Virus record (IMG/VR): IMGVR_UViG_3300021256_000068
DNA from: an uncultured virus (IMG/VR IMGVR_UViG_3300021256_000068)
Taxonomy: Duplodnaviria > Heunggongvirae > Uroviricota > Caudoviricetes
Direction: 5' to 3' (one strand)
DNA: 59,309 nucleotides
The notes under the pieces are model-generated. The model was not told where the DNA came from, ran no database searches, and saw only the letters and a program-made list of their open reading frames with translations. Position numbers and translations under genes: made by a program. This document shows, one piece after another, positions 1 through 59,309 of the stretch (positions are counted from its first letter, which is position 1; the number at the start of each line of letters is the position of its first letter).

Positions 1-341
1 CTCTCTTCAGAAGTTGTTTGTTGTTGTTCTTGTATCGCTTTCATCTGACCTTCTAGTTTACTAATTTTATCTTCTAGTTCGTCTGTTTTCTTAAAAAGTT
101 CTTTTGTTCTATTCTTATTATCTACATAGTGAATAGTGTCTTTCTCTTCAATCTCTTTAATTGTTTCACCTTGAGTTGTTTGTAAATTTAATAACTTCCC
201 TTGATTAATAACTACATCATCTAATTTTTTAGATATATTGTCTAAAGATTTCGAAGTTAAAGCCAAACTAGATTCTGTCTTTCCTATACTTTCCGTAAGA
301 GAGAATAGACGCGCGAGTACTGTTTGTTCGTCCATTATCAT
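1..341 (-). CDS. Coiled-coil protein, runs off the window edge (possible lysis-associated protein)
   Basis: Open frame MIMDEQTVLARLFSLTESIGK...; GGTGGTG RBS; leftward promoter at 383-411. Confidence 0.6.
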   Translation of the reverse strand, partial: MIMDEQTVLARLFSLTESIGKTESSLALTSKSLDNISKKLDDVVINQGKLLNLQTTQGETIKEIEEKDTIHYVDNKNRTKELFKKTDELEDKISKLEGQMKAIQEQQQTTSEE

Positions 342-459
342 ATAATCACCACCGCAATAAATGCCTCTCTTATTCTACTTTTATTATAGTTCGTTTCTAC
401 GAAATTAGCAATTTTCGGAAAACAAGATTATACTATTTATGTGTAAGGAGATGATAATT

Positions 460-633
460 ATGGAAATTACCATTAACGGAATAGAAAAAAATATTAGCGA
501 CTTTTCAACTGATGTATTATCAGTAGAAGAAAAGAGAATTGAAAGAAAAATGTTTAATATGGAATTTGTTTCTGATGAAGAACAAGCCGCTTTTATTGCT
601 ATTAAAGAAGAATTAGAAAGAAGAAGTGAGTAA
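460..633 (+). CDS. Small hypothetical protein
   Basis: AAGGAG RBS before the ATG at 460; TAA stop; coupled to the next gene. Confidence 0.65.
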   Translation: MEITINGIEKNISDFSTDVLSVEEKRIERKMFNMEFVSDEEQAAFIAIKEELERRSE

Positions 634-635
634 TT

Positions 636-1364
636 ATGGCAAAGTTATCTGCGGAAAAAATTAATGAAGAATTACGCAAAAAAGACTTTGAATTAGTTGA
701 TTGTAGTGGATATGAAAATTTAACAAGTTTTATCACAGTCAAATGTCCTAAAGGTCATATTACTCAAACTAATTTAAAAAGTTTTAGACACGAAAGTTAT
801 CAATGTCCAGAGTGCGATAAAAGTATAGATTTTAGCAATCCTACTGAAGTTCCTGATAAAGGAGGCAAATTTCGTGTAATTGCTTTCGACCAAGCAACTG
901 AACACTTTGGATTGAGTATTTTTGATGATGGAAAATTAATATACTATAAATTATTTGTATTTACTGGCTCTGCTATCAATAGAATGGTAAAGATTAGAAA
1001 AATGATAGATGAACTTGTAATTAAACAATGAAAACCAAATTATATTGTTTTTGAAGATATACAATATCAAAATGGATATATTACTTTCAAAACTCTTGCT
1101 ATGTTATTAGGTGTAGTTCACGAAGTATGTCAAGCTAATGACATTCCTTTTGAATGTGTTAGTCCTAACGTATGACGTAAATATGCGGGAACGTGCGGCA
1201 AAACTAGACAGGAAGAGAAAATGTTGTCGATAGCAGTAGTAAAAGAAAAGTATAATGTATCTGTAACTGATGACGTTGCGGAAGCAATATTGATTGGTAG
1301 ATACGGTGCAGCGCACCATTACGCTGAAGCACCAATATTATTTGGAAAGAAAAAAACCTCTTAA
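636..1364 (+). CDS. Zn-ribbon plus RuvC-like Holliday junction resolvase (2 in-frame TGA=Trp)
   Basis: CPKGH...CPEC; RuvC motifs IAFDQAT, KQ[W]KPNYIVFEDIQ, PNV[W]RK, TDDVAEAILIG are all in frame only with TGA read-through. Confidence 0.85.
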
Positions 1365-1387
1365 TTGAGGTTTTATTTTTTATTTTT
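1350..1387. terminator. Bidirectional intrinsic terminator
   Basis: AAAAAAACCTC-TTAATT-GAGGTTTTATTTTT between convergent genes. Confidence 0.7.
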
Positions 1388-2420
1388 GGATTAACTTGTT
1401 TACTAATTCACTTAATTGATTTATTTGTTCTTGTTGCTTATCAATTATTTCTTGTTGTTCTTGAATAGCCTTCCAAGCAATATACACAAGCTTTGACTCT
1501 TTTACTGTCATATAATTGCCATTTTCGCCGCTTGCCTGTGGATTACATACAAGACCGAAATCACCAGCTGAAACATTTAATGCTTCTTGAGCAATAATAC
1601 CTATTGAATCTGAACCATCTGACTTATATTTGAAATTATAAATTGGAAGAGCTTTGATAAGACCTAATGCAGAGAAAGTAGAGCGAGTAATATTTGTTTT
1701 TGCTCGTTTATCTGATGTCGCATTGAAATATAATGCTTGAACATAGTTATCTACATCAATATATCCATTAGCATTACTGCTGTTTTTTCTAACTCTGATA
1801 TAGTCATGTACATATAATGGACAGTCTGTCAAAATTTTAGTTTGTTCTATACTAGAGCTAGATGAATAGCTACCACTAGTATCGACAAAACAAGCAACTG
1901 AAAAACCTTTATAAACATCTACGTTGTTAGTTTTTCCTTTCAAACCAAACCAAATTGGATTATCATATGCATTAGTATTATTGTAAAGTCTAGATGGACT
2001 AATAAACTGTATACGTGTACCGGTATTGCCGTCGCCAGCTCCTTGAAATTTAATTTGTGTCGCATTTATATTTAAAACAGAACTATTACCTTCTGATGAG
2101 CCTCCTCCTTTTATTTCTAATCCGTTGTTATCATGACCAATATATCCATGATAGTTACCGATAGTACCTACTGGAGTAGATTCTGCATTAAAATATACTT
2201 TATTTAAGAAATAAAAATCATGTTTAATTCTACCATATTCAGCAAGAGATGTAATGAAATATCCTTCATTATGGCTTGTATTTCCATAACTTCATGAAAA
2301 AGTTGGAGTATACATATAAGAATAACCTACAGGGCCTAGAGTTAATGCATCATCTATGCTAATTTTCCAATTGTATCCATTACTTGCTAATCCTTTAATA
2401 TGTTGATAAAAGTATGCCAT
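1380..2420 (-). CDS. Tail fibre/spike with C-terminal intramolecular chaperone (peptidase S74-like)
   Basis: TSDKRAKTNI cleavage motif, GIIAQE and a C-terminal coiled coil; frame extends to the ATG at 2420 through one TGA (2292). Confidence 0.8.
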
Positions 2421-2489
2421 TTATATCACCCATTTTTATTATAATATTTTTTGGAGGAGAAATCAAAAGTGAAATCTCCTCCTTTTATT

Positions 2490-5400
2490 TTAGTTAAGAG
2501 GATTTCTTCTAATCATCTTTGCTAATCTACGAATTAATTTGTCTTGATATTTAATAGTGTTTACAGTTAATTGACAATTGCCGTCATTACGTAAATCTCT
2601 TGAAATATCAGTTATGAATAATAATTGAGATAATGCTTCATAAATATCATCTCTATCATTTGTGTAATCCTCTGCGGAAATCTTGATACCTTCACCAATA
2701 TGAAGTTCAGGTCCACGATAATACTTAGGATTATAAGTATATTTAGGATTTTCAGTTCCGTCACTATTATCTAATGTTTCAACATCTTGAACTAAATCAA
2801 TTAAAGATATTGAATAGCTCTTTTCAGGGTACTTTTGGTCTTCAAAAGCATACTTTGCCATCGTAAGAAGCTCTTCAGATGTAGTTGCTGAGTCATTAGA
2901 ATATGAAGTTTCAAGGAATAAATATGGATATTCTTCATAGAATGAACGCCATAAATCATCTCGTTTTTGTAATAATAACTCATAATTACTTGTACCAGCA
3001 TCTACAAAGTGGGATGTTAAGTAAGTAATTGCAATACCATTTCAACCAGTATAATCAGGTAAATATAAACCAACAGATTGATTTAAGAAAGTTGCCCAAT
3101 TACATCCACCTGTTTGAATTGTATAGTATGAAATTTTATCCGCAATTTTTGTGAAATATAGATAATTAGTAGATACGTTTTGTGTACGCTCTAACATCTT
3201 ATCTACCTCACTTTGTTGTTCAGTAGAAAGTTGATTATATGTGTATAGTTCACTATTTTCTATTTGAGGAGGTACATCACTTCAAGTAATCATGTACTGT
3301 TTATCAGTAGTTTTGATAATCTTAGGTACATATACGGAATTTAATACTACATTTGTGTTTGTTTTAATAGCTACTTCAAAATGATTAACAACTTTATCTT
3401 GTTTAATACGTCATTCATCAGGAACAAATATATCACATAACAAGCTTGCGGCAGAAGCTTCATTTCAATATAATTGAAGATTTGATTCGATTAATGCCGC
3501 ATGTTCACGAAGTGGAATTAATGAGCTATCTCCAAGAGTATATTCATATCAGAAGTCACCATTAGTTGGATTACTAACTAATGTACTACTATGCTCTGTT
3601 ATAGTTACGTCATAATTAAAATCTGTATATGGAGCATACCCATTAATTGAGGTTGCTGAACTCTCAATATTAAATTGATAATTAATTATATCAGGAGTAA
3701 CTGATTGATAATTATACCTGTACATTCTGACATATTGATTAATCTGTTTGTCAAAAGTGTAATAAGTATATATTTGAGGTACTTTATATAATAAGTTGCC
3801 TAATAGTTGATTAATTGTATACACTCTTTCATCTTTACTATTATACCATTCATAAATGTTATCTTGTAAATGATTACGTAAATCATACTGTAATGCCGCA
3901 GGAGTCATTTTAACTTCTTGTTCAATGTAATATAATTTTTCAACTATATGAGGTTTACTTTGTAGTTCACTGATATTAAATTGTTTGCCATATTGGTCTG
4001 TGATTGTTTCAGTAAATATTTGATTTATTTTTGTTGAAATACTGGTACTTAAATCTTCAAGAACGCCATCAATAATATAATATACAGCATATTTCTTATC
4101 AAAATCATCTTCATCTACATCATCATCTTCGTCTATATCTTCAACTGGAAGCTGAAGTACTTGAGTTCTGTTTAAAATAATTCCTTTATTAATAATATCA
4201 TAATCACTGTATTGATTTAATGTTTCACCAAAACTATGTGTATAAAAATCTGGATTAAGTAAATCAATTACCAATAAATTAATATCATCTGATAGATTAG
4301 CAACTTCACTTGCACGTACTCTCGTATATGTAATAGTTTTTCTATATTTATAATTATTGAAATTTGTAGAATGAGCTATTATATTACCAAAAGTATATGC
4401 TAACGAATTAGCGTCTCCATCTTTGATTGGCTTTATTGAATAAAAATATTCTTTTGGAAAGTCACTCATAAAATCATCAAAAAGTTCATTAGAATCTTTT
4501 GCTACTCGGTATCCATTAAAAGATTGGAATATACCCTTATTACCTAAACTACAACTAGAATAATTAGAAGTATTTTCACTTATACGAGTATAAAAATTTT
4601 GATAATTAGTAGACGTAACTAATGTCATTGAAGTGTTTCCATTATAAATTGTATTAAGTGGGAAATTTTTGAAATATGCACTATGTTTTTTACTGCTTCG
4701 ACTTTTATATGGAGAAAATTGAAGATATAAATTCTCAGATAAGTGAGAATTACTACCTTTATATCCACCTAAGACTAAGAAATCATTACGCATAGCTCGT
4801 CTAAATCATGATTTTAAAGCAGAACCTCCAAACATTTCTATAAAGAAACTTGTAATTTCTCAACCTATACTTATATCTGCAAGTTTTCCTCATCCTAAGA
4901 AATTATTATCTGTGTTTTGGTACTCATTATTTGGATTTGGATATTCTTTATAATCACCAACGTCCGTGTCAATCCAATTGACATTATATAAATCAGACAA
5001 TGATTCTTCTGAATAATCTTTTTTAATTTTTAAATTAGAACCTGCTCTATATAAATAATTCTTTAATATGTCTGATGAGTATATTGGTTGATAAAATACA
5101 AAACCATCACAAGTAGAAGAATTGTCAGGTACAAATTTAATAGTATCTGAATTTAATACAGCATTTGCATTTTGTCCTACATATAAAGCCTTATTTCCTA
5201 ATTGCCAAACAAAGCCAGCTGGTCTCGTGTATGTATGACCATTAACAATAATTTTACTATCACTAAATAGATATATTTTATTTCCATCAAAAGCTATTCC
5301 GTCTTCATATTTTTTATTACATACAAGATAATTACTATCTTTTTCATATATCTTACATTGACAAGGATAATAAACGTTATCAACTTTTATTGCTATATGT

Positions 5401-7889
5401 AAATTTAAACTTCCTTCAGATATGCTCTTTTTATCTTCGTCAGTGATAGTAGGTATTCAATTGCTCATATTTAAAATATCATTTAGTCTTAAAAAGAATA
5501 CTTGTCTTAAATATTGTGTATCTTTATTATATTTATCATATTCACCGCACTTATGTAATACATTTTCATAACAATGGACTGTCATATTGTCATAATTATC
5601 ATTAGTAATTAGATAATTTTCTTTATCAAACATGCTGTGTTGAGCATCATTGTTATATAGTCTGATATTGTTATAATCAACTAATTGTCCATTAACAACT
5701 TTAAAGAACTTAGAATGAGTATTATTTACATAATCCATAGTAAGAGTTCGATATTGGTCTTCTTTATTTGGTTCAAAACGATAAATATTATCTGTGTCAC
5801 TATCATTAATAGTAATTGTAACTTCATAATATTTCTTATAAATATCATCAAGAGGAGTTTCAAAATATTGTCTAAAATTATATAAATTTTTCAAACATCT
5901 TTGACGTGCATTTAAAAACTTACGCATATAGTCAGAAGTGGTTTCATATAAATCCATAAAAGTTGAAGTAATCATTGAACCACTTATATCTGTTTGTGAT
6001 GCTGGCGCGGCGCCACTAATATTTGCTTGTAATAGACTTCAACGAGTAATTAAATTATTTGTATCATATGAATTATTACTACCTTTTCTTTTATAGCTAT
6101 CTACAATACTAGATACTTCAGCACCAACCATATCAATATTATTAGTCATTTCTGCTAAATATTTAGTTTGACTATGAACTCGACTATAATATGCGGCTGC
6201 ACTTAATAATATATCTGAATTAATTTTTCTTAAATCGTTATAAATTCTTTGATTTATATCTTTTTGTTGAGGTTTAGATAAAAGTCCTGCCTTAATAAAA
6301 TGCGTATAATCAATCAATTTATTCTCTAATCAAGGAAGTTGATCTGCTATTCTTGCGAAAGTTTCATCTTCATCAGTATATTCAGTTTTAAAGAAAATGT
6401 GAAATTCAAAGTCTTCAATATAATTATCTGGTTGTAATATTTGTTGAAACTCATCATTTTCAACTGTTAAAATTAATGCAGGAAAATTATTTACAGTTCC
6501 AATAGTAGTAGTGAAATTAGAATTATCTGAAGTTGATACTTTTAATTCTCCAATGTTATTTTTAAATGAGAAAGAACTACGCACTTTTTGTGTTTGATAT
6601 ACTTGAATATTATATAAAGAATATAGAATAGAAGATTTTTCTTCCAATCTCATTTTAAAACAAATTTCATTTCCACTATGAGAAATATACACTTTTCCAA
6701 AATCAAAAGTGCTTGTATTGTATTGAGGTATACTATCACTCGAATCTATACTAAATTGAGGTCCATATAATAAATTACTATACATTCCTGGATAATATTC
6801 ACTATAACGCTTCCAATAGGTACTACCAAAATAAGACATAAAGAAAGGACTTACTGTTGGTAGCGCGGTAATTACTTCATCATTACTTAACGTTCTGCTA
6901 TCAATATTTAAAGTAGTTACTAAAGAGTCTGATTTTTCTGATAAGTTAAAGGTTTTTATATTTCTAAAAGGAGAATATTTTAAGCCGCTAACTAAATCTT
7001 TCTTTGACGGCTCAAATCAAAAATAAGTAATTAATGTAATAAAATTATCATTTAATTTTGTAACGCTATTCTTTTCTGGTTCAACAAGAACAGTTGCAGT
7101 ATTTAATACTAAACCTATTTGTTCTCCTAATGAAATTAATGCGCCGTTTGCGGTTGTTGATGAACAACTAAAAGGTATTGTTTCATATAAGTCTGCATTT
7201 TCAGGAGTATTAAGGTAGTTAGTTTTTAAAATTTTTAATACTTTTTTACTAGCACTTTGTTTAAGAGTTGTATTAATAGCAGTGCCATCAGTACATAAAT
7301 ATAATGGAGTTTCTAATTTTAAATATTTATAAGCAATTTTACATTCTTTAACAATTTTATCGACCCAAGAATCAATATTTAATGCGCCGATAAAATTTTT
7401 TGAATTAATGTCATTTTTTATTGTATAGCCATCATTTTGTTTTGCTAATTGATATGAAAAACTATCTTGACAAGTAAAATTATAAACGATATTGTTTTCT
7501 GTAATTGTATAGGTAATATTTTTGACAGTAAAAAGATATATATTATTATATTTATCTTCTAACAATAATTGTCCACCAGATTTAATTTTTGATGCAAAAG
7601 GATTATCCTTCCAAGTATCATCATCTAATATCATCTTATCAAGAGAAAAAGTAAGATCTTTTTGTCCTTGTTGATGGATATTTAATTTCTCATTGTAAGT
7701 ATATGTTTTAGTGTAAATATTTGTAGTTCCTGACTTTAATTGCGGAGCTAAGTTATTCTCTCTTTCGTATTGAATTAATTGTTCATCTACATTATTACCA
7801 TAAAATTCAGAAATTACATTCTTTATATATCTATTTGGATTGTCTTTATCATAAGCTTTTGTTAATAAGCTTAATTTAAAATATGCCAT
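2490..7889 (-). CDS. Large tail tip/central tail protein, about 1800 aa under code 4
   Basis: Six supplied ORFs (7017, 6330, 6039, 5457, 3549, 2490) share one frame and the first five end in TGA; located downstream of the tape measure and Dit-like genes. Confidence 0.75.
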
Positions 7890-7900
7890 AAAATCACCTT

Positions 7901-9253
7901 CTAACTAAAAATTACTTCAAACTTATCCTCTATTTGTGGATGACTAGTACTTGGTTTATTAAAACGAACTTGATATTCACTAGTCTTACTAGGTCTTTCA
8001 TATAAAACAGTGTCTGCAATTAATTCTTCATATTCATTATTGTTATTTACGTATACTGTTTGAGGATAAATACTTGTTGCGCCACATCAATGTTGATAAT
8101 CCTTACTATCACCATGAATTGGTTGTAATGATTGTGGATCGCTGCCATATCTTACATTAATATTAATATAATCAAATAAAGTCGTAGTGTCAAAATTATT
8201 ATTACTATATTTTATTTTATAAATACCATCATAAAAATATCTTGGTGTTGACTCAACTACTTGTATATTATACTGCAATCCAAAATCTAATTCATTAGAT
8301 AGATGATAAGTATATATTAATGCAGCTTTCCCACTTGCATCGATACCTGTACTTATTGTCCAAGTTATATATTGCGCTAGTGCCGCTTCAAAAAGTATGT
8401 AATGATCTAAAACTGAGGGGCTTAAAATATTAGATATGTCATAAGAATCTTTTTTATAAATAGTAGCACCAATATCTAGTGAAGAAGTATAATCAGGTCC
8501 ATACCAAAAAACACGGTCTGATGTATTTTTATATCCTCATCTATATTGTAATTTATTGATATATAAAATATTTTTCATTGGCACACTTATTGAAAAAGTA
8601 AATTGTTTATCATATGAATCTTGTTCAGATGGTGGATCTATATGTGAATCATATGGATAGACTCAATTAGGACAAATATTATATTCTGTTTTATCTATTA
8701 TATTTAAATGACAACTGAAATTATTTTTAACATAATAATATCCTCATCCAGATTGTCATCTTTCTATTTGATTACCTCTGGTAGTATAAATTATAATTTC
8801 ATCACATTTTGGTATAGATATGGTAACATATCCATAATAAAGTTCATCATCATCAGGTTTAAATTCTACAAACTCATCTTGTGGATTAGATAATATGTTA
8901 TCAGTAGTAACAAAATTTGAATAATTTCCACCTGATTTAAACTCAATTGTCTGAATAATTGTATTGGATTTTTTAATTATTATACTTGATATAAAAATCT
9001 CATCAATACCATATGTAGTGAGTATTAATTGAGTTGGATATAATTCATCTTCTAATGATGTTTTATTAATTAAAACATTTGGATCTGTGTTTGTGTAGTA
9101 TCCACTACCATCTTCTAATAATCTTCATTCTGGATTATAATAATGTAAATATTCATATAATGAATTTGTTTGATTTCGTAATTGATTAACATACTCTTTC
9201 TTATATGCTTGAACTCAGTCCTTATTTTGCTTAGAAATATTAAAACTTTTCAT
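7901..9253 (-). CDS. Putative tail/baseplate protein (multiple TGA=Trp)
   Basis: Frame from ATG 9253 to TAG 7901 spot-checked; contains ORF 8087-8278; TGA in contexts such as R[W]QSG[W]G. Confidence 0.6.
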
Positions 9254-9254
9254 A

Positions 9255-9983
9255 TTATCTCACCCTCATATAGACGTTTTGACTATGAATAACTGTAGTT
9301 ACTGTAATACTATAAGCAATAGAAGTAGAATTATCTTCATTTGTAACTGTCGTAGAAGTATATGTTCAACTATAATCTGGATAAATTTCCTCATATGCAT
9401 TATTTTCAAAAATAAAAAATTTAACAAGAGGTTTTAAAAGTCCAGTATTGGTAGCTATTCCCTTAAAAGTAGAAGTATATGGACCAGATCCACTAAAGGC
9501 ATCAGTACATCTATCAATCGAATAACCTTGTTGCTGTTCTGCGTCCATAGTAACAGTTTCTGTCCATTCTTCACTAGGAGTGTTACTTTGATAAGAATAC
9601 GTTACTTTCAACATATCTTCATCATCGTCATAAGTAATAGAAGGTTTATAAATACCTTTATTTTCTGCGTCTATCCATATTAATTCACCATCCGCTTTTC
9701 GATATGCAATATCTCCTCTATAGTGGTTTTCCGCTCCATTATTTAAAACGTTTGCATTAACAATTGCGGCTTCACCTATATTTAATAAAGCTAATTTTGA
9801 AGTCAAATCATTATCATTTAATAATACCTGAGTTACATTATACACATCCCAGAAAGAAACATTTCTAGTTATATCGTTTAATTTTTTATTAATTTCTGTT
9901 AATGCTGTTTTAATATCACTCGCTCTTTGATCGTCAAGACTTCAAGTACTAAAAAATTCAGTTTCATTATGATTTAGGTTCAT
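9255..9983 (-). CDS. Putative tail protein (TGA=Trp)
   Basis: GAGGTG RBS; extends ORF 9366-9845 at both ends through TGA. Confidence 0.65.
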
Positions 9984-9993
9984 ATTATCACCT

Positions 9994-11457
9994 CTATACT
10001 AAAATTGCTTTTGCTCGTCCATAAGTTTGTACTGTTGATGGGTCTATTGTTTTAGGAAAAGTAAAAACGAATGGGGTTCAATTTGCAGGAGCCGGATCGG
10101 CAAATAGCTCAAAACTAGCATTATTTATTGAATATTCAACGTGATTTTGTTGATAAACAACAATAGAAACACTATCCGCACTAGATACTTTAAAAGAGAA
10201 TTGACCATTATTTTGTAATTGAACATCATTAGATCTCTCATTTAATGTACCAGTAGAGGTAAACTGAGGTAAATCTATATAATTTCCATTCTCTTTAAAT
10301 AAATACTCTACTCCATTGATAATAACTTTTTGAACATAGGCACTGCCATCACCTTGTGGTTGTCTTATTTTTATTATGGTTGGTTCCATAATAAAATCAA
10401 AATTAGTTAGTTTTCATACAAAATATACTTTTTTTATATCTTCATTTTTATCAATCTTCATTTTTGTTGTAGACATATTTTTAATTAAATATTCACCATA
10501 AGTATTAGTTAATAATAAATTTAATACTTTGTAATCACTTTCTCCATATTGCATAAATATTAAACCAGAAACTGAATCATATTTAATAGAAAAAGATTTA
10601 TCAATGTCTTGAAAACTTTGTGGCTGTGCAGTTGCATTACTATTAACTTCAGTATTTTGTCAATTAGTAGTAATCTTATTAAATTCTATATGACATAATA
10701 AAGCCATGTCATCATTAGTTAATTGATGAACATCTTTATCTTTATTCGTAATATATAAATCTAGTTGACATTCATGCTCATCAGAAATCGGAGTAACACG
10801 AATTTCTCCTACAACACTAAAAGGCTTTTCTGATTTTGATAACATTCAATTGTCAATAACTGCTTCTGTTTTTACCATATTTATTGTAACATTATCTATA
10901 GGTGTAATGGTATACGGAGTAGTGTTCTTAGGCACAGTTCAAACATATTGTCTTTGAGCAAGTGCACATTGTTCACCTTGAACTTCAAAAGTAATATTAT
11001 TTTCAACCATATATAAATCATTATTATCACTATCTACACCAATAATAGTTTTAACTGCTTCTTTCATACCTGTTGTTTTTGCTAAATAACATAACTTATC
11101 ATCATAATCAAAAGCAAGATAATCGATTTCATATGGACCTAACGCAGCAATTAAACTACGATATTGTGCCGCGGTCACACCATAAGTGCAAATACTAAAA
11201 CTTACTTGCATTCTTGTAAACTTAACACCAGTTAAATTACCCATAGCATGGTCATATTGAGGTGAACTATACTCGTTAGAGAAGGAAGGCCCATTAACAA
11301 ATTTAAGGGCACTTCCGTTATTTGTAATAAACGTATGATATGTCTCTCACATATCTTCTCCACGTCAATAAAACTTTGCATATTTATCAAGTCTTCGTCC
11401 AAGATATTCAATTTCTTTTTCGATATTATTTCTTGTTGAGTAACTACTTGAACTCAT
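9994..11457 (-). CDS. Putative distal tail (Dit-like) protein (about 7 TGA=Trp)
   Basis: ORFs 10939, 10660 and 10078 fuse in one frame; immediately follows the tape measure gene; GAGGTG RBS. Confidence 0.7.
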
Positions 11458-11468
11458 TTTATCACCTC

Positions 11469-14400
11469 TTACATTGAAGCATTGATACCATTTTGTTGAA
11501 GCGCAAGTTTTATAGCCTCATAAATATTACGTCCTTGAGCTTCATTTCCACTTAATTCAATTACTTGATCGCCGATATTTAAAACTAAATTACCAGCGTT
11601 ATTTACTGAAGTAGAAATATTGCTTCAATCGATATCAGAAACTTGACTACCAAAAGTAGATTGAATTTCATTCAAATACAATTGAGCTTCGTTTGCAGTT
11701 TTTCCCGCAAAAGACTCAGTAGATAATAAACTTGCAACTAAGTCAGTACCGCTTGTTCCTTTTAACATATTTAAAATTTCTCTATTGTTTGCTAATAACT
11801 CATCAAATTTTTCACTAATTTCATCTATACTGTCATCAATACTTTGAATTACTGCCTCTTGCGCACGCTCACGTATGGTTTGTAAACGTTCTTTTTCAAG
11901 TTCAGCAAGAGAATTTTGTAATTCTTCAGTTTGTGCTTTCGCTGTAGCATTTGTCGAACCAGCAAGTTTTGTTAAATTAGCAACAAATAATTCGGCTTTT
12001 TCTTCGTAATCTTCATCTTCAGCACTTTGGTTAACTGCTTCAAAATACTTTTGATATGCATCTTTTCTTTCTTCAAGAGATTTTTGTAAGGCATCTTGTT
12101 CTTTCTGAAGAAGTTCTTTATATGCTTCGATACGTTTATTTTCTTGCTCTACTAAAGTTTCTAAATCAATACTTAAAAAATCATCAGATTGTAATTGTTT
12201 TAATCTTTCATTTAAATATTGAATTAAAGCTTCATTTCTTGCAGCGCCAATTTTGGCTTCTTCGAAGGCTAATTCTGCCGCTATTTCTTTGATTTCATTT
12301 TCTCTATTTTGAGTTAATGTCGTATTACTTGCTAATGCATTTCTTATTTGATCATAGTCTTTAGATTTGAAAGCCTGTAATAAAACTGCTCCACTTTGTC
12401 CACTAAACATATCTTGATGTTCGCTTAAGAAAGTGCTTTGTTCAGTTAAACTCATAGAATCCCATTTTTGTGCTGCATCATAAATTGATGTAACTGAACT
12501 TTTTAATTTATCAACATTTTGACCAATATTTTGAACACCGATTTGAACTGCATTTGCAACTTGATTTAAAATCGCAGTATAAATTTTTTCATAATCTTCC
12601 GCATTAACATCAGCTAAGAAATCTCCAAAAGCCATCTTCATAGCTTCTGCTACATCCATATTAGTCTCTGATAAAGCTGGAAGTAAACGATTAATTAATC
12701 TATCTTGATATTGATCTTCATTCATTATCTCTGAAAAATTTGCTGATAATTTTTCATCTTTTAATATTCTTGCAATTTTACTGTAACCAGTGTATAAGTC
12801 ATTAATTTCTTGATTAGTGATTTTTAAATCTTCAACTAATTCTAGTGTTTGATTACTTCAGTCTGCGAATACATTAAATTCTGAATATGCTTTTTCAATA
12901 GCATTCCATACATCAGGCATTCCTGATAATTCTTTCTTTAATTTTCTAAAAGCTTCTGTTCTATCTTTTAATGAAGCTCCATCATCTTGTAATATATCAG
13001 ACGCTACTGAGCCATCATCAAATGTAATATTACCTAATTGAGCTAAAATTTTTCGCATCTCTGTTAAATTACCAAGAAGGTTTTTTAATTGAGAATCACT
13101 ACTAGATTCAATAATTTTTTCTAATATAACTTGTCGTGCAGAGGCTTCTTCAGATGATAAATCTAATTCATCTAACGCTTGATATGCAGTACGTTTTACT
13201 GATGAAGTAGCTTGTAACTTATACATTTTTCCATTATTACTACTATTCCAATCTGCTCGTTTTAAATCTTCTACTAGCTTTTTTTCGTCCTCTGCTAATT
13301 TTTTATTGACTTCTGTTTGATATTCTTGTAAGAATTTTAATTTTTCCGCATCTCCAAGTTGATCGTAGAATTCTTGTTCTGACATACCTAATCCTTGGAT
13401 AAGGTTTTCATCTTTTTCACCAGATAATTTATCTCCAACTTGTGATAATGTTTCAGACAATTTTTCTGCATCTTCTTTAGATTTAATTAACTTTTTATCT
13501 AAATCATTAACTGCAGTTACAGCAGTTTCTATTGCTTCTGAACGTTTAGTTAATGTATAAATCTCATTACTTAATTCTTTAACATGGTCAGCAGTTTTTT
13601 CGTCTGCGCTCTTAAAAGCACCTGCTGCGTTCGCAATTGCAAAAGCAACTCCAGTCGCTAATGCTAATGCGGCAACAATACCAGCTGCAATTGCAAGACC
13701 AGGAATACCACCTTCAGCACCAGCACCAAAGATTTTTGCGAAAATACCAGGAGTTTCTTCTGCATCATCTTTCATCTTTTGTCTATGGTTCTTTCTTGCA
13801 ACGGCACCCATTACTCGCATTACTCCAACAACAGAAGTAAAGATACCTAATAACATTGAAGCTCCAGGAACCATTTGCATGATACTTGCGGCCATATTCA
13901 TACTTAAACGAGATTGTTCTCCTTGGACTTTTAAAATCTCATTATCAATAGTCAACATATCATCTTTGTATTCTTTTTTGATTGCTTCTGTTTCAAGTTC
14001 AGCTTCATTCTCTGCAGTAGTTATCTCTAACTTTGCTTGAGCGATTTCAGCTTCCGCAATTTCATTGCTTGTCTTATGCTCTTTTAATTTCTTTTGAATT
14101 GCCTCAATTTTTGCTTCTGCAGCCTGAATTTTTGCCTTTTTCTTTTCTTGAACTGTTTGTAATGCAACTTCCTTCGAAATTGCTCTTTGTGTTTTATATT
14201 GTTCAAGAGATTGAACTTTTTGTTTTAATTGCTCTTTTAAAATTAATTTTTGCATATTATGTTCTTGTATTTTATTTGTTAATACAGAAACACCATAAGA
14301 TGCAATTATTGTTAATATAGCAACCATACCTCAAGTGTTTGATATAATTTGATTTACAGTATCTAATAATCCTGTAGCTACATCAACTAAAAATACAATG

Positions 14401-16277
14401 ACATCACTATTCGTAATAGTAGAAATAATTTTTTCTCATGAGGTTGAAAGTCGATTTAACGCTGCCTCTAATCCTTGAGCGTAAACACCAATCTGTGCCA
14501 TTGTAGCACCTGCGGAACGAGATGAAATTTCTTGTAATTCAATAACTCTTTCATAATCATTCATCATCGCAATTAAACGAGATTGTTGACGAGTACCAGC
14601 TAAAGCTTTAGCAATTGCTGCTTGTTGATTAGCATTTAATGAATCCCATTTTTTACCTAAATCATCTAACACATCTTCAGTAGAACGTAATTCACCTGAT
14701 GTATTTTTTAATTGAATACCAACATATGCTAATTGACTTTCAACGTTATTTAAATCAACGCCATCTTCAAGGGTTTCACCATAGTCTGTAATTTCACGCA
14801 TACGCGCAATAACAGTCTTTAATGCGGTACCTATTGTCTCTGGCGCTTCACGTGTTGTTTCAAGACCTTTAGCAAGTAATGCAGTCGTATAGTCAATTGA
14901 CATACCTGCCAAATTAGCTTGTGATGCAACCTTACTTAATGCGATAGCAATTTCCTCATATGATGTCGCAGCATTTGCTGATACCGCTGCGAATTTATCT
15001 GAAACTTCCATCGCTTTATCTGTACTTAATTGGAAACCATTTAATGCAGTAGTTAAATAGTTAATTGAATCAGAAGTATCAATTGCTGCTACTTTTGCCG
15101 CAGAAATAGCTGCTTCTGCTAATTTTATTGCTTCTTGAGTACTTTTTCCTTGACGAATAAACTCAGTTACTGCCGCAGAAACTTCCTTTGTTGTCGAACC
15201 TAATTGAATAGCTAAATTTTGGTAATCTTGTAAAAGACCATAAACTTCTTTACGTGTTTTACCTGTAACCATCGCTTGCTCAGTTAGTGATTTATCCAAT
15301 CCAGTAATAGTACTTTTTACTTCACTCATAGCTCTTCTGGCTAAACGTAAACCAATAGTCCAAAGACTAAATTGTTTAGCGACTTTTCCTATACCAGAGG
15401 CTGCTTTTGTTGCATCTGCACTTATCGCACTTAAATTAGTTTGTGTATTTAATGCAATTTCTTTATTTTTTTCATCTACAAATTGAGTTTTAGTATCTGA
15501 CATTGCATTATGCATACCTTTAGATGTTTCAGATACTCCTTGTACTAAATCTATATCTTGAGAAGCGCCACTTTCTTGGTCTTTATTTAGAATACTATTA
15601 AAAGCGTCTTCAGCTTCTTTTATAGCTCTATTTAATTCGCTTAAATTCTTAGTTCCTTCTTTATACTCATCATTTCCTTCTTGATACAGTTTCGCCGCCT
15701 CTTTTAAAGCAGTCATTGCGCTCTCTGATGGAGTGCCGCCACCTTTTGTAGAAAAAGTAAGACCTTCATCAAATTTCCCATTTTTGTAATGTTTAGCAAC
15801 TGTTTCTAGTTTGGTAATAGGTTCTCCAGTACGAGTATTAGTAATATATCTTCCACGACTAAGAGCTTCAGTAAACTTTTCTTTTGCTTGCTCTTTTTTT
15901 AAAGATCCACTCTCTCTTAAACTTCTTTTTAAATTTTGTTGACTTTGAAGTTTCTTTAGATTATCTTCTGCCGCCTTAGCCTCTTTTGTTAAATTAGCAA
16001 CATTTTTTACTGCTGTTTCTAACATTGAAGCTACCTTTTTGAAGGCATTATTCATTGTTTTATATTGTTCTTCTGTGATTTTTTCTTGTTTATTAATAGA
16101 GTCTATTAGCTTTAAATTTTCTTTTATTTCAAGATATTGTTTTGTATTTAAAACAGGTTTTCCTGTCTTTGCATCTCTCTTTTCTTTTATTGTTTCAAGT
16201 TGCTTACTGTATTCACTAGTACTTTTACTAATTTCCTCTTTAATACTGCCTTCAACTTTAACTGTTAACTCAGCCAT
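11469..16277 (-). CDS. Tape measure protein, about 1600 aa (4 TGA=Trp)
   Basis: Helical Ala/Glu/Lys-rich sequence with a TP901-type core (TREAPETIGTALKT, LAGTRQQSRL); three ORFs joined at TGA 14436, 14331, 12858 and 11625. Confidence 0.9.
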
Positions 16278-16297
16278 GCGTCATCACCTCTATGGCA

Positions 16298-16699
16298 TTA
16301 ATTAATATCTTTATTCTTATCTCTTTCGTTTAAAATCATTTGATTTTTAATAATATCAGCTCCACCTAATTCTTTAAACTCTTGTAGTTGAGCTAATGTA
16401 GCTTCGTTATTTGCTTGTAAAATTGACCCACCTTGATCAAGTATCTCTGCAAGCTTCTCACCGTCTAAGCTATTAATAATATTATTAATCTTATTACTAA
16501 TAACTTTTGTATTAGTTAAATAGAATATTCTAGCATCTTTTACTAAATCCATTAAATTGATTTTGGTAGTTTTATAAAAAGTGCTTTGTTTATATTCCTT
16601 TTCAAATTCTTTTAATTCTAACAATACATCAAAGAAGTTATCACTTCCATCAAGTATTTCAAATAATCTTTTGTTTAAATATTCATTAGTAAATTCCAT
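16298..16699 (-). CDS. Putative tail assembly chaperone
   Basis: Small helical ORF directly upstream of the tape measure gene. Confidence 0.5.
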   Translation of the reverse strand: MEFTNEYLNKRLFEILDGSDNFFDVLLELKEFEKEYKQSTFYKTTKINLMDLVKDARIFYLTNTKVISNKINNIINSLDGEKLAEILDQGGSILQANNEATLAQLQEFKELGGADIIKNQMILNERDKNKDIN

Positions 16700-16729
16700 A
16701 TTATCAATCCTTTCTTTTTATCTTTTATT

Positions 16730-17449
16730 TTATTCTCAAGCGATATAATTTTCTACTTCATCGCTATCTTTTATTACTAAAAATGTTAAATCAATTGCGT
16801 TAGCATCAGAGTTAAAATATAATGTTTTATTAACTTGTACCACAGCCTTATCGATATGAATATGAGTTTCACTTGTTTCGTCGTCTTCATTAGATATTGT
16901 CGATATATCAAGAGTTACATAAACATTATTTCTTTTATTAAGAGAATATATATTATTTGTAATTACTTCATATACTACATTATAATATGCATCTGCAACT
17001 TCAACATCTATCTCATCACCATCTAATGTTGAATAGGCATCAGTAAGAATTGGCGCCGCATTTTCATCATCAGAGTAATAAACATATACCATTTTCTTTT
17101 GTTTTCCCATACCTTTAGTAAGATATATTTTTTTATCTTCAGAAGATAATAATTTTTCATGGTATGAAACCGAAAATCCTTCTTTTTTTGAATAAATTAG
17201 ATTCAAAATTTTATCTGTGAGTGTTACGTTATATATTGAAAAACTATTTATTTTTTCTACTGCATATCCAGCAGCTCGTTCTGTTCCTGACATATCTGTA
17301 TTACGAGAAGTAAAGTTAATTAAACCATTTTCACCTTTAATGATTGTATAAGGTTCTCCATCGTAAGTTGGCTTATAACTACCAATTGGGTCACAACTAT
17401 ATGCACGAATAATACAATCTATTTGATTTCCTATTTTATGTGTTGCCAT
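16730..17449 (-). CDS. Hypothetical virion-associated protein
   Basis: GAGGTG RBS and own promoter; the TGA at 16736 reads through two codons to TAA. Confidence 0.6.
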
Positions 17450-17566
17450 ACTAACACCTCTTCTTTTCTCTAATAATAGTATAGACTACAAAATTAAAAA
17501 TATCAACTATGGAAATATGACAAAAATAAAAAGACTCACAACTTTCGTTATGAGTCCGAATATTAA

Positions 17567-17821
17567 CTATGCAGCTTCAGTAACATCCTCTTCAGCACTA
17601 GCAGTTGCTTCGTCATAAGAGAAATGTCCTTTACCTAAATTATCAATAGCGTAATCATTATCTGCATCAAGATAAATTACATCAATGTAATCTCCTGCTT
17701 GAGTCATTGTTACTTTTTTAAGACCAATAACTCTAGTAAAAGATACTGCATTACCTTGAATGACACCACGGTAATAAACTAAATCTGCACCACGTTGATA
17801 AATGTTTACTGTATATCGCAT
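17567..17821 (-). CDS. Small hypothetical structural protein
   Basis: AGGTG RBS; follows the putative tail tube gene. Confidence 0.6.
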   Translation of the reverse strand: MRYTVNIYQRGADLVYYRGVIQGNAVSFTRVIGLKKVTMTQAGDYIDVIYLDADNDYAIDNLGKGHFSYDEATASAEEDVTEAA

Positions 17822-17856
17822 ATTATCACCTATTTTTAAAATTTATTTTTATTTAA

Positions 17857-18858
17857 TTACTCTCCAGTAGAATCAGTAGCAGTTGAATTAGTTGTATCTA
17901 CAATAATTCCTGCATTGTCTGCATAGTCAAGTTGTGGCATAATTGAATAGAAAGTACCAGTTACAATACCATCTTTATCTCCGCCTTTAGTTTTTGTATC
18001 TTCTATATATAAATTACCAATTAAAATCTTAGTTTCAATTAAGTCACCATTCATATCAAATACAGTAGCATCGCCTTCTGCATCTTGAGTTAAATTGAAT
18101 AATGAATCTGATAAGAAATCATAGAAGATTACATATGCAGGTACTTGAGCACCTGTATTAGCATCAATAATGAAAGTATCACCGATAATTGTCTTATGTC
18201 CTGCAAAAGTAGTAGTTGCATGTAAAACATCACTAGATTCATCATTTTCAATTAATGATGTTGTTCCAGCATATTGAGTTCTAAAATATTCAACAGTTAA
18301 ACCTGTTAAAGCTTCTAGAGCTTCAGCATTACCTAATGCATCTTGCATTTCAAGACGAGCAGTCTTACCATATTTAACTAATGGAGATGCGTTTTGACCA
18401 CCAGTAATAGTCTTTGTAGGTCCTTCTTGAGTAGAGTTTGCAGTTTTTAAATACTTTAATGTAGCAATTGGATTTGTCATTAGATATAAAGCAATAATTT
18501 CATTAGCTTTAAAATCTTTGAAATCTAATTTAACATCTTTTACGGAATATTTATAAGGATCTAGTGGTGTTCCAGCTCCAGTTCTTTCAACATATTTATG
18601 TTCATCTGTAGCTACTCCACCAATTTCAACTTTAGTTACAACATCAATATTATCATAAATATTTTGTAAAGCTTTTTGTACAGCAGGATTGCTCTCTCCA
18701 GAATTTCCTGCAATTAATCCTTCATATTCAGTCATATTCATTCCATCATAAACGTCATAAATCTTAGCGTTCATAACAGTAACAATACCGAACTTTCTTA
18801 AGGCCTTATTCCAAACACCAGTGGTACCCTTTAAGTTACTATAAGAATTTGTAGCCAT
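17857..18858 (-). CDS. Putative major tail tube protein
   Basis: Position between neck genes and the tape measure gene; beta-rich; no TGA. Confidence 0.6.
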   Translation of the reverse strand: MATNSYSNLKGTTGVWNKALRKFGIVTVMNAKIYDVYDGMNMTEYEGLIAGNSGESNPAVQKALQNIYDNIDVVTKVEIGGVATDEHKYVERTGAGTPLDPYKYSVKDVKLDFKDFKANEIIALYLMTNPIATLKYLKTANSTQEGPTKTITGGQNASPLVKYGKTARLEMQDALGNAEALEALTGLTVEYFRTQYAGTTSLIENDESSDVLHATTTFAGHKTIIGDTFIIDANTGAQVPAYVIFYDFLSDSLFNLTQDAEGDATVFDMNGDLIETKILIGNLYIEDTKTKGGDKDGIVTGTFYSIMPQLDYADNAGIIVDTTNSTATDSTGE

Positions 18859-18876
18859 TTGTATACCTCATCTTAA

Positions 18877-19608
18877 TTATTTTATAAAGAATTCGGGTGT
18901 TTTACCCTTCTTTAAATTACCCGCAGCGTAAGCCATTTTGGTTACGTCGTAAGACACTGACTGTGCGGCATAATTATATAATCAGTGAATTTGAGCCATT
19001 GTTTGATTAAATAAATAATCAAAAGTGAGAGAAGGAATTTGATACGAGATTGTGAGCAAGATTTTTAAAATCTGATCTGTATCTCCACCTTTGTTTTTAA
19101 TTCTACTAACCTGCTTTTCGAACTGTTTTTGAGCCAGATAAAGTTCTTCAGCGGCTTTACTTTCAAACTTAAGTGGTTTTTCTTCTTTTTCTCCACAAGA
19201 TAATTTTAAAATAGATATGATATGATTTCAAATCTCAGATGTAATAATAACACCATTTGCAATCATTTCATTGAGTTGAAAATTAAACTCTAAATCATCA
19301 ATAAGAATACTCAATTGTTCTCGTAAAATTTTTACTATTTTTGCATATTGAATATACTTTCCTAAATCAAAAATTAAAGTTTTTATTTCAACTAAACATT
19401 CAGAGGACTGATAAGATTTAGGTAAAATCTTTTTACGATACTCTTCTCTACACATTATAGTATAACAAGTACTTCATTCTTCATTAGAGAAGAAATCTTT
19501 TAATGATTTTAAATGTATAGTAATTACTTGATTATCAATAAAAATTTTTACCGCTTTGTCTTCTTTTACAAATAAATTTAATAGCGAATAATTATTAGTA
19601 ATTGCCAC
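18877..19608 (-). CDS. Hypothetical neck/tail assembly protein (TGA=Trp)
   Basis: GTG start overlaps the upstream TAG; ORF 19228-19455 extends both ways through TGA. Confidence 0.65.
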
Positions 19609-20126
19609 TACAAATCAGCCCCTTTCGAAGGTTGGTCTGAAATTTCAAATTCAATTTTATATCCAAATAGATAATTTGAATAAGATAATGCGGAAGAACC
19701 AGTAACTTCAAGTTGTCCTGAGCAACTAAATTTCTCTCCATCTATTAAATCTGTTATTTCAGACATTAATTCCATTAAACGTAAACCATAATCATCTAAT
19801 TGCAAATGGTCTAAATCAGAACAAATAAATACTGAACCAGCGAAAGTATTATTATTATCTTTCTTTCTTAATACGTTATTCGTTGCTACATTTATAACCA
19901 TAAATGTATTACGTCCCATATTTTTTATCCCCGTTTCATTCAATGGAATAATAGAAAAGTATTTCTCGTCCATTAATTGTTTCAAAGTAAGCGGCGAAAA
20001 ATCCGCTGTTAAAGCGTCACTTGAGTCGATTACTAACAATCTTTGGATAGTTTCATTTTGTGAAAAAAGACGGCATAATTCTAATGGAAGTTTTTTAATA
20101 TTCTTAAAATTTCTAATATCTCCCAT
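19608..20126 (-). CDS. Putative tail terminator/neck protein
   Basis: Intact ORF in the neck gene position. Confidence 0.55.
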   Translation of the reverse strand: MGDIRNFKNIKKLPLELCRLFSQNETIQRLLVIDSSDALTADFSPLTLKQLMDEKYFSIIPLNETGIKNMGRNTFMVINVATNNVLRKKDNNNTFAGSVFICSDLDHLQLDDYGLRLMELMSEITDLIDGEKFSCSGQLEVTGSSALSYSNYLFGYKIEFEISDQPSKGADL

Positions 20127-20127
20127 T

Positions 20128-20961
20128 TTATTCACCGTCCTTTGTATAAGTTATAGTAAGAATTTCTCCTTGTTGCTTAACTTCAATTTCCACAACATCA
20201 ACTCCAAAAGGAATTGAGAATTTAACTAGATTGCTTGTTCTAGAAATGACTTTTAATACTTTACAAGAAGTTCTAAAGTATCCATTTTCAGTTTCAACTT
20301 CATATTCTTGATTTGGAATAATCTTGTATGGATTTTCATCCCTATCAAATGGAATTTCTTCCGCCTTTTCTATCACTGGCTTATTATCAACTCGAGCTTC
20401 AATTTCATCTTTACTCATAGTAGTTGCAGTAACTGAATAATAAGTTACGCCTGGATGAGTATAATTATCGAACTCTTGAATTAACCAAGCTCTATCAGCA
20501 ATCATTACTTTATCATTATAATTAAAAGGTTTCCCTGCGGTAACTAACAATGGTTTTGCTAATGATTTTATAAATGCATCTTGTCTTAAACTTACATCAA
20601 TATAATCATCTTTCTTGAAATACCATCAAGTTCCGTCAGCTTCTATATTACATAAAAGGGCGTGATATTTTCTAAACTTTACATCTTTAATGATAACTAT
20701 TTCTTCATCTACTAAAAAGTGTAAACCCTTAACATTCCAACAAGAGCCAATTTGAATTGGTTCTCTGTATGGAGTGTAAATATACCCCTCATCATTTTCT
20801 TGTTTATTGTATACATAAGCAAGTTGAGTAACAGTATTGTCTGCATCATTAATCATAACTATAGACGCATATCCTAATGCGATAAAATCTGCATTTACAT
20901 TCTTTTCTGAGTTACTCATCCATTGATTACGTTGCTTAAATCTCTCAAATGCATTAGCCAT
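20128..20961 (-). CDS. Putative head closure protein (TGA=Trp)
   Basis: ORFs 20626 and 20128 fuse through the TGA at 20626 (GT[W]WYFKK). Confidence 0.6.
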
Positions 20962-21463
20962 TAATATCACCTACCGCTGGACGCTTTGATGTATTAACTC
21001 TGCTATAATGCTCTTCTAACTCTCTTGCATCAGTACGATAAGTGCTATATTGTTTAATCCACTTATCTATTGCATTAGCTTTTGAGAAAGTCTTAATATT
21101 TGAGTCAGTATAAATGTCTTCAAAATTATTTGAATTAGACATTAATCTTTCACACCAATATACTTTCATTCATGCGATGATAATCGATACCTCAGCATAT
21201 TTAACATCATCTGAGTTGAAATATGCATGAGGTACTCCATCTTGATCATCATCAGTAACTTCTACGGTTTCACCGTTGTCGTCAGTTTTCGCATAATAAG
21301 TGGTGTAGTCTAATGAGGTATGAGGAAACTTAAAAGCCGCGATCGCACGACAAGCTAAATGATAGCATTCTTCATCTAGCAAATCCTTTGTAATTACGCC
21401 ATAATATGAACCTCTTATTGTATCCCTAAAAGCGGGATATAAACAATCATCTCATTTTTGCAT
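20954..21463 (-). CDS. Putative head-tail adaptor (2 TGA=Trp)
   Basis: MQK[W]DD...IIA[W]MKVYW; two supplied ORFs abut at a single TGA. Confidence 0.65.
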
Positions 21464-21490
21464 ACATTACACCTCTTTACTTATTTTATT

Positions 21491-21991
21491 TTATTCTTCG
21501 TTCAAAGAGAATGATACATTTAATGTTTGTTCAAGCATTTGCTTTACACCAACAGTAAGTTTATCAATGTTTGCTTTTGCTATATCCATAACTTTATCTT
21601 TACCAAACTCTTTAATTGCAGATTCAATTGCTGCTCTGTTGCCCTTTTGTAGGCGGGTAAGAATAGTTTCATTTGTTTTTTCATCTGCGGGCACAAAGTC
21701 TAATTCATCCGCGAAATAAAGATTGGCTTCTTTTGCTGCTGAAACTAATTCATTGATATCACTAAAAGTGAAATATCCTTTTTTAAATAATCTATAGACT
21801 TCGTTATTAGTAAAAACTCCCAATGCTAAACTAATAGGCATTGTAATTATTTTATTTGTATTGCTTGCTCCTAATTTAATTAATCTTACATTAGAAGGGT
21901 TATCATAAGGTGATAAATTGAAGATAATTAAATTTGGTGTTGTATTAATCATTCTAATTGTTTTGTTAAAATTTACTTCGGACATATTCAA
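21491..21991 (-). CDS. Hypothetical protein downstream of the capsid gene
   Basis: Intact ORF; AAAGGGG RBS. Confidence 0.65.
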   Translation of the reverse strand: MNMSEVNFNKTIRMINTTPNLIIFNLSPYDNPSNVRLIKLGASNTNKIITMPISLALGVFTNNEVYRLFKKGYFTFSDINELVSAAKEANLYFADELDFVPADEKTNETILTRLQKGNRAAIESAIKEFGKDKVMDIAKANIDKLTVGVKQMLEQTLNVSFSLNEE

Positions 21992-22093
21992 AGTCCCCTT
22001 TCTGATAATTATTTTTTTGGATTGTTTATTTATTAAAGAAATAATTGGAATAATCGGAAGAGTGGGGTTACCACTCTCCTTTATTTATTCTAA

Positions 22094-23188
22094 TTAGTGT
22101 TGGATGAATTCAGAATCTTCTAAACCATCGATTGCAGCATCAGATACTTCGATAACTGCATAGTTGTTAGCCATAGCAAGACCAACACCTAACATTCTAT
22201 TGATTTCCCACTTTTCTCCACCAACAGCGTTGTTGTTCTTTTGGATTAAAGTTTCGCCCTTGAATGCAACCTTAACTGGTTTAACACCTGTAGCTAATAC
22301 GAATACCTTATCAACATCGTAGAACCACTTAGTATTAGAGTTATCTAATAAGTAGTTAGGTAATTCAATTACTTGAGCACCCTTATAGATAGTTACGTGA
22401 CCTAAACGTCTAACATCTTCATTATCTTCACGAGTTGGGTATTGGATTACTACACCACCAGTAGTAGTTGAAGCAACTGGGTTGTATAAATCAGAAATTG
22501 CTTGGTATGAACCAATAATTGTAGGTTGACCATAAGCTTTAACATATGGCATTACTACATCGATAGCTTGACCTAATGTAGCCTTAGTAGCAACAACTTT
22601 ACCACCTTGAGCTTCACCAATTCTTGCGTATCCTGCAGCTGGAGTACCAGATGCTAATTCCTCGAATACTTCCTTATAAATTTCTTCTTGGAATCCTTCT
22701 ACAATTGTAGCAAACATTTCAGCTAAAGTAACCTTACCAGCAAGTAATTCCTCTAATGAAATGAATACAGATGCAGTTTCAACGTAAGTAGGTAAAGTAA
22801 ATGTAGCAGAAGTTAATCTAGCTGCACGGTAGATACCTTCTCTTGAACCCTTACTAATAACTAATTTAGCACGATTCTTACCTAACTTATTAAGTTCGAA
22901 TACAACTTCTTCGTCTCTTGCGAAAGTCTTAACTTCAGCAAATTGACCTAAAACGTCCTTAATCTTTGCAGGAACGATTTCATCAACAGCTTCCTCGATT
23001 AATGCAAATGCTGCACCTTCTACTGCTCTAATATCTCTAACAGATGCGTTCTCAGGTAAACCTAAAGTTTCGCAAATTTTCTTAACTGCGGCTTCATTTA
23101 CGTCTAAAGCTGAGAAAGTTGTATCGCCGAATACTACGGCTTGATTTTGGCAAGCGCCTTTAATTAATGTTAATAATTCTCTTTCCAT
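22094..23188 (-). CDS. Major capsid protein
   Basis: 364 aa; follows the protease/scaffold and decoration-like genes; strongly biased codon usage; Trp encoded only by TGG. Confidence 0.8.
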   Translation of the reverse strand: MERELLTLIKGACQNQAVVFGDTTFSALDVNEAAVKKICETLGLPENASVRDIRAVEGAAFALIEEAVDEIVPAKIKDVLGQFAEVKTFARDEEVVFELNKLGKNRAKLVISKGSREGIYRAARLTSATFTLPTYVETASVFISLEELLAGKVTLAEMFATIVEGFQEEIYKEVFEELASGTPAAGYARIGEAQGGKVVATKATLGQAIDVVMPYVKAYGQPTIIGSYQAISDLYNPVASTTTGGVVIQYPTREDNEDVRRLGHVTIYKGAQVIELPNYLLDNSNTKWFYDVDKVFVLATGVKPVKVAFKGETLIQKNNNAVGGEKWEINRMLGVGLAMANNYAVIEVSDAAIDGLEDSEFIQH

Positions 23189-23201
23189 TCTTTCTCACCT
23201 C

Positions 23202-23786
23202 TTACTTTAAGAATACATAAGTATATGATGGTTGACCATCAGCAAACTTATTGCAATCTAAGAAATCATCGAAACAATATTGAGCATGGTCAGTAGCAGT
23301 AGTATTACCATCAATATAGTTTCTAGTAATGCATGCGATACGACCTGCAGTAATAGCAGCTGCCATTTGATCGCTATCTGGTGCATAAGTAGTAGTGAAT
23401 TCATCACCAGGAATTAATTGTACTAAACGAGCAGGATCATGAGTAATTTCTGCAGCATAGTAGTTGAAGTTGTTACCAAATGGAACAATCTCTTCAGTAT
23501 AAGTTACAAATAATGGAGCATTATTGTCAGCATTAGTTGCATAATCAATATAACCATCAGCAGTTAATTGAGCTAATTGACCATTTTCAACGAAATAGTA
23601 GCCTGGAACTTTAGTAGCGTTAATTAACTTATTAGCTGCTTCAGCTGCTGCAGCTGCCTTTAATGTACCATCAGCGTTATAAACACCTTTTGGTTCAACT
23701 TGTGCTACAACGAAGCCAGGTTGTAAACCTTTTAAGTTATTAGGTTCAATAATGTTGAATTTTGGTAAAAAATCAAAAATATTCAT
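23202..23786 (-). CDS. Putative capsid decoration/cement protein
   Basis: Between scaffold and capsid genes; VENG and GDEFTT motifs typical of this position. Confidence 0.55.
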   Translation of the reverse strand: MNIFDFLPKFNIIEPNNLKGLQPGFVVAQVEPKGVYNADGTLKAAAAAEAANKLINATKVPGYYFVENGQLAQLTADGYIDYATNADNNAPLFVTYTEEIVPFGNNFNYYAAEITHDPARLVQLIPGDEFTTTYAPDSDQMAAAITAGRIACITRNYIDGNTTATDHAQYCFDDFLDCNKFADGQPSYTYVFLK

Positions 23787-23808
23787 TCTTATAACCTCAT
23801 ATATCTTT

Positions 23809-25335
23809 CTATTTATTTAGGACTTTTGCAACGATGTGTCCTAGATCATCGGTTTTATCTTGTGTTGAATCATTTCTTACCATTGGGTTACAGAAACCTC
23901 TAATGACAGTATTTTGAGAATTTTTATATACTTTTAATAATTCAACAGTTAAATCAGAGAATTCATACTCATCTACTCTAGAAACGAAATCAGCAAATTG
24001 TTCATTACTTAACGCTTCTTTATATTCATTAATTAGTTCGATTTTTTGTTTTCTTTGATCGGCTTTAAGTTCTTCTTGTTCACTATTAGTAAATGTGGAA
24101 GCACTTGGGTCTTCTTTTTGTTGATTTTCATTTTCATTTACACTATAGGCAGATGAACTTTCTTGAACTTGCGAATTAGGTGCTTGCTCTTGATTTGCGT
24201 CTGCAGGATTTGGATCTGCATTACTTACATCTTCTGATTGAACTTGAGCTTGAGCTGGGTCGCCAATAGGTTGCTCAGTAGTAGGTTCTGTTTGAACTTG
24301 TACTTCAGGCTCAGCTTCTGATTGTCCTTCCGCAGGAGTTTCAAATTCTTGACCATTAGTAGGTTCTACAGACTCTTCTGGGCTATTTGTACTTTCTGGA
24401 TTTACGTTAGTTGGGTCTTCAAAAGTTTGGCTAGGCTCACTTGCTTGTTCAACAGGAACGTAAGTAGGTCTAACTTCAACAACGTCACCTAAAGTGACTT
24501 CACCATTTTCTGTGCAAGTATACTTAATATCTAAGTACTTCTTACCACCCATATAATAGTACATAACAACAACCGCATGGTCATTAAATGCATCTAATAA
24601 GATAGGGTAGCCGTCATTACCATATTCTTGCATAATGGCTGATGAAACTTTTTCACTTATGTCACCCCAAGAAAGCTCCATAAAATCAGAAATCTTTTCT
24701 CCGCCTTCCTTTTCTACGTTATTAATGTTTACAGTAGAGTTTTCGCAATATTCTCTTAATGTTTTCATTTTTTCTTCAAAATCTGAAGTGCTAAAGAAAC
24801 CAGAACCAGTGAACGCAGGTCTTTGGTCATCGCCTAATACGCTAACACCAATGATTTCTCCTTCAGTAAACTCCATATTTTTGAAGTGTTTCTTTTCGTC
24901 ATAGTTAATTTTGTACTTTACAGTACTAGGGTTTAGTTCTAAAGATTGACTATGACCAACAATCTTTTTAGCTATCTCGCCAACTTCTCCAGGACGTTCA
25001 GTATATAATACAACATCACAAACAGCCCATGTATTACCATCGTCCATTACTTTAAATTCTGGCTCACATTTTGGATCGACAATACCATAGATTGCTTGCT
25101 CAGATGCATGACCAACAAAGTCTCCTTTTTCACGGTCATAATATCCAACAACTGGAGCATATGCTGCTGTAGGCAAAAGCGCCTCAGAAAAGGCTTCACT
25201 AAACAATCTCTTATCAGCAGTTTCGCCCTTATAGAAAATGTTTAATTTACCACGACTAAAGCGAGTATCATTTTCATCAGTAACGAAATCAGACATTGTG
25301 GCAGGTAAGCTAAAGTTTAATTCTTTTTTCTTCAT
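23809..25335 (-). CDS. Prohead protease-scaffold fusion
   Basis: FVGH, HSQSLEL and GVSVLGDDQRPAF protease motifs, then an acidic E/P/Q-rich linker and a helical C-terminus. Confidence 0.8.
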   Translation of the reverse strand: MKKKELNFSLPATMSDFVTDENDTRFSRGKLNIFYKGETADKRLFSEAFSEALLPTAAYAPVVGYYDREKGDFVGHASEQAIYGIVDPKCEPEFKVMDDGNTWAVCDVVLYTERPGEVGEIAKKIVGHSQSLELNPSTVKYKINYDEKKHFKNMEFTEGEIIGVSVLGDDQRPAFTGSGFFSTSDFEEKMKTLREYCENSTVNINNVEKEGGEKISDFMELSWGDISEKVSSAIMQEYGNDGYPILLDAFNDHAVVVMYYYMGGKKYLDIKYTCTENGEVTLGDVVEVRPTYVPVEQASEPSQTFEDPTNVNPESTNSPEESVEPTNGQEFETPAEGQSEAEPEVQVQTEPTTEQPIGDPAQAQVQSEDVSNADPNPADANQEQAPNSQVQESSSAYSVNENENQQKEDPSASTFTNSEQEELKADQRKQKIELINEYKEALSNEQFADFVSRVDEYEFSDLTVELLKVYKNSQNTVIRGFCNPMVRNDSTQDKTDDLGHIVAKVLNK

Positions 25336-25366
25336 TGTTTACCTCTAGTTCTACTGTTCTTGATTA

Positions 25367-26968
25367 CTATTCCTTAGTTTGCTTTTTATCATCTGATGGC
25401 TCAATTCCAGATGCTTTATCAGCCTGGTCGGAATTCTTATCGCTTAATGACTTATTATCACCGCTATCATCACTTTCCTCATTTCCGCTTTGAGTATATG
25501 ATGTTTGCATTGGTTTTAAATCATTAAGTTGTAAGTAGTCTTCAAGAATAAGTTGATCTTGAATATTCTTTTGTTTAGTTCCTGATGCTATAAAGTAATC
25601 AAGCTTATTTACTCCAAGAGTAGCATTATCTTTATATATCTTTATATCATCATTATAAGTATAGTTTGAAATTGGTAAAATTTCAATATCGGCTTGATAG
25701 TTTTTTCAGTCTCATCCATTATTGACAGCAATAATATAGAAATTAGTTATAGCTTCAACATATTTATATATAACACTTTTATCTCTACGTATTGTCATTT
25801 TTAATGCTTCAACACTATCAGAAGTGAAAATTGTGCTATTTAAACCAGCATTATTGAATATATCTCTATATGCTTTTGCGGTTACATCACTATCTGAGCT
25901 ATCTGTATCACTAATTTTTTCAACGTGAACTTCACCCCAAGTGGTAATTAAACGCGCTTTATCATCAACCTCAATCTTACTGCGCAATGAACGGTGTAAA
26001 TCTTGAACTTCATCAACAGTGAAAATTAAATCTGTTTGGAAGTGAGGCATTGTTTGAACAACTAGATACTTTAATAAATTGCCGTTACGCTCTAATTCAT
26101 TATCTTGATATTGTTCATAATTACCAATAGAACCAAGAGTATATAATAAGTATGGGATACCTTCTGGATTTAATAAAATCGCGGTTGAAAAACGAGGGTC
26201 TAAAGTTTGCCATAACTCATTTTCAGGGTTCTCCTTGTATACTTTATATAATGCTAAAAATTCTTCAGAGAAAGAGGTTTTAATATACTCATAAAGTTCT
26301 TTTTCGTTTGCATATAATCCATCGAAGTAGTCCATTCTAAATTGAATAATCGCAGTGCCATATTGTGTTTGAGCAATAGTCTTACAATAATGAGGTGGTA
26401 GTAATAAAGTACTTACACAAAATCTCTCTTTATCAAAAACTGTTGTAAGATAAACACTACCTTGAGTATATAGGTTAGTTAGAATTTCTGGATATATAGT
26501 TTCAATACCAATACCATCTACAACTTCAAGCATTTCTCTATAAGTTAAGTCATATTTTTTATTAACTGCATCAGCATTTAACTTTTTAACTCTACTATTA
26601 GTCATCAACTTGTGCGGAACAACTTTATATCTATAAATAAAGAAGTTTGCAAAGTAATCAATAATAGATTTGTAAATAGGGTTAGTCATATAAAGTCTAG
26701 TTGATGCTTCAACTAATACTTGCTTTTGAGTACTAGCAATACCAGAATTGATTGCCTTTTGTAAAATATTTCTAACTTCTTCAGCCTTTTTTAATTTTAA
26801 ATTTTTATAACTATAAGGTTGATTAAATCTATTACCTCTTGTTGTTTCATCATCATAAAAGTTTTTTAAATTATTACGACTTACTTTTTTAGTTGAGAAG
26901 GTTGTAGCATCTGCAACTGCAACTACTTCTTCTTCTTTTTGTTCTACTTTTTTGTTATTTTTACTCAT
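25367..26968 (-). CDS. Portal protein (2 TGA=Trp)
   Basis: About 533 aa after reading through TGA 25712 and 25706; C-terminal PMQTSYTQSG; lies between terminase and protease. Confidence 0.8.
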
Positions 26969-26986
26969 TTTAAATAACACCTCTTT

Positions 26987-28798
26987 CTAATTGAAAAATG
27001 CAATTTTACGGCGCTTACCGTTATTCTTAGCTCTGTTTTTATAAAACTCTAATTCAATATGTTGATTTACTCCTCATACCATATATTCTGCCATTGAGAA
27101 GTAGTCTTTTTGTATTTTATCATTACGTCTAACAACTTTAACTTTATTTGATAAGTTATCAGAAGTGGAAGCAATATCTAGATTTTTCAACTCCATTTCC
27201 ATTTTATCCATTACTTTAAATGGTTGAAGATATGTAAGTTGCTTTTTTTGAGACATTTGCATAAAAGTTTTATTGCGGCCATATAGTGGAACTGCTTCTT
27301 GCGAACGAATTGGGAATGTTAATGCTCCAGTACTCATACGAGAGAAGAAGAACCAGTGTATATGTTCAGTATTGCCGCTACCTGCTTTAATTTCATAGCA
27401 AATAGTAGCTTCTTTTTCTCATCTATGTAATTCTTTTTCTACATCAGATGGAGGATTAATAATACCATAACCTCTATACATTTCTCCTGTTGCTTCATCT
27501 TTTGTCTCTTTATTTAACCAGTCACGGATTGCCGCACCGATACCGTTAGCATCGTATATAAGTAATTTTGCATGATAAGTCATAACTGTACGCTTTAATA
27601 TATTTGCAACTGCTAAATAATCACTAATAGATATATCAAACAAATTGACAAATTTATATGTAAAGAAATGGTCTTTTGGAATAACTTTTGCTACACCAAC
27701 TGCCGTATCTGCTTTACCATCTTTCGCCATATCGGCACATACTGCATAGAAACAATCATTTTCTTCTTGTGCAGGAGATAAATTATATTCTAATTCAACT
27801 TTCTTTATTTGTCTTAAAGTTGAAATTAATGATGCCGAGAAAGCCGCACCTGCTGGCGCATCAGACCAAACAGATTCATATTCACGTTCAAAAGAGTCTT
27901 TACTAAATGATGGAGAGTTGATAACGTCTTCGATTTGTTTACGAGATGTTAAACCATTCTTTAGCGGAATACGATATGTAGCTCCGATTACGAAATATTT
28001 ATCTGGTTCAATAACTGAACGACATAAAATTTCTATCATCTTTTGATACGCGAATGTACCTTGATAACCAGCAGTAGTAACATAAGTTTGTTGTGACTGA
28101 GGTTCATAAGGATTTATTAAACCATTACTCATTGTACGAGGACGGTTTAACATTGGGATTAATACTTCGTTAACTTTTATTGGGTCTTGCTCGATAATTT
28201 CCTCAAAAATTAGTGACTCTTTACGCAAACCACGGACACCACCGATTTGTAATGATGAACCATTACGGAAGTTAAATTCTACATAGTCGGTACCCATTTT
28301 ATATGCATCTAGGACTTTACCACCCTTTTTAATCTTCTGCATTTCATTAGCTAAGAAGGGGAATTTTATCCACAAGTCATTAACAATCTTTTGCTTTGCG
28401 ATTTCAGCCGCTTGCTTATTTGTACCTGCTGTTACCGCAGTATTGTGACGAGGAATAAACATACATTTTAAATATTTATCTAAGTCCGCAAGGAACGATT
28501 TTGAGAAACCACGCGAACAATAAACATAACTATTGATACCACGCGCCATTACACGTAATACAATACGTTGAATTACAAATAGATGGAATGATGACTTTTT
28601 AGGAATAATCAAATCTACAAACATATCAGGATATGCAACGAATAAATTTAATACTTCAACTAATTCATCAATATGCGCATCAATACGCTCTTTTGTAATT
28701 GCACCAGTATGATCATTTTCGTCTTCGGACATTAAGTCCATCAACTCATAGATTTCGTCTTCAATATCGAAATCTAAATCATTATAAGAAGAAAACAT
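26987..28798 (-). CDS. Terminase large subunit (2 TGA=Trp)
   Basis: Walker A SRGFSKS, Walker B LIFEE, nuclease ADMA, YDANGIG and KDYFSMAEYMV[W]; ORFs fuse at TGA 27419 and 27074. Confidence 0.92.
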
Positions 28799-28801
28799 AA
28801 A

Positions 28802-29812
28802 CTATTCCTCCTTATTAAAATTAATTGCTAACGCCTCTTCATCTGATTCTGTATCTACATTAATTTCAGTATTTGCTTTAACCAAATCTTCTAATGTAAC
28901 ATCTTGTGTTACTTCATCAGAGAATGTTTGCTCTGTTTGCGCTTTCTTTTGTTCTATCATTTCTTGAAGTTGTGAAGTTAAACCTGTAGCTTCAAGTATT
29001 GTACGACGGTTAGTCGCTTGTATATCTTTGATAGCAACATCAATTTCATCTCTATCATAATTATCATAGAATCTTAATTTATAACCCTTATCTTCAATGT
29101 ATTGATATAATTCTGATAGAGTAGTAATATCATCTGTTTTTGTATTCGCAATCATATCTTCTAGGTCCGCTTGCTTTGCAAGAGTTGCCCAAGTATTACC
29201 AAAGTCTTTAATTGCTTTTGCGTCTTCGGCTTCAATTGCTTTATCCATTTCAATTTGCACTTTACAAAGCGAACGGATCGCCGCCTTTTGAATTGGGTTA
29301 ATTACGGCATTGGCTTTTAAAGTTTTAGTGTAAATATCATCAAGACGGTATAATTCTTCAAAAGAATATTGAGGACCCCATCTTAAGTGACCTCTCTCTA
29401 TATAAGATTGCTTAATAGGTTCAATACGTTTTAAAATATCATATAATGAGCGGTTCTTTTCCCACTCTTTATTTGTTAATGCTCATAAATCCGCAGTAGT
29501 AGATTTGTAATATAGATTATTCTTTTCTTCATCGTATTTAGTGAACATATATTCAGCATAAATTGCGAAAGTTTCTTCTTTATATTCTTTACTTATTTCA
29601 ATCCACTTATTTGGGTCGAAAGGTAAATTATATGTTCTGCAGAAGAAATCCGCGTGTTGAATATTGTCATATTTTAATTGTACATTAATACAAGAGAAAC
29701 AAATAGTATTGCCGCTTAACGGATTATTTGAATACATTACCTTTGTTTTCTTACCACAAGAAGGACATATTTTTGTGGGAAAACTAAAAATTTCTGCTTT
29801 TGATATTTCCAT
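28802..29812 (-). CDS. Putative terminase small subunit (Zn finger; TGA=Trp)
   Basis: CPSC...CFSC; two ORFs fuse at TGA 29483; immediately upstream of the large subunit. Confidence 0.65.
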
Positions 29813-30086
29813 TATATCACTTCCTTCTTAAAAATAGTATAGTCGAGTAAAAATAAAATATCAAAAATAGAAAAATTATTTGACAATCTCTTGAAAAAGT
29901 TTTATGATAATATTATAAGGGAGATTATTTGCTTAATGAATTAAGTATAAAATTTTAAACCTATGAAAAAGTGAATATTCAAAAGAGGAAAAATTATTGA
30001 CAAGACTATTGACAAAGACTATAATAATAATGTAGGGAATAAAGATAAATGAATAAGTATGTTTATATAGATTAGGAGTGATATTT

Positions 30087-31115
30087 GTGACTACTGCTGA
30101 AATAATACTTTTAACGTGCTTAATTGCAATATGCGGATTAGTACTATTTTTAATAATTAACTGAATTTTTACGATAAAAGAAAATAAAGAATTGAAACAA
30201 GAGAATAAACGAGATAGTGGCCACATTAGAGAATTGTCTTCTCTTTTAAAATCTGAAAAAGAAATTAGTAAGGCACATTTTGATAAGACAATACAGCTTT
30301 CATTAGAAAAGGCGGAACTACAATCGCGCGTAGAGAAGTTTGATATTAGTCAAGAGTGAAAAGAACAACATCAAAAAGAAATGGCTGTTATTGATAAGGC
30401 TATACAAGATAAAATGTTGGAATTGCAAACTCTTGCTTCTGCTTGTGATACTACTAAGAAAGAAGTTGAAGAACTTAAATTAAATAAAGAACAGCTTCAA
30501 CATAAAGAATTGCAAGTTAAGTCAGATATCGAAAATTTAGAAGTATTATTACAACAAAAACAAGCGGCGTGAAGTGCAGTTGATAGCTTCGAAAAATGCG
30601 GTTTTGGTGATGAATTACCATATATTGATTATGAAGAATATTTTTCTAAAAATAACTTCGAAGTTGTATTAAAATTACTTGATGATTGTATTGAAGTGGC
30701 GCCGCAATTTAAGTCCGAGCTTAGAAAAATAGAGTGGAATTTATGTTATTTGCCTTATAAAAAGAGCTTTATTAAAGATTTTAGCCGCAGCGGTATTTAT
30801 ATGCTTGAAGTAAAAAGTAAATATGAGAATGAAGTTTTAAGAGAACTTGGATTAAAACGTATTAATGATAATGGCTCTATTGTTTATATCGGTCAGGCGA
30901 TTAATATTTATGATAGATGAACTACACATATTAAGAAAATGCTTGGAATTGAGGCTAGTGGTGGAGAAAAATTGTATAAGTTTAAGCCACTGATGTTTAA
31001 ATGGAAAGTAATTGAGTGATGCGATAGTAGTGAATTAAATGAAAGAGAAAAATTTTGGATTGATAGTTTTAAGAGTGATGAATTTGGATTAAATAGTAAG
31101 GGTGGAAATAAATAA
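30087..31115 (+). CDS. Membrane-anchored coiled-coil protein with C-terminal GIY-YIG nuclease domain (5 TGA=Trp)
   Basis: AGGAG RBS; hydrophobic N-terminus; SGIYML...VYIGQAINIYDR[W]TTH...LNEREKFWI. Confidence 0.75.
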
Positions 31116-31147
31116 AGACTAGGATTAACCTAGTCTTTTTTCTTTTT
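31114..31147. terminator. Bidirectional intrinsic terminator
   Basis: AAAGACTAGG-ATTAA-CCTAGTCTTTTT between convergent genes. Confidence 0.75.
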
Positions 31148-32704
31148 ATATTTATCTTTCTGTATTGAATTCCAAGCGATAATTGCTTTAAGTAATTTTG
31201 CATTCATTTTATTTGCTATTGCTGGCACATCTTTATCTAAACAATGAGATTGATAATAAGGATGGTCATCATATACAAAAGTATGAGAAGGATTTATACG
31301 AGGGTCTAAAATAAATAGCTCTCTTAAATCTTCATAATCAACACCAAGCTGATTTGCTATTTCATAGAATTGTGTACAGAATGCAACTTTCGCCGCAAGG
31401 AAACTATTCTCCATGTATTTATCTAGTTCCGCAGTAGTACTATCAACTATATGGAAAGTATGTCTTGCATCATATACTCTTTGTAATAACTGTTGAACTT
31501 TTCGACAATAACTCTTTTCGCCACCAAGAATAGTAAAATTGAATTCAAAATTATTGCAATGTTGAGTACCGCCATAGAATTCAGGAGAGAAAATAATTGG
31601 ACGTTTAAATTCTTCTCTGAATTGTTTTGTTGTTCCAGGTAAGATTGTTGATTTAATTATAATAATATTTGCACTAGTTTCTCTAATTGCATCTTTTACC
31701 GCACTTAAATCACAATCGCCTTTTTCATTGAATGGAGTATCTACGCAAATGAATGCAAAGTCATATACAATATTTCGCTTTGTATTAAATTGCGGCTTAA
31801 ATTTATCGAAAATATCTGGTTGTAAAACTCTAATCTCATTTGCTAAATTATGACCAACTACACCATAGCCAACAATTAATACGTTAGGTAATCCTGCTGG
31901 TCTTGGTGGTCTATTTTGTGGAATTCTTACTTTAAAAGTTTGCTGTTTTTTTATTATTCTATCAAGGAAAAAATCAACATCTGAACTATTATAGCGTCCA
32001 ATTTTAACATCAATATCTTTAAATTGATCATACATTTTTTCTAATAATTTACGCAAAATTACTTCGTGTTGTTCTGGATGATCAACTAAATCTTCGTATT
32101 TGAATGAAAATTCGCCGCTTTCATTTAATTCATCTATATAATCAATAAAATATGGTGAACGTCTATCACAACGAACATTATTACCAATTAAGCTTTTATC
32201 GTCAATGTGTTGAACTAAGCATGGACGATAACGATAATGTGGAATATTTAAAGATTGAATTGTCGCTTTCATTGTTGTTTCAGGAGTACAACGTTTTGGT
32301 CTTTGTCCCGCAAGAATTTTATTTATCTCTTGAATAAAGATTGGAATATAAGTAAGCGGAATGTAAGTACATTGATTGTAACAGAAATAGTTAACTTGAT
32401 CTTTTCCTTCTACTTCTCCTGAGTGGAATAAATCCATTGGGAACGTAAAGAAATTAATTATTTCATCTGGTCGTTCATTAATTACTGCTTCAATTCTCTC
32501 TTTGAAGTTTTTACATAAAACTATATCATCTTCCATTAAAACTATACCACCATCAGATTGACCTGACGCCGCTTGCTGTAATTGAGCCGGAAAGATGTTA
32601 ATAAATTGACGATTTGCATCGACTAGTAATTTATAGTCTATTTGTTTAAATGATGGATGAAGAACTCTATCGCCGCAAGTTCTTACCCAATATGTGATTG
32701 TCAT
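31130..32704 (-). CDS. Glycosyltransferase (GT-A type) fused to a UDP-glucose/GDP-mannose dehydrogenase-like domain
   Basis: N-terminal IVLMEDD and PCLVQH; C-terminal VGYGVVG, IKSTILPGT, FSPEF, KYMENSFLA, DPRI and HCLDKD. Confidence 0.8.
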   Translation of the reverse strand: MTITYWVRTCGDRVLHPSFKQIDYKLLVDANRQFINIFPAQLQQAASGQSDGGIVLMEDDIVLCKNFKERIEAVINERPDEIINFFTFPMDLFHSGEVEGKDQVNYFCYNQCTYIPLTYIPIFIQEINKILAGQRPKRCTPETTMKATIQSLNIPHYRYRPCLVQHIDDKSLIGNNVRCDRRSPYFIDYIDELNESGEFSFKYEDLVDHPEQHEVILRKLLEKMYDQFKDIDVKIGRYNSSDVDFFLDRIIKKQQTFKVRIPQNRPPRPAGLPNVLIVGYGVVGHNLANEIRVLQPDIFDKFKPQFNTKRNIVYDFAFICVDTPFNEKGDCDLSAVKDAIRETSANIIIIKSTILPGTTKQFREEFKRPIIFSPEFYGGTQHCNNFEFNFTILGGEKSYCRKVQQLLQRVYDARHTFHIVDSTTAELDKYMENSFLAAKVAFCTQFYEIANQLGVDYEDLRELFILDPRINPSHTFVYDDHPYYQSHCLDKDVPAIANKMNAKLLKAIIAWNSIQKDKYKKKKD

Positions 32705-32778
32705 TTGCTTGTTCACTTCCTTTAGTATTAGTATAACAAAAGAAAAAAAGAATAGCAAAAATTGCTATTCTAAATTGT

Positions 32779-33285
32779 TTATTCTTGGATTGATTCTTGT
32801 TCTTGTTTAATTAATAGTTTTGAAAGGTCAAAACTCTGGATGATTGAATGACCACTTCCTCTAATTATACCAACGAAAATCTCTCCATCTCCTGCGTAAA
32901 TCTCTTCAGCACTAATCTCTGTGGCATATTCAGTAATATGGTCAGACCAATTAGTAAAATGATCTCCATCAATAGAGAAGATTGTTTTTAATCCAATTTG
33001 TAAACTATAAGTGGTACCTGTATATGATAAATAAACTATTGAACCAACATGTTCATTGCCACTACCATCTATTGCATAACCGTCTCCTATAGAACCTTCA
33101 CCACTTATAAAACCAGCTAATCTTGCTAATTCAACAGGGTCAATTTTATAAGCTGTACCAGAAGTATCTACGACAATTTCTCCGCTATCACCGCCACCAG
33201 CATTCTCAGGCCAATTAGTTACGTCACTAGCGTCAGCACCATTATCTATAAATTCATCTAGCCATTGATTTAATTTCTTACTCAT
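32779..33285 (-). CDS. Hypothetical protein sharing an N-terminal module with its neighbour
   Basis: GAGGTG RBS; first 32 aa closely match those of 33305-34528. Confidence 0.7.
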   Translation of the reverse strand: MSKKLNQWLDEFIDNGADASDVTNWPENAGGGDSGEIVVDTSGTAYKIDPVELARLAGFISGEGSIGDGYAIDGSGNEHVGSIVYLSYTGTTYSLQIGLKTIFSIDGDHFTNWSDHITEYATEISAEEIYAGDGEIFVGIIRGSGHSIIQSFDLSKLLIKQEQESIQE

Positions 33286-33304
33286 TTATTTCACCTCGTT
33301 AATA

Positions 33305-34528
33305 TTACATTACTCCATTCCAATAAATAAATTTCTGATTTGTATTGTCCCAATCAAGACCAGGATTTCCTAAACGTCCTTTAGGATAGAAATCAAAATA
33401 GTAAGAATTTCCATCTTTTTGAGCGGCAGAAATTGTAGATATTTCTTCATGTCCGTCTCTGACAATAATACATTTAATCTGAGTATTATTTGGATCCGCA
33501 TTGTACATTTCGATTATCTCATCAAATGTCTTATTACAAGATAAGACTTCATATTGAACTTGTCCTTGTCCAGGAACATCTATATTACCGCCAATTTCAA
33601 ATTCAACTCTTTCAGGTTCATTTTCTAAAAAGACATCTACAGTATAATCTTCAAATAATAATCTTAAACCGATAGGATCTGGTGATCCTTCATTAAAAAC
33701 AGTTTGTATTTCATTTAAAATACGAATTGCAACTACAGAAGATATCTCTTCGTCTTTAAATATTTTTCTTAATCTAACATCTCCTCCATTTAATATAGAA
33801 TTAACAATAGATACAGCATCATATTCTGGATCGTCTAAATAAATATATTTTTCATTTCCACTTTCAGGTACATCAATTACTATTGCTCCATTAGTCTTTT
33901 GCCATCATTCAGTAACTACTGTCTCGTAACCAATTTTTTCATGTTCTAAAAGACCTGCTAATGCCCCTAAACCAATACCGCTAGGTTGAGTAAATTCATT
34001 AATAATCTCTTGTGTCAATGTAATACTTAAAGGTATTGTTAAATCTCCCTCTATAATTTCCATTTGACCGTTATTATAAATAGCTCTTCCTATTTCTTCT
34101 CCTGAATTAGATGCTATTACTATCTGAAATGGATTACTACTATCGTTGTCATAACCTACTAATTGGTTTCCTGAAGAAATAGTAGGTACATTGTCTATAG
34201 TAACACTTCCTGCTTTAGTTATCCAACGTTGAATATCATAAAGGGTACCATAAGCATTATCTATATCTTCAGGCTTGTATATAAAATTAAATGTTTCTCC
34301 CGCTTTTATTTGTTTATAAACAGGAACTACCTTTTCTTGATGCATAAAGGTATATATATCGCCATTAGGTAGTAAATAAAATTTTCCTATATCTCCTTTT
34401 TCTGGAAGTTTATTAACTGGAGTTAATCCTCCACCTCCACCTGCGTTTTCTGGCCAACCAGTAACGTCACTAGGATTTGCACCATTCTCTACGAACTCAT
34501 CAAGCCATTTATTCAATGTTTTCGCCAT
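33305..34528 (-). CDS. Hypothetical protein, 407 aa (1 TGA=Trp)
   Basis: ORFs 33905 and 33305 fuse in frame through TGA 33905. Confidence 0.7.
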
Positions 34529-34672
34529 TGTTTCACCTCGTTAATTATTTTCTTACCCATTAATATTATAGCAAAAAGACAGTTAATATACAAAAATTGG
34601 AGTAAATAGCGGCGGCACATTAATATGATAACCATTTAAATCGATAGGAAATGATAAAAAGAGAGTAAATTT

Positions 34673-35434
34673 TTACTCTTTATCAATCGAATTTTTCGCC
34701 GCTCTGGTGTACAATGAAGGATCATCGTAATGTGTATGATACTTCCAAGGATTAAACAACTTAAAAATACCAAGTATACCAAATTTTCCAACACTTACAC
34801 GTTTAGGTTTAATAAAACCAAATAATAATCTTGGTGGTAAATATCCAACAATATCACACTTATCAGCGAAATTGTATATCTCTTTGCAACATCTATTTAG
34901 ATATCTCTTTATTTTTCTTCTATTGAAAACATTTGTTTTGTACGGATTAACTGAGCCATAGGTGTATAAGTAGCTTCTTATTCCAAAGTTATGATAAATA
35001 TCTTGCGCACAAAGTATCGCTTGCCCGCTACCAAGTGACCAACCAATGATTTCTACTTCCGCTCTTGGGTGCAATTGTAGTAGAAAATCTAATTTATTTC
35101 TAATTCTATGCTTCATAGCTTTATACATTGCAGCCCATCCATTGTGCACTCTAAGAGTGATTTTTTCGCCGCTATCTATGAATGAGTCATAGTAACGTTC
35201 CACGAACATAAGGTTAGTGTACCAGTCAGCCATACCATCTGTTTCTTCAAAGTTAATTTGAATTACGTCACGATCTGGTTCGTAATGCATCTCCCAATCT
35301 GCGCACATAGTTTTGCCTTTGTATTCGTATTGTACTTGCTCGTATTTGATTTTATATCTAGCTTTGCCAGTTTTATTGCAATCGTTAGAAGTATCTATAA
35401 AATATTGTGGGAAAGATAATCTTTCGTATTCCAT
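34673..35434 (-). CDS. Lipase class 3-like alpha/beta hydrolase
   Basis: RVHNGW, IIGWSLGSG nucleophile elbow, YTYGS, DIVGYLPP and a C-terminal His. Confidence 0.85.
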   Translation of the reverse strand: MEYERLSFPQYFIDTSNDCNKTGKARYKIKYEQVQYEYKGKTMCADWEMHYEPDRDVIQINFEETDGMADWYTNLMFVERYYDSFIDSGEKITLRVHNGWAAMYKAMKHRIRNKLDFLLQLHPRAEVEIIGWSLGSGQAILCAQDIYHNFGIRSYLYTYGSVNPYKTNVFNRRKIKRYLNRCCKEIYNFADKCDIVGYLPPRLLFGFIKPKRVSVGKFGILGIFKLFNPWKYHTHYDDPSLYTRAAKNSIDKE

Positions 35435-35951
35435 AATTAATCATCTCCATAAACTTTCTTAATATTATTATAGTGGAGTTGGATTGAAAAATCAAAATTA
35501 TATAGAGAAAAAGGGATGGGTTATAGAAAAATGGAGTATAAAAATAGGGTAAAAATAGAGGGGTTGTACGTAATCGTATAGCCACTCCTTTGGTCGCCGA
35601 AAATTAATTTTTTGAAAAAAAATTACATATACCCCCCGAGTTAGTCTGCACTAACTACTGCCTAAATATGCCCGTCCCGTATGCCCGTATGTGCATATAT
35701 GAAAGGTATGAAAACGTTTTCAAAAAACTTTTTGTTGCATAGGGCTTTTTTTATGATATACTATAAGTGTCTTAGATAAAGACAAAAAAATTGAATAGAG
35801 TTATTAAAAACACGCTAATTTTAATTATTAATAAATTGAAAGGGGTATTAATAATAATAAGATTTACAAGTTATAAAGGCGTGTAAGCGTAAAACGTTCA
35901 AACTTGCAATAACTCGAAAACGAAAAAACTATAAAAAAGGGGTATAAGAAA

Positions 35952-36503
35952 ATGACAAACAAAAACAATTTACAATTATTAGAAAATGCTTTACAAATAG
36001 CAAAAACATTTAATTTAAAATTAAAAGATAACAACATTAATTATCAATATGTAGAATTGAAAAGCCTTTACAATTCATTATTTCAAGCATTAAAAATGGA
36101 CGCTTTCAAGCGTGTTAAAAAGCAATTAAACAATTGTATTAATACAATTGATTATGCAGTAGAAAACGATTTAATATCATTTAATGATTATGTATATATT
36201 AACTATACAAAAAATTATATTAATCGTGGCGTTTTAGTTAGTAGTGTTTTAAAAGCATATACAAACTATTTTGAAAGTATCAATAGAAAAATGAATATAC
36301 ATTTAGTTGATACAAACAACGCTATAAGCGTTAAAAAACAAACTACAAATGAAAATGCAATTACAGTTTGTGATAGTGGTATCTACTTTACAAAAACAAG
36401 CGATTTTGATTTTCACTATGATTTAACAAGTGATAAAAATAAGAAAATCGTTAAAAAACTAACAAACATTAAAAACGATTGTGAGTGCATAGTAGCGTGG
36501 TAG
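35952..36503 (+). CDS. Hypothetical early protein
   Basis: AAGGGG RBS; TAG stop; first gene of the rightward arm. Confidence 0.7.
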   Translation: MTNKNNLQLLENALQIAKTFNLKLKDNNINYQYVELKSLYNSLFQALKMDAFKRVKKQLNNCINTIDYAVENDLISFNDYVYINYTKNYINRGVLVSSVLKAYTNYFESINRKMNIHLVDTNNAISVKKQTTNENAITVCDSGIYFTKTSDFDFHYDLTSDKNKKIVKKLTNIKNDCECIVAW

Positions 36504-36544
36504 TAATACCACGCAAAACACTTGCAATATGAAAGAGGTATAAT

Positions 36545-37021
36545 ATGAATAAACAAGAATTATTAAAGCAATTACACAACGATTTACAAGTATGTAAACC
36601 AAACAAAAAAGAAAGTATCCATTTAATTATTAAAATGCTTAAACATTCAAGCAACGAAATTGATAGTCAATACAATTTAGGTTGCATTGCTGAGTGTATG
36701 ATTAAAGCAATATTCACAAAAGATATTGTAAAGCCATCACCTAAGGGCGTAAATGATTTAAACATTGATTTAACAACAAAACAACAAAATCAATATTTCA
36801 ATGGTATTAGCGTTCACGATTTAGATATTAAATATGTAAATAACTATTCAACTGCACACCAACCAAAAACACCAAAATATTTAGTATGCATAACACCTAA
36901 AGGTTGCTATATGATACATAGCGATAGCGTAGAATATAACAACGATAATAAGATTATATTATCAAGCGTTTACAAAAATGCGATTAAGTTAGATAGATTA
37001 ACAAGAAAGTTAGGGCTTTAA
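36545..37021 (+). CDS. Hypothetical early protein (weak PD-(D/E)xK-like residues)
   Basis: GAGG RBS; G.IAE...ND...DIKY pattern. Confidence 0.6.
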   Translation: MNKQELLKQLHNDLQVCKPNKKESIHLIIKMLKHSSNEIDSQYNLGCIAECMIKAIFTKDIVKPSPKGVNDLNIDLTTKQQNQYFNGISVHDLDIKYVNNYSTAHQPKTPKYLVCITPKGCYMIHSDSVEYNNDNKIILSSVYKNAIKLDRLTRKLGL

Positions 37022-37059
37022 TACAAGCCCTAACAAAACAATAGAAAGAAGGATTTTAT

Positions 37060-37299
37060 ATGTATAAGGTAGAATATAAAGAAGAAGTAAAACTAGGTAT
37101 CATTATCACAACTGAACAACCAACTTTTAAAAAATTAATAGCGTGGATAAAAAACCATTTGATAGGATATTATCCAATTACAACTTGCACTATTAAAATC
37201 GAGCGTGTACACCCAAGCGGAGCAAGTGAGATTATTGCCGACGGAAACGGACAAGAAGTATTAGATTTAATACGAGTGGCAGACTATGGGCTAGATTAG
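37060..37299 (+). CDS. Hypothetical early protein
   Basis: AAGGA RBS; TAG stop. Confidence 0.65.
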   Translation: MYKVEYKEEVKLGIIITTEQPTFKKLIAWIKNHLIGYYPITTCTIKIERVHPSGASEIIADGNGQEVLDLIRVADYGLD

Positions 37300-37673
37300 T
37301 CTGCCCGACGGAATGCGGCGAAACTGCCTTTATATTTCCGTCGTTCCCGACGGAACGTGGCGAGAAGCGGCGGCAAGCAGCCACGAACTTTTGGGCGGTT
37401 TTTCCGTCGGGTGTGATATTTTTTGAAAGTTTTGGGTGGCGTTCCGTCGGGTGATAAAATATTTCATTCCGTTCCGTCGGGTTGGGTTGCGTTTTGTGCC
37501 GTTCCGTCGGGTGATTAAATTATTCGTGCGTGTGAATTGTTCCGTCGGGTATGATAAAAAATTGGTGCGTTCCGTCGGGATAGTATATTTATTTTATCTT
37601 TTGATATTGTTTCATAGAAAAGAAAGAAATATAAAAGAAAGAAAAAATTTTTTAAAAAAATATAAAATAACTA

Positions 37674-37794
37674 TTGACATTGTTTTTTAATTTGCTATAA
37701 TAGAGTTGTAAGTTGAAAGCGAAAGACTTACAAAAACAAAAAATAAAAAATCTTAAAAATATCTATTGACAAACAAAATTGTTAATGATATAAT
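37674..37794 (+). promoter_or_regulatory. Two tandem sigma-A-type promoters
   Basis: TTGACA-16-TATAAT (37674) and TTGACA-17-TATAAT (37766). Confidence 0.85.
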
Positions 37795-37823
37795 AAGGGT
37801 GTAAATGAAAGGGGAAATGAATT

Positions 37824-38123
37824 ATGAAAAACACTCAAAAAACAAACATTATCAATGGTATTACAATTAAGGAAATCAAGCCTTACACTGAATATGTAGC
37901 AACTCTACACGTTAAAAAAGGCGAAAAGGTAGTCAATAAAGTAGTTATCTTTATGCAGACTAATGACGGACTTGTAGCACTTAAAGGCTATGACCAAAAT
38001 CAAAAATTATATGGAGAGCCTAACAAAATCCATATTAGCGAAAAGAATAACACTATTCGAGTAGCAACTGAACAAGATTTTAGAGATTTTGGAAAACACA
38101 TTAATCTAATATCAAGACCATAA
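37824..38123 (+). CDS. Hypothetical early protein
   Basis: GAAAGGGG RBS; TAA stop. Confidence 0.7.
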   Translation: MKNTQKTNIINGITIKEIKPYTEYVATLHVKKGEKVVNKVVIFMQTNDGLVALKGYDQNQKLYGEPNKIHISEKNNTIRVATEQDFRDFGKHINLISRP

Positions 38124-38188
38124 GGCTAAGGGCGAAAGCCCTTAACCACAACTAAAAATATGCTTAAAAAGGAAAAGGAGAAAATAAT

Positions 38189-38539
38189 ATGAAAAGCGTA
38201 GTAGTTAGAGAAGTTAATTCATCAAGAGTAAATGACAAGGTTGTTGAGGTTTTAATTGAAGCAACTAATCAATTCACAGGAGAGATTTATGAAGCAAAGG
38301 GTTATGCTCGTTGCTCAAGCAAGGACAAGTTTATATTTGAAAAAGGTAAGGCTATTGCTGGTATAAGAGCCGTAAGAAAGGTATTACAACATATGCAAAG
38401 AGATTATAAAATCTTTATTGCAAAGCCATATATTTCAAACCCGACGGAATTATATTATAGAAAATGTATCAATGAATTACTAGCAATTCACGACGACTTA
38501 CAATTCGCAAATGAGTCATTAACATTAATGCAATTATAA
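38189..38539 (+). CDS. Phage protein with dsRBD-like fold motif
   Basis: GYARCSSKDKF...GKAIAGIRA resembles the common phage G.A.C...D.F....G..IA..RA family. Confidence 0.55.
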   Translation: MKSVVVREVNSSRVNDKVVEVLIEATNQFTGEIYEAKGYARCSSKDKFIFEKGKAIAGIRAVRKVLQHMQRDYKIFIAKPYISNPTELYYRKCINELLAIHDDLQFANESLTLMQL

Positions 38540-38546
38540 AAATATC

Positions 38547-38578
38547 AAAAGACCCGACGGAAAGGGTCTTTTTTCTTT
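38547..38578 (+). terminator. Intrinsic terminator incorporating the CCCGACGGAA motif
   Basis: AAAAGACCC-GACGGAAA-GGGTCTTTTTT. Confidence 0.8.
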
Positions 38579-38986
38579 GCTCCGTCAATTACCCGACGGA
38601 ACGTGGCGCCGAATTGAAGCTGCAGCTCGTGATTTTTTCGGCGGTTTCCGTCGGGTGATTGTGAGATTGCGGAATTCCGTCGGGTGGTGATTCGTTTGCG
38701 TTGTTCCGTCGGGTTGGGTTACGTTTTGTGTCATTCCGTCGGGTAGTATTATTTATTTTATTTTTTATTAGGTTTATTTATAAAAGAAAAGAATAATAAG
38801 AAAAGAAAAAAATTTTTAAAAAAATATAAAATAAGTATTGACAATGTTTTTTATAGTGATATAATGAATGTGTAAGTTGAAAACGAAAACTTACAAAAAT
38901 AAAAAATTAAAAAACTTAAAAATACTACTTGACAATAGAAAAATTAAGTAGTATAATTAAGGTGTAAAGTGAAAGGGGAAATGAAT

Positions 38987-39439
38987 ATGTTAAAAAGAAA
39001 AAAGTATATCACTATTTATGTTGATATGGACGACACTATCGCTGATTTCAATGGTGTTGAAAACGCCGTTGCTAGATTTAGAGAAGAGCCTAATTTCTTC
39101 TTTAAGTTAAAGCCACTAGAAAAAAACTTAAATGCTATTAAACAAGCACTAGAAAACCCTGTTTTTAGAGTGTTTATCTTAACTGCAAGTCCTAGTGAAC
39201 GTTGCGATAATGACAAGCGTTTATGGTTAGCAAAATATTTGCCAAAACTACCAAAGAAAAACATTATATGTTGTAGAATAGGCGAGAATAAAGGCGATTA
39301 TATGAAATATAAAGGTGCTTTATTAGATGACTATGGCAAGAATGTAAGACAATGGCAAGAAACTACTAAATGCAACGCATACAAAATCGAGTATGACGGA
39401 AAAATTGAAAGTGTGTTAAATATGTTAGTTGCTAGATAA
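38987..39439 (+). CDS. HAD-family 5'(3')-deoxyribonucleotidase-like protein
   Basis: VDMDDTIADF, ILTASP, K and LLDDY HAD motifs. Confidence 0.85.
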   Translation: MLKRKKYITIYVDMDDTIADFNGVENAVARFREEPNFFFKLKPLEKNLNAIKQALENPVFRVFILTASPSERCDNDKRLWLAKYLPKLPKKNIICCRIGENKGDYMKYKGALLDDYGKNVRQWQETTKCNAYKIEYDGKIESVLNMLVAR

Positions 39440-39475
39440 TTCTAGCAACTAGCACAAAATAGAAAGGAGAAAACT

Positions 39476-39691
39476 ATGATAGTAGATACATACAAAGTTA
39501 TGAATATTCGTTTAAGTCGAGAAGAATGTAAGACTTTAGAAGAAGCACTTAACATTATAAGAAACATAAATCGAGAAATAGACGAATGTCACGACGCCGA
39601 CGAAGTCCGTTTAAGTGACGATGATGATGCAGACTTACTTAATAAAATTAGTAATGCTGTTGACGAATTAGGTTGTTTAATAGAATTCTAA
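39476..39691 (+). CDS. Small acidic hypothetical protein
   Basis: AAAGGAG RBS; TAA stop. Confidence 0.7.
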   Translation: MIVDTYKVMNIRLSREECKTLEEALNIIRNINREIDECHDADEVRLSDDDDADLLNKISNAVDELGCLIEF

Positions 39692-40126
39692 AAATTACCC
39701 GACGGAAGTTGGGTTTTCTTTTTCCGTTAAATTTTCCCGGCGGAAATTTTTGGGCGGTTGTCCGTCGAGTTTGATTATTATTGGAAAGTTCCGTCGGGTA
39801 TGAATGAGATTTTGCCGCGTCCGTCGGGTTAGATTATTTTCTAGTGTGTGTATGTGTGCGTGTGAAAAAAGAAAAATAAATAAAAAGAAAAAGTTTTTGT
39901 TGACAAGTTTTTGTTTTGTGTTATAATGTAATTGTGAGGTGAGGAAAAATGAAAAATAAAAATAAAGTAATTCCTAATAAATTTCATTTAAATATACAAA
40001 TTAGATATAGAACTCTTATTCAAGAGAATAAGAAAATATATAATAGAAAAAAATTTAAAAAAGTTATTGACACTGAAAATTATTAGTGGTATAATTAAGT
40101 TGTAAGATATGAAAGGGGAAATAATT

Positions 40127-40408
40127 ATGGAAAACTTACAAGAGAAAAAAGGAAATAAAGTTAAAAGGGCGTTCAATATTGAACACAAATATAAGTTTGA
40201 GTTTAATGATATTAGAGCAGTTTTAACTGTATTAAATGTTATACTTATTATGACTTTTGGATTAAGCATTGCGTGGTTTGGTCTAGCAATAAGTTTAATC
40301 GGTTTTATTAAAGATTTGGCTACTGATAGACATATTAATGGTATTGTTATGCACTTATCTACAATAGCATTAAATGTTTACTTTATCATATTAGCAATGG
40401 GAGCGTGA
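40127..40408 (+). CDS. Small membrane protein (ends at TGA; would extend to 40444 if read through)
   Basis: Three hydrophobic segments; GAAAGGGG RBS. Confidence 0.7.
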   Translation: MENLQEKKGNKVKRAFNIEHKYKFEFNDIRAVLTVLNVILIMTFGLSIAWFGLAISLIGFIKDLATDRHINGIVMHLSTIALNVYFIILAMGA

Positions 40409-40412
40409 TTTT

Positions 40413-40736
40413 ATGATTATATTAGAAATAAAACAATCTTATAAAAATGGTTGTGATATAAAGCAAATATCAATTGAAATTGATAATGAGTATCGAGTAT
40501 TTAATAAAATATTAAAAACAAGAAAAACAATTGAAGCAATAAAAGAAGAAATAGAGTTTGCTCTTGAAAGAATTATTGCAGACTATACAAAAGATTATAG
40601 AAATACTGATAATATAACCTATGATTATTTTATTACTTCTAACGATGATAGATTATATCAATATACAATTTATAACTTATTAGAAAAGAATATTCGTATT
40701 TCAAAAATCACTCGCAACTATGAAGATGTAGCTTAA
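40413..40736 (+). CDS. Hypothetical early protein
   Basis: GGAG RBS; TAA stop followed by a motif-containing terminator. Confidence 0.65.
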   Translation: MIILEIKQSYKNGCDIKQISIEIDNEYRVFNKILKTRKTIEAIKEEIEFALERIIADYTKDYRNTDNITYDYFITSNDDRLYQYTIYNLLEKNIRISKITRNYEDVA

Positions 40737-41029
40737 CCCGACGGATGTTGGGTTTTTCTTTTGTCTTTTCGTCGACCCGACGGAACGTGGCGGGGTTTGG
40801 CCGCTGCGAGCTGTGAACGTTTGGGCGGTTTCCGTCGGGTGCGTAAATAAATTAAAAAGTTTGCGGCGTTCCGTCGGGTAATTGTGCGGAGAAAATTCCG
40901 TCGGGTGAATGAAAATTTTGCCGCTTTCCGTCGGGTAAGATTATTTCTTATATATTATTTTTTATATTGTTTCATTTAGATAAAGAAAAGAATATATATA
41001 AGAAAAGAAAAATTTTTATCTTTTTTCTA

Positions 41030-41423
41030 TTGACATTAAAAAATAAAGTATTATAATAATAAATGTAAGTTGCGAATGACTTACAAAATAAATTAAAATA
41101 TTTTAAAAATAATTATTGACAATATAAAAATATTTGATATAATTAAATTGTAAGTTAAACAAAAACAACTTACAAAAAATATTTTAAAAAACTTAAAAAT
41201 ACTACTTGACAATAAAAAATAAAGTAGTATAATATAAGTGTAAGTTAGAGATAACTTAAAAAATTATATCACTTAAAAAACTTAAAAATAATTTAAAAAA
41301 GTTATTGACAAGTTAAAAATTAAGTGATATAATAAAGGTGTAAAAGATAAGAGATACCTTAAAATCTCAAATCTTAAAAAATTAAAAATACCACTTGACA
41401 AGCCAAATCAAGTATGGTATAAT
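41030..41423 (+). promoter_or_regulatory. Five tandem sigma-A-type promoters
   Basis: TTGACA at 41030, 41116, 41206, 41305 and 41395, each with TATAAT 16-17 bp downstream. Confidence 0.9.
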
Positions 41424-41486
41424 AAAAATGTAAAAGGAAAGGGTGCTAGTAAGACCTGATACGGCATAGCATAAAGGTGTAAAATT

Positions 41487-41789
41487 ATGGCAAAAACAAC
41501 TTGGAGTATGAATGACACTCAAAAGGCATTCTTAGGTGCATTATCTAATGGTGGTTTAACATTAGAGCAAATCAATAATGGTAGAGAAACTGAGATTAAG
41601 ACAGGCTCTATTAATACATTAATCGGTAAGGGTTATGTAACAACTGAAGATGCTGATTTCCCAGCAACTGAAACTTTAGTGGTTAAGTATCCCGACGGAA
41701 CTGAAATCACTAAGACTAAGGACAAGACTGTATCTCGTAAGGTCTATACCTTAACTGATAAGGCTAAAACTGAATTAGGGATTGAATAA
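41487..41789 (+). CDS. Winged-helix-like protein, paralog 1
   Basis: W.MN..QK.F..AL...IKTGSINTL..KGYV, long beta hairpin, RKVY.L; homologous to 42747, 46494 and 49487. Confidence 0.65.
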   Translation: MAKTTWSMNDTQKAFLGALSNGGLTLEQINNGRETEIKTGSINTLIGKGYVTTEDADFPATETLVVKYPDGTEITKTKDKTVSRKVYTLTDKAKTELGIE

Positions 41790-42250
41790 TCCCTAATCGG
41801 TTAAACCGATAAACTCAAACCCGACGGCATGCGTGTCGGCGGTAGCCGAAAGGACTAGGTTTCCTCCCCTTATGCCCTAGTCCGTTCGAGTACCACTGAC
41901 AATGGTATGTTCCGTTGAACCCGACGGAGTCACCAAAGGGCGTATACTTCTGCGAAAAGTAGGTTCTTATGAGATTTTTATTGCCAAAAATAAAAAACTC
42001 CATTGGTATGGTGCAACATACTTTCATCTTGCAGGTAAGTGCAAGAGGTCTTCAATTGATTTATGCGACTCCTTAATAAGTCAATGCCGCGAACCCGACG
42101 GTTGATCAAATCGGGTTGACTTGGCAGTTCATCCTTGGAATTGTCTGCTATACCAAAAGTGCAGGTTGACAGGTGGGAAAGTTGCCATCTGCTAAGGCAA
42201 AAGAGAGTGATTGCTGAAAGACCCGACGGACGCGTCGGTGTTTTTTCTTT
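41790..42250 (+). ncRNA. Putative structured RNA downstream of wHTH paralog 1
   Basis: No credible ORF; dense hairpins; shares elements with 43167-43750; ends in a terminator. Confidence 0.5.
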
Positions 42251-42505
42251 TCCCCTTGGGAACGTGGCGACCCGGCGGAAGCAAGCTGCGTAAACTTTCA
42301 GGCGGTTTCCGTCGGGTACGTGTTAAAAATGGGTCGTTCCGTCGGGTGAGTAAGTTTTGCCGCGTAATACGTTTCCGTCGGGTATCATTCCAAATTGGTC
42401 GTTTCCGTCGGGATACTATTATATTTATTTAGTTTAATAGGATTAAATAAAAAAAGAAAAATAAACAAAAGAAAAAAGATTTTTAAAAATTTTATAACTT
42501 TTTTA

Positions 42506-42717
42506 TTGACAATGTTTTTTAAAGTGATATAATGAAATTGTAAAGTTGAGATGACAAAAAATCTTAACTTGAAAAAAATTAAAAAAATTAAAAATATCAC
42601 TTGACATAAAAAATTAAAGTGATATAATAAATGTGTAAATAGATACAACGACTTAAAAATACTAGTTGAAAAAAGTTAAAAATATCTATTGACAAAGAAA
42701 ATCAGTTATGGTATAAT
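42506..42717 (+). promoter_or_regulatory. Three tandem sigma-A-type promoters
   Basis: TTGACA at 42506, 42601 and 42689, each with TATAAT. Confidence 0.85.
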
Positions 42718-42746
42718 AAAGATGTAAGTTGATAGGAGGTATAATT

Positions 42747-43166
42747 ATGGCAACTACACAAAAAACTACTACTACTACTCGTAAGGAATGGCAACCTAAC
42801 GAAAAACAAACTATGTTTATGAACGCTTTAAAGGTGCTAGGCACAGCAACTTTTAGAGTAATCAAGAATTATATTCTTGAAAATAACGGCGAAACTATCG
42901 CAACAGGCTCAGTCAATGTATTGACTACAAAGCAATATGTCGGCACAAGAGAAGAGTTGTTTGATGTTGAAACAACAACAACATATCACTACCCAACGGG
43001 CGATATTGTTGAAACTAAAAAGTCTAAAAAGACTGAAAAGGTTTACTTCTTAATCGCTGAAGCCGATAGACAAACATTTGCACAGACAAATGCAAAGGTC
43101 GATAAAAAGGACATCCCGGCGGAAGATGACCTAGATGAAGATGACCTAGTCGATATGGAAGATTAG
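42747..43166 (+). CDS. Winged-helix-like protein, paralog 2 (acidic tail)
   Basis: EWQPNEKQTMFMNAL...IATGSVNVL...EKVYFL; AGGAGG RBS. Confidence 0.65.
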   Translation: MATTQKTTTTTRKEWQPNEKQTMFMNALKVLGTATFRVIKNYILENNGETIATGSVNVLTTKQYVGTREELFDVETTTTYHYPTGDIVETKKSKKTEKVYFLIAEADRQTFAQTNAKVDKKDIPAEDDLDEDDLVDMED

Positions 43167-43750
43167 AAATAATCTTCCAGCCCTACGGGGTATGAGCAAA
43201 CCCGACGGAACAGGCTTAGGTTGGCAACCTATAAAGGTTTCCTATCAGGCGGGATAGTGCCTAACTATCTGGGAAGAATAGCCATTTCATACTTAAACGT
43301 TGCAAGAGTGCGGAAAGAATTAACTTGATACACTTATCGAAATACCCGACGGATTGGCAAACGCGAGTTGCTCGATAACTTAACGGCAATTAGTAATATT
43401 TCAGGGTTTCAATAGGCTAATGAAACTCGTCCTACCCGACGGAAGTCGGCGGTAGCGAAAAGGATTGGACTTCCCCTTTCCAATTCCTTTCGGTGCCGAC
43501 GGACACCAATTAAATACATACACAATACCTTAGACAAGTAGTTGTGCCGTTTTCGGTGGAGCGTCACCTTTATCGTAAAAATTAAAAAACGGGGTAGAGA
43601 GGGTGACCTACTAAAAAAATGCCTCGTATATGTTATGTACGAAAACCATAACGCCCATTCTGCGAAAGTGAATGCGGTTTCGGAGTACCGTTGAACCCGA
43701 CGGAGGGCACTAGAGAGTCTTGAAAAATCTAGTGCCTTTTGTGCTTTTAT
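43167..43750 (+). ncRNA. Putative structured RNA downstream of wHTH paralog 2
   Basis: No ORF; many hairpins; terminator GGCACTAGA...TCTAGTGCCTTTT. Confidence 0.5.
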
Positions 43751-44007
43751 TGTTTCCGTCGGGTTTGAACGTGGTCGCCGTTTTCAAGCAGGGCTTATAA
43801 ATTTTTAGGCGGTTTCCGTCGGGTAGTTCCTTTAATTGTGTTGTGCGGATTTCCGTCGGGTTTGGTTCTAATTCGAATTTCCGTCGGGTATTAATCATTT
43901 TTCGCCGCAACCGTCGGGTTAGCTTATTTACATTTTAATTTTTATATTGATTAAATAAATAAAAGAAAGAAATAAACAAAGAAAGAAAAAGTTTTTTATT
44001 TTTTCTA

Positions 44008-44214
44008 TTGACATACTAAAAATATTTGATATAATAAGTGTGTAAGTTGATAAAACAAACGACTTAAAAAATAATTTGAAAAAAATTAAAAATAATACTT
44101 GACATTAAAAATTAAAGTGTTATAATTAAGTTGTAAGTTGAAAACGACTTACAAAAAATAAAATTAAAAAAATTAAAAATTATACTTGACATTAAAAATC
44201 AGTTATGATATAAT
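44008..44214 (+). promoter_or_regulatory. Three tandem sigma-A-type promoters
   Basis: TTGACA at 44008, 44099 and 44186, each with TATAAT. Confidence 0.85.
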
Positions 44215-44245
44215 GAAAGTGTAAAAAGGAAAGGGTGTATTTATT

Positions 44246-45013
44246 ATGAATATCTGTGTATTTGATACTGAAACAGTAGGAAAGGTTAGTCAAGATTTAC
44301 TTAATGTAGGCTATAAAATCATTGACTTAAATGTGCAAAAAGGCACTTATGAAACTCTTGTAGAGCGTGATTATTTAGTGGGAAAACTATTTAATAACAC
44401 TATCTATATGATTAATGATGATTTTGTAGGTGCTGAAAAATACGGCAAGTATGTATTAGCATTAAAGCAAAAGAAAATCATTAAGCGTGGTATTTCTCAA
44501 ATTATGGAAACTATGAGAAATGACTTTAAAAAGCATAATGTATTATTTAGTTATGCTTATAATAACAAGTTTGATATGGATAAGTTTGAAAAAACTTGCA
44601 ATCAATTAGAGTGCGAAAATCCTATTAAAACTGCAACTTGCTTTGATATATGGGCTTATGCTTGTCAATATATTGTTGATACTCCTGAATATCAAGAATG
44701 GGCTAAAAATAACGAGGTATTTACTGAAAGTGGTGCTTATATCTCAACTAGCGTTGAAAGTGTAATTAAGTATTTAAACAACGATTTAGAGTTCGTTGAA
44801 GACCATACGGCATTAAGTGATGTGCAATGGGAAACAAAAATACTTGTGGAATGTGTAAAGCGTGGTTGTGATATTACAAGACCAATGCCATTAAAAAGAT
44901 ATTTCGCAAGTGAAAAAATAAATAAGAAAACTATCAAACTTCCCGACGGAAAAGAGATAGAAGTTGAATATCAAAAATCTTATGAAAGAAACGGGGTTAT
45001 CTCTTATAAGTAA
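44246..45013 (+). CDS. DEDDh 3'-5' exonuclease
   Basis: FDTET (Exo I), AYNNKFD (Exo II), HTALSD (Exo III). Confidence 0.85.
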   Translation: MNICVFDTETVGKVSQDLLNVGYKIIDLNVQKGTYETLVERDYLVGKLFNNTIYMINDDFVGAEKYGKYVLALKQKKIIKRGISQIMETMRNDFKKHNVLFSYAYNNKFDMDKFEKTCNQLECENPIKTATCFDIWAYACQYIVDTPEYQEWAKNNEVFTESGAYISTSVESVIKYLNNDLEFVEDHTALSDVQWETKILVECVKRGCDITRPMPLKRYFASEKINKKTIKLPDGKEIEVEYQKSYERNGVISYK

Positions 45014-45066
45014 GAGATAGCCCATACCCCTTCCCGACGGAAGTGGGCGGTTGAAAGGAGCAAATT

Positions 45067-45351
45067 ATGGAACAATTATTATGGGAATGTATTTATAAAA
45101 ATACAGATGATAATCAAATATATGCTGAAAGATTTGAGGCAACTAATGCAGTTAATGCACTATATCAACTATCACAATATCTTAATGATAAATGTGCTTT
45201 CGTACCATTAGGCGTAAAACCAATAATATGTAGTACAAACATTAGAAGTCTAAAATATGCTCGTTGGTTAAATGACGCTCGTAAGTTTCACAGTGATATT
45301 GAGGGAACAATAAGATATTATGAAAATGATTTAATCGGGGTTATTGAATAA
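45067..45351 (+). CDS. Hypothetical early protein
   Basis: AAAGGAG RBS. Confidence 0.65.
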   Translation: MEQLLWECIYKNTDDNQIYAERFEATNAVNALYQLSQYLNDKCAFVPLGVKPIICSTNIRSLKYARWLNDARKFHSDIEGTIRYYENDLIGVIE

Positions 45352-45373
45352 CCCCGACGGAAAGGAGAAAAAT

Positions 45374-45595
45374 ATGATAACTGTATATGTAGTAATTAAT
45401 TCACAAGATGGAGAAGTGCTTGGAGTATACCTTTCTGAAGATAGTGCAATAGGTGCTATCATACAATATGCTGTCGATAATAAACTTGATTTTTCAACAA
45501 GAACTTTTGAAAGAAGTGAATATGACCCAACTTATAGTTATGTTACAATAGATGGTTGCGAACATACTATTGTCGAAAGACAATTAATTAACTAA
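45374..45595 (+). CDS. Hypothetical early protein
   Basis: AAAGGAG RBS; VYVV...VLGVY.SE..A pattern common in small phage proteins. Confidence 0.65.
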   Translation: MITVYVVINSQDGEVLGVYLSEDSAIGAIIQYAVDNKLDFSTRTFERSEYDPTYSYVTIDGCEHTIVERQLIN

Positions 45596-46217
45596 CCCGA
45601 CGGTTAGTTTTTTCTTTTGGGCGGTTTCCGCCGGGTCTAATTTCAATAAGGTTTACCGCCTAAATTCCGTCGGGTCTTCCCCAAATATTATTAGTCATTT
45701 TCATCATTTTCACAAATTATATTCGTTATTTCATTCCATTTTTCGAATAATATTTTATTGTAAGCGTTTTCACATAATTTTTATTCAATTTTCAGTATTT
45801 TTCATTAATCCCACTTATCCGTCGGGTTGGCGCCGCACATCACAAACAAGTAAGCGTTTTCTGTCTTTTGCCGTTCCGTCGGGTGACATCATGAAAACGT
45901 TTTCAGTAAAGTTAGTCTTGACAAACTCTTTCTCCTAAATTCTTCTGCTTTTCTCCTATGTAAGCGCTTACAATGGGAGAAAACCGTGATTATCATCGTC
46001 CGCCGGGTAGAATGAAAACGTTTTCACTAATTTTCTCTTGACAGCGTCCGCCGGGTTTGTAGTGTTTTTTATTGCAGTACAAATCGGGGCTTGTTGACCG
46101 CGCTTTACGGACACTTGGTGAGGACACCAAAGGTGTCCGACCGTGGCGGACAGCAGCAGCAGCAGCTCGTAAACTTTCGCACAAAAATGAAAACGTTTTC
46201 ATAAAACCTGCAAAGTA

Positions 46218-46462
46218 TTGACAAAGCGCGCGAAAGGTTGTATAATATAAGTGTAATAAGGTAGAAGAAGTAATAATAAAACCTTGTTCGGCAATATCAT
46301 ACACGCGTTCGTGAGAAAATACAAAAATTAAAGTAAAAAAGTATTGACTTACCCCGCAAACTATGATATAATATAAGTGTAATAAGGTAGTAAGAGATAT
46401 AAAAAAATTAAAAAAATTAATTGAAAATATATCTTGACAGACCTTATGAATTGTGGTATAAT
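46218..46462 (+). promoter_or_regulatory. Three tandem sigma-A-type promoters
   Basis: TTGAC(A/T)-17-TATAAT at 46218, 46344 and 46434. Confidence 0.85.
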
Positions 46463-46493
46463 ATAATTGTAAAGGAAAGGTAAGGTAATAATT

Positions 46494-46769
46494 ATGGCAC
46501 AAAAGACATGGACAATGAATGAAACTCAAAAGGATTTTATGGACACTTTAAAGGAAATGGGTAGAGCCGTAACTTTAATGGAAATCGAAGCAGTAACTGG
46601 TAAGGCTTTCAAGACTGGTACTATCAACACATTAGTAGCTAAGGAATTAGTAAAGACTGAAGATGTTGATTTAACTTACACTGAAACTAGAACTTTCAAG
46701 TTCGGCGATAAGGAAACTACTTTAACTGCAACTAAGACTATCACTCGTAAGGCTTACAGATTAGCCTAG
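46494..46769 (+). CDS. Winged-helix-like protein, paralog 3
   Basis: MAQKTWTMNETQKDF...FKTGTINTLVAKELV...RKAYRL. Confidence 0.7.
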   Translation: MAQKTWTMNETQKDFMDTLKEMGRAVTLMEIEAVTGKAFKTGTINTLVAKELVKTEDVDLTYTETRTFKFGDKETTLTATKTITRKAYRLA

Positions 46770-47528
46770 TCCTCTTGGCTTTAAGGAAACCGACACGCCA
46801 CTAAACAACGGAACCTTTACTATTCGCTCATGCTGGAGGCAATAGTTCATATACATCTAGCAATATCTAGGGAACAGTAATGTTCCCTTTTTTCTATTGC
46901 CAAAATGTTGGTCCGTCGGGTGATAAACAAATAAAATTCAGGTTTTTCCATTATTTTTCTAATTTTATTCGTATGAAAACGTTTTCATCAAAATTTTATT
47001 GTAAATTGATTCCTTTTGACCGAATTTTGTTCGTTTTTGCATCATTTTCATTATTTTCACCACATTTTATGCGCATGAACCCGACTTTTCGCCGCAATCA
47101 CACAATAATTTGAAACATTTTGCATATTATAACTTAAAAGCAGCTGTAATTTGCAGGTTTTTAGTAAAAATTTTGGGTTTCATCTGGGACCGAGGCGCGC
47201 ATTTTACGGGGCAATTTCTAGTCATTGCGAGTGAAATAACATTGCGATCCTTTTCTATTCACTGTGGAGTGTTTTCTAAATATCACACGTAAACGCTAAA
47301 AATGGCAGGAGAAAAAGAAAATGCGGGAAAAGTGAAGAAATTTTACGGATTTTTGAAAATTTTGTTGACAAACACGTAAACTTTGGCGCACGTGTATACC
47401 ACTCCCCTAGTCAATATTTCTTGATATTCCAATATTTTTCCCTAAAATCATCAATTTTTCATTGACAAACAGCAAAAACTAATATATAATAATATTGTAA
47501 TAAGATAAAGGAGATAAAGAAAATAATT

Positions 47529-47756
47529 ATGGAAAAGAAGGTCTATCAAGTCAGATATTCAATCAAAGATAAAGAAACCAAAAGAGTAAAAACTAGACGT
47601 ATCTATAATGTAATGGCAACAGACCTAAAAGATATAGAAGACATATTGCAAGAAAAATGGTTTATGTATGAAATAGAGATAAATGATGTATTGAATGAAT
47701 GGAGTTTAGAAGAGTACATCAAAGCAAAAGATAATACAGTATTGGTATATAGATAG
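47529..47756 (+). CDS. Hypothetical early protein
   Basis: Promoter at 47462; TAG stop. Confidence 0.65.
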   Translation: MEKKVYQVRYSIKDKETKRVKTRRIYNVMATDLKDIEDILQEKWFMYEIEINDVLNEWSLEEYIKAKDNTVLVYR

Positions 47757-47815
47757 GAAAGAAAGGAAAGCCGAAGCGGAGGTCCTCAGACCGAAGCGGA
47801 GGCGTGGTAATACAA

Positions 47816-48157
47816 ATGAAACAAAAATATATGAGAGTAGAATTAGGAACTGGATATTGCGGCGAGGATTCAGTACAATACTACAAGTTAGCGGATCAAA
47901 ACCAGATTGAACCAACCCAACAAGATTGGGAACGTTATCAAGAAATGGCATTAGACCATAATGAAAGTTATGGTCGTGAATTTGCTGATTGGTGTGAAGA
48001 ACACGATTTAGACCCAGATGAAGATAATGGTGAATATTGGGATGAATATGCAATCCATTGTGCTGAACACGGCTACATTGAAATCATTGAAGCAGACCCA
48101 GAAGATGAAGATGATTCAACATTTGATGATGGTTTTTTAGAGGATTGTGAATGGTGA
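47816..48157 (+). CDS. Highly acidic small protein (ends at TGA; 3 more codons if read through)
   Basis: D/E-rich with spaced aromatic residues; GGAGG upstream. Confidence 0.7.
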   Translation: MKQKYMRVELGTGYCGEDSVQYYKLADQNQIEPTQQDWERYQEMALDHNESYGREFADWCEEHDLDPDEDNGEYWDEYAIHCAEHGYIEIIEADPEDEDDSTFDDGFLEDCEW

Positions 48158-48275
48158 GCGGCGTAAAATCTTATTGATAATAAAGCAATTTTTATTGACA
48201 AACACCAGATTTTATAATATAATATAATTGTAAAAGATAAGATAAATATATTATTTATTTTAATGGAGGTTAGTT

Positions 48276-48626
48276 ATGGCAGACTATAATGAAATTTACA
48301 ATCGTATGCAATTTAATATTGAGTATACTGCAACGGAACTTAATGTTAGCGGAGCAACTATGACTGCTATGGCTAATCGAGGATTGGTAAGAAAAATTGC
48401 GGCGAAACCTTGCCGTTATGCGAAGATTGAAAACAAGATGGCAAAAATTATGGATATCGTAAAACAATTTGCAGACAAAGAATACTTCACTCTATTCAGG
48501 AGAGAAGAGAAGTTAGGTATGTTTTGCCGAATTAAGGCTGGTTGCATTGTAGATGCTTGGGATAAAGCTTATGATGTTAGTAATGTTTATAAAGTAAAAA
48601 TTGCAAATAAGGAGTTTGATGTATAA
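48276..48626 (+). CDS. Putative winged-helix-like protein
   Basis: YTATEL...SGATMTAMANRGLVRK; GGAGG RBS; promoter at 48195. Confidence 0.55.
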   Translation: MADYNEIYNRMQFNIEYTATELNVSGATMTAMANRGLVRKIAAKPCRYAKIENKMAKIMDIVKQFADKEYFTLFRREEKLGMFCRIKAGCIVDAWDKAYDVSNVYKVKIANKEFDV

Positions 48627-48862
48627 TGGAATTTAATTGGGCACAATTATTTATTGACTTCTCTCAAGGATTAGTTGAGGTAGCACAAGAAATGAATGAA
48701 GAACTAATTGGCTTAGTTAATGCGGCGAATTGTGATGCTAATTGCGATAAAATTATTGCTAAGGCAAGTCAATTAGATACTGATATGGATAGAATATTGA
48801 ATTTTGTAGAAAAATTTTACAAGGAAAGAGGGCTTAAAGATGTCAAGACAATGGGAAAATAA
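48626..48862 (+). CDS. Hypothetical protein
   Basis: TAATG coupling; AAGGAG RBS. Confidence 0.65.
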   Translation: MEFNWAQLFIDFSQGLVEVAQEMNEELIGLVNAANCDANCDKIIAKASQLDTDMDRILNFVEKFYKERGLKDVKTMGK

Positions 48863-49223
48863 GTTACATTTTGGTGGTAATTATAGTTTGTATCAAAGTT
48901 GCGGCGAAATGAGTGTTTATAAAAACCCAGAATTCGACCATTTGACTTTTAATCCAGATGAATATGCTAACGAAGCTAGTATGTGGGAAGATATAGCGAT
49001 TTTACAAAAAATGTTATTACGTAGTGGCAATGTTATTCGTGTTCGTCAAGAGGAACAATTAGTAATAGTTGAATGGACTTATGACAATAGTAGAGAGTAC
49101 TTTGGTGGAACTCATTTAGAATTCTTAACAGAAGACGAAATAGATTTAATTGATAGAATGCGTCAAGAAGATTGCGCCGCAATCCAAGATGCATTGAAGC
49201 CAAAGTTAATTGAATCCGAATAA
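48840..49223 (+). CDS. Hypothetical protein
   Basis: GAGG RBS; overlaps the previous gene. Confidence 0.65.
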   Translation: MSRQWENKLHFGGNYSLYQSCGEMSVYKNPEFDHLTFNPDEYANEASMWEDIAILQKMLLRSGNVIRVRQEEQLVIVEWTYDNSREYFGGTHLEFLTEDEIDLIDRMRQEDCAAIQDALKPKLIESE

Positions 49224-49486
49224 AAAATCACATAATTTATTCAAAAATTCGTTGACAAAGGCGAGAAATTATTATATAATATAGTTGTAAAGATAAAGAG
49301 AGAAATAATAGTTTTAACAACATCGGATGTTAGACAAGAACAAATCAAAGTATGAGACCCGTGTTGACCAAAAGAGTGGTTGGGTGTTAACAAATGAAAG
49401 TTTAAAACTACTTGATTTATCTTGACATAAAGTAGTACAAGCAAAGCGGCGAACCCGCAAAGAAAGGATTAATAGGTGGAACTATT

Positions 49487-49981
49487 ATGGCAAACAAGAC
49501 ATCAGAAAGAAAGATTACAGAAACTGACAACTTAATCGTTGCAGCATTAAAGAACGCCGGTACAGCGTTAACATTCGCTCAATTAAAGGAATTAATTACT
49601 TTACCTACAGGTAAGCCATTAGCGGCTGCACACATCACTCACGCTTTAACAATGGGTTTAATTGTTAAGGGAGATGAAGTAGAGGTTGAAGTAACTCGTA
49701 AGGCAAAGCGTTCAACTTATGTTTATGTTAATTCAGACGTAGCAAAGAAAGCGGACGGAAAGCCATTCAATTACAATGAAAAAGAATTAGCAATCTTAAA
49801 GTATGCTGAAACTGCTGATGGTGCATTCACTATTGCAGGTTTAAATGAAGCTTTAGGAACTGATTACAAGCCAGGTACATTCACTGCATTAGTTAATAAG
49901 GGTAATTTAGCTAAGGGCGAAGATGTTGAATACGATAAGGCAACAAGAGAAAAGAAAGCAACTTATTTCGTAGCTGAATAG
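49487..49981 (+). CDS. Tandem winged-helix-like protein, paralog 4
   Basis: Two repeats of helix...T...L..KG(D/E)(E/D)VE...YxY/YF, related to 41487 and 46494. Confidence 0.6.
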   Translation: MANKTSERKITETDNLIVAALKNAGTALTFAQLKELITLPTGKPLAAAHITHALTMGLIVKGDEVEVEVTRKAKRSTYVYVNSDVAKKADGKPFNYNEKELAILKYAETADGAFTIAGLNEALGTDYKPGTFTALVNKGNLAKGEDVEYDKATREKKATYFVAE

Positions 49982-49984
49982 TCA

Positions 49985-50445
49985 AATAGTTGCGGCGAAA
50001 ACTCGTTCATAATGACCAATAAGGGTAATGTCTTTAAACTTTCCCTAGGCGTATAAAAATGAGTTTTAAAACTAAATGCCGAAGAATAACTCAACTTTGA
50101 CAAACAACCGAATGAAAGTAATGTTGTAAAACTATCTTTTATTCAAAGAAAGAATGAATTCAAATTATCTTTCAAGCAAAGTAAGCCAAATACTTTTGAG
50201 GCAAGGACTCATTCGTTAATTAGGCGTTGGTACTTGTAGGTAAAGCCAATCAAAACTACCTTCTGATTTAGTAATTATTACGCAAATTACGTGACTTAGT
50301 TCAGTTCAATAGTAATTGAAATCGTGCGATAACACTTATCACGAACTCTATGAAGTGTGATGCGTTCACTGCTAAAGTGTGATAGACCTAGTAAAGTGAG
50401 TAAGGATTTCCGCTAACTGAAAATTTTACTAGGTTTTTTCTGCTT
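49985..50445 (+). ncRNA. Putative structured RNA downstream of wHTH paralog 4
   Basis: No ORF of 60 aa or more; hairpins; ends ACCTAGTAAA...TTTACTAGGTTTTTT. Confidence 0.4.
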
Positions 50446-50834
50446 GAAAAAGATGAGCGGCGATAAAAATCATTGATATCAATACTTTGGTATTAAAATG
50501 GCATTTTGTACGGAAGGCTTTAGATGTCACGTTGGAACGTTCGAAATTGGAATGAATAGAGTTATCTATTCGTCGATACTGCGCGGCAAGCCGCTTGTAT
50601 CTTACTTATATCTAACTGCCTCGCTGCGCTCGGCGTAATAATTTTTTATAAAGATAATGATTTTGGATAGACAATGAAAATTTAAAATAAATCAAGAAAA
50701 AATCATTCTAAGAAGGAAAAATTACTTAGCTTTATATGTGTTATAGAACACTTTTTTAACAAAAGCCTAATTTTATCGGATCTTTTCTTGACACTTACTA
50801 AAAAACATACTATATTAATTGTAGAGGTGATAAA

Positions 50835-51488
50835 GTGAGTAGTATTATAGTGAATGATGTAGCACTACAAACAAATAATAAATATTTAATCTTAACAGAT
50901 AAGGAACTGTTTACACCGAGTACTGAGTTTATATACTATTGTATTTGATATCGTTTTAGTTTAAAAGAACACACTTTTAACATCACTCGTAGTCTAAAAC
51001 AAAAGAGTGCTTTTATATCTTACGAAATAACAGATAGATTCGATAAAGAAATTGCTGAGTATTGCGGCGAAATTCAATGGCGTACCCTTTGTAAACATCT
51101 AAATATCTATAAGGAAAAGAGATACGAAGATAAAAAGGGAGACTTTTTATTGGTGATACCTTTTCCTATTGTGGATTATGTTATACAAACAATAATGAAG
51201 TGCGGACTAAAACCACAAGCTTGAAGTGGTCTTTTTAGAGAATGGTGTTATTATTGAATGTCATGCCATGCTGCGAATGGTATTGCTAGAATTACACAAG
51301 ATGGCGGCGCAAAAAAGATTGGTGTCACAAAGCGAATTTTTAATGATGCAACTTTAAATTTAATAAAACTAGGTTTGATTGAAAGACATGGAAAATTTCG
51401 TTTTGGTGTAGATTATTCATATGGTTATTCTTATAAAATACCAGATTCTATATTAGAATTAAGTGAAAATGATTGAGATTTAGAATAA
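50835..51488 (+). CDS. C-terminal HTH protein, possibly replication-related (4 TGA=Trp)
   Basis: GAGGTG RBS and GTG start; TGA at 50946, 51222, 51255 and 51474; ITQDGGAKKIGVTKRIF...LIKLGLIER. Confidence 0.65.
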
Positions 51489-51590
51489 AATTCATTGAAA
51501 TTTTTTAATGAGATTAGTTAATTATATATTGACAAAATGAAGAAAATACTATATAATATAATTGTAATAATAGGAAAGGAATAAAATTAT

Positions 51591-51890
51591 ATGATAAGAA
51601 AGACAGTTGAAATTGATTTAACAGGTGAATATTATGCAGTTCAAAATATACAAATAGATTCTGCTGGAGGTATTAATGTAAATCCTATAGTTGCAAAAAA
51701 TTACTACGCAGAAGCCGATAATTATATTAAGGATAAAATTGTACAATTACAAATTATGTATGGAAAAGATAATGTTATTTTTAGTTTTGACCCAGTAAAG
51801 AAGAGATATACAGTAAAAGTTTCATATGATGCAGAAGTGGCTAAGGGTAGTTTTATTGTTATTTATGCCATCACAAAACTTTATCTATAA
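51591..51890 (+). CDS. Hypothetical protein
   Basis: Own promoter (51529) and RBS. Confidence 0.65.
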   Translation: MIRKTVEIDLTGEYYAVQNIQIDSAGGINVNPIVAKNYYAEADNYIKDKIVQLQIMYGKDNVIFSFDPVKKRYTVKVSYDAEVAKGSFIVIYAITKLYL

Positions 51891-51984
51891 AATTTAAAAT
51901 CTTATTGACAAAGAGTAAAAAGTATTATATAATATAATTGTAAAAGATAGATAGAGAATATATGATTTTTAAAGGAGGATTAGT

Positions 51985-52191
51985 ATGACAGTATATAATA
52001 GTTATAACAGAATAGTTGCTTTTGAAGGTTCTTATCAAGAGTGCTTAGATTGGATGTTCAATCAGGCTGACTCATTAGGTAACGGTGCGAAGTTATATCG
52101 TACTTGGACTGACGAGAATGGAGATACATTCTATGATGTCGGTAGAGTTTATATCTTCAACGGTAAGCCTGAAAATAATACTAAAAATTAG
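51985..52191 (+). CDS. Hypothetical protein
   Basis: Own promoter (51905); AAGGAGG RBS. Confidence 0.7.
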   Translation: MTVYNSYNRIVAFEGSYQECLDWMFNQADSLGNGAKLYRTWTDENGDTFYDVGRVYIFNGKPENNTKN

Positions 52192-52291
52192 TTAAAATCT
52201 TATTGACAAAGTATGAAAAATACTATATAATATAATTGTAAAAGATAAGATAAAGATATTATTTTATTTATCTAGGAAAGGATTGGGTTTT

Positions 52292-52603
52292 ATGGAAAAT
52301 AGAGAATTAATTAATTGTGTTGTAAATACAACTATTGACTTCTTACGTGAAAATTACAGAGGTTTAAATAGTGAATTCTATTGTGAAGTTGAAGATGTTA
52401 ATTATGGATATGATGAAGGCGATTATAATGATGCATATGTAACAGTTAAATGTAGATGCGGTCGTTATAGAGAAGGCGGAGATAAAGATTACAACTTCAA
52501 TTATGACTTCACTTTAAGTGATGTTCAAGATAAATCTGCTGACTTTATTGCTGGTATGATTCATGTTATCTTAGCAGTAAAGATGGACTTCTATGACATT
52601 TAA
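52292..52603 (+). CDS. Acidic hypothetical protein
   Basis: Own promoter (52203) and RBS. Confidence 0.65.
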   Translation: MENRELINCVVNTTIDFLRENYRGLNSEFYCEVEDVNYGYDEGDYNDAYVTVKCRCGRYREGGDKDYNFNYDFTLSDVQDKSADFIAGMIHVILAVKMDFYDI

Positions 52604-52664
52604 AAATTATTGAAAATAAGTTAAAAACTTATTGACAAAACCTGAAAAGTATTATATAATATAA

Positions 52665-53365
52665 TTGTAAAAGATAAGATAAAATATTTATTTTAAAGTG
52701 AGAAACCTTATGGGTTGAAACAAAACTACGGGTTCGTTCTCACAAGTGCCATATCTAGGGACGGAGTTGCAACTTAAAGTCGAAAGATAGCCCGAAGGCA
52801 ATGAAAAGAGTGTTGGGTTATGGCTAAAAAATATTTTAAAAATTATCTAAAAACTTATTGACAAACCATACAAAGTATTGTATAATATAAATACAATAAG
52901 TTAATAAAGAATAAAAGAATTAATGTTAAGACGAACAATCGAACGGAGTGATCGACCACGATTGAGAGGTTCGTGCTGGAGTGACAGTCTTCGGAAAGTG
53001 AGTGAAGAATAGAGTTTCCCATCTCTAGAAAAATGCCGACATAAGAAATACTCATGGGGTCGGATAAAATCAACCAAAAACATTATTACTTTTATTCAAA
53101 AACTTATTGACAAAGTCTAAAACTTATTATATAATATTTATGTAATAAGATAAAGAAAAATAAAAAATTATTTGAGGAACAGCTCCCACTCAGGCGTATA
53201 CCCCTCGTTAAAAAACAAAGAAGATGAGCGTTAGTCCACGACACGGACAACTTAATGGCAATGGTAACTCTAAGGCGGAGTTCTAGGATGGCAACCTGTA
53301 AGACCTTATCTCGTTATTGAGATGGCAAAAGACTTAGTCCTGCTGATGTTAGCGGCGCCACTTCC
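52665..53365 (+). ncRNA. Series of short promoter-driven putative ncRNAs
   Basis: Promoters at 52632, 52858 and 53107, each followed by GC-richer hairpin-forming sequence with no RBS-led ORF. Confidence 0.45.
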
Positions 53366-53370
53366 TATAT

Positions 53371-53448
53371 GCCCGATTAGTCGAACCGGTCAAGACACCA
53401 CCCTTTCAAGGTCGGAGATCGAGGGTTCAACTCCCTCCTCGGGTACCA
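53371..53448 (+). tRNA. tRNA-Glu (TTC), with one bulged base in the anticodon stem
   Basis: GCCCGA/TCGGGT acceptor; CCACC-CTTTCAA-GGT(C)GG; GAGGG-TTCAACT-CCCTC; encoded CCA. Confidence 0.8.
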
Positions 53449-53601
53449 AATAAAAATCAATGGAGAAAATCTAACATTGCGGCGGCAAATCGAACGACAC
53501 TCCTTAACAACGGTATGCGAGCAAAACACGCAATTAATTATTCCTTCATAAAAATTGGTTCTAAGGTTTACACCCTCCTTTCATTACCTTAGAACCCACA
53601 T

Positions 53602-53678
53602 TGCAGTTGAGTGAAACGGATAATCATACAAGGCTCATACCCTCGTGATAATGGGTTCGACTCCCATAACTGCGTCCA
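53602..53678 (+). tRNA. tRNA with CAT anticodon (Met/fMet; Ile2 not excluded)
   Basis: TGCAGTT/AACTGCG acceptor; CTCATAC loop; ATGGG-TTCGACT-CCCAT; encoded CCA. Confidence 0.85.
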
Positions 53679-54057
53679 AATGGCGGACCAAGTTGGTTAG
53701 TTTCCAGTGCAAATCTGGTTTTCGTCCCAAAACACCCACGCGGCACTAATCAGAGGTGCTAAGCAAAAGACGTCAAAACGTGAATTGATGTGCCGCACCC
53801 TTTCCTAAATAGGAACAAGTTAGGCTAAGACTTGTAAAATGAAGTATGGCTAGGTAGGTAACCCGAATGACACCGAAAAAAATCTTTGAAAATAATGTAA
53901 AAGTTATTGACAAAGTGCATAAGATATTATATAATATATATGTAATAAGATAAAGAGAATAAATAAAAAATTATTTCAAAGTTAGGCGAGTTAAAAAGTT
54001 TTTGAATAAATGAAAAAACTTATTGACAAAACCTAAAAAGTATGATATAATATATAT

Positions 54058-56586
54058 GTAAGGAACAAAAGAGAAATAATTATCTGAACTCTGAAGCGAG
54101 TGTTCGAGCACCTCCTCTCGAATGCTCTCTTGAGAGTTCAGCTAACTCTCCCATCTCATTCAAGATGGTCGGAAGATTCCAATCGCAAGACGCCAGTTCT
54201 CGGACTTCGGTCGTGGACACAATGCGATTAATAAATGATTGACGGACTCCGAGATATACCTATAGCAGGTTGAATAGAAATAAACCGTGCCGATACCTCT
54301 TCTCGTTACGAGGTAGGGACTCCAACACTTCCTTTATCCAACTGTTGGTTGACTTAAAACACCCACTAAGTGAACAGGGTATGGGCTAGTCTGACCAATA
54401 AGTCCACTTTGAGGTTCATAGTTTTCCAAAACTAATAAAAACTATTGCGTTAGTTGATACGATAGGAAACTCGTGGTAGGTACTGGGCGGGAAGTTACAA
54501 GGTTTGTTAGACCGATAACCCACTAAAACCTTTAAGTTGTAGTTGCTTATAAAACTGCTAATAGGAACTAAGGTACTTTATGTAAGTTTGCACTTAGTTA
54601 CCGAAAATGATAAAAACTGCCGTAGAACGTGCTTGGTAATTGCTCTAACTACGAGATAATACTCTTAGAGTATAAAACACTGGTAATTATCACACGCAGG
54701 TTACCGATTAGCGTGTCTAAAATTGGAAGTTCCAAGTAAATAGATTGGTCGGCGTCTGTTTCGTATTTCACAACGTCGTGAGTTTAAGACAAATTGTCGC
54801 AAAGCAAGAGTTCTTAACTAAAATTCCTTAGGTAGCTTAAGCTCTTCACATCAAAAATGAAGCGATGGTATGTAGTTTTCTATGATTGTTCAAGTTCTAC
54901 ATCAAAACCAAAACTGAACTCAATTACACGTACAACATAAAGGCGTTTGATTGACGTGTATAAATAAAGGGATGCCGCAAACTATCTTGCGAAAGACCTT
55001 ATCGGCTAGTAATAAGATTTGTCGTGATATGATACGGAAGAGATAAGGTTGCCTCCAAACTGGGAGGGATAACAAATGCAGTAAGGTTGAGTAATATTAA
55101 ATTATTGCGAGCAATTGGCTGGTTGTGGCGTATCCACAATAAAAGTATCCAGTTTCAATCCCTTTAACACGTGGGCGTAGTGGACCACCACCGTGACCTG
55201 TGCGGTCAGGGCGTAGATGAGATATTCACTTCTATCCGTAGTAGATATTCTTTCGTTACAATAAACTCGAGTTTAAAAATGTAAAGTTCTCGAAAAAACT
55301 TTCATGGTTGAGGAAACCTTCCCTACTTGCACTAGGGCATCAACATTCCGATGGCGATTATTAGAGCCTTGAATACTAATTGTGCGGCAACCATTGAACG
55401 AGGAACGCAGACCTTGCGAGATGGGCGATATGCTGGCGACACCTGAGTGGCGGGCGTCCACTTGACATTTTGAGCATTTTTGTTTCAATAGGAAAAACAA
55501 AACCGTGGTCTGCACGAAAAAAAGATGGTTTTTATAATATGTTTACCAATAAACGTATGAGCTTTCCGTTGTTTCCTGAAATAAACAATGTGGCGTTGTA
55601 AGTTTGAACAGAGAGAACTTTCAGTCTACCACACACTTAGCGGTGGGAACCTTGAGAGTGATAATGGGAACTCTTCGTATGACACGTACATCATTGACTT
55701 TCATAAGTTCAACAGGAACTCTATAGTGGCATATGACACTATCTTCTAAAAACCCTCAATGCGATGCGATGCATTCGAAGCCTCTCCATTGAGCCCCACC
55801 CGACTGCGAGAGATACAACGCTGTCTAGATGCTGACGCCGTGCTTTGACGGTGGCAAGTTGGGTACATAATCGGGGTTAGTTGTGGCAACTAGGAAAGCC
55901 ACACAGACTGTTCTCAATAAGAAAAGGGACACGTACCATAGGTGCGTAGCGAAAGCGTGCTGGTGCAAATCCAGTCAGTCTAATGATAAAAAGAACCATT
56001 CATTATATTTGGTCAGTGAGAGAACACTAAAAACACATTTGGAGTCAATTCTAAGATAAGTCTCGACTCGTTAATAAACAAAACTTATCGACAGTAATAC
56101 GTTGGCGGAGTATGTAGGTGTACGCAGCATGAGAGTATAATCAGTTAAAAGCTAACTCTACGGGATTATACCACCTCTCCATAACGGTGACCCGAAGCAA
56201 GAGAGCGACGACCCATCCCTAACTCTTCCGTATTATGACAGTGCTGGGGCAGGCAAGACCTGGGACGCACGAACTTCTGACTACTCGAAAGGAAGTAGTA
56301 ACCGTCATACTGCGGGTCCAGCAGTCACTGACACTCGCCATAGGATACCTTTTATACGCCGTGTCCCCAAATGGCAAATTAACGGTCAAGTAGCATAAAC
56401 CTGTGACCACATAAACTAAGTATGCCGAACGGTTTGATTAGCCTTCGTTAATATAGTAATTAGTAACTGATACAATCACTTAGCGATTGTTCCGAACACC
56501 TTCGGGGTTCGAGAGGTCAGTAATTTTCACTGAGTTTGATAACCGTAAAATAATACTCAGCGTCCGTGCAATACGGACTTTTTTTA
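54058..56586 (+). ncRNA. About 2.5 kb putative structured non-coding transcript(s)
   Basis: Tandem promoters at 53907 and 54023; no plus-strand ORF of 60 aa or more; raised GC; hairpins and pseudoknots; terminator at the end. Confidence 0.6.
56562..56586 (+). terminator. Intrinsic terminator
   Basis: GTCCGT-GCAAT-ACGGAC-TTTTTTT. Confidence 0.85.
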
Positions 56587-56828
56587 TGCCTTGAATTGAA
56601 AGCGGAAAAACACTTCGGACCGTGGCGCCGAACCTCGATTACGCCGCGTAAACTTTTGGGCATAAAAATTTATGTTTAAGTAAAATTTCGCACGGTTTCC
56701 TTTACTTAAAAGTGACTAAGCCGATTTTAAGTAAAAGAAACGGTTATTATTCGCGGACTTATTTAAAAAATCATTGACAAAAGGAAAAAGATAATATATA
56801 ATATTAATATAAAGAAAAGAGGTACAAA

Positions 56829-57374
56829 ATGAATAAGTTTTTCGCACATTTAAAAACAATAAAAATTCATAGAAAAGCCGTTAGGCATTTTTGCTTTAAA
56901 ATGGGGATACCATTACAGGGATTACTGCACGACTTATCGAAGTATTCTATAACAGAGTTAAGTCAATATAAATACTACACTGGCAAGCATAGTCCTCACG
57001 AAGAAATGAGAAATAAAATAGGATATTCTAATTCTTGGTATCATCATAGAAATAAAAATAAACATCATTGGGAATACTGGATCGATTCGCTCGAAAGAGG
57101 AACTGCGGTAAAAATGCCATATAAGTATGTTATTGAGATGTTGTGCGATATGTGCGCGGCAGGATATGCTTATAATGGTAAAAATTGGCAACCAAAAGAT
57201 GTTTTAGAGTATTGGGTAAAGCATAGCGGATCTCATCGCATTATCAATCCAGCAACAATCGGACTTTACACTGTTTTATTAAAGAATTTAAGCGATTTTA
57301 ATGATTTTGATAAGTTCGCTGATTGGTATAAAGGTGCAAAGGATTCTTTGAAAGCTTGGTATAAAAAACAATAA
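56829..57374 (+). CDS. HD-like metal-binding protein (DUF5662-like)
   Basis: H...H, HDLSKY, HH..NKHHWEYW and MP.KY..EMLCD motifs. Confidence 0.75.
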   Translation: MNKFFAHLKTIKIHRKAVRHFCFKMGIPLQGLLHDLSKYSITELSQYKYYTGKHSPHEEMRNKIGYSNSWYHHRNKNKHHWEYWIDSLERGTAVKMPYKYVIEMLCDMCAAGYAYNGKNWQPKDVLEYWVKHSGSHRIINPATIGLYTVLLKNLSDFNDFDKFADWYKGAKDSLKAWYKKQ

Positions 57375-57464
57375 AATGCTCTTTTATAGGGCATTTTTTA
57401 TTGACAAAGAGAGAAAAATATAATATAATATTAATATAAGATATAAGGAAAGGAAATATATAAA

Positions 57465-57812
57465 ATGCAATTTATACAATTTAAAACTGATATGCGTGGA
57501 ATAGAATATAAAGTACAATCTCCAGACGGGACAATAGAAACACGTAAAGAGGATATTCCTATTGCAGTAGGTGCGTGTCCAAAATGCGGCGCAATTTTGT
57601 TTAGTCAAGAAGGAATGATTGGCGAAACGTTACATAAGATTGCTTCTAAACAAATGGGAAATACTGCCGCTTACTGTCATAATTGCGGCGAAAATTACTG
57701 CGTTGGTCCAGTTCTTAATGCACAATATGAAATTATTGATACTGTTGATGAAGAGGAGAAGAAAGATGACTCAAGCGGAGAAAATGCTAATTCTACTACT
57801 GAAAACAAGTAA
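57465..57812 (+). CDS. Zn-ribbon protein
   Basis: CPKC and CHNC; promoter at 57401. Confidence 0.7.
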   Translation: MQFIQFKTDMRGIEYKVQSPDGTIETRKEDIPIAVGACPKCGAILFSQEGMIGETLHKIASKQMGNTAAYCHNCGENYCVGPVLNAQYEIIDTVDEEEKKDDSSGENANSTTENK

Positions 57813-57951
57813 TTTCAATAGTTTATTGGATTATTATGGACAATTTTTTATTTGTTTTGATGAATTAGGACGTGAAGTTGAAATAAATAAAGAGGATTTT
57901 GAATATTTATGCAGCCTTGTGCCGCAAGATAAGATTGTGAGGGCAGAATAA
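57766..57951 (+). CDS. Small hypothetical protein
   Basis: GAGGAG upstream of ATG 57766; coupled to the next gene. Confidence 0.55.
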   Translation: MTQAEKMLILLLKTSNFNSLLDYYGQFFICFDELGREVEINKEDFEYLCSLVPQDKIVRAE

Positions 57952-57952
57952 A

Positions 57953-58372
57953 ATGATAGATAAGAAAGCAAAAGGACTTACTATTGAGCAATATGCAGAT
58001 AATGTAGGTATGTTAGAAAGTTATTTAGGATTATTACAAGATGAAGATGTTGATGACGCCGCATACATTATGATGATGTATTTAATGCGTAATAATGTTT
58101 TTATGGTTAAATCAATTCTAGTATTAGCTGATTATTTAAGTAAGAATGGATTGCTTAATATAACTGAGAATGGTGATATAGTGATAAAGGGCGAAGAAAT
58201 TGATGCTAACGAGAAGTTTGCTTTGGGTGAAACTTTTTGTTTCGTTAAAGACATAGCACCTTTTATGGAAAAAATTGGAGCTGAAGAGTTAGAAATGTTA
58301 GCAATTCTTTTTCAAAATGAAATGTTAAAGAGTGTAGATGATACAAATTCAAATGATAACGAGGTACAATAA
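57953..58372 (+). CDS. Acidic hypothetical protein
   Basis: GAGG RBS; TAATG coupling to the next gene. Confidence 0.65.
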   Translation: MIDKKAKGLTIEQYADNVGMLESYLGLLQDEDVDDAAYIMMMYLMRNNVFMVKSILVLADYLSKNGLLNITENGDIVIKGEEIDANEKFALGETFCFVKDIAPFMEKIGAEELEMLAILFQNEMLKSVDDTNSNDNEVQ

Positions 58373-58932
58373 TGATTTGGGATAGTAATAGCGTAATACT
58401 TGTATTTTTAATAACTGTGCTTATTATAACAATAATATATCAATTCACTGAAAGGTCTGACGATGAAGAGGTTATAACGTATCAAGCGGACCCAGATGCC
58501 ATTGAGAAGGCGGAAGAGAAACAATCTGAAATTTATAATCAAAGAGTTCAATTAGTGATTAATAGCGTAAATGTTCTTTGGAATAGTTTAGCAATAGATA
58601 AATGGTTTGAATGCGACCAAACAAAAGCCGAAGAGTCTGTTATAACTAATTCTGTAATTTTCTCAGATGATGTTGTTTGTGTATATTCAACATATATTCC
58701 TCGTTCATTAAAAATCACTTGTCAACTTAGTTGGGCAAAACAAAAAATGTATGTTCGTGTTGAACAACAAATGGAGATTGGTGTTATTGAAGTTGAACGA
58801 GAAATAAAAGTTAAAGCGGGAATAATTTCAGTAATGCAATCAGAAGACATTGCAGAAGAATATTTTAATTCGATAATGGAATTAACTAATTCAGCACAGA
58901 AAGATGAAACTGAAGTAAAGAGTGAAAATTAA
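58372..58932 (+). CDS. Membrane-anchored hypothetical protein
   Basis: N-terminal hydrophobic helix; terminator overlapping the stop. Confidence 0.7.
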   Translation: MIWDSNSVILVFLITVLIITIIYQFTERSDDEEVITYQADPDAIEKAEEKQSEIYNQRVQLVINSVNVLWNSLAIDKWFECDQTKAEESVITNSVIFSDDVVCVYSTYIPRSLKITCQLSWAKQKMYVRVEQQMEIGVIEVEREIKVKAGIISVMQSEDIAEEYFNSIMELTNSAQKDETEVKSEN

Positions 58933-59067
58933 TCACTCTTTATTTTTTTCAAAAATTGTGTGATTTTTATTGACAAAACCGGAAAAATACTATATAATAT
59001 AATTGTAAAAGATAGAAAAAGATATAAAAATAAAAAACTATCTCTATTTTGGAAAGGAAGAAAACAT

Positions 59068-59309
59068 ATGCACGCAAATATTAAATCACCATACAAACAA
59101 TATATGGAAGGAGTAATTCAATATCCACTTTTAACAAGAGAAGAGGAAGTTGAATTAGGAACATTAATACAAAAAGGTTTAGCAAGTGATGCCACTGCTG
59201 AAGATAAGGAAAGAGCGAATGCCGCAAGAAAGAGATTGATTAATTGTAATTTAAGATTAGTTGTAACTATTGCTGGTTCATATACTAATGACCACTTAGA
59301 AAAAGATCG
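59068..59309 (+). CDS. Sigma-70 family (RpoD/SigA-like) sigma factor, partial
   Basis: YPLLTREEEVEL (region 1.2) and ARKRLINCNLRLVVTIA (region 2.1); own promoter at 58970. Confidence 0.85.
   Translation, partial: MHANIKSPYKQYMEGVIQYPLLTREEEVELGTLIQKGLASDATAEDKERANAARKRLINCNLRLVVTIAGSYTNDHLEKD

Follow-up and report, generated by a model that had tools for sequence, protein, structure and literature searches.

In the Agate phages of the animal gut, TGA is read as Trp in structural genes, replication genes remain in the standard code, and a suppressor tRNA is present; one lineage of the group, of ~127 kb, comes from the gut of cattle and pigs, and the clade has a mean genome size of 154 ± 27 kb (Borges et al., 10.1101/2021.08.26.457843). 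The same account describes the Jade phages, of ~200 kb, which carry a code-change operon of tRNA-UCA, TrpRS and RF1, and whose tRNA/TrpRS pair has been assayed (PMC12636597). Phages of the phAss-1 group (~136 kb, human gut) read TAG as Gln with suppressor tRNAs and no synthetase (PMC10607447). Native code-4 bacteria, found among the Mycoplasmatales (PMC4014445) and Eggerthellaceae (PMC13462651), read UGA as Trp through tRNA-Trp(UCA), have lost RF2 and have no UGA stops.

The DNA considered here is a stretch of 59,309 nucleotides from an uncultured virus (IMG/VR record IMGVR_UViG_3300021256_000068), referred to below as the window. As far as the strategy of Agate-type recoded phages is set out by Borges et al. 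(10.1101/2021.08.26.457843), the pattern found is that strategy, and the present phage is a further example: coding density rises under code 4, TGA aligns with Trp, and TGA is concentrated in structural and late genes, with one exception in the early arm. The explanation as a whole, to which we give a probability of about 0.8, is that the window represents roughly one half of the genome of a tailed phage of the ruminant gut, ~110-130 kb in size and distant kin of the large Bacillota siphophages, with a standard-code host in which a phage UCA tRNA turns on the TGA-bearing genes.

Read in code 4, open reading frames of at least 70 aa take up 0.85 of the window; the share falls to 0.66 in code 11 and is 0.73 when TAG is left open instead. 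Over the first 35 kb, taken in 5-kb bins, code 4 gives a coverage of 0.86-1.0 and code 11 one of 0.53-0.94. Eight relatives (G001-G008) were used in place of the full genome, five of them complete (113-130 kb) and two, G001 and G008, fragments. G001 is collinear with the window (terminase 93% identity), and a 132 kb contig is known for one terminase homologue of 88% identity; among INPHARED phages, terminase identity never exceeded 36%. A further contig, L168, shares 2,474 bases with the window at 97% nucleotide identity and continues beyond it with nine ORFs holding 30 TGG and one stop-like TGA, followed by 13 tRNAs. One metagenome scan returned three contigs, the longest of which runs ~7.5 kb beyond the window and stops inside a tRNA array. 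At least half of the words of 50000-59309 are present in four sequencing runs; with the possible source of the window set aside, three runs from three studies are left, labelled sheep gut (two) or gut (one); run labels and word sharing thus place the phage in the animal gut, as in the Agate clade. RNA runs holding 0.17-0.29 of the same words were rejected as evidence of expression.

In 27 hand-picked genes between 636 and 35434, Trp is spelled by 53 TGA and 61 TGG codons. In-frame TGA occurs in 16 of these genes and is absent from the other 11, and the stops of the 27 are TAA (18 genes) or TAG (nine), never TGA. A preliminary description of the sequence had held that the terminase, portal, tape measure, tail, RuvC and GIY-YIG genes need TGA as Trp; in-frame TGA was counted in each and the labels are backed by family matches or, for the terminase, by similarity to annotated proteins, and the three motifs that it quoted (KQWKP, DRWTTH and EYMVWG) are TGA-Trp sites, namely RuvC W132, GIY-YIG W281 and terminase W575. 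The RuvC-like resolvase (636..1364, plus strand; phrog_159, E 1e-21) has two TGA and no TGG, and both of its TGA columns hold TGA or TGG in all eight relatives. On the minus strand there follow a tail fibre with an S74 chaperone domain (1380..2420; tail-fibre phrog families; one TGA, three TGG) and a 1799-aa tail-region protein, labelled by position (2490..7889; 12 TGA, eight TGG), whose longest piece under code 11 is only 418 aa. Three further minus-strand tail-region genes of 450, 242 and 487 aa (7901..11457), without a family match in Pfam or phrog, carry seven, two and seven TGA, respectively. The tape measure gene (11469..16277, minus; PF10145, E 3e-32) has four TGA and five TGG.

The remainder of this block lies largely on the same strand. 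A virion structural gene (17857..18858, minus; phrog_2729) has no TGA and probably encodes the major tail protein, a label for which no annotated sequence match was found. Four head-tail region genes (18877..21463, minus) have three, zero, one and two TGA. The major capsid protein (22094..23188, minus; no TGA) had no named match by sequence and was recognized by the fold of its predicted model, which is of low confidence (pLDDT 48) and resembles capsid/encapsulin folds (best Z 7.5, rmsd 4.5, 210 aligned). The portal gene (25367..26980, minus; phrog_2739, E 6e-45) has two TGA and two TGG. The terminase large subunit (26987..28798, minus), identified by its similarity to annotated large subunits (tblastn, 36% at best), has TGA at codons 460 and 575, and the conserved gene before it (28802..29812, minus; phrog_3314) has one TGA and four TGG. 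On the plus strand, a GIY-YIG nuclease with a hydrophobic N-terminus (30078..31115; PF01541; five TGA, three TGG) is preceded by two promoter-like sites of host type (TTGACA..TAnnAT). A 407-aa gene (33305..34528, minus; one TGA, six TGG) lies at the right end of the range singled out in the preliminary description.

Alignment with homologues indicates which residue these codons specify. At 39 TGA sites of the window, the eight relatives contribute 84 TGA, 45 TGG, 14 Phe, 8 Tyr and 17 other residues; none of the 168 aligned cells is Gly or Cys and two are Ser, and TGG occurs in at least one relative at 20 of the 39 columns. The columns are thus occupied mostly by TGA, TGG or aromatic residues, and not by Gly or residues at random. 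In the terminase, compared with 120 homologues, W575 is Trp in 119, and W460 is Trp in 19 and Tyr in 101. In a control in which most homologues are non-phage, three TGA sites of the pyruvate formate-lyase (PFL) of G001 are Trp in 116 of 116. These alignments show, at the level of sequence, that TGA is Trp in these genes. Decoding of TGA as Gly (the code 25 assignment), Ser, Cys or Sec, or decay of the genes into pseudogenes, might be suspected from the labelling of the relatives' UCA tRNA as 'SeC' by ARAGORN, and from the long variable arm and G73 that form the signature of SerRS recognition, as given in the available part of PMC5389517. This reading is largely refuted by the aligned residues and by frames open for up to 1,799 codons in which TGA is the sole interruption, and we consider it highly improbable. 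In addition, 13 of 13 phage UCA tRNAs, not necessarily of the type found in the relatives, inserted Trp in E. coli extract (PMC12636597). The base at +4 after sense TGA resembles that after TGG, with no context bias. Reassignment of CGG was also considered and dropped: it does not occur among 14,784 codons, but the AGA:AGG ratio predicts about one occurrence at most places of this size, so that no signal remains.

The early arm (35952..59309, plus strand, 30 ORFs) is spelled differently. Its 30 hand-picked ORFs contain 37 TGG and no internal TGA, a zero that is partly circular because the ORFs were called under code 11, and the 29 with a stop end in TAA (20), TAG (seven) or TGA (two). In the worst case, with both TGA stops taken as Trp and the gene at 50835-51488 added, late genes have 53 TGA to 61 TGG versus six to 39 in early genes (Fisher p = 1e-4). 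Of 36 promoter-like sites of host type in the window, 33 fall in this arm, as a raw count without a shuffle control. The two TGA stops had been pointed out previously, and both were counted: that of a 93-aa gene (40406..40408, plus) is backed by the orthologue in G001, which is of equal length and has TAG at that position, and the probable stop at 48155..48157 (plus) is ambiguous, with TAA three codons downstream. The arm also encodes the window's only tRNAs, tRNA-Glu(TTC) and tRNA-Met(CAT) (53371..53678, plus), neither of which reads UGA, and the start of a phage sigma-70-type factor (59068..59309, plus; PF00140) that is cut by the window end. The factor is complete and TGA-free in L168 (97% identical); as a query against viral contigs, the fragment found just four loci, all distant.

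The earlier claim of more than 30 early Trp codons, all TGG, therefore stood for the 30 ORFs and failed for one further gene with its own promoter-like site, at 50835..51488 (plus, 217 aa), which has four TGA and two TGG. Trp occupies all four TGA sites in four homologues of 66-95% identity, which marks it as a real gene, and the C-terminal part of its model (pLDDT 40) resembles winged helices (best Z 8.7, rmsd 2.2, 63 aligned). As promoter-like sites of host type precede both this gene and the GIY-YIG gene, which nevertheless hold four to five TGA, and 11 of 27 late genes are TGA-free, the TGA/TGG split runs gene by gene and follows no early/late boundary. At most one TGA occurs in distant homologues of the 50835 gene, and none in two GIY-YIG orthologues, with counts across the orthologues of both genes ranging from 0 to 8. 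Placement of TGA thus differs between lineages and, given the tRNA, may largely reflect neutral drift.

The core replication genes (DNA polymerase III alpha, helicase, primase and topoisomerase) are located outside the window and were counted in the relatives. Across aligned segments of G001-G008 they contain one TGA and 353 TGG, compared with 240 TGA and 191 TGG in late orthologues; those of G001 have no TGA and 41 TGG, and TGA in that genome also occurs in non-virion genes (PFL, NrdG and an exonuclease). The preliminary description had proposed that the host uses code 11 and that the phage switches code during infection. This proposal is well supported as an inference from the single TGA in 354 replication-gene Trp codons, the TGA stop aligned with TAG and the UCA tRNA of the relatives described below. 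A native code-4 host (Mycoplasmatales-like or a code-4 member of the Eggerthellaceae), with TGA merely tracking expression level, would suit the AT-rich genome (32% GC), the avoidance of TGA by the most abundant virion proteins, the presence of the same type of tRNA on bacterial-looking contigs of two RF2-less bins and the lack of Amidase_2, GH25, Amidase_3 and CHAP, four common lysin families not found in the five complete relatives. Such a host is improbable, as the replication genes are not high-expression genes and nonetheless shun TGA across eight genomes, one TGA is used as a stop, the phages supply their own UCA tRNA, and the named neighbours of PFL belong to an order whose sequenced members retain RF2.

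A standard-code host is thus preferred, and there are weak hints that it may be a wall-less member of the Acholeplasmatales. Among the best 120 matches of the G001 PFL, only two are named to taxon, Anaeroplasmataceae and Acholeplasmatales (80%), and Acholeplasma laidlawii and phytoplasmas retain RF2, according to the part of PMC4014445 consulted. Bins that hold related contigs have RF2; one of these, a Bacilli bin with a related phage contig, also has MurA and is therefore a poor fit to a wall-less host. Host assignment by binning was rejected, since the titles are contradictory (Bacilli, Oscillospiraceae and Treponema for related contigs, Methanobrevibacter for a terminase homologue) and were treated as mis-binning.

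That the window has neither a TCA suppressor tRNA nor a release factor, as first described, was upheld by every search. ARAGORN found only the Glu and Met tRNAs, as did Rfam in 35400-59309 and a model of the relatives' UCA tRNA run with filters off over 59,010 of 59,309 bases; ARAGORN at a lowered threshold with introns made seven extra calls, none with anticodon TCA, and a Pfam scan of 41 window proteins found no release factor. Beyond the window, the UCA tRNA is present in all six relatives whose records cover the region (G002, G003, G005, G006 and G007, and intron-split in G004). It is absent from the fragments G001 and G008 and from L168, which ends before its expected place. The closest relatives with the UCA tRNA share 64-68% terminase identity with the present phage. 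No RF-1-family protein or class Ic synthetase (TrpRS) was found in any of the eight relatives, five of them complete.

The extra arm of this UCA tRNA copies the Trp (CCA) anticodon loop. A scan for UCA tRNAs that took no account of the variable arm gave 50 matches in viral contigs, of which six have a short variable region and two long ones (L075 and L111) were discarded on inspection because they do not resemble a tRNA. The CCA loop is present in 41 of the 42 well-formed long-arm tRNAs left (33 of 34 distinct), versus 8% of shuffled arms, L097 being one real long-arm UCA tRNA without it, and all four pairs of the CCA-arm helix covary. Of 46 matches in genome contigs, 38 were dropped on a stem test and seven of the remaining eight have the loop. 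The two-arm tRNA is the sole UCA match in two RF2-less, code-4 Eggerthellaceae-type bins, and for this reason a phage tRNA of this type may have seeded a bacterial code change, an idea that we regard as unlikely. A literature search, with most subscription journals outside its reach, found no paper on a two-anticodon suppressor tRNA. We think that the CCA hairpin is a candidate handle for host TrpRS, in which case no phage synthetase or release factor would be needed.

In nine genomes the capsid gene has no TGA and 21 TGG, its neighbour none and 12, and the putative major tail protein, counted over whole ORFs, one and ten. Avoidance of the codon in the highest-copy virion proteins would follow if suppression of UGA is incomplete, as is probable. 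It is proposed that genes needed immediately (the early arm, sigma factor and DNA replication) are spelled for a host machinery with RF2. A phage tRNA with a UCA anticodon, presumably encoded outside the window, would accumulate later, be charged with Trp by host TrpRS and compete with RF2, and the TGA-bearing virion, packaging, nuclease and accessory genes would thereby become translatable. A narrower joint reading is held only tentatively: that a single two-anticodon tRNA switches the code, UCA decoding UGA and the conserved CCA arm, in the variable-arm position, letting unmodified host TrpRS charge it, that the capsid gene lacks TGA because suppression is partial, and that the host is a wall-less standard-code mollicute.

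The same biochemistry could also operate without regulation. Once a UCA tRNA is present, AT pressure would drift TGG to TGA wherever partial read-through is tolerated, and TGA would be purged only from genes required before the tRNA has built up and from very high-copy proteins, as a constraint and not a timer. The free interchange of TGA and TGG at the same columns among relatives, the 0-8 range noted above and the avoidance in the capsid gene, consistent with a cost of incomplete suppression, agree with such drift, as does a late TGA share of only 46% of Trp codons, against 74-98% A-ending codons in the other two-fold families. Drift leaves unexplained the gain of the tRNA and its retention in six of six relatives, and lysis-linked genes are biased to the recoded codon in the phages of Borges et al. 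(10.1101/2021.08.26.457843), as far as that account shows. We regard drift as a real possibility, somewhat short of an even chance; it and the switch by a phage tRNA can both hold.

The window adds one more case of late-gene stop-codon recoding, and such genomes need annotation under code 4. The account of Borges et al. does not settle how the code is altered by phages that encode neither a synthetase nor a release factor, and the relatives' two-arm tRNA is a concrete, cheaply testable candidate. It may also offer a design rule for suppressor tRNAs in which identity is uncoupled from the decoding anticodon. Avoidance of TGA in capsid genes would serve as a sequence-level sign of incomplete suppression. 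If the weak host hints hold, a recoded phage infecting a wall-less mollicute with RF2 would adjoin lineages in which the same code change was made permanent.

Among known systems, native code-4 bacteria differ in that TGA is here kept out of replication genes and still terminates at least one gene, and code 25 or selenocysteine recoding in that Gly and Cys are absent from the 168 aligned cells. The phAss-1 group, as far as described, has related head genes (terminase 30%, capsid 28%) and likewise a suppressor tRNA without a synthetase, but it reads TAG as Gln in the human gut, whereas TGA is Trp here. As in the Jade phages, a phage tRNA (here in relatives) would read UGA as Trp; unlike them, the relatives have neither TrpRS nor RF1. 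The likeness to Agate, by features and not by placement in its terminase clade, extends to TGA as Trp in structural genes, standard-code replication genes and a suppressor tRNA (both in relatives), gut origin and a recoded intron endonuclease; the complete relatives measure 113-130 kb, beside ~127 kb for the Agate lineage of cattle and pigs. The Agate paper, in its accessible part, has a lysis cassette, whereas four common lysin families were searched for without a match in the five complete relatives, and does not describe the tRNA structure or the avoidance of TGA in the capsid gene (Borges et al., 10.1101/2021.08.26.457843).

The window is a tailed-phage fragment with a GC content of 31.7% over 59,309 bases. 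A morphogenesis block of terminase, portal, capsid, tape measure and tail genes occupies the minus strand at 1.4-35.4 kb, and an early arm of short plus-strand genes with strong ribosome-binding sites runs from 35.9 kb to a cut sigma factor at the end. The terminase shows at most 36% identity with cultured phages, the matches being large phages that infect Geobacillus, Alicyclobacillus, Bacillus and Enterococcus. Among eight related phage genomes (G001-G008), the 79-kb G001 is collinear with the window (terminase 93% identical) and extends it leftwards by 25.7 kb, with genes for nucleotide metabolism and replication; rightwards, about 7.5 kb comes from contig L168 (97% identity across 2,474 bases). 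Five complete relatives measure 113-130 kb, with terminase identities of 64-68%. By sequence-word content, the right arm was found in public gut, sheep-gut and goat-gut metagenome runs. On the minus strand, 31130-32758 encodes a TGA-free fusion of 542 aa, in which an N-terminus judged glycosyltransferase-like by eye precedes UDP-glucose dehydrogenase domains and which was not found in G001-G008; at 32779-34528 (-), two adjacent genes share near-identical first 30 N-terminal residues.

In the comparison that the preliminary description had proposed, code 4 raised ORF coverage from 0.66 (code 11) to 0.85, compared with 0.73 when TAG was opened. The 27 hand-picked genes at 636-35434 encode Trp by 53 TGA and 61 TGG codons; sense TGA is required by 16 of them, and all end in TAA or TAG. 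Thirty early ORFs contain 37 TGG and no TGA, and two of them end in TGA, as had been described. The claimed late-gene concentration of TGA was borne out (53/61 versus 0/37). The claim that early genes use TGG throughout held for these ORFs and had overlooked one early-arm gene, 50835-51488, with four TGA and two TGG. Even if this gene and both TGA stops are counted as sense, the contrast persists (53/61 versus 6/39, p = 1e-4). Trp is kept at all four of its TGA sites in four homologues (66-95%), and a low-confidence model suggests a winged helix in the C-terminal part of its product. A 72-aa code-11 frame (51258-51476, plus strand) starts with an ATG right after the third TGA, spans most of the winged helix and stops at the fourth, with no clear ribosome-binding site; the gene might conceivably yield a short product early and a long one late.

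The residue read at TGA was assessed by alignment. Of 120 terminase homologues, 119 have W at the TGA-encoded W575; at W460, likewise encoded by TGA, 19 have W and 101 have Y. Since these homologues may themselves be code-4 translations, codons were compared directly with G001-G008. At 39 window TGA sites, 168 cells comprised 84 TGA, 45 TGG, 14 F, 8 Y, 6 L and 11 others, with no Gly or Cys; TGG occurred in at least one relative at 20 of the 39 columns. The three TGA sites of the G001 pyruvate formate-lyase (PFL) are W in all 116 homologues. On these alignments TGA encodes Trp, in agreement with the preliminary description; the Gly columns that it had named as contrary evidence were absent.

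A native code-4 host, in which TGA use merely follows expression level, is an unlikely explanation. In aligned segments of the eight relatives, core replication genes contain 1 TGA and 353 TGG, compared with 240 TGA and 191 TGG in late orthologues. The core set comprises topoisomerase subunits, an SSB-like protein, AAA, helicase, primase, DHH nuclease and polymerase III alpha, some labels coming from position or motifs. These genes are not high-expression, and therefore expression level alone fails to explain their avoidance of TGA. Moreover, the TGA at 40408 aligns with TAG in an equal-length G001 orthologue. Nine L168 ORFs from the sigma gene on hold 30 TGG and a lone TGA, which precedes a promoter-like site and reads best as a stop. 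The code split runs gene by gene. Host-type promoter-like sites number 36 on the plus strand and 0 on the minus strand (a raw count without shuffle control), and two genes behind such sites, the GIY-YIG gene (30078) and 50835, carry 4-5 TGA. Distant 50835 homologues contain 0-1 TGA and GIY-YIG orthologues 0-8; TGA-bearing genes of G001 include PFL, NrdG and an exonuclease. Overall, the observation is real, and its interpretation as a code switch during infection of a code-11 host is most likely right (probability about 0.8).

Over nine genomes, the capsid gene (assigned from the fold match of a low-confidence model) has 0 TGA and 21 TGG, its neighbour 0 and 12, and the putative major tail gene 1 and 10, counts from homologous columns that are not fully independent. 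This avoidance probably reflects a cost of incomplete suppression against RF2.

The only tRNAs in the window are tRNA-Glu and tRNA-Met, and no UCA tRNA was found there, as already described, or among 13 further tRNAs up to the end of L168. The proposed search of the remaining genome, run on the relatives, yielded a candidate suppressor tRNA and no release factor: a UCA tRNA of 95-97 nt with G73, labelled SeC by ARAGORN, is present in G002, G003, G005, G006 and G007, and RF-family proteins or class Ic synthetases were found in 0 of 8 relatives (controls positive in 10 and 14 of 14). In G004 (about 7726-8390, minus strand) a group I-like intron, containing an ORF that itself has a TGA, interrupts the same tRNA at the UCA loop; G001 and G008 are fragments without the tRNA-bearing region. 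The G002 gene lies about 18 kb beyond the sigma gene, i.e. past the end of the window. In this tRNA the long variable arm folds into a hairpin whose 7-nt loop is centred on CCA and resembles the anticodon loop of tRNA-Trp. When viral contigs were scanned with a pattern that ignored the variable arm, 50 loci matched, 44 of them long-armed, of which two were dropped as not tRNA-like; the CCA loop occurred in 41 of the remaining 42 (33 of 34 distinct), versus 8% of shuffled arms. Among 29 aligned tRNAs, 24 of 25 pairs changed on both sides, including 4/4 of the extra helix, although the structure was derived from the same alignment and kinship inflates the counts. G73 and a CCA anticodon are among the Trp identity elements listed in PMC9976931. 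In the simplest model, host TrpRS would charge this two-arm tRNA via the spare CCA arm, and the UCA arm would decode.

Complete relatives G003, G004 and G006 also encode tmRNA, along with arrays of 30 to 36 tRNA genes. A 100-nt tRNA-like gene unseen by ARAGORN (L168:8914-9013, plus strand) has a long extra arm, and its unusual anticodon loop contains a GUU triplet. Two bacterial bins of 1.1 Mb each, titled Phoenicibacter sp. and Coriobacteriia, lack RF2 and have TGA inside RF1; their only UCA pattern match is a two-arm tRNA among bacterial-looking genes (L121:3001-3080; L142:3001-3080). A phage origin of this bacterial suppressor is possible. Code-4 Eggerthellaceae have been described in a report whose main text lacks the words 'phage' and 'variable' (PMC13462651).

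Plus-strand 52650-56790, above all 54075-56790, comprises about 4 kb nearly devoid of credible ORFs, with GC up to 41% (versus 32%) and several strong promoter-like sites ahead. It is rich in hairpins and includes tRNA T-arm-like pieces, its Rfam matches are the two tRNAs only, relatives match in short pieces only and L168 lacks it; one or more large non-coding RNAs may be encoded here. At 37300-46920, the gaps between early genes contain 50 copies (29 plus, 21 minus) of a GC-rich 8-mer, set out in spaced arrays, many of them inverted, next to tandem promoter-like sites. G001 has 48 copies and G002-G008 have 0-2. The arrays are a candidate protein-binding or origin/genome-end element.

Several weak hints point to a possible wall-less, Acholeplasmatales-like host. 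Among the best 120 matches of the G001 PFL, the only taxon-named ones are Anaeroplasmataceae and an Acholeplasmatales bacterium (80%). Four lysin families were not found in the five complete relatives, and a class 3 lipase, present in the window (34673-35434, minus strand), G001 and G003, is a candidate membrane-lytic enzyme for this phage family. RF2 is retained in A. laidlawii and phytoplasmas (PMC4014445). Against a wall-less host, a Bacilli bin holding a related contig has MurA besides RF2, and other bins with related contigs belong to unrelated taxa. The joint proposal, that one two-anticodon tRNA switches the code with partial suppression in a wall-less, standard-code mollicute, is tentative and somewhat short of an even chance.

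Late-gene TGA recoding has already been published, and the window appears to behave like the Agate phages of that report (10.1101/2021.08.26.457843). In E. coli extract, 9 of 31 phage UCA tRNAs were strongly active, and all 13 analysed gave Trp (PMC12636597). The two-arm tRNA of the relatives has an extra arm, a feature that goes undescribed in the accessible portion of that report, and a literature search, covering some sources in part, found no publication on a two-anticodon suppressor tRNA. The gain lies beyond the window, in the relatives' two-arm tRNA, the avoidance of TGA in the capsid gene and the hint of a host.

Follow-up and report, generated by a model that had tools for sequence, protein, structure and literature searches.

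The early region of an uncultured phage is punctuated by many copies of one asymmetric 11-letter word, which occurs singly at gene ends and in terminator-like hairpins and recurs in phased reverse arrays ahead of stacked promoters. We tentatively favor the explanation that the copies are orientation-dependent sites of a co-evolving phage protein, which would bound and silence early operons in a stoperator-like way, and that they lie in PeSL-like promoter-terminator cassettes, which would double as shuffling joints. Here 'the window' refers to the whole stretch of DNA analyzed, 59,309 nt.

The word and its seven modules

The sequence-only reading had described a polar, GC-rich 10-mer with about 50 copies in about 10 kb only. 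The window holds 38 exact copies of CCCGACGGAA (13 on + and 25 on −; 0.00 expected from 100 shuffles) and 52 copies with at most one mismatch (23 on + and 29 on −; 0.60 expected, with a maximum of 5 in the shuffles). All 52 lie within 37237-46920, a span identical to that first given, and the map over the window is not an even spread. When up to two mismatches are allowed, 66 copies are found, and the six outside this span are each two-mismatch matches. The true word is an 11-mer with a leading A added to the 10-mer, in full form ACCCGACGGAA, which the first reading overlooked. Its logo, built from 88 forward and 125 reverse copies of four lineages, depicts an asymmetric site. In one relative (G001), 38 of 38 exact copies are inside 9.2 kb of 79 kb. 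The carriers of the word are a family of uncultured ruminant-gut phages.

Orientation flips from + to − at seven places, yielding seven modules as had been claimed, and the reverse arrays were located behind terminator-like hairpins, where the flip had been placed.

37237..37579, module 1, flip 37346/37402: forward copies at 37237 (one mismatch, in a gene), 37304 and 37346; reverse copies at 37402, 37442, 37472, 37502, 37540 and 37570
38440..38743, module 2, flip 38592/38646: forward copies at 38440 (in a gene), 38553 (in the terminator 38547-38572) and 38592; reverse copies at 38646, 38675, 38704 and 38734
39698..39828, module 3, flip 39736/39789: forward copies at 39698 (terminator 39697-39714) and 39736 (one mismatch); reverse copies at 39760 (two mismatches), 39789 and 39819 (one mismatch)
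40737..40935, module 4, flip 40776/40830: forward copies at 40737 (one mismatch, abutting a stop codon, terminator 40735-40754) and 40776; reverse copies at 40830, 40869, 40896 and 40926
41691..42412, module 5, flip 42271/42307: forward copy at 41691 (inside wHTH gene A); forward variants at 41820, 41920, 42222 and 42271, within a structured non-coding stretch; reverse copies at 42307, 42337, 42373 and 42403
43115..43918, module 6, flip 43696/43754: forward copies or variants at 43115, 43201, 43345, 43435 and 43696; reverse copies at 43754, 43814, 43851, 43879 and 43909 (two mismatches)
44942..46055, module 7 at the region's end, flip 45596/45626: forward copies at 44942 (in a gene), 45033, 45353 (stop-word-SD joint) and 45596 (two mismatches, terminator 45590-45609); reverse copies at 45626, 45665, 45817 and 45874; CCCGGCGGAC variants at 45998 and 46046
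46911..46920, − strand: lone reverse copy with one mismatch, behind the terminator (46869-46888) of wHTH gene C
37346..37411, + strand: F2-R1 unit (example), an inverted word pair with starts 54-56 bp apart; other copies at 38592-38655, 40776-40839, 42271-42316 (short form) and 43696-43763

The modules are mutually similar at 65-75% over 300-500 bp. In the F2-R1 unit, the inner ends AACGTGG and TTTGGGCGG are conserved, and in 12 of 29 cases the step from forward to reverse copy measures 54 bp. Of the 31 reverse arrays, 18 consist of four copies. Adjacent reverse copies are spaced by exactly 30 bp in 40 of 96 pairs and by 34-40 bp in 22 more, and the spacings quoted earlier for modules 1 (37442/37472/37502) and 2 (38646/38675/38704/38734) are correct.

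Each array is followed, as the sequence-only reading had noticed, by an A/T-rich tract and a promoter stack, the stack consisting of 2-5 promoters with all 12 letters of the σ70 consensus. There are 21 such promoters on +, from 37674 to 48223, and none on − in the same scan; among the matches listed, none that points leftward beside the arrays reaches 9 of 12 consensus letters. From the last reverse copy to the first −35 element, the distance is 103-104 bp in 9 of 31 arrays and 94-114 bp in 18 of 31. Terminator-like hairpins precede every stack, with a gap of 250-350 bp in which the word arrays lie.

37674..37794, + strand: promoter stack 1, two promoters with 12/12 consensus letters
38838-38957: stack of two promoters
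39900-40095: stack of two promoters
41030-41423: stack of five promoters
42506-42717: stack of three promoters
44008-44214: stack of three promoters
46218-46462: last promoter stack, two perfect promoters and one with 11/12 letters

Forward copies are on the same strand as genes and promoters in all clades, and they are systematically placed at stop codons, which had also been overlooked. The placement takes two forms, stop codon, word and ribosome site, or stop codon and word within a terminator. The standard within-operon joint (45349..45376, + strand) reads TAA, word, AGGAG and ATG. Five terminator-like hairpins contain the word (38547-38572, 39697-39714, 40735-40754, 42223-42238 and 45590-45609), in agreement with the earlier statement that it is built into them; there the forward copy supplies the left arm and the GGAA loop. 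In-gene copies are read in differing frames, also as stated, giving IADGN (37237), NPTEL (38440), YPDGT (41691) and LPDGK (44942). The structured, RNA-like non-coding stretch of module 5 is conserved with compensatory changes and has word-like copies embedded. It belongs to no known family in Rfam 15, which matches two tRNAs only in the window and nothing up to E = 1 by covariance model in 37200-47300. Flanks differ between forward and reverse copies, and G-rich flanks are found on the + strand in both.

35952..45595, + strand: early small-gene region served by the modules
38981-39439: NT5C-like deoxyribonucleotidase gene
41487..41789, + strand: wHTH paralog A (100 aa), candidate reader of the word
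42747-43166 and 46494-46769: wHTH paralogs B and C, candidate readers
44246-45013: exonuclease-like gene

The deoxyribonucleotidase-like and exonuclease-like genes occur in this region of all clades, and a weakly nuclease-like gene is found as well. There are tape-measure and portal matches, and the nearest relatives are among large siphophages. The carriers appear to be large siphophages with relatives among Firmicutes phages, Firmicutes being the hosts of the nearest cultured relatives. The phage is apparently virulent. The tyrosine integrase profile PF00589 matches none of five relatives (four complete), while the control matched in 14 of 14 genomes; integron attC cassettes were rejected on this result. 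Incidentally, the early region of one relative was assembled as a separate contig of 11.7 kb.

Conservation and change of the word

Relatives that are 75-98% identical keep the word while spacers drift and genes are swapped, partly at the word. Identity to three lineages is 96.5-100% at word positions and 96.8-98.2% at promoter hexamers, compared with 75.5-86.4% in other non-coding DNA. In an alignment of 11 contigs, kept copies never vary, apart from a single changed letter in one contig's first reverse copy; inter-copy spacers carry substitutions and indels, and one reverse unit is absent from three contigs. The in-gene copy of wHTH gene A retains CCC GAC GGA in 8 of 8 distinct sequences, where CCC makes up 2 of 33 Pro codons among the early genes, and a wHTH paralog varies synonymously at the equivalent place. 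As far as these comparisons tell, selection is acting on the letters of the word themselves.

More distant relatives of 115-130 kb use other words, restricted to 5-7 kb. The forward-to-reverse counts of AGACGGAA are 79:5, 36:5 and 41:2 in G004, G005 and G006, respectively, and those of GTCAAAAG are 25:4 at the G007 locus, the majority being on the early-gene strand. Copies in these clades are mostly within coding sequence, about one per 75 bp, with almost no arrays; in G004, G005 and G007 (loci L197, L193 and L192), the last terminator is followed by 2-3 reverse copies. That the word differs among clades (CCCGACGGAA, gcAGACGGAA and GGTCAAAAGAAA) fits the expectation for a co-evolving reader.

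Possible readers and competing explanations

We infer that ACCCGACGGAA acts in cis and that a sequence-specific DNA-binding protein recognizes it according to its orientation; this protein would most likely be phage-encoded and evolve along with the word. Such sites would punctuate the early, host-takeover region, whose transcription would start from stacks of host-type promoters with perfect consensus. On the sense strand, single forward sites would mark gene ends, at stop codons, at the joint before the ribosome site, or as the left arm and GGAA loop of a terminator. Behind each operon's terminator, its sites would be the fixed-distance inverted pair and then about four reverse sites in helical register, before the A/T-rich tract and the next promoter stack. 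Bound clusters could act as two-way boundaries, at which read-through and antisense polymerases would be stopped in an orientation-dependent way, as with stoperators, and the accumulating protein could help to shut off the very strong early promoters. Nearly all exchangeable genes end with this one word, which could therefore also provide short homology for cassette swaps, as with PeSLs.

The sequence-only reading had suggested a DNA-level protein-binding array, for example for the wHTH paralogs. For the reverse arrays, the DNA-level part is supported by the preferred 30-bp spacing, the preferred 103-104 bp to −35, the position behind terminators and the invariance of the word against drifting spacers. 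The part on the wHTH reader is not supported. These paralogs are the sole putative DNA-binding family common to all clades in this region, and their predicted structure (pLDDT 86.7) has its best fold matches in PadR/LmrR/MarR, in line with the fold proposed; however, their recognition helix KTGSINTL is unchanged in clades with other words, which counts against them as the word's reader. Both orientations are used here, compared with the single one of stoperators, and no rule tells which of them would block, which argues against the protein-site explanation.

A broader version, which we regard as doubtful, is that gut siphophages of about 115-130 kb write a lineage-specific one-way 'address word' in the 5-10 kb expressed first, perhaps injected first, to be read by a fast-evolving early protein. 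The bound protein would pass or stop polymerases according to orientation, giving a lytic phage a stoperator-like device to insulate, then silence, its strongest promoters, and the same protein coat could mark this stretch as 'self' during the destruction of host DNA by early nucleases. The arrangement could then be part of a general, undescribed grammar of phage early regions.

Alternatively, the sense-strand word could be a mark read in early mRNA by an RNA-binding protein or endoribonuclease, which is unlikely on balance. T4 RegB, which acts at GGAG, exemplifies how early messages can be timed to decay; in other variants these messages would be protected or used preferentially, or would act as a sponge that soaks up a host RNA-binding protein, with reverse copies as antisense partners pairing with read-through RNA. 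The strand bias of the distant clades follows the genes, and the density of their in-gene copies fits a transcript mark at least as well as a roadblock. In-gene copies use all three frames, others directly adjoin ribosome sites and start codons, and the word is limited to one temporal class of genes, whose strong transcription would multiply the copy number. The copies in the structured stretch and the GGAA put into terminator loops point the same way, and the G-rich + strand flanks shared by both orientations hint at single-stranded reading. On the other hand, an RNA mark gives no reason for post-terminator arrays, the 30/40-bp register or a preferred promoter distance, and neither a leftward promoter (at least 9/12, among the matches listed) nor an Rfam match accompanies the arrays.

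Cassette shuffling, another suggestion of the sequence-only reading, is supported. Gene families g9, g12 and g16 are in different operons in different relatives, at word-bounded joints, and g1 is present in 1-3 tandem copies; most of these relocated or tandem genes have the word next, which is missing after 2 of 8 g1 copies of three tandem arrays. A 366-bp g16 cassette is 98.4% identical to two relatives, with flanks at 83-87%. Relatives also differ by insertions, deletions and replacements bounded by cassettes, so that gene content does vary at module boundaries, and alignable positions amount to 35-61% of coding and 58-87% of non-coding sequence. The word could therefore be a recombination joint only, with word-bearing cassettes spread and homogenized between repeated modules and no reader at all, for which PeSLs are an established precedent (PMC2839356) and to which the 65-75% likeness of modules would belong. 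We consider this improbable. In its favor, homology breakpoints fall within 25 bp of a forward copy in 11 of 36 cases (12.7% by chance), although they are not independent and many are elsewhere, e.g., 40397 and 38946-38952. Homogenization should keep whole units alike, whereas here 11 letters are invariant and spacers diverge; in-register reverse arrays, in-gene copies held against codon preference and the roughly 80 in-gene copies of distant clades are left unexplained.

Equally improbable is a polar signal for a DNA-tracking machine, taming a nuclease or steering a translocase as Chi or KOPS do, or a self-mark on first-entering DNA by which the phage would spare its own early DNA while destroying the host's, as T5 first-step-transfer DNA brings to mind. 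The word is polar with converging copies confined to 5-10 kb of 115-130 kb genomes, the nuclease-related genes recall the T5 pre-early set, and the separate 11.7-kb contig is compatible with it. A preprint (10.1101/866236, section 4.1) states as open how T5 DNA is spared when the phage degrades host DNA. A host-read word, however, should be enriched in the host. The candidate host order is that of G002, the sole MAG holding such contigs, and the host is uncertain, since the nearest cultured relatives infect Firmicutes; in G002 the word clusters are restricted to short phage-like contigs, plus five single copies. Among 120 other genomes of this order, counts resemble the control pattern, except for one genome with 27 scattered copies, above control. 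A repeat of the candidate host order, or a host polar or uptake-type repeat (Chi, KOPS, DUS-like), was rejected accordingly. Orientation also flips every 1.2 kb in the window's clade, and the register with promoters indicates transcription.

Iteron-type replication origins, that is, repeated initiator sites beside an A/T-rich unwinding tract, are very improbable, because the in-register direct repeats that adjoin such a tract in every module form seven arrays in every genome, all linked with a terminator and promoter stack, with a period of 30 bp and unrelated spacers in place of the ~20 bp of iterons, while the same word is also in genes and at stop codons, distant clades have almost no arrays, and no replication initiator gene was recognized near the arrays.

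Comparison with known systems

Chi and KOPS are short, orientation-dependent words read by the host, spread over host chromosomes and converging on a point. Shortness, orientation and convergence are shared, whereas the word here is not enriched in the candidate host order, changes between related phages and flips every operon.

The T5 pre-early region (10.1101/866236) shares a genome of ~115-130 kb, 5-10 kb of small early genes, a deoxyribonucleotidase-like gene and a non-coding block end rich in repeats and palindromes. No sequence relationship was found, and the T5 repeats (DnaA boxes, palindromes) are in one non-coding stretch, whereas ours are at every operon.

That the element was not recognized as a described one holds insofar as neither of two known families fits fully, but the module resembles PeSLs and the one-way sites resemble stoperators. 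PeSL cassettes of T4-type phages (PMC2839356; PMC4122927), between which mini-circles form, share the repeated terminator with a consensus σ70 promoter and an A/T-rich upstream tract, the concentration among small, fast-changing early genes and the variation of gene content at cassettes. The 21 perfect + strand promoters with an A/T-rich tract before each stack agree with this, as do the gene-family maps, the g16 cassette and the alignability of coding versus non-coding sequence. Modules here are several times larger, with stacks of 2-5 promoters, and the terminator-promoter gap with arrays in between makes the module other than one compact PeSL motif. The invariant 11-mer, the two orientations and the fixed spacings are extra, and the carriers look like siphophages related to Firmicutes phages rather than T4-type myoviruses.

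Stoperators (PMC9283540; PMC6550527) lie in short intergenic spaces as asymmetric sites; their orientation follows transcription, reversal abolishes their function and their sequence varies with the repressor. Those of cluster A mycobacteriophages (L5, TipsytheTRex) share with the word many copies of one asymmetric short site, the short intergenic spaces near promoters, the transcription-tied orientation and the lineage-varying sequence. A stoperator working with a monomeric temperate-phage immunity repressor was rejected, as no Pfam or PDB-sequence match to a two-domain repressor (HTH and stoperator domain) was recognized among the early proteins and no integrase in five relatives; orientation is one-sided in the distant clades, and in the window's clade the forward copies follow transcription as well, but the reverse arrays account for 29 of 52 copies. 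The word, a putative binding site here, also differs in its restriction to the early genes of a phage that is apparently virulent and in having both orientations, phased reverse arrays and in-gene copies.

Anatomy of the repeated modules

The 10-mer CCCGACGGAA, called the word here, has 38 exact copies in the window (13 on the plus strand and 25 on the minus strand) when 0.00 are expected. With up to one mismatch allowed, 52 copies were counted (0.60 expected), all within 37237-46920, which is the span to which the sequence-only reading had confined the word. Its coordinates, in-gene readings, terminator embedding, 29-30 bp spacings and division into seven modules were also found right on re-check. 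When 88 forward and 125 reverse copies of four lineages are combined in a logo, the 11-mer ACCCGACGGAA emerges as the true unit. Here 'forward' refers to copies on the gene strand, and 'reverse' to those on the opposite strand. Pooled counts are from four of 27 oriented contigs, which are long representatives of distinct lineages, and the others were used in maps, alignments and the breakpoint test only; the relatives compared all come from uncultured material.

Most forward copies are at the ends of genes, where they form two standard joints. The joint within operons consists of TAA, the word, AGGAG, about 7 nt and ATG. The joint at operon ends consists of TAA, ACCCGAC-GGAA-GTTGGGT and a T-run, and forms a hairpin like an intrinsic terminator, with its left arm and GGAA loop coming from the word. 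A second forward copy follows the first at 37-39 bp in 12 of 60 adjacent forward pairs. Together with the first reverse copy of the module, it makes an inverted pair (F2-R1 unit), where the reverse copy begins 54 bp on in 12 of 29 cases and within 53-58 bp in 17 of 29. The middle of this unit is variable, and its inner ends, AACGTGG and TTTGGGCGG, are conserved. F2-R1 units also hold AAGCAGC or AAGCTGC, a shorter form of the (AGC)n tract that every clade has in the non-coding DNA closing its early block.

Positions of the (AGC)n tract
46150-46170, window
12880-12930, L192 (locus of a distant relative)
9405-9415 and 9575-9590, L197 (locus of another distant relative)

Reverse arrays have four copies in 18 of 31 cases. 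Among 96 pairs of neighboring reverse copies, 40 have a spacing of exactly 30 bp, 54 of 27-31 bp and 22 of 34-40 bp. The distance from the last reverse copy to the first -35 hexamer is 103-104 bp in 9/31 and 94-114 bp in 18/31, over an A/T-rich tract made of AAAG-type repeats. When curved DNA was looked for in 22 spacers, A-run distances had no 10-11 bp period, but a 4-nt pattern due to the AAAG repeats. A hairpin at every reverse unit was rejected, as there is little information in the flanks except at the first reverse copy. GC-rich loci from pattern scans, such as L007 and L008, were rejected as chance or coding repeats.

After each array, promoters matching the consensus at 12 of 12 letters are stacked two to five together, 21 of them in 37674-48223 and all on the plus strand. 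Over the whole window, a simple promoter pattern occurs 34 times on the plus strand vs 0 on the minus strand. Downstream of almost all perfect promoters is a conserved start, GTAAGTTG..., which pairs with ...CTTAC into a small leader hairpin. The upstream promoters in the stacks would drive only such short leaders.

Examples of the leader hairpin (also past most stack promoters)
37702-37735
38866-38890

Early genes named in the text
36545-37021, conserved 158-aa early protein, in structure weakly resembling PD-(D/E)XK nucleases (Hjc, restriction enzymes)
38981-39439, NT5C-like deoxyribonucleotidase, retained by all clades in the early block
41487-41789, plus strand, wHTH gene A
42747-43166, plus strand, wHTH gene B
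44246-45013, exonuclease-like gene, retained by all clades in the early block
46494-46769, plus strand, wHTH gene C

Conservation of the word and exchange of genes

Contigs with 75-98% identity to the window were retrieved by a two-copy pattern scan: a viral contig of 79 kb (G001), numerous short metagenome contigs of low GC, and three short ones binned in one MAG. The exact copies in G001 number 38, 12 of them forward and 26 reverse, and are confined to 67.2-76.4 kb; the module scaffold is common to four lineages. Where three lineages could be aligned with the window, word positions are 96.5%, 99.4% and 100% identical, compared with 81.9%, 86.4% and 75.5% for other non-coding positions and 96.8-98.2% for promoter hexamers. 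Module 2 was aligned over 11 contigs. The retained copies are invariant there, save for one letter that differs in the first reverse copy of a single contig, while the spacers contain substitutions and one 19-bp insertion, and one unit is missing from three contigs. The copy inside wHTH gene A reads as codons CCC GAC GGA in all eight distinct sequences. Among 33 proline codons of the early genes, CCC is used only twice, and the paralog of this gene varies synonymously at the matching place. The identity contrast, the module 2 invariance and the codon retention together indicate that the letters of the word themselves are under selection.

The genes are less stable. Between lineages, 35-61% of coding positions are alignable vs 58-87% of non-coding positions, and the regulatory scaffold outlasts the genes it carries. 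Variation of gene content at the modules, which the sequence-only reading had proposed to look for, was found, as g12, g16 and g9 are in different modules in different contigs. Gene g1 has one to three tandem copies, most with the word after them, and small genes downstream of the exonuclease-like gene differ among contigs. Two contigs match a 366-bp cassette (40397-40763) at 98.4% identity and its flanks at 83-87%, and have it behind another gene. Of 36 homology breakpoints, which are non-independent, 11 are within 25 bp of a forward copy vs 12.7% in permutations (p ~0.004), and several recurrent breakpoints are not at any copy. Judged from these alignments, shuffling at the word is real, yet only part of the explanation. 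Integron-like recombination was rejected, with no tyrosine recombinase or integrase in five relatives. Incidentally, the contig at locus L081 agrees with the window at 95-98% identity except in the first early gene (183 aa; L081 2499-3056 vs window 35952-36503), where it has a 57% identical allele, a local allele replacement.

A search with the wHTH alignment yielded genomes of 115-130 kb (CheckV 100% complete), with homologs 39-50% identical. CCCGACGGAA is absent from these wHTH-bearing genomes. Three distant relatives, G004, G005 and G006, carry gcAGACGGAA on the sense strand, about one per 75 bp, between genes and within them in all frames. Counts of AGACGGAA are 79 forward vs 5 reverse in G004 (4 and 3 for a control pattern; nearly all in 33.5-40.4 kb), 36 vs 5 in G005, and 41 vs 2 in G006. 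Another distant relative, G007 (L192), has the word GGTCAAAAGAAA, 25 forward vs 4 reverse (0.45 expected), with several copies 7-21 bp upstream of a -35. These one-way words are limited to a 5-7 kb block at loci L197, L193, L195 (G006) and L192. In L197 (G004), GTAGGTTA is also repeated 26 times, partly in ribosome-site contexts.

The block end is alike in G004, G005 and G007 (L197, L193 and L192). A terminator with the word in its loop is followed by an abutting forward/reverse pair or two to three reverse copies, (AGC)n, other repeats and a promoter stack. The window has the same layout at 45.6-46.5 kb, and thus its clade looks like a lineage that multiplied this end-of-block element behind every operon. 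In 50 kb of a distant cultured relative, Phass-1, no enriched word of a comparable kind was found.

Candidate readers, a probable structured RNA and pointers to the host

The wHTH paralogs had been proposed to bind the word. A wHTH-like fold is predicted for them (pLDDT 86.7; three helices and a very long beta hairpin), and the proteins closest in fold, although weak matches (E 1.3e-3, TM 0.58), belong to the PadR, LmrR and MarR families. The genes are placed behind the largest promoter stacks. As readers of the word, on the other hand, they are candidates by association only, because the presumed recognition helix, KTGSINTL, is unchanged in clades with different words, which counts against them. 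No Pfam or PHROG family was found for them, and a large protein collection contained only 27 homologs, all without names, with none among cultured phages. PDB sequence searches with the wHTH profile and the first two early genes gave no match, the ESM Atlas gave nothing usable for these two genes beyond one weak restriction-enzyme lead, and IMG/VR gave no useful relatives of a more distant homolog, P0025.

Early families common to all clades are only the wHTH, deoxyribonucleotidase-like and exonuclease-like ones and one further gene. For the 158-aa early protein, the best Foldseek match has E of 0.012 and TM of 0.25-0.35, one of five models is confident, and Asp and Lys residues are invariant; a PD-(D/E)XK-type nuclease is a lead only, from predicted structure.

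GC-rich non-coding stretches are present 3' of wHTH genes A and B (41790-42300 and 43167-43750). They are kept in relatives, have helices with compensatory changes, and contain word-like copies and GGCGGTAGC twice; they are probably a new structured RNA. Rfam searches of the word region gave no match at the gathering threshold or at E up to 1. Only 5-11% of sampled window words were found in public RNA runs.

The window, with GC of about 30%, is from an uncultured tailed phage. Its leftward structural genes (tape measure, portal, capsid-like) extend to about 35.4 kb, and rightward small genes start from 35.95 kb. No near-identical DNA was found among cultured phages. When the large terminase and a capsid-region protein are compared, the closest cultured phages are siphophages that infect Firmicutes, with genomes of 120-165 kb and 26-39% identity. 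In the 2.8-Mb MAG with three word-bearing contigs, clusters are on short phage-like contigs only, plus five single copies. A host-wide repeat was not found, as 120 other genomes of the MAG's order have about control-pattern counts, except one with 27 scattered copies. As a pointer to the host, MAG binning is weak evidence, and the phage relatives point to Firmicutes.

A perfect palindrome, (A)TGAAAACGTTTTCA(T), has five copies (35706, 45891, 46012, 46187 and 46973) beside promoters at both early-block edges. It matches the Firmicutes catabolite-responsive element (cre/CcpA) consensus, a fit suggestive of a LacI-type operator and of a host among the Firmicutes. Outside the early block, another word, TTGCGGCGAAA, is also enriched, mostly on the strand of local genes and often within them; TTGCGGCG has 7 copies in 47-59.3 kb vs 0.03 expected.

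Other features outside the modules
48398, 48721, 48900, 49991, 51063 and 57684, plus strand, examples of the second word
31391, 32671 and others, minus strand, examples of the second word
53371-53448, tRNA gene, Glu-TTC
53602-53678, tRNA gene, Met-CAT

Readings of the word and known systems

Judging by helical register, preferred promoter distance and position behind terminators, the reverse arrays behave like duplex-DNA protein sites. From this behavior and from likenesses to stoperators and PeSL cassettes, the best reading, which we hold tentatively, is that the word provides orientation-dependent protein sites that would bound and silence early operons and would double as recombination joints.

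That the word is read at the RNA level is rather unlikely in our estimate. Dense in-gene copies in distant clades, joints adjoining ribosome sites, and G-richness on the plus strand in the flanks of both forward and reverse copies speak for it; no leftward promoter that would read the reverse arrays in the word's sense was listed beside them with at least 9 of 12 letters. Among weaker alternatives, the word could be a pure recombination joint, on which the breakpoints near copies and those elsewhere bear. It could also be Chi-like or self-marking, tied to a T5-like first-entering segment (excerpts of preprint 10.1101/866236), or the arrays could be iteron origins.

Early regions decide host takeover, and their control is known for few model phages only. 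The word is exact and readily mutated, with a testable geometry (orientation, 30-bp register and fixed promoter distance); related phages supply natural variants with three different words, and candidate readers are few. Should the word prove to be a polar stop-and-boundary site, the stoperator principle would reach from prophage immunity to lytic-infection timing, and what keeps stacks of perfect promoters from running into each other would be explained. If it is RNA-read or a self-DNA mark, it would bear on early-message retirement and on how a phage spares its own DNA during host-DNA destruction. The standard joint (stop codon, word and ribosome site) is a compact natural part for gene cassettes.

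Literature on strand-specific intergenic repeats in early regions gave nothing matching the word element. With its deoxyribonucleotidase-like and exonuclease-like genes, the early block is reminiscent of T5 and its pre-early genes for nucleotide catabolism. Taken whole, the module resembles PeSL promoter-terminator cassettes, through which modular shuffling also takes place, according to excerpts of PMC2839356 and PMC4122927. Stoperators of cluster A mycobacteriophages, as described in excerpts of PMC9283540 and PMC6550527, are asymmetric sites of 13 letters, placed at promoters and in short gaps between genes; their orientation tracks transcription, reversal abolishes their function, and their sequence varies with the repressor. 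The word resembles them in its strand rule and in its change from lineage to lineage.

What the first reader, a model, noticed from the sequence alone, without database searches (positions are those of the whole stretch)
41841..54348. Multiple hairpins display anti-Shine-Dalgarno loops
Seen: 54084-54141 is a long stem whose loop is exactly CACCTCCT, the 16S anti-SD, and is the first structure after its promoter. 53557-53596 is an 11-bp stem with loop ...CACCCTCCTTTC... The 41841-41894 loop contains TTCCTCCCC. 43471-43480 (TTCCCCTTTC) is the exact complement of the GAAAGGGGAA RBS at 37807, 38971 and 40111. 53796-53806 complements AGGAAAGGGTG at 41435 and 44227. The 54322-54348 loop contains CTTCCTTT. 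Established: C-rich loops of Firmicutes sRNAs such as RNAIII block ribosome binding sites. Inference: a phage sRNA set that occludes host SD sequences broadly and/or switches off its own early genes.
Basis: partly seen in the sequence, partly recalled or inferred. Interest (0 to 1): 0.75.

Follow-up and report, generated by a model that had tools for sequence, protein, structure and literature searches.

The report
Phage RNA hairpins mimicking the ribosome's docking tail
An uncultured rumen phage places copies of the ribosome's mRNA-docking sequence, or exact mirror images of its own ribosome-binding sites, in the open loops of four very stable RNA hairpins inside heavily promoted non-coding transcripts, so it probably uses RNA to interfere with the start of translation, although no transcript or effect has yet been measured.

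Summary
Four are robust, two are not.

**Robust hairpins** (folding z -3.5 to -7; loops 0.93-1.0 unpaired):
- B2, 54080-54145, loop CACCUCCU
- B1, 53557-53596, loop UUACACCCUCCUUUCAUU
- A1, 41836-41899
- A2, 43450-43498

**Not supported:** 53796-53806 is mostly paired. 54322-54348 folds no better than shuffled sequence.

**More than chance:** an objective census finds 18 strong hairpins on the early strand. Only these four have loops built from complements of the Shine-Dalgarno (SD) words enriched before the phage's own genes. Such loops occur in 16 of 2193 control hairpins.

**Context differs from "an sRNA set":**
- A1 and A2 lie in long 3'UTRs of paralogous early genes behind 5 and 3 tandem consensus promoters.
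- B1 is the spacer between two tRNAs.
- B2 opens a ~2.5 kb non-coding unit. Its 3' part is better conserved than the neighbouring gene, and it matches no Rfam family.

**Conservation:** the A1 loop is kept in two relatives (one U-to-C change in one of them). A2 is missing from one relative. No relative covering B1 or B2 was found.

**Function:** trans-acting anti-SD pairing is the best reading (about 0.4).

The parts
54080..54145 (+). Hairpin B2: about 25 paired positions; 8-nt loop CACCUCCU at 54109-54116; starts about 22 nt after the predicted transcript start
   Evidence: -34.4 kcal/mol, z -6.95; inverted repeat I2; loop 0.99 unpaired; scores 8
53557..53596 (+). Hairpin B1: 11-bp stem; 18-nt loop UUACACCCUCCUUUCAUU (53568-53585); ends 5 nt before tRNA-Met
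   Evidence: z -5.3; 0.97-0.99 unpaired; scores 9; tRNA positions
41836..41899 (+). Hairpin A1: three stacked helices; 16-nt loop UUUCCUCCCCUUAUGC (41860-41875); in the 3'UTR of gene 41487-41789
   Evidence: -28.2, z -4.4; 0.93 unpaired; loop identical in L169 and one U-to-C change in L044
43450..43498 (+). Hairpin A2, a paralogue of A1: loop CUUCCCCUU (43470-43478); 43471-43480 is the exact complement of GAAAGGGGAA; in the 3'UTR of gene 42747-43166
   Evidence: -23.5, z -3.5; 1.0 unpaired; top three targets; absent from L044
53796..53806 (+). CACCCUUUCCU, exact complement of AGGAAAGGGTG at 41435 and 44227, but mostly base-paired; not accepted as a displayed loop
   Evidence: sequence; z -0.65; 0.20 unpaired
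54322..54348 (+). Weak 6-bp hairpin whose loop holds CUUCCUUU; not better than shuffled sequence
   Evidence: z -0.45; 0.68 unpaired
52632..54051 (+). Five perfect 12-of-12 sigma-70-type promoters (52632-52660, 52858-52886, 53107-53135, 53907-53935, 54023-54051) with no protein gene behind them
   Evidence: repeat families D1-D5
53371..53448 (+). tRNA-Glu (UUC)
53602..53678 (+). tRNA with CAU anticodon (called Met)
54058..56590 (+). Predicted ~2.5 kb non-coding transcription unit, from the start after promoter 54023-54051 to the intrinsic terminator 56562-56578 plus T-run; G+C 38-43% against about 30% elsewhere
   Evidence: 31-61 stops in every frame, of all three kinds; no Rfam match at E<=10
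56189..56360 (+). Near-invariant core of the 3' part of the long RNA in three phages whose neighbouring gene is only 76-84% identical
   Evidence: (109 predicted pairs, 4 with compensatory changes)
37807..37816 (+). GAAAGGGGAA ribosome-binding site of gene 37824-38123; the same word stands at 38971-38980 and 40111-40120; predicted targets of A2, A1 and B1
   Evidence: kept at the three orthologous genes of L044
41030..41423 (+). Five tandem perfect promoters in front of gene 41487-41789, whose 3'UTR (41790-42245) carries A1 and ends at terminator 42223-42238
42506..42717 (+). Three tandem perfect promoters in front of gene 42747-43166, whose 3'UTR (43167 to about 43752) carries A2 and ends at hairpin 43706-43736 plus T-rich tail
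   Evidence: terminator read from the sequence

Best explanation
The four hairpins are RNA structures in very strongly promoted non-coding parts of the early region of a large, uncultured rumen phage that probably infects Firmicutes. Each holds an anti-Shine-Dalgarno (anti-SD) sequence in a fully open loop on a rigid stem.

Most likely they act in trans as seed loops. The loop pairs with the SD region of an mRNA, competes with the 30S subunit and so lowers translation initiation. This is the principle of the C-rich-loop regulators RNAIII, RsaE and the cuckoo RNAs.

Two sub-types are inferred:
- A1 and A2 ride on the 3'UTRs of the most heavily promoted early genes. They are matched to the phage's own unusual GAAAGGGGAA ribosome-binding site on three other early genes. 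This suggests shut-off of those genes once the 3'UTR-bearing messages accumulate.
- B1 would be released from the tRNA-Glu/tRNA-Met spacer by tRNA processing. B2 is the 5' end of the 2.5 kb RNA. Both carry 8-9 letters of the 16S tail itself and so could pair with almost any strong SD. B1's extra C makes it a better partner than the ribosome for the phage's G-rich early sites.

Shown: structure, openness, non-random loop content, promoter and terminator context, complementarity.
Inferred: that the RNAs accumulate, that they pair in vivo, and that pairing represses.
For: - Stability and openness.
- Non-random loop content: 4 of 18 early-strand hairpins against 16 of 2193 controls; the two best against 1 of 2193; 0 of 2129 controls by the tail test; P 0.0029 under the most conservative shuffle. 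No other hairpin on the transcribed strand has such a loop.
- Structure selected at the RNA level: A1 and A2 are paralogues whose inner helix differs at three positions by double compensatory changes. GGACUAGG/CCUAGUCC becomes GGAUUGGA/UCCAAUUC, while both loops stay C-rich (sequences).
- The orthologues in L044 and L169 keep the helices through G-U/G-C exchanges. L169 keeps the A1 loop letter for letter although its sequence diverges completely a few bases downstream.
- Targets: the three best A2 partners among 56 gene starts are the three GAAAGGGGAA sites (-12.4 kcal/mol each). B1 binds +44246 at -17.1 against -10.3 for the ribosomal tail, and the three G4 sites at about -14.5 against -12.1. 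The G4 sites are conserved in L044.
- Expression context: perfect promoters and terminators. 12 RNA runs from 6 studies hold 27-57% of the sampled words of 52600-56800.
- Principle established for Firmicutes and Alphaproteobacteria: passages read in PMC2790875 and PMC4615179.
Against: - No relative covering B1 or B2 was found, so their loops have no conservation test.
- A2 is absent from the one relative that covers its site.
- In that relative the A1 loop reads CCCCCCC instead of CCUCCCC, so the CCUCC word itself is not fixed.
- Complementarity to the phage's upstream regions in general is not above chance.
- B2's 8-nt loop binds no gene start better than the ribosome's tail does. A closed 8-nt loop can form only a short helix.
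- A general SD competitor would have to rival the number of ribosomes.
- A1 and A2 pair poorly with their own messages' start regions (-8.0 for A1 with +41487).
Confidence: 0.4

Rival explanations
1. Mimics (decoys) of the 16S rRNA 3' tail. B1 and B2 copy the tail itself rather than just a C-rich seed. They would titrate something that recognises that tail, such as an anti-SD-cutting endoribonuclease toxin of a host abortive-infection or toxin-antitoxin system, or a tail-binding ribosomal protein or maturation factor. That would protect ribosomes or reprogram initiation.
For: B1 and B2 share 9 and 8 consecutive letters with the tail. Both lengths are at or beyond anything among about 2100 control hairpins. 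MazF-mt3 cuts 16S rRNA in the anti-SD sequence and MazF-ec removes the tail (passages of PMC5408214). The hairpins sit in a tRNA-bearing, multi-promoter non-coding unit, a place where phages keep translation-related RNAs.
Against: In the ribosome the tail is a free 3' end, not a hairpin loop. A1 and A2 are not tail copies, yet fit the phage's own ribosome-binding site exactly, which a decoy model does not explain. No toxin, antitoxin or tandem-repeat architecture of the type III antitoxin kind is present. The host is unknown.
Confidence: 0.12
2. Structural or processing elements whose loop sequence has no role in SD pairing. Candidates are a 5' stabiliser or RNase III site (B2), a tRNA-precursor leader hairpin (B1), 3'UTR stabilisers (A1, A2), or loops that make tertiary, kissing or protein contacts within the large RNAs.
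For: B2 is at the very 5' end of its transcript and B1 directly precedes a tRNA. The paper read says 5' hairpins stabilise RNAs in Bacillus and Staphylococcus. The long RNA is conserved and partly covarying, so it has a function of its own. A2 is dispensable in a relative.
Against: This does not explain why exactly the four strongest G+C-containing hairpins, and none of the other 14, carry SD-complementary loops. It also does not explain why A2 matches a phage-specific ribosome-binding site over 10 nt. The only internal GGAGG-type partner in the long RNA (55059-55066) is already paired locally with 55050-55054.
Confidence: 0.28
3. Chance, or a DNA-level feature such as cruciforms, protein sites, or ribosome-binding sites for genes on the opposite strand.
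For: Only four elements. The liberal complementarity test is not significant. CCTCC occurs just 5 times on this strand of 35900-59309, which by my own rough estimate (no call) is not far above the count expected from base composition.
Against: Control rates are 16 of 2193 and 1 of 2193 and 0 of 2129. Compensatory changes keep the RNA helices. Read on the minus strand, the SD-like words are not followed by a start codon at a usable distance, and no consensus promoter faces that way.
Confidence: 0.06

Closest known systems
C-rich (UCCC) loop regulators of Firmicutes: Staphylococcus aureus RNAIII, RsaE/RoxS and other Rsa RNAs (PMC2790875, passages read)
   Same: Unpaired C-rich motif shown in hairpin loops. 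It pairs with the SD of target mRNAs and blocks the initiation complex. Several unrelated RNAs carry the same signature. A 5' hairpin plus terminator architecture is common.
   Different: - No sequence or covariance-model match.
- Here the carrier is a phage, and the loops sit in 3'UTRs, a tRNA spacer and a 2.5 kb RNA.
- Two loops copy 8-9 letters of the 16S tail rather than a 4-letter UCCC seed.
- No experiment exists.
Cuckoo RNAs (RSs0680/CcsR1-4, NfeR1) of Alphaproteobacteria (PMC4615179, abstract and passages)
   Same: Variable stems presenting a conserved anti-SD loop motif (CCUCCUCCC). The stems vary while the loop motif is kept.
   Different: Cuckoo RNAs are 2-4 adjacent hairpins in one small RNA, all with the same 9-nt motif, in a different phylum. 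Here the hairpins are hundreds to thousands of bases apart, the loops differ, and no Rfam family matched.
icaR mRNA of S. aureus: 3'UTR anti-SD motif pairing with the SD (recalled; seen only as a mention in an earlier finding)
   Same: A C-rich anti-SD motif carried in the 3'UTR of a protein-coding message, as for A1 and A2.
   Different: icaR acts on its own 5'UTR. A1 and A2 fit their own start regions poorly and fit three other early genes best.
ROOL and GOLLD large RNAs (PMC5737381, passages; bioRxiv 10.1101/2024.12.08.627333, listing and start of abstract only)
   Same: Large non-coding RNAs of phages and prophages, often next to tRNAs and possibly co-transcribed with them. ROOL was first found in rumen data. 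This is the same setting as the 54058-56590 RNA.
   Different: No match to either Rfam model even at E<=10. This unit is about 2.5 kb against 581 nt for ROOL. Local folding energy is not unusual. Only the last ~400 nt could be compared across relatives.
tRNA-spacer-derived regulators (3'ETS of leuZ in E. coli) and the stable RNAs C and D in the phage T4 tRNA cluster (both recalled; no paper read)
   Same: Functional or stable small RNAs released from tRNA precursors by tRNA processing, as proposed for the 153-nt spacer that carries B1.
   Different: The E. coli spacer sponges sRNAs, not SD sequences. The T4 RNAs have no known function and no anti-SD loop that I know of.

Membership tests
C-rich/UCCC-loop translational repressor sRNAs (RNAIII, RsaE class) | Unpaired C-rich motif in a hairpin loop or other single-stranded region | tested here: met
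   Loops UUUCCUCCCCUUAUGC, CUUCCCCUU, UUACACCCUCCUUUCAUU and CACCUCCU; 0.93-1.0 unpaired
C-rich/UCCC-loop translational repressor sRNAs (RNAIII, RsaE class) | Accumulates as a stable RNA | tested here: inconclusive
   Consensus promoters and terminators. 12 RNA runs of 6 studies hold 27-57% of the words of 52600-56800. Nothing was tested for 41790-43750.
C-rich/UCCC-loop translational repressor sRNAs (RNAIII, RsaE class) | Pairs with the SD of target mRNAs and blocks the initiation complex | not testable with these tools
   In silico duplexes only
C-rich/UCCC-loop translational repressor sRNAs (RNAIII, RsaE class) | Homology to a described family (Rfam models) | tested here: not met
   No match at gathering score in the window, nor at E<=10 in 41700-44300 and 52500-57000
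Cuckoo RNA family | 2 to 4 adjacent hairpins, each loop carrying CCUCCUCCC | tested here: not met
   Hairpins lie 1.6 kb (A1 to A2) and 0.5 kb (B1 to B2) apart, loops differ, and none holds CCUCCUCCC
ROOL / GOLLD large RNAs | Match to the family covariance model (conserved multistem junctions and pseudoknots) | tested here: not met
   cmscan of 52500-57000 at E<=10 lists neither family
ROOL / GOLLD large RNAs | Phage or prophage setting next to tRNA genes | tested here: met
   tRNA-Glu and tRNA-Met lie 380-690 nt upstream on the same strand. Phage structural genes are in the window.
icaR-type 3'UTR anti-SD acting on its own 5'UTR | The 3'UTR motif pairs with the SD of the same mRNA | tested here: not met
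   A1 with +41487 gives -8.0 kcal/mol, close to the A1 mean over all 56 starts (-7.8). +42747 is not among the six best partners of A2. The best partners of both are other genes.
Type III antitoxin / pseudo-ToxI decoy RNA | Tandem direct repeats of a short unit that is the toxin's substrate | tested here: not met
   No such repeats in 52600-56800; the direct repeats found are the promoters

The most novel reading that the evidence does not exclude
The phage carries an rRNA-operon-like non-coding unit at 52632-56590: five promoters, two tRNAs, a conserved 2.5 kb RNA and one terminator. Its products include hairpin-mounted copies of the 16S rRNA 3' tail. Together with 3'UTR hairpins tuned to a phage-private ribosome-binding site, this would form a dedicated RNA system that rewires translation initiation during infection. 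It could work by competing with ribosomes for SD sequences in a class-specific way, or by decoying host factors or toxins aimed at the anti-SD tail. The 2.5 kb RNA would then be a new class of giant phage RNA.
Probability: 0.15. Interest if true: 0.85.

Novelty: new variant of a known kind. Interest (0 to 1): 0.62.

Why it matters
Regulation by C-rich or anti-SD loops is established for bacterial sRNAs. My searches found no paper describing phage-encoded anti-SD hairpins: one search returned 21 papers with all four terms, 15 were listed, and none was on this; searches added none.

If these loops work as proposed, a phage could time or bias translation with RNA alone. It would use a private ribosome-binding-site variant plus its exact RNA complement, and tRNA processing to release a regulator.

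The same stretch also exposes a ~2.5 kb non-coding RNA candidate. It is conserved, lies next to tRNAs, matches no Rfam family, and its DNA words occur in rumen metatranscriptome assemblies. That bears on the open question of what giant phage RNAs such as ROOL and GOLLD are for.

All of this can be tested directly with toeprinting, reporters and stranded RNA reads.

Tried and rejected
**Identity of the non-coding stretches**
- Known RNA families: none apart from the two tRNAs. Related loci also show no known large RNAs.
- Hidden coding under other genetic codes: 54060-56590 has 31-61 stops in every frame, of all three kinds.
- "Giant RNA is thermodynamically unusual": not supported. Mean z is -0.22 on the + strand and -0.05 on the - strand; only the B2 window stands out at -4.1.
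- CRISPR-like or tandem repeats in 52600-56800: none; the direct repeats are the promoters.

**Relatives of B1 and B2: none found**
- INPHARED, near and distant modes: only tRNA pieces hit.
- IMG/VR by flanking proteins and by patterns.
- GTDB genomes.
- The 79 kb relative G001 ends at about window position 49743.
- The MAG that holds L169.
- Metagenome contigs L060 and L061 start only at 56189 and 56114.
- Spurious-ORF protein searches.
- L146, L147 and most of the 73 genome loci from the array pattern are chance hits in G+C-rich DNA.

**Other tests**
There is therefore no depth, strand or end information.
- Complementarity of loops to any part of the upstream regions: not above chance.
- Opposite-strand ribosome-binding-site reading: rejected.
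- Anti-SD loops as a general trait of phages sharing the DUF5662 gene: not seen, 0 of 2129 control hairpins.
- The 13-tRNA cluster of the same phage (L059) has no such hairpin.
- Complex prediction was not used because no protein-protein claim is made.

Full report
**What the window is**

The window is A+T-rich DNA (about 30% G+C) from a tailed phage. Tape-measure, portal and virion proteins lie on the minus strand of 1-35500.

From 35900 onward, small genes lie on the plus strand behind many perfect TTGACA-N16/17-TATAAT promoters. There are 34 on the plus strand between 37674 and 58970, and 27 perfect 12-of-12 matches in 41000-59309 alone.

No close relative is in INPHARED. The portal is only about 24% identical to those of 130-165 kb Bacillus and Mammaliicoccus siphophages, so a Firmicute host is likely.

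Near-identical DNA occurs in sheep, goat and other gut (rumen-type) metagenomes.

**The observation**

All six strings are at the stated places. Four hairpins are real:

| Hairpin | Span | Energy (kcal/mol) | z | Loop |
|---|---|---|---|---|
| B2 | 54080-54145 | -34.4 | -6.95 | CACCUCCU |
| B1 | 53557-53596 | -15.3 | -5.3 | UUACACCCUCCUUUCAUU |
| A1 | 41836-41899 | -28.2 | -4.4 | UUUCCUCCCCUUAUGC |
| A2 | 43450-43498 | -23.5 | -3.5 | CUUCCCCUU |

Folded inside 150-1000-nt transcript contexts, the four loops stay 0.93-1.0 unpaired.

The other two items fail. The stretch around 53796-53806 folds no better than shuffles (z -0.65) and is 0.20 unpaired. The 54322-54348 hairpin has z -0.45.

**Is it more than chance?**

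I made a rule-based census: stem of at least 9 pairs, at least 4 G-C pairs, at most 2 G-U pairs, at most one mismatch, loop of 4-20 nt. It finds 18 non-overlapping hairpins on the plus strand of 35900-59309.

- B1 and B2 share 9 and 8 consecutive letters with the tail. A1 shares 5, A2 shares 4, and the rest share 4 or fewer.
- Shuffling each loop's own letters, which keeps its pyrimidine richness, gives two such loops in 0.29% of 200,000 trials.
- In 1.55 Mb of unrelated phage and metagenome loci, both strands, 0 of 2129 hairpins reach 8 and 4 reach 7.

*Recall-free repeat.* Because the tail is recalled, I derived the signal from the window itself. The twelve 5-mers most enriched at -20..-4 before 56 gene starts are AGGGG, GAGGT, GGAGG, AGGAG, AGGTG, AAGGG, AAGGA, AAAGG, AGAGG, GAAAG, GGTGA and GGAAA.
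- Loops made of unbroken chains of their complements score 9 (B1), 8 (B2), 6 (A1) and 6 (A2).
- The other 14 loops score 0.
- Among 2193 control hairpins, 16 score 6 or more and 1 scores 8.

On the whole window, both strands, no other hairpin on a transcribed strand has such a loop.

*A result against.* If any perfect complement to any part of the 17-nt upstream windows is counted, the signal disappears (3 loops at 8 or more; about 13% of shuffles do as well). A/T-rich loops match A/T-rich spacers. The signal is therefore specific to the SD core.

**Where the hairpins sit**

They are not free-standing small RNA genes.

*A1 and A2.*
- A1 lies in the 456-nt 3'UTR of gene 41487-41789. Five tandem perfect promoters (41030-41423) precede the gene, and terminator 42223-42238 ends the unit.
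- A2 lies in the ~580-nt 3'UTR of the paralogous gene 42747-43166, which sits behind three tandem promoters.
- The two hairpins are paralogues.
- Their inner helix differs by three double compensatory changes. GGACUAGG/CCUAGUCC becomes GGAUUGGA/UCCAAUUC. This is read from the sequences; the MAFFT alignment misplaces the 3' half, so the count is by eye.

*B1.* It fills the 3' end of the 153-nt spacer between tRNA-Glu (53371-53448) and a CAU-anticodon tRNA (53602-53678). It ends 5 nt before the latter, so tRNA processing would release it.

*B2.* It begins about 22 nt after the predicted start of the transcript from promoter 54023-54051.
- No protein can be read for the next 2.5 kb: 31-61 stops per frame, of all three kinds.
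- No promoter or terminator of consensus quality intervenes until the terminator at 56562-56578.
- The four promoters upstream (52632, 52858, 53107, 53907) also have no gene behind them and no terminator. The whole of 52632-56590 may therefore be one multi-promoter non-coding unit that contains the two tRNAs.

**The long RNA**

- G+C is 38-43% against about 30% for the rest of the window.
- No Rfam family matches even at E<=10. That includes ROOL, GOLLD, group II introns and rRNA.
- Two metagenome contigs of related phages, L060 and L061, begin inside it at 56189 and 56114.
  - Their neighbouring DUF5662 gene is 84% and 77% identical in protein.
  - Yet 56189-56360 is almost invariant.
- RNAalifold on the last ~400 nt predicts 109 pairs, 4 of them with compensatory double changes.
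- Against a highly ordered structure: the local folding energy of the 2.5 kb is not below that of shuffled sequence, except at B2.
- 12 RNA runs from 6 studies hold 27-57% of the sampled words of 52600-56800. Which part, which strand and how much RNA remain unknown.

**Conservation of the hairpins**

- The 79 kb IMG/VR fragment G001 (locus L044) is 80-88% identical over 35900-46500.
  - It keeps A1 with the loop UUUCCCCCCCUUAUGC, one U-to-C change that removes CCUCC but keeps the C-run and CCCCUU.
  - Its helix changes are only G-U/G-C exchanges.
  - It lacks A2, which sits in a ~340-nt insertion bounded by copies of ACCCGACGG.
- Contig L169, from a rumen MAG and most likely a mis-binned phage contig, keeps A1 with an identical loop. 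It then diverges completely after the next ACCCGACGG.
- For B1 and B2 no relative was found in any collection I could still query.

**Targets**

- The three genes 37824, 38987 and 40127 each stand directly behind a promoter. They share the unusual site GAAAGGGGAA, which is kept in G001.
- 43471-43480 is its exact 10-nt complement.
- With the 9-nt loop alone, those three sites are the three best A2 partners among 56 gene starts, at -12.4 kcal/mol each.
- B1, whose loop has one more C than the ribosomal tail, is predicted to bind the G-rich early sites better than the tail does:
  - +44246: -17.1 against -10.3.
  - The two sites +37824 and +38987: -14.5 against -12.1.
  - +40127: -13.8 against -11.8.
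- B2 beats the tail nowhere.
- A1 and A2 fit their own messages poorly, so an icaR-like self-acting circuit is unlikely.

**Mechanism**

The best reading (about 0.4) is trans-acting anti-SD pairing of the RNAIII/RsaE/cuckoo kind (passages). It has two parts:
- A phage-private circuit: G4 ribosome-binding sites and their 3'UTR-borne complements.
- Two general tail-like loops made together with the tRNAs.

Rivals:
- Structural or processing roles with incidental loops (0.28). Positions at a 5' end and before a tRNA favour this. The specificity of loop content argues against it.
- Decoys of the 16S tail for anti-SD-directed toxins or tail-binding factors (0.12). MazF-type enzymes do cut there, but the loop context and the A1/A2 hairpins do not fit.
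- Chance or DNA-level features (0.06).

**Comparison and novelty**

The principle is known. Membership in any described family fails: there is no Rfam match, and the cuckoo architecture is not met.

New here:
- The phage origin.
- Placement in 3'UTRs, a tRNA spacer and a giant RNA.
- Copying of the tail itself.
- Pairing of a private ribosome-binding-site variant with its exact complement.

Earlier notes of this scan describe similar hairpins in other phages, some inside tRNA clusters. They are unchecked AI notes and I did not test them.

**Verdict**

The surrounding non-coding operon and its 2.5 kb RNA deserve attention in their own right.

Noticed in passing
window 37238-46913: The 8-mer CCCGACGG (21 copies) and its reverse complement CCGTCGGG (29 copies) occur only in this 10 kb. 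Each early transcription unit ends with three parts: an ACCCGACGG-containing terminator; a long hairpin ACCCGACGGAACGTGGCG...GGCGGTTTCCGTCGGGT; and 1-5 further copies of TTCCGTCGGGT at about 30-bp spacing, just upstream of the next promoter cluster. The motif is kept in relative G001 while the spacers vary. It marks the borders of insertions and deletions between relatives. This may be a protein-binding array, an RNase III or insulator cassette, or a recombination cassette like the promoter-stem-loops of T4-type phages (recalled).
   Followed up: partly
window 41487-41789, 42747-43166, 46494-46769: Three paralogous small proteins with no Pfam or PHROG match sit behind 5, 3 and 3 tandem consensus promoters. 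The AlphaFold model (pLDDT 82, six-sequence alignment) weakly resembles PadR/LmrR-type winged-helix DNA-binding regulators (Foldseek E about 3e-3, TM 0.5-0.58). They may bind the CCGTCGGG arrays; this was not tested.
   Followed up: partly
window 54058-56590: A ~2.5 kb promoter-to-terminator unit without any open frame and with no Rfam match. Its 3' core (56189-56360) is nearly invariant in phages whose flanking gene is 76-84% identical. It is a candidate new giant phage RNA next to tRNAs.
   Followed up: partly
window 37674-44214 versus 47462-58998: There are two flavours of perfect promoter. The first is often tandem, with a TG-extended -10 and a 16-17 spacer. The second has a conserved AAAACTTATTGACAAA upstream part, a 17 spacer and a shared purine-rich transcript start (GTAA[A/T]AGATAAGATAAAGA). 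They may be two temporal classes.
   Followed up: no
window 37700-37735, 38868-38900, 41065-41090, 41146-41180, 44127-44155 and others: Transcripts from the upstream members of the tandem promoters would begin with a small hairpin GUAAGU-loop-ACUUAC followed by an A-run, with no gene before the next promoter. Some loops are SD-like (GAAAGCGAAAG).
   Followed up: no
window, all gene starts (list): By eye, many minus-strand (late) genes use (A)GAGGT(G)-type ribosome-binding sites. The first genes of the early units use GAAAGG(G/A)G-type sites. The split is not absolute.
   Followed up: no
L059 8408-10769 (same phage, 97% identical; continues past the window's right end): A cluster of 13 tRNA genes lies a few kb beyond the window. 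The phage therefore carries at least 15 tRNAs.
   Followed up: partly
window 38987-39439: An early gene with an NT5C-type 5'-deoxynucleotidase domain (Pfam PF06941, E 1.7e-8).
   Followed up: no
window 49982-51257 and 7890-9365: Two further stretches of 1.3-1.5 kb have no open frame of 70 codons or more. They were not examined.
   Followed up: no
L007 17084-17307 (unrelated phage contig sharing only the DUF5662 gene): Rfam RT-2 RNA match (127 bits).
   Followed up: no
L070 4862-6431 and 13719-16214: A distant relative by the DUF5662 gene (51% identity) also has 1.6 and 2.5 kb stretches without open frames. They contain no tRNA and no Rfam match. No sequence similarity to the window's long RNA was detected.
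   Followed up: partly

What the first reader, a model, noticed from the sequence alone, without database searches (positions are those of the whole stretch)
54058..56586. About 2.5 kb promoter-to-terminator non-coding unit beside tRNAs
Seen: two consensus promoters, no credible ORF, higher GC than the flanks, many stems and a clear terminator. Established: large ornate ncRNAs such as GOLLD and ROOL occur next to phage tRNA clusters but are under about 1 kb each. Inference: several such RNAs in tandem, or an unusually large new RNA. I cannot assign a family by eye.
Basis: partly seen in the sequence, partly recalled or inferred. Interest (0 to 1): 0.7.

Follow-up and report, generated by a model that had tools for sequence, protein, structure and literature searches.

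The report
Giant noncoding RNA gene, rumen phage
A phage from ruminant guts carries a 2.5-kb gene that is read into RNA but not protein; it fits no catalogued RNA family and is about three times longer than the known large phage RNAs that sit beside tRNA genes.

Summary
Window 54058-56586 runs from two perfect sigma-70 promoters to a hairpin-plus-T terminator. It has no credible ORF under any stop-codon reading and is 41.9% G+C against 31.2% elsewhere. Rfam 15 finds only the two neighbouring tRNAs. The window is a novel phage of about 110 kb.

RNA-library contigs from three studies cover the unit; one contig of 2,356 nt is identical to it. Three close homologues (92-98% identical) and more distant relatives seen in public runs show a mosaic design. 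Conserved cores alternate with swapped cassettes, and one cassette is 51% identical in a phage whose flanks are 99-100% identical.

Some local hairpins carry compensatory changes (6 observed against 1.3-1.9 expected). Overall folding energy is not exceptional. An internal cloverleaf-shaped, tRNA-like module lies at 55904-55983.

Distant relatives of this phage carry ROOL or GOLLD-like RNAs in their tRNA islands, but this RNA shares no sequence with them.

Best reading: a new family of very large, early-expressed phage noncoding RNA, of the same kind as GOLLD, ROOL and the phage K lncRNAs. Open points are whether it stays whole or is cut at the tRNA-like module, and what it does.

The parts
53907..53935 (+). 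upstream promoter of the tandem pair (TTGACA-17-TATAAT, 12 of 12)
   Evidence: Conserved in homologue L146, with an insertion between the two promoters.
54023..54051 (+). proximal promoter (12 of 12, TG-extended); predicted start near 54058
   Evidence: Conserved in L146 with one change in the spacer. The start site is inferred, not mapped.
54058..56586 (+). the non-coding transcription unit (2,529 nt, 41.9% G+C)
   Evidence: no ORF, G+C; no Rfam family. RNA-library contigs of runs X3, X5 and X11 lie on it, and X3 has one contig covering 54213-56568 with 0 differences.
54080..54145 (+). 5' hairpin with 29-nt arms
   Evidence: inverted repeat I2, 83% complementary; z -7.28, 0 of 200 shuffles. 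The one change in L146 (54124 G to A) turns a U-G pair into U-A.
55078..55345 (+). hypervariable cassette
   Evidence: 51.1% identity to L146, whose flanks 52145-53890 are 98.3-100% identical. Two types are seen in alignment A1. A third type shows as a replaced segment in runs X3 and X11 (joint 55189 to 55413).
55189..55213 (+). conserved hairpin island inside the hypervariable cassette
   Evidence: The 17-nt core is identical in both cassette types. 55192/55210 changes C-G to A-U. By inspection of A1, 55190/55212 changes A.C to C-G. The third type's loose end (table 7, place 55189) again reads a 5-bp hairpin at this spot (by inspection).
55346..55625 (+). most conserved core
   Evidence: 99.6% identity to L146 over 55346-55600. 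Blocks 55413-55502 and 55591-55625 are also kept in the divergent relative's contigs (table 8, records 6 and 12).
55585..55872 (+). domain with compensatory changes
   Evidence: RNAalifold: 78 pairs. 55612/55701 occurs as A-U, G-C and G-U; 55629/55647 changes C-G to U-A. 55656/55673 and 55823/55836 change G-C to A-U in local hairpins. Shuffle control: 47 of 500.
55904..55983 (+). tRNA-shaped (cloverleaf) module without a usable anticodon loop and without encoded CCA
   Evidence: ARAGORN finds it only at a 90% threshold, as 'tRNA-Tyr (ata)'. Its MFE is a cloverleaf, z -2.67, 3 of 200 shuffles. The Rfam tRNA model gives no match at E up to 10. It has a T-arm-like hairpin at 55959-55975. Block 55946-55979 is kept in the divergent relative.
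56562..56586 (+). intrinsic terminator
   Evidence: RNA-library contigs of X3 and X11 end at 56568 and 56545 with no loose end listed there, while DNA run X9 has depth in all later bins.
53371..53448 (+). tRNA-Glu (ttc), context
53602..53678 (+). tRNA-Met (cat), context

Best explanation
Window 54058-56586 is one transcription unit for a very large non-coding RNA of a new family, carried by a novel phage of ruminant guts (about 110 kb, 31% G+C).

Host sigma-70-type RNA polymerase starts at two tandem consensus early promoters. It transcribes a strong 5' hairpin, a body of about 2.3 kb, and stops at an intrinsic terminator.

The body is modular. Conserved cores are kept in all relatives. They alternate with cassettes that are exchanged between phages that are otherwise nearly identical. 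An internal tRNA-shaped module lies at 55904-55983.

The RNA acts as RNA, either as a stable scaffold or decoy or as a precursor cut at the tRNA-shaped module. It fills the same genomic niche, beside or inside the phage tRNA island, that ROOL and GOLLD fill in distant relatives of this phage.

Shown: the anatomy, the absence of coding capacity, presence in RNA libraries, the mosaic conservation, and a few compensatory pairs. Inferred: the start site, early timing, a single transcript, stability, and any function.
For: (1) Signals and composition: two 12-of-12 promoters and a terminator on one strand. G+C is 0.419 against 0.312, about 4 sd above any other window of equal size.

(2) Not coding.

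(3) RNA libraries: 14 of the 20 runs listed as holding the stretch are RNA libraries, and the 20 rows come from 10 studies. When laid, RNA runs X3, X5 and X11 (three studies) have contigs on the unit. X3 has one contig of 2,356 nt (54213-56568) with 0 differences. Contigs of X3 and X5 bridge the tRNA-shaped module (records 9 and 20).

(4) A family exists: three homologues of 98%, 92% and 94% identity come from metagenome contigs. Divergent relatives in X3 and X11 match in collinear blocks: 54199-54409, 54562-54602, 54637-54692, 54801-54969, 55413-55502, 55591-55625, 55747-55810, 55946-55979 and 56103-56298. The segments between these blocks are replaced, for example 152 nt by 59 nt and 88 nt by 56 nt.

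(5) Diversity is focused on the RNA: L146 is 98.3-100% identical over 52145-53890. Inside the unit it is 51% (55078-55345), 94% (54801-55077) and 91% (55601-55872) identical.

(6) Compensatory changes: 58 substituted positions lie outside the cassette. Six both-side canonical changes fall in local stems, against a null mean of 0.24 (0 of 1000 uniform permutations). With permutations kept within 15, 30 or 60 nt the null means are 1.88, 1.49 and 1.30, reached in 18, 8 and 2 of 2000.

(7) The 5' hairpin has z -7.28. The tRNA-shaped module folds as a cloverleaf with z -2.67.

(8) Niche: among 41 distantly related phage records, ROOL is over its cut-off in 2. GOLLD matches below cut-off (101-104 bits, E about 1e-29) in 3, plus one further faint match (19 bits, E 4.6e-4) in a fourth record. 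The five strong matches lie between tRNA genes.
Against: Folding energy of the body is ordinary: z -1.55 (2 of 20 shuffles), -0.22 (7 of 20), -0.10 and -0.64 for the two cassette types. Most 150-nt windows lie between -2 and +1.

GNRA and UNCG hairpins are not enriched: 10 against 6.5 +/- 2.5, reached in 64 of 500 shuffles.

On the single-sequence MFE, 108 cells are broken against 15 compensatory and 32 one-sided. Most of the broken cells lie in the poorly alignable cassette.

The best long-range inverted repeat (55029-55051 with 56214-56236) is not kept in L145.

With four sequences the RNAalifold structure beats shuffles only 47 of 500. The six compensatory pairs share positions (10 distinct positions, about four hairpins).

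All RNA evidence is from assembled contigs, which show neither strand, ends nor level. The contig starts at 54141-54213 coincide with a break in the DNA run's contigs at 54160/54162, so they say nothing about a 5' end.

No homologue was found outside one phage lineage.
Confidence: 0.6

Rival explanations
1. An operon of several smaller stable RNAs. The primary transcript is cut by RNase P and RNase Z at the tRNA-shaped module, and perhaps elsewhere. This would give pieces of about 1.85 kb, 80 nt and 0.6 kb, or smaller, that act separately, as with the small stable RNAs made from phage tRNA-cluster transcripts.
For: A cloverleaf-shaped module lies at 55904-55983. A second T-arm-like hairpin with the same loop lies just after tRNA-Met, at 53704-53718. 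A promoter-like -35 box with one mismatch lies at 56080-56093 (family D5).
Against: RNA-library contigs bridge the module in two runs (records 9 and 20), though a contig does not prove one molecule. Only one promoter pair and one terminator were found. The Rfam tRNA model does not recognise the module.
Confidence: 0.3
2. A specificity-carrying or arms-race RNA. The conserved scaffold presents exchangeable cassettes that recognise, or are recognised by, variable host or competitor molecules. It could be a decoy for a host defence factor that binds tRNA or other RNA, or a guide-like segment.
For: Divergence is concentrated in cassettes inside a phage background that is otherwise 99-100% identical. 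At least three cassette types occur at one position. The module is tRNA-shaped but has a closed anticodon arm.
Against: Neither the RNA nor the second cassette type has significant complementarity to the phage genomes in hand. No repeated binding motif was found. No host genome was available to test. The cassettes could equally be unconstrained peripheral expansions.
Confidence: 0.15
3. A transcribed but functionless spacer or decayed DNA that happens to lie between a strong early promoter and a terminator.
For: Folding energy is unexceptional. No homologue was found outside one lineage. Part of the unit tolerates wholesale replacement.
Against: G+C is 11 points above the genome, the opposite of decay in an AT-rich phage. 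Collinear conserved cores are kept in divergent relatives. Compensatory changes exceed local-permutation nulls. The unit has its own tandem promoters, conserved in L146.
Confidence: 0.08
4. A protein-coding region hidden by an alternative genetic code, frameshifts or very small ORFs.
For: With TGA as the only stop, a 486-codon frame opens on the minus strand.
Against: That frame lies opposite to all the signals, and by my own estimate its chance probability is only about 0.06. No single reassignment opens a long frame on the + strand; the longest is 112 codons with TGA read through and 202 with TAA read through. Periodicity is 1.28. Pfam finds nothing significant in the six longest ORFs. No Shine-Dalgarno-preceded ORF of 12 or more codons exists. 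The tRNAs next door read Glu and Met and are not suppressors.
Confidence: 0.02

Closest known systems
GOLLD RNA (Rfam RF02032)
   Same: A large phage or prophage non-coding RNA of unknown function, often near tRNA islands. One studied member lies downstream of a Met-tRNA, and the family has a conserved part plus a less conserved part (PMC12286853, passages read). Here the unit lies about 380 nt downstream of tRNA-Met. GOLLD-like matches sit in the tRNA islands of 3 of 41 distant relatives.
   Different: No covariance-model match at E up to 10. No blastn or nhmmer similarity to the relatives' GOLLD-like loci. The unit is about three times longer than the 'more than 800 nucleotides' quoted for GOLLD. 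Ornate structure is not shown here.
ROOL RNA (Rfam RF03087)
   Same: Encoded in phages and prophages, often near tRNA islands, and first found in rumen data (PMC12286853, passages). It is over its cut-off in 2 of 41 distant relatives of this phage, between tRNA genes.
   Different: No model match and no sequence similarity. The ROOL model has 574 positions against about 2,500 nt here.
Phage K lnc001 and lnc002 (Kayvirus)
   Same: Long non-coding RNAs in intergenic regions next to tRNA genes. [quoted passage not shown] The authors liken them to GOLLD and ROOL by position and abundance (PMC9241854, section 7 and passages of the discussion read).
   Different: They are 635 and 1,154 nt by the paper's table. 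blastn in 'distant' mode against 50,697 phage records found no match to this unit.
Small stable RNAs of the phage T4 tRNA region
   Same: Non-tRNA stable RNAs co-transcribed with phage tRNAs and released by tRNA-processing enzymes. This is a model for the processing rival.
   Different: They are roughly a hundred-odd nucleotides long (recalled, not checked here), against a unit of 2.5 kb with its own promoters.

Membership tests
GOLLD (RF02032) | match to the family covariance model | tested here: not met
   No match at the gathering score or at E up to 10 on 53300-57000.
GOLLD (RF02032) | phage or prophage location near tRNA genes | tested here: met
   tRNA-Glu and tRNA-Met lie 380-690 nt upstream on the same strand. 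The window holds phage structural genes.
ROOL (RF03087) | match to the family covariance model | tested here: not met
   The model does work on relatives G007 and G017 (313 and 283 bits).
ROOL / GOLLD | homo-oligomeric RNA-only cage | not testable with these tools
   This needs cryo-EM or native gels of the transcript.
tRNA (RF00005), for module 55904-55983 | match to the tRNA covariance model or to the ARAGORN default | tested here: not met
   No Rfam match at E up to 10 on 55880-56010. Not reported by ARAGORN at default settings. Reported only at the 90% threshold.
tRNA-like structure, for module 55904-55983 | cloverleaf fold with acceptor, D, anticodon and T arms | tested here: met
   The MFE equals the centroid and is a cloverleaf, z -2.67, 3 of 200 shuffles. 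The anticodon arm closes to 7 bp with a 3-nt loop.
Phage K-type lncRNA | intergenic, beside tRNA genes, own early promoter, abundant RNA | tested here: inconclusive
   The position and the consensus promoters are met. Abundance cannot be measured from contigs. There is no sequence similarity.
Protein-coding gene under an alternative code | long open frame with codon periodicity or homologues | tested here: not met
   Only tRNA reaches significance. All other matches have E of 1.8 or more and lie far below their gathering scores. ARAGORN finds no tmRNA.

The most novel reading that the evidence does not exclude
A new class of giant phage RNA of about 2.4 kb, the largest non-ribosomal functional RNA known from a phage. 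It would be made early from consensus promoters and be common in ruminant-gut RNA samples. It would be built as a conserved scaffold with an internal tRNA mimic and exchangeable hypervariable cassettes that phages swap in an RNA-level arms race with their hosts.
Probability: 0.3. Interest if true: 0.85.

Novelty: new variant of a known kind. Interest (0 to 1): 0.7.

Why it matters
Large phage RNAs next to tRNA islands (GOLLD, ROOL, the phage K lncRNAs) are abundant and conserved, yet their function is still unknown.

This unit extends that kind in three ways. It is about three times larger. It holds a tRNA-shaped module. It has cassette-like hypervariability inside phages that are otherwise identical. 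The last point hints at selection acting on the RNA itself.

The family is present in RNA libraries from several ruminant studies. Its ends, processing, structure and population diversity can therefore be tested directly on public and new data. Related phages with ROOL or GOLLD in the same niche offer natural comparisons.

Tried and rejected
Searches for homologues that found none:
- blastn 'distant' of the unit and megablast of 16 kb of the window against 50,697 phage records.
- Four exact or IUPAC pattern scans of IMG/VR. Searches gave none. One search gave nine chance hits with no extended similarity. One search gave a genuine tRNA-Tyr plus two unrelated GC-rich loci.
- One genome-contig scan gave a single chance hit.
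- BLAST of the unit against 50 whole viral records with a distantly related capsid protein gave 0 of 50.

Synteny anchors:
- 42 loci encoding the downstream DUF5662 protein carry no similar upstream DNA.
- The two upstream proteins gave nothing usable.
- The two closest phage contigs (95% capsid identity) end at window 49743, or elsewhere, and do not reach the unit.

Missing cover in RNA runs: X3 and X5 have depth in only 11 and 13 of 30 bins, with none on the flanking genes 56648-58500, while DNA run X9 has depth in all 30. The tool states that a part without cover is not evidence, so I do not count it.

Contig starts at 54141-54213 as a processed 5' end: rejected, because the DNA run's contigs also break at 54160/54162. 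This is probably an assembly effect of the inverted repeat.

Other analyses that led nowhere:
- Repeated motifs or a sponge design: no k-mer above the shuffle maxima.
- Antisense targets in the phage: none.
- Domain boundaries from pair probabilities: uninformative.
- Long-range helix 55029-55051 with 56214-56236: not conserved.
- CRISPR-like or tandem repeats: only the promoter family repeats.
- No whole genome is held for the window.
- Earlier notes of this scan: no look-alike stretch by sequence.
- Literature searches for a described RNA of this kind returned only GOLLD and ROOL papers and phage transcriptome papers. I found no report of a phage RNA of about 2.5 kb in those listings.
Full report
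**The sequence as described.** Window 54058-56586 lies inside a larger ORF-free zone, 52601-56807, the only stretch of over 1 kb in the window without a stop-free frame of 90 codons.

Two perfect TTGACA-17-TATAAT promoters lie at 53907-53935 and 54023-54051. A 7-bp G+C-rich stem at 56562-56578 is followed by a run of T. All are on the + strand.

G+C is 0.419 against 0.312 outside the zone. No other window of 2,529 nt exceeds 0.386.

The promoters are genuine consensus sites but are not peculiar to this unit. The window has 24 perfect sites, all on the + strand between 29997 and 58998, where 0.06 are expected. The unit therefore belongs to a densely promoted, presumably early, arm of the genome.

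**Not coding.**
- The longest stop-free frame is 89 codons.
- Reading TGA, TAG or TAA through singly gives at most 112, 111 and 204 codons, no better than a coding control read the same way.
- Three-base periodicity is 1.28, against 3.2, 4.8 and 67 in three coding controls and 1.13 in a fourth.
- Pfam finds nothing significant in the six longest ORFs.
- No ORF of 12 or more codons has a Shine-Dalgarno word, whereas the flanking genes do.

**What the window is.** It encodes a portal protein, a minor tail protein, virion proteins and a fragment of a sigma factor. No whole genome is held for it. It has no near match among 50,697 deposited phages.

Two IMG/VR contigs share a capsid-like protein at 95% identity and are collinear with the window. 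Both stop before the unit; one ends at window 49743. CheckV rates them 66-71% complete, which puts the genome near 110 kb.

**Known families.** Rfam 15 finds only tRNA-Glu (53371-53448) and tRNA-Met (53602-53678). This holds at gathering scores over the whole window and at E up to 10 over 53300-57000. GOLLD, ROOL, OLE, RNase P, tmRNA and the intron families are therefore excluded as far as covariance models reach.

**RNA evidence.** Of the 20 public runs listed as holding the stretch, 14 are RNA libraries. The 20 rows come from 10 studies of ruminant or other animal gut samples, and one DNA run may be the source of the window.

I laid three RNA runs from three studies and one DNA run on 51500-58500.
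- RNA run X3 has a single contig of 2,356 nt on 54213-56568 with no difference.
- X5 has contigs from 54155 to 56403.
- X11 covers the unit and parts of the upstream non-coding zone.
- Contigs of X3 and X11 end at 56568 and 56545, in or just before the terminator, with no loose end listed there. The DNA run goes on.

All of this is contig evidence. It shows presence in RNA libraries, not strand, ends or level.

The contig starts at 54141-54213 coincide with a break in the DNA run's contigs at 54160/54162. They are best put down to the 29-nt inverted repeat.

**A family with a mosaic design.** One scan of metagenome contigs with a 21-mer from a conserved block gave three homologues:
- L144 covers 54141-55959 at 98% identity.
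- L145 covers 54443-56556 at 92%.
- L146 covers 52145-55872 at 94%.

L146 is 98.3-100% identical to the window over 52145-53890, including a whole upstream gene without a single change. Inside the unit, identity falls to 93.9% (54801-55077), 51.1% (55078-55345) and 91.2% (55601-55872). The patterns of shared differences switch between sequences along the unit, so recombination has shuffled the blocks.

RNA runs X3 and X11 also hold a more divergent relative, in X11 at higher contig depth than the window's own type. It matches in collinear blocks from 54199 to 56298. The segments between the blocks are replaced, for example 152 nt by 59 nt and 88 nt by 56 nt. Conserved cores and exchangeable cassettes thus alternate over the whole length.

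**Structure.** The evidence is mixed.

For structure:
- The 5' hairpin has z -7.28, with 0 of 200 shuffles folding as well.
- Of 58 substituted positions outside the cassette, six both-side canonical changes fall in local stems, for example 55823/55836, 55883/55902 and 55656/55673, all G-C to A-U.
- Uniform permutation gives a null mean of 0.24 (0 of 1000).
- Permutation within 15, 30 or 60 nt gives 1.88, 1.49 and 1.30, reached in 18, 8 and 2 of 2000.
- RNAalifold on 55585-55872 adds 55612/55701 (A-U, G-C and G-U) and 55629/55647.
- Inside the hypervariable cassette a hairpin at 55189-55213 is kept in both types with changes on both sides. By inspection, the 30-nt loose end of the third type reads a hairpin there too.

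Against structure:
- Folding energy of the body is close to that of shuffles.
- Tetraloop hairpins are not enriched.
- The six compensatory pairs involve only 10 positions.
- The RNAalifold structure beats shuffles only 47 of 500.
- The strongest long-range repeat is not conserved.

I conclude that several local helices are under selection. An 'ornate' global fold is not shown.

**A tRNA-shaped module.** A pattern taken from a conserved block hit a genuine class-II tRNA-Tyr in another virus, which pointed me to 55904-55983.
- ARAGORN reports this stretch only at a 90% threshold.
- Its minimum-energy fold is a cloverleaf (z -2.67, 3 of 200 shuffles).
- The anticodon arm closes to 7 bp with a 3-nt loop.
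- By inspection, no CCA is encoded, unlike the two real tRNAs.
- The Rfam tRNA model does not match.

It is a tRNA-like element, not a tRNA. It could mark a processing site or mimic tRNA. A T-arm-like hairpin with the same loop also follows tRNA-Met at 53704-53718.

**The niche in related phages.** I searched 41 records that share a distant capsid-like protein (about 26-32% identity; one, G003, at 52%, plus the two 95% relatives, which do not reach the unit).
- ROOL is over its cut-off in 2 records.
- GOLLD matches in full length at 101-104 bits (cut-off 150) in 3 records, and a fourth record has a faint 19-bit match (E 4.6e-4).
- All five strong matches lie between tRNA genes.
- The present RNA has no blastn or nhmmer similarity to any of them.

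The position next to phage tRNAs, which the literature gives for GOLLD and ROOL (PMC12286853, passages) and for two abundant phage K lncRNAs of 635 and 1,154 nt (PMC9241854, section 7), is thus shared. The family is not.

**Verdict.** This is a real, dedicated non-coding transcription unit of a new family. It is the same kind of thing as the tRNA-island RNAs of phages, but about three times larger, with a tRNA-shaped module and with cassette-level hypervariability. Function is unknown.

I favour an RNA that acts as such, as a scaffold or decoy, possibly after cutting at the tRNA-like module. The steps from anatomy to mechanism are inferred.

I found no shared sequence with it, so I treat it only as a parallel.

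Noticed in passing
window 29997-58998, + strand: There are 24 perfect TTGACA-17-TATAAT promoters, all on one strand, against 0.06 expected. This is a very dense array of consensus host-type promoters in front of small genes, as in the early regions of large lytic phages.
   Followed up: partly
window 52604-53370: Three more perfect promoters (52632, 52858, 53107) each head short ORF-free stretches before tRNA-Glu. RNA-library contigs lie on 52869-53037 (X11) and 53047-53228 (X5). Folding z-scores are unremarkable. These are possible small RNAs.
   Followed up: partly
window 53704-53718 and 53557-53597: A T-arm-like hairpin with loop TGCAAAT sits 26 nt after tRNA-Met, with the same loop as in the tRNA-shaped module. 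An 11-bp hairpin lies just before tRNA-Met (z -3.37, 1 of 200).
   Followed up: no
L158 about 3470-3660 and L159 about 3470-3660: Two GC-rich viral contigs share an ORF-poor unit of about 200 nt. It holds the motifs GAAGAAAAGGG, GCGAAAGC, GGTGCAAATCC and a G-rich 3' box. There is no Rfam match at E up to 1. This may be an uncatalogued RNA element. Its first three motifs also occur, in the same order, in the window's tRNA-shaped module.
   Followed up: partly
L160 1078-1150: The ROOL-bearing relative G007 encodes a tRNA with anticodon tta, which reads the stop codon TAA, inside its tRNA island. This hints at stop-codon recoding in that phage.
   Followed up: no
L162-L164 (G027, G032, G033), 1501-1957: Full-length GOLLD model matches score 101-104 bits, below the 150-bit gathering score, and lie between tRNA genes. 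These are probably divergent GOLLD members that Rfam's threshold would miss.
   Followed up: no
window 53936-54022 versus L146: The spacer between the two tandem promoters differs by a 33-column insertion and replacement in L146, while both promoters are kept.
   Followed up: no
window 58960-59307, 31130-32758 and 34673-35434: These regions encode a phage sigma-factor fragment (Sigma70 region 1.2), a 542-aa protein with UDP-glucose dehydrogenase domains, and a class 3 lipase-like protein.
   Followed up: no
window 54834-54843: A perfect 10-nt palindrome (AGCTTAAGCT) lies inside a conserved part of the RNA, identical in all four sequences. It could be a self-pairing loop of the kind that joins copies of GOLLD and OLE, but this was not tested.
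   Followed up: no
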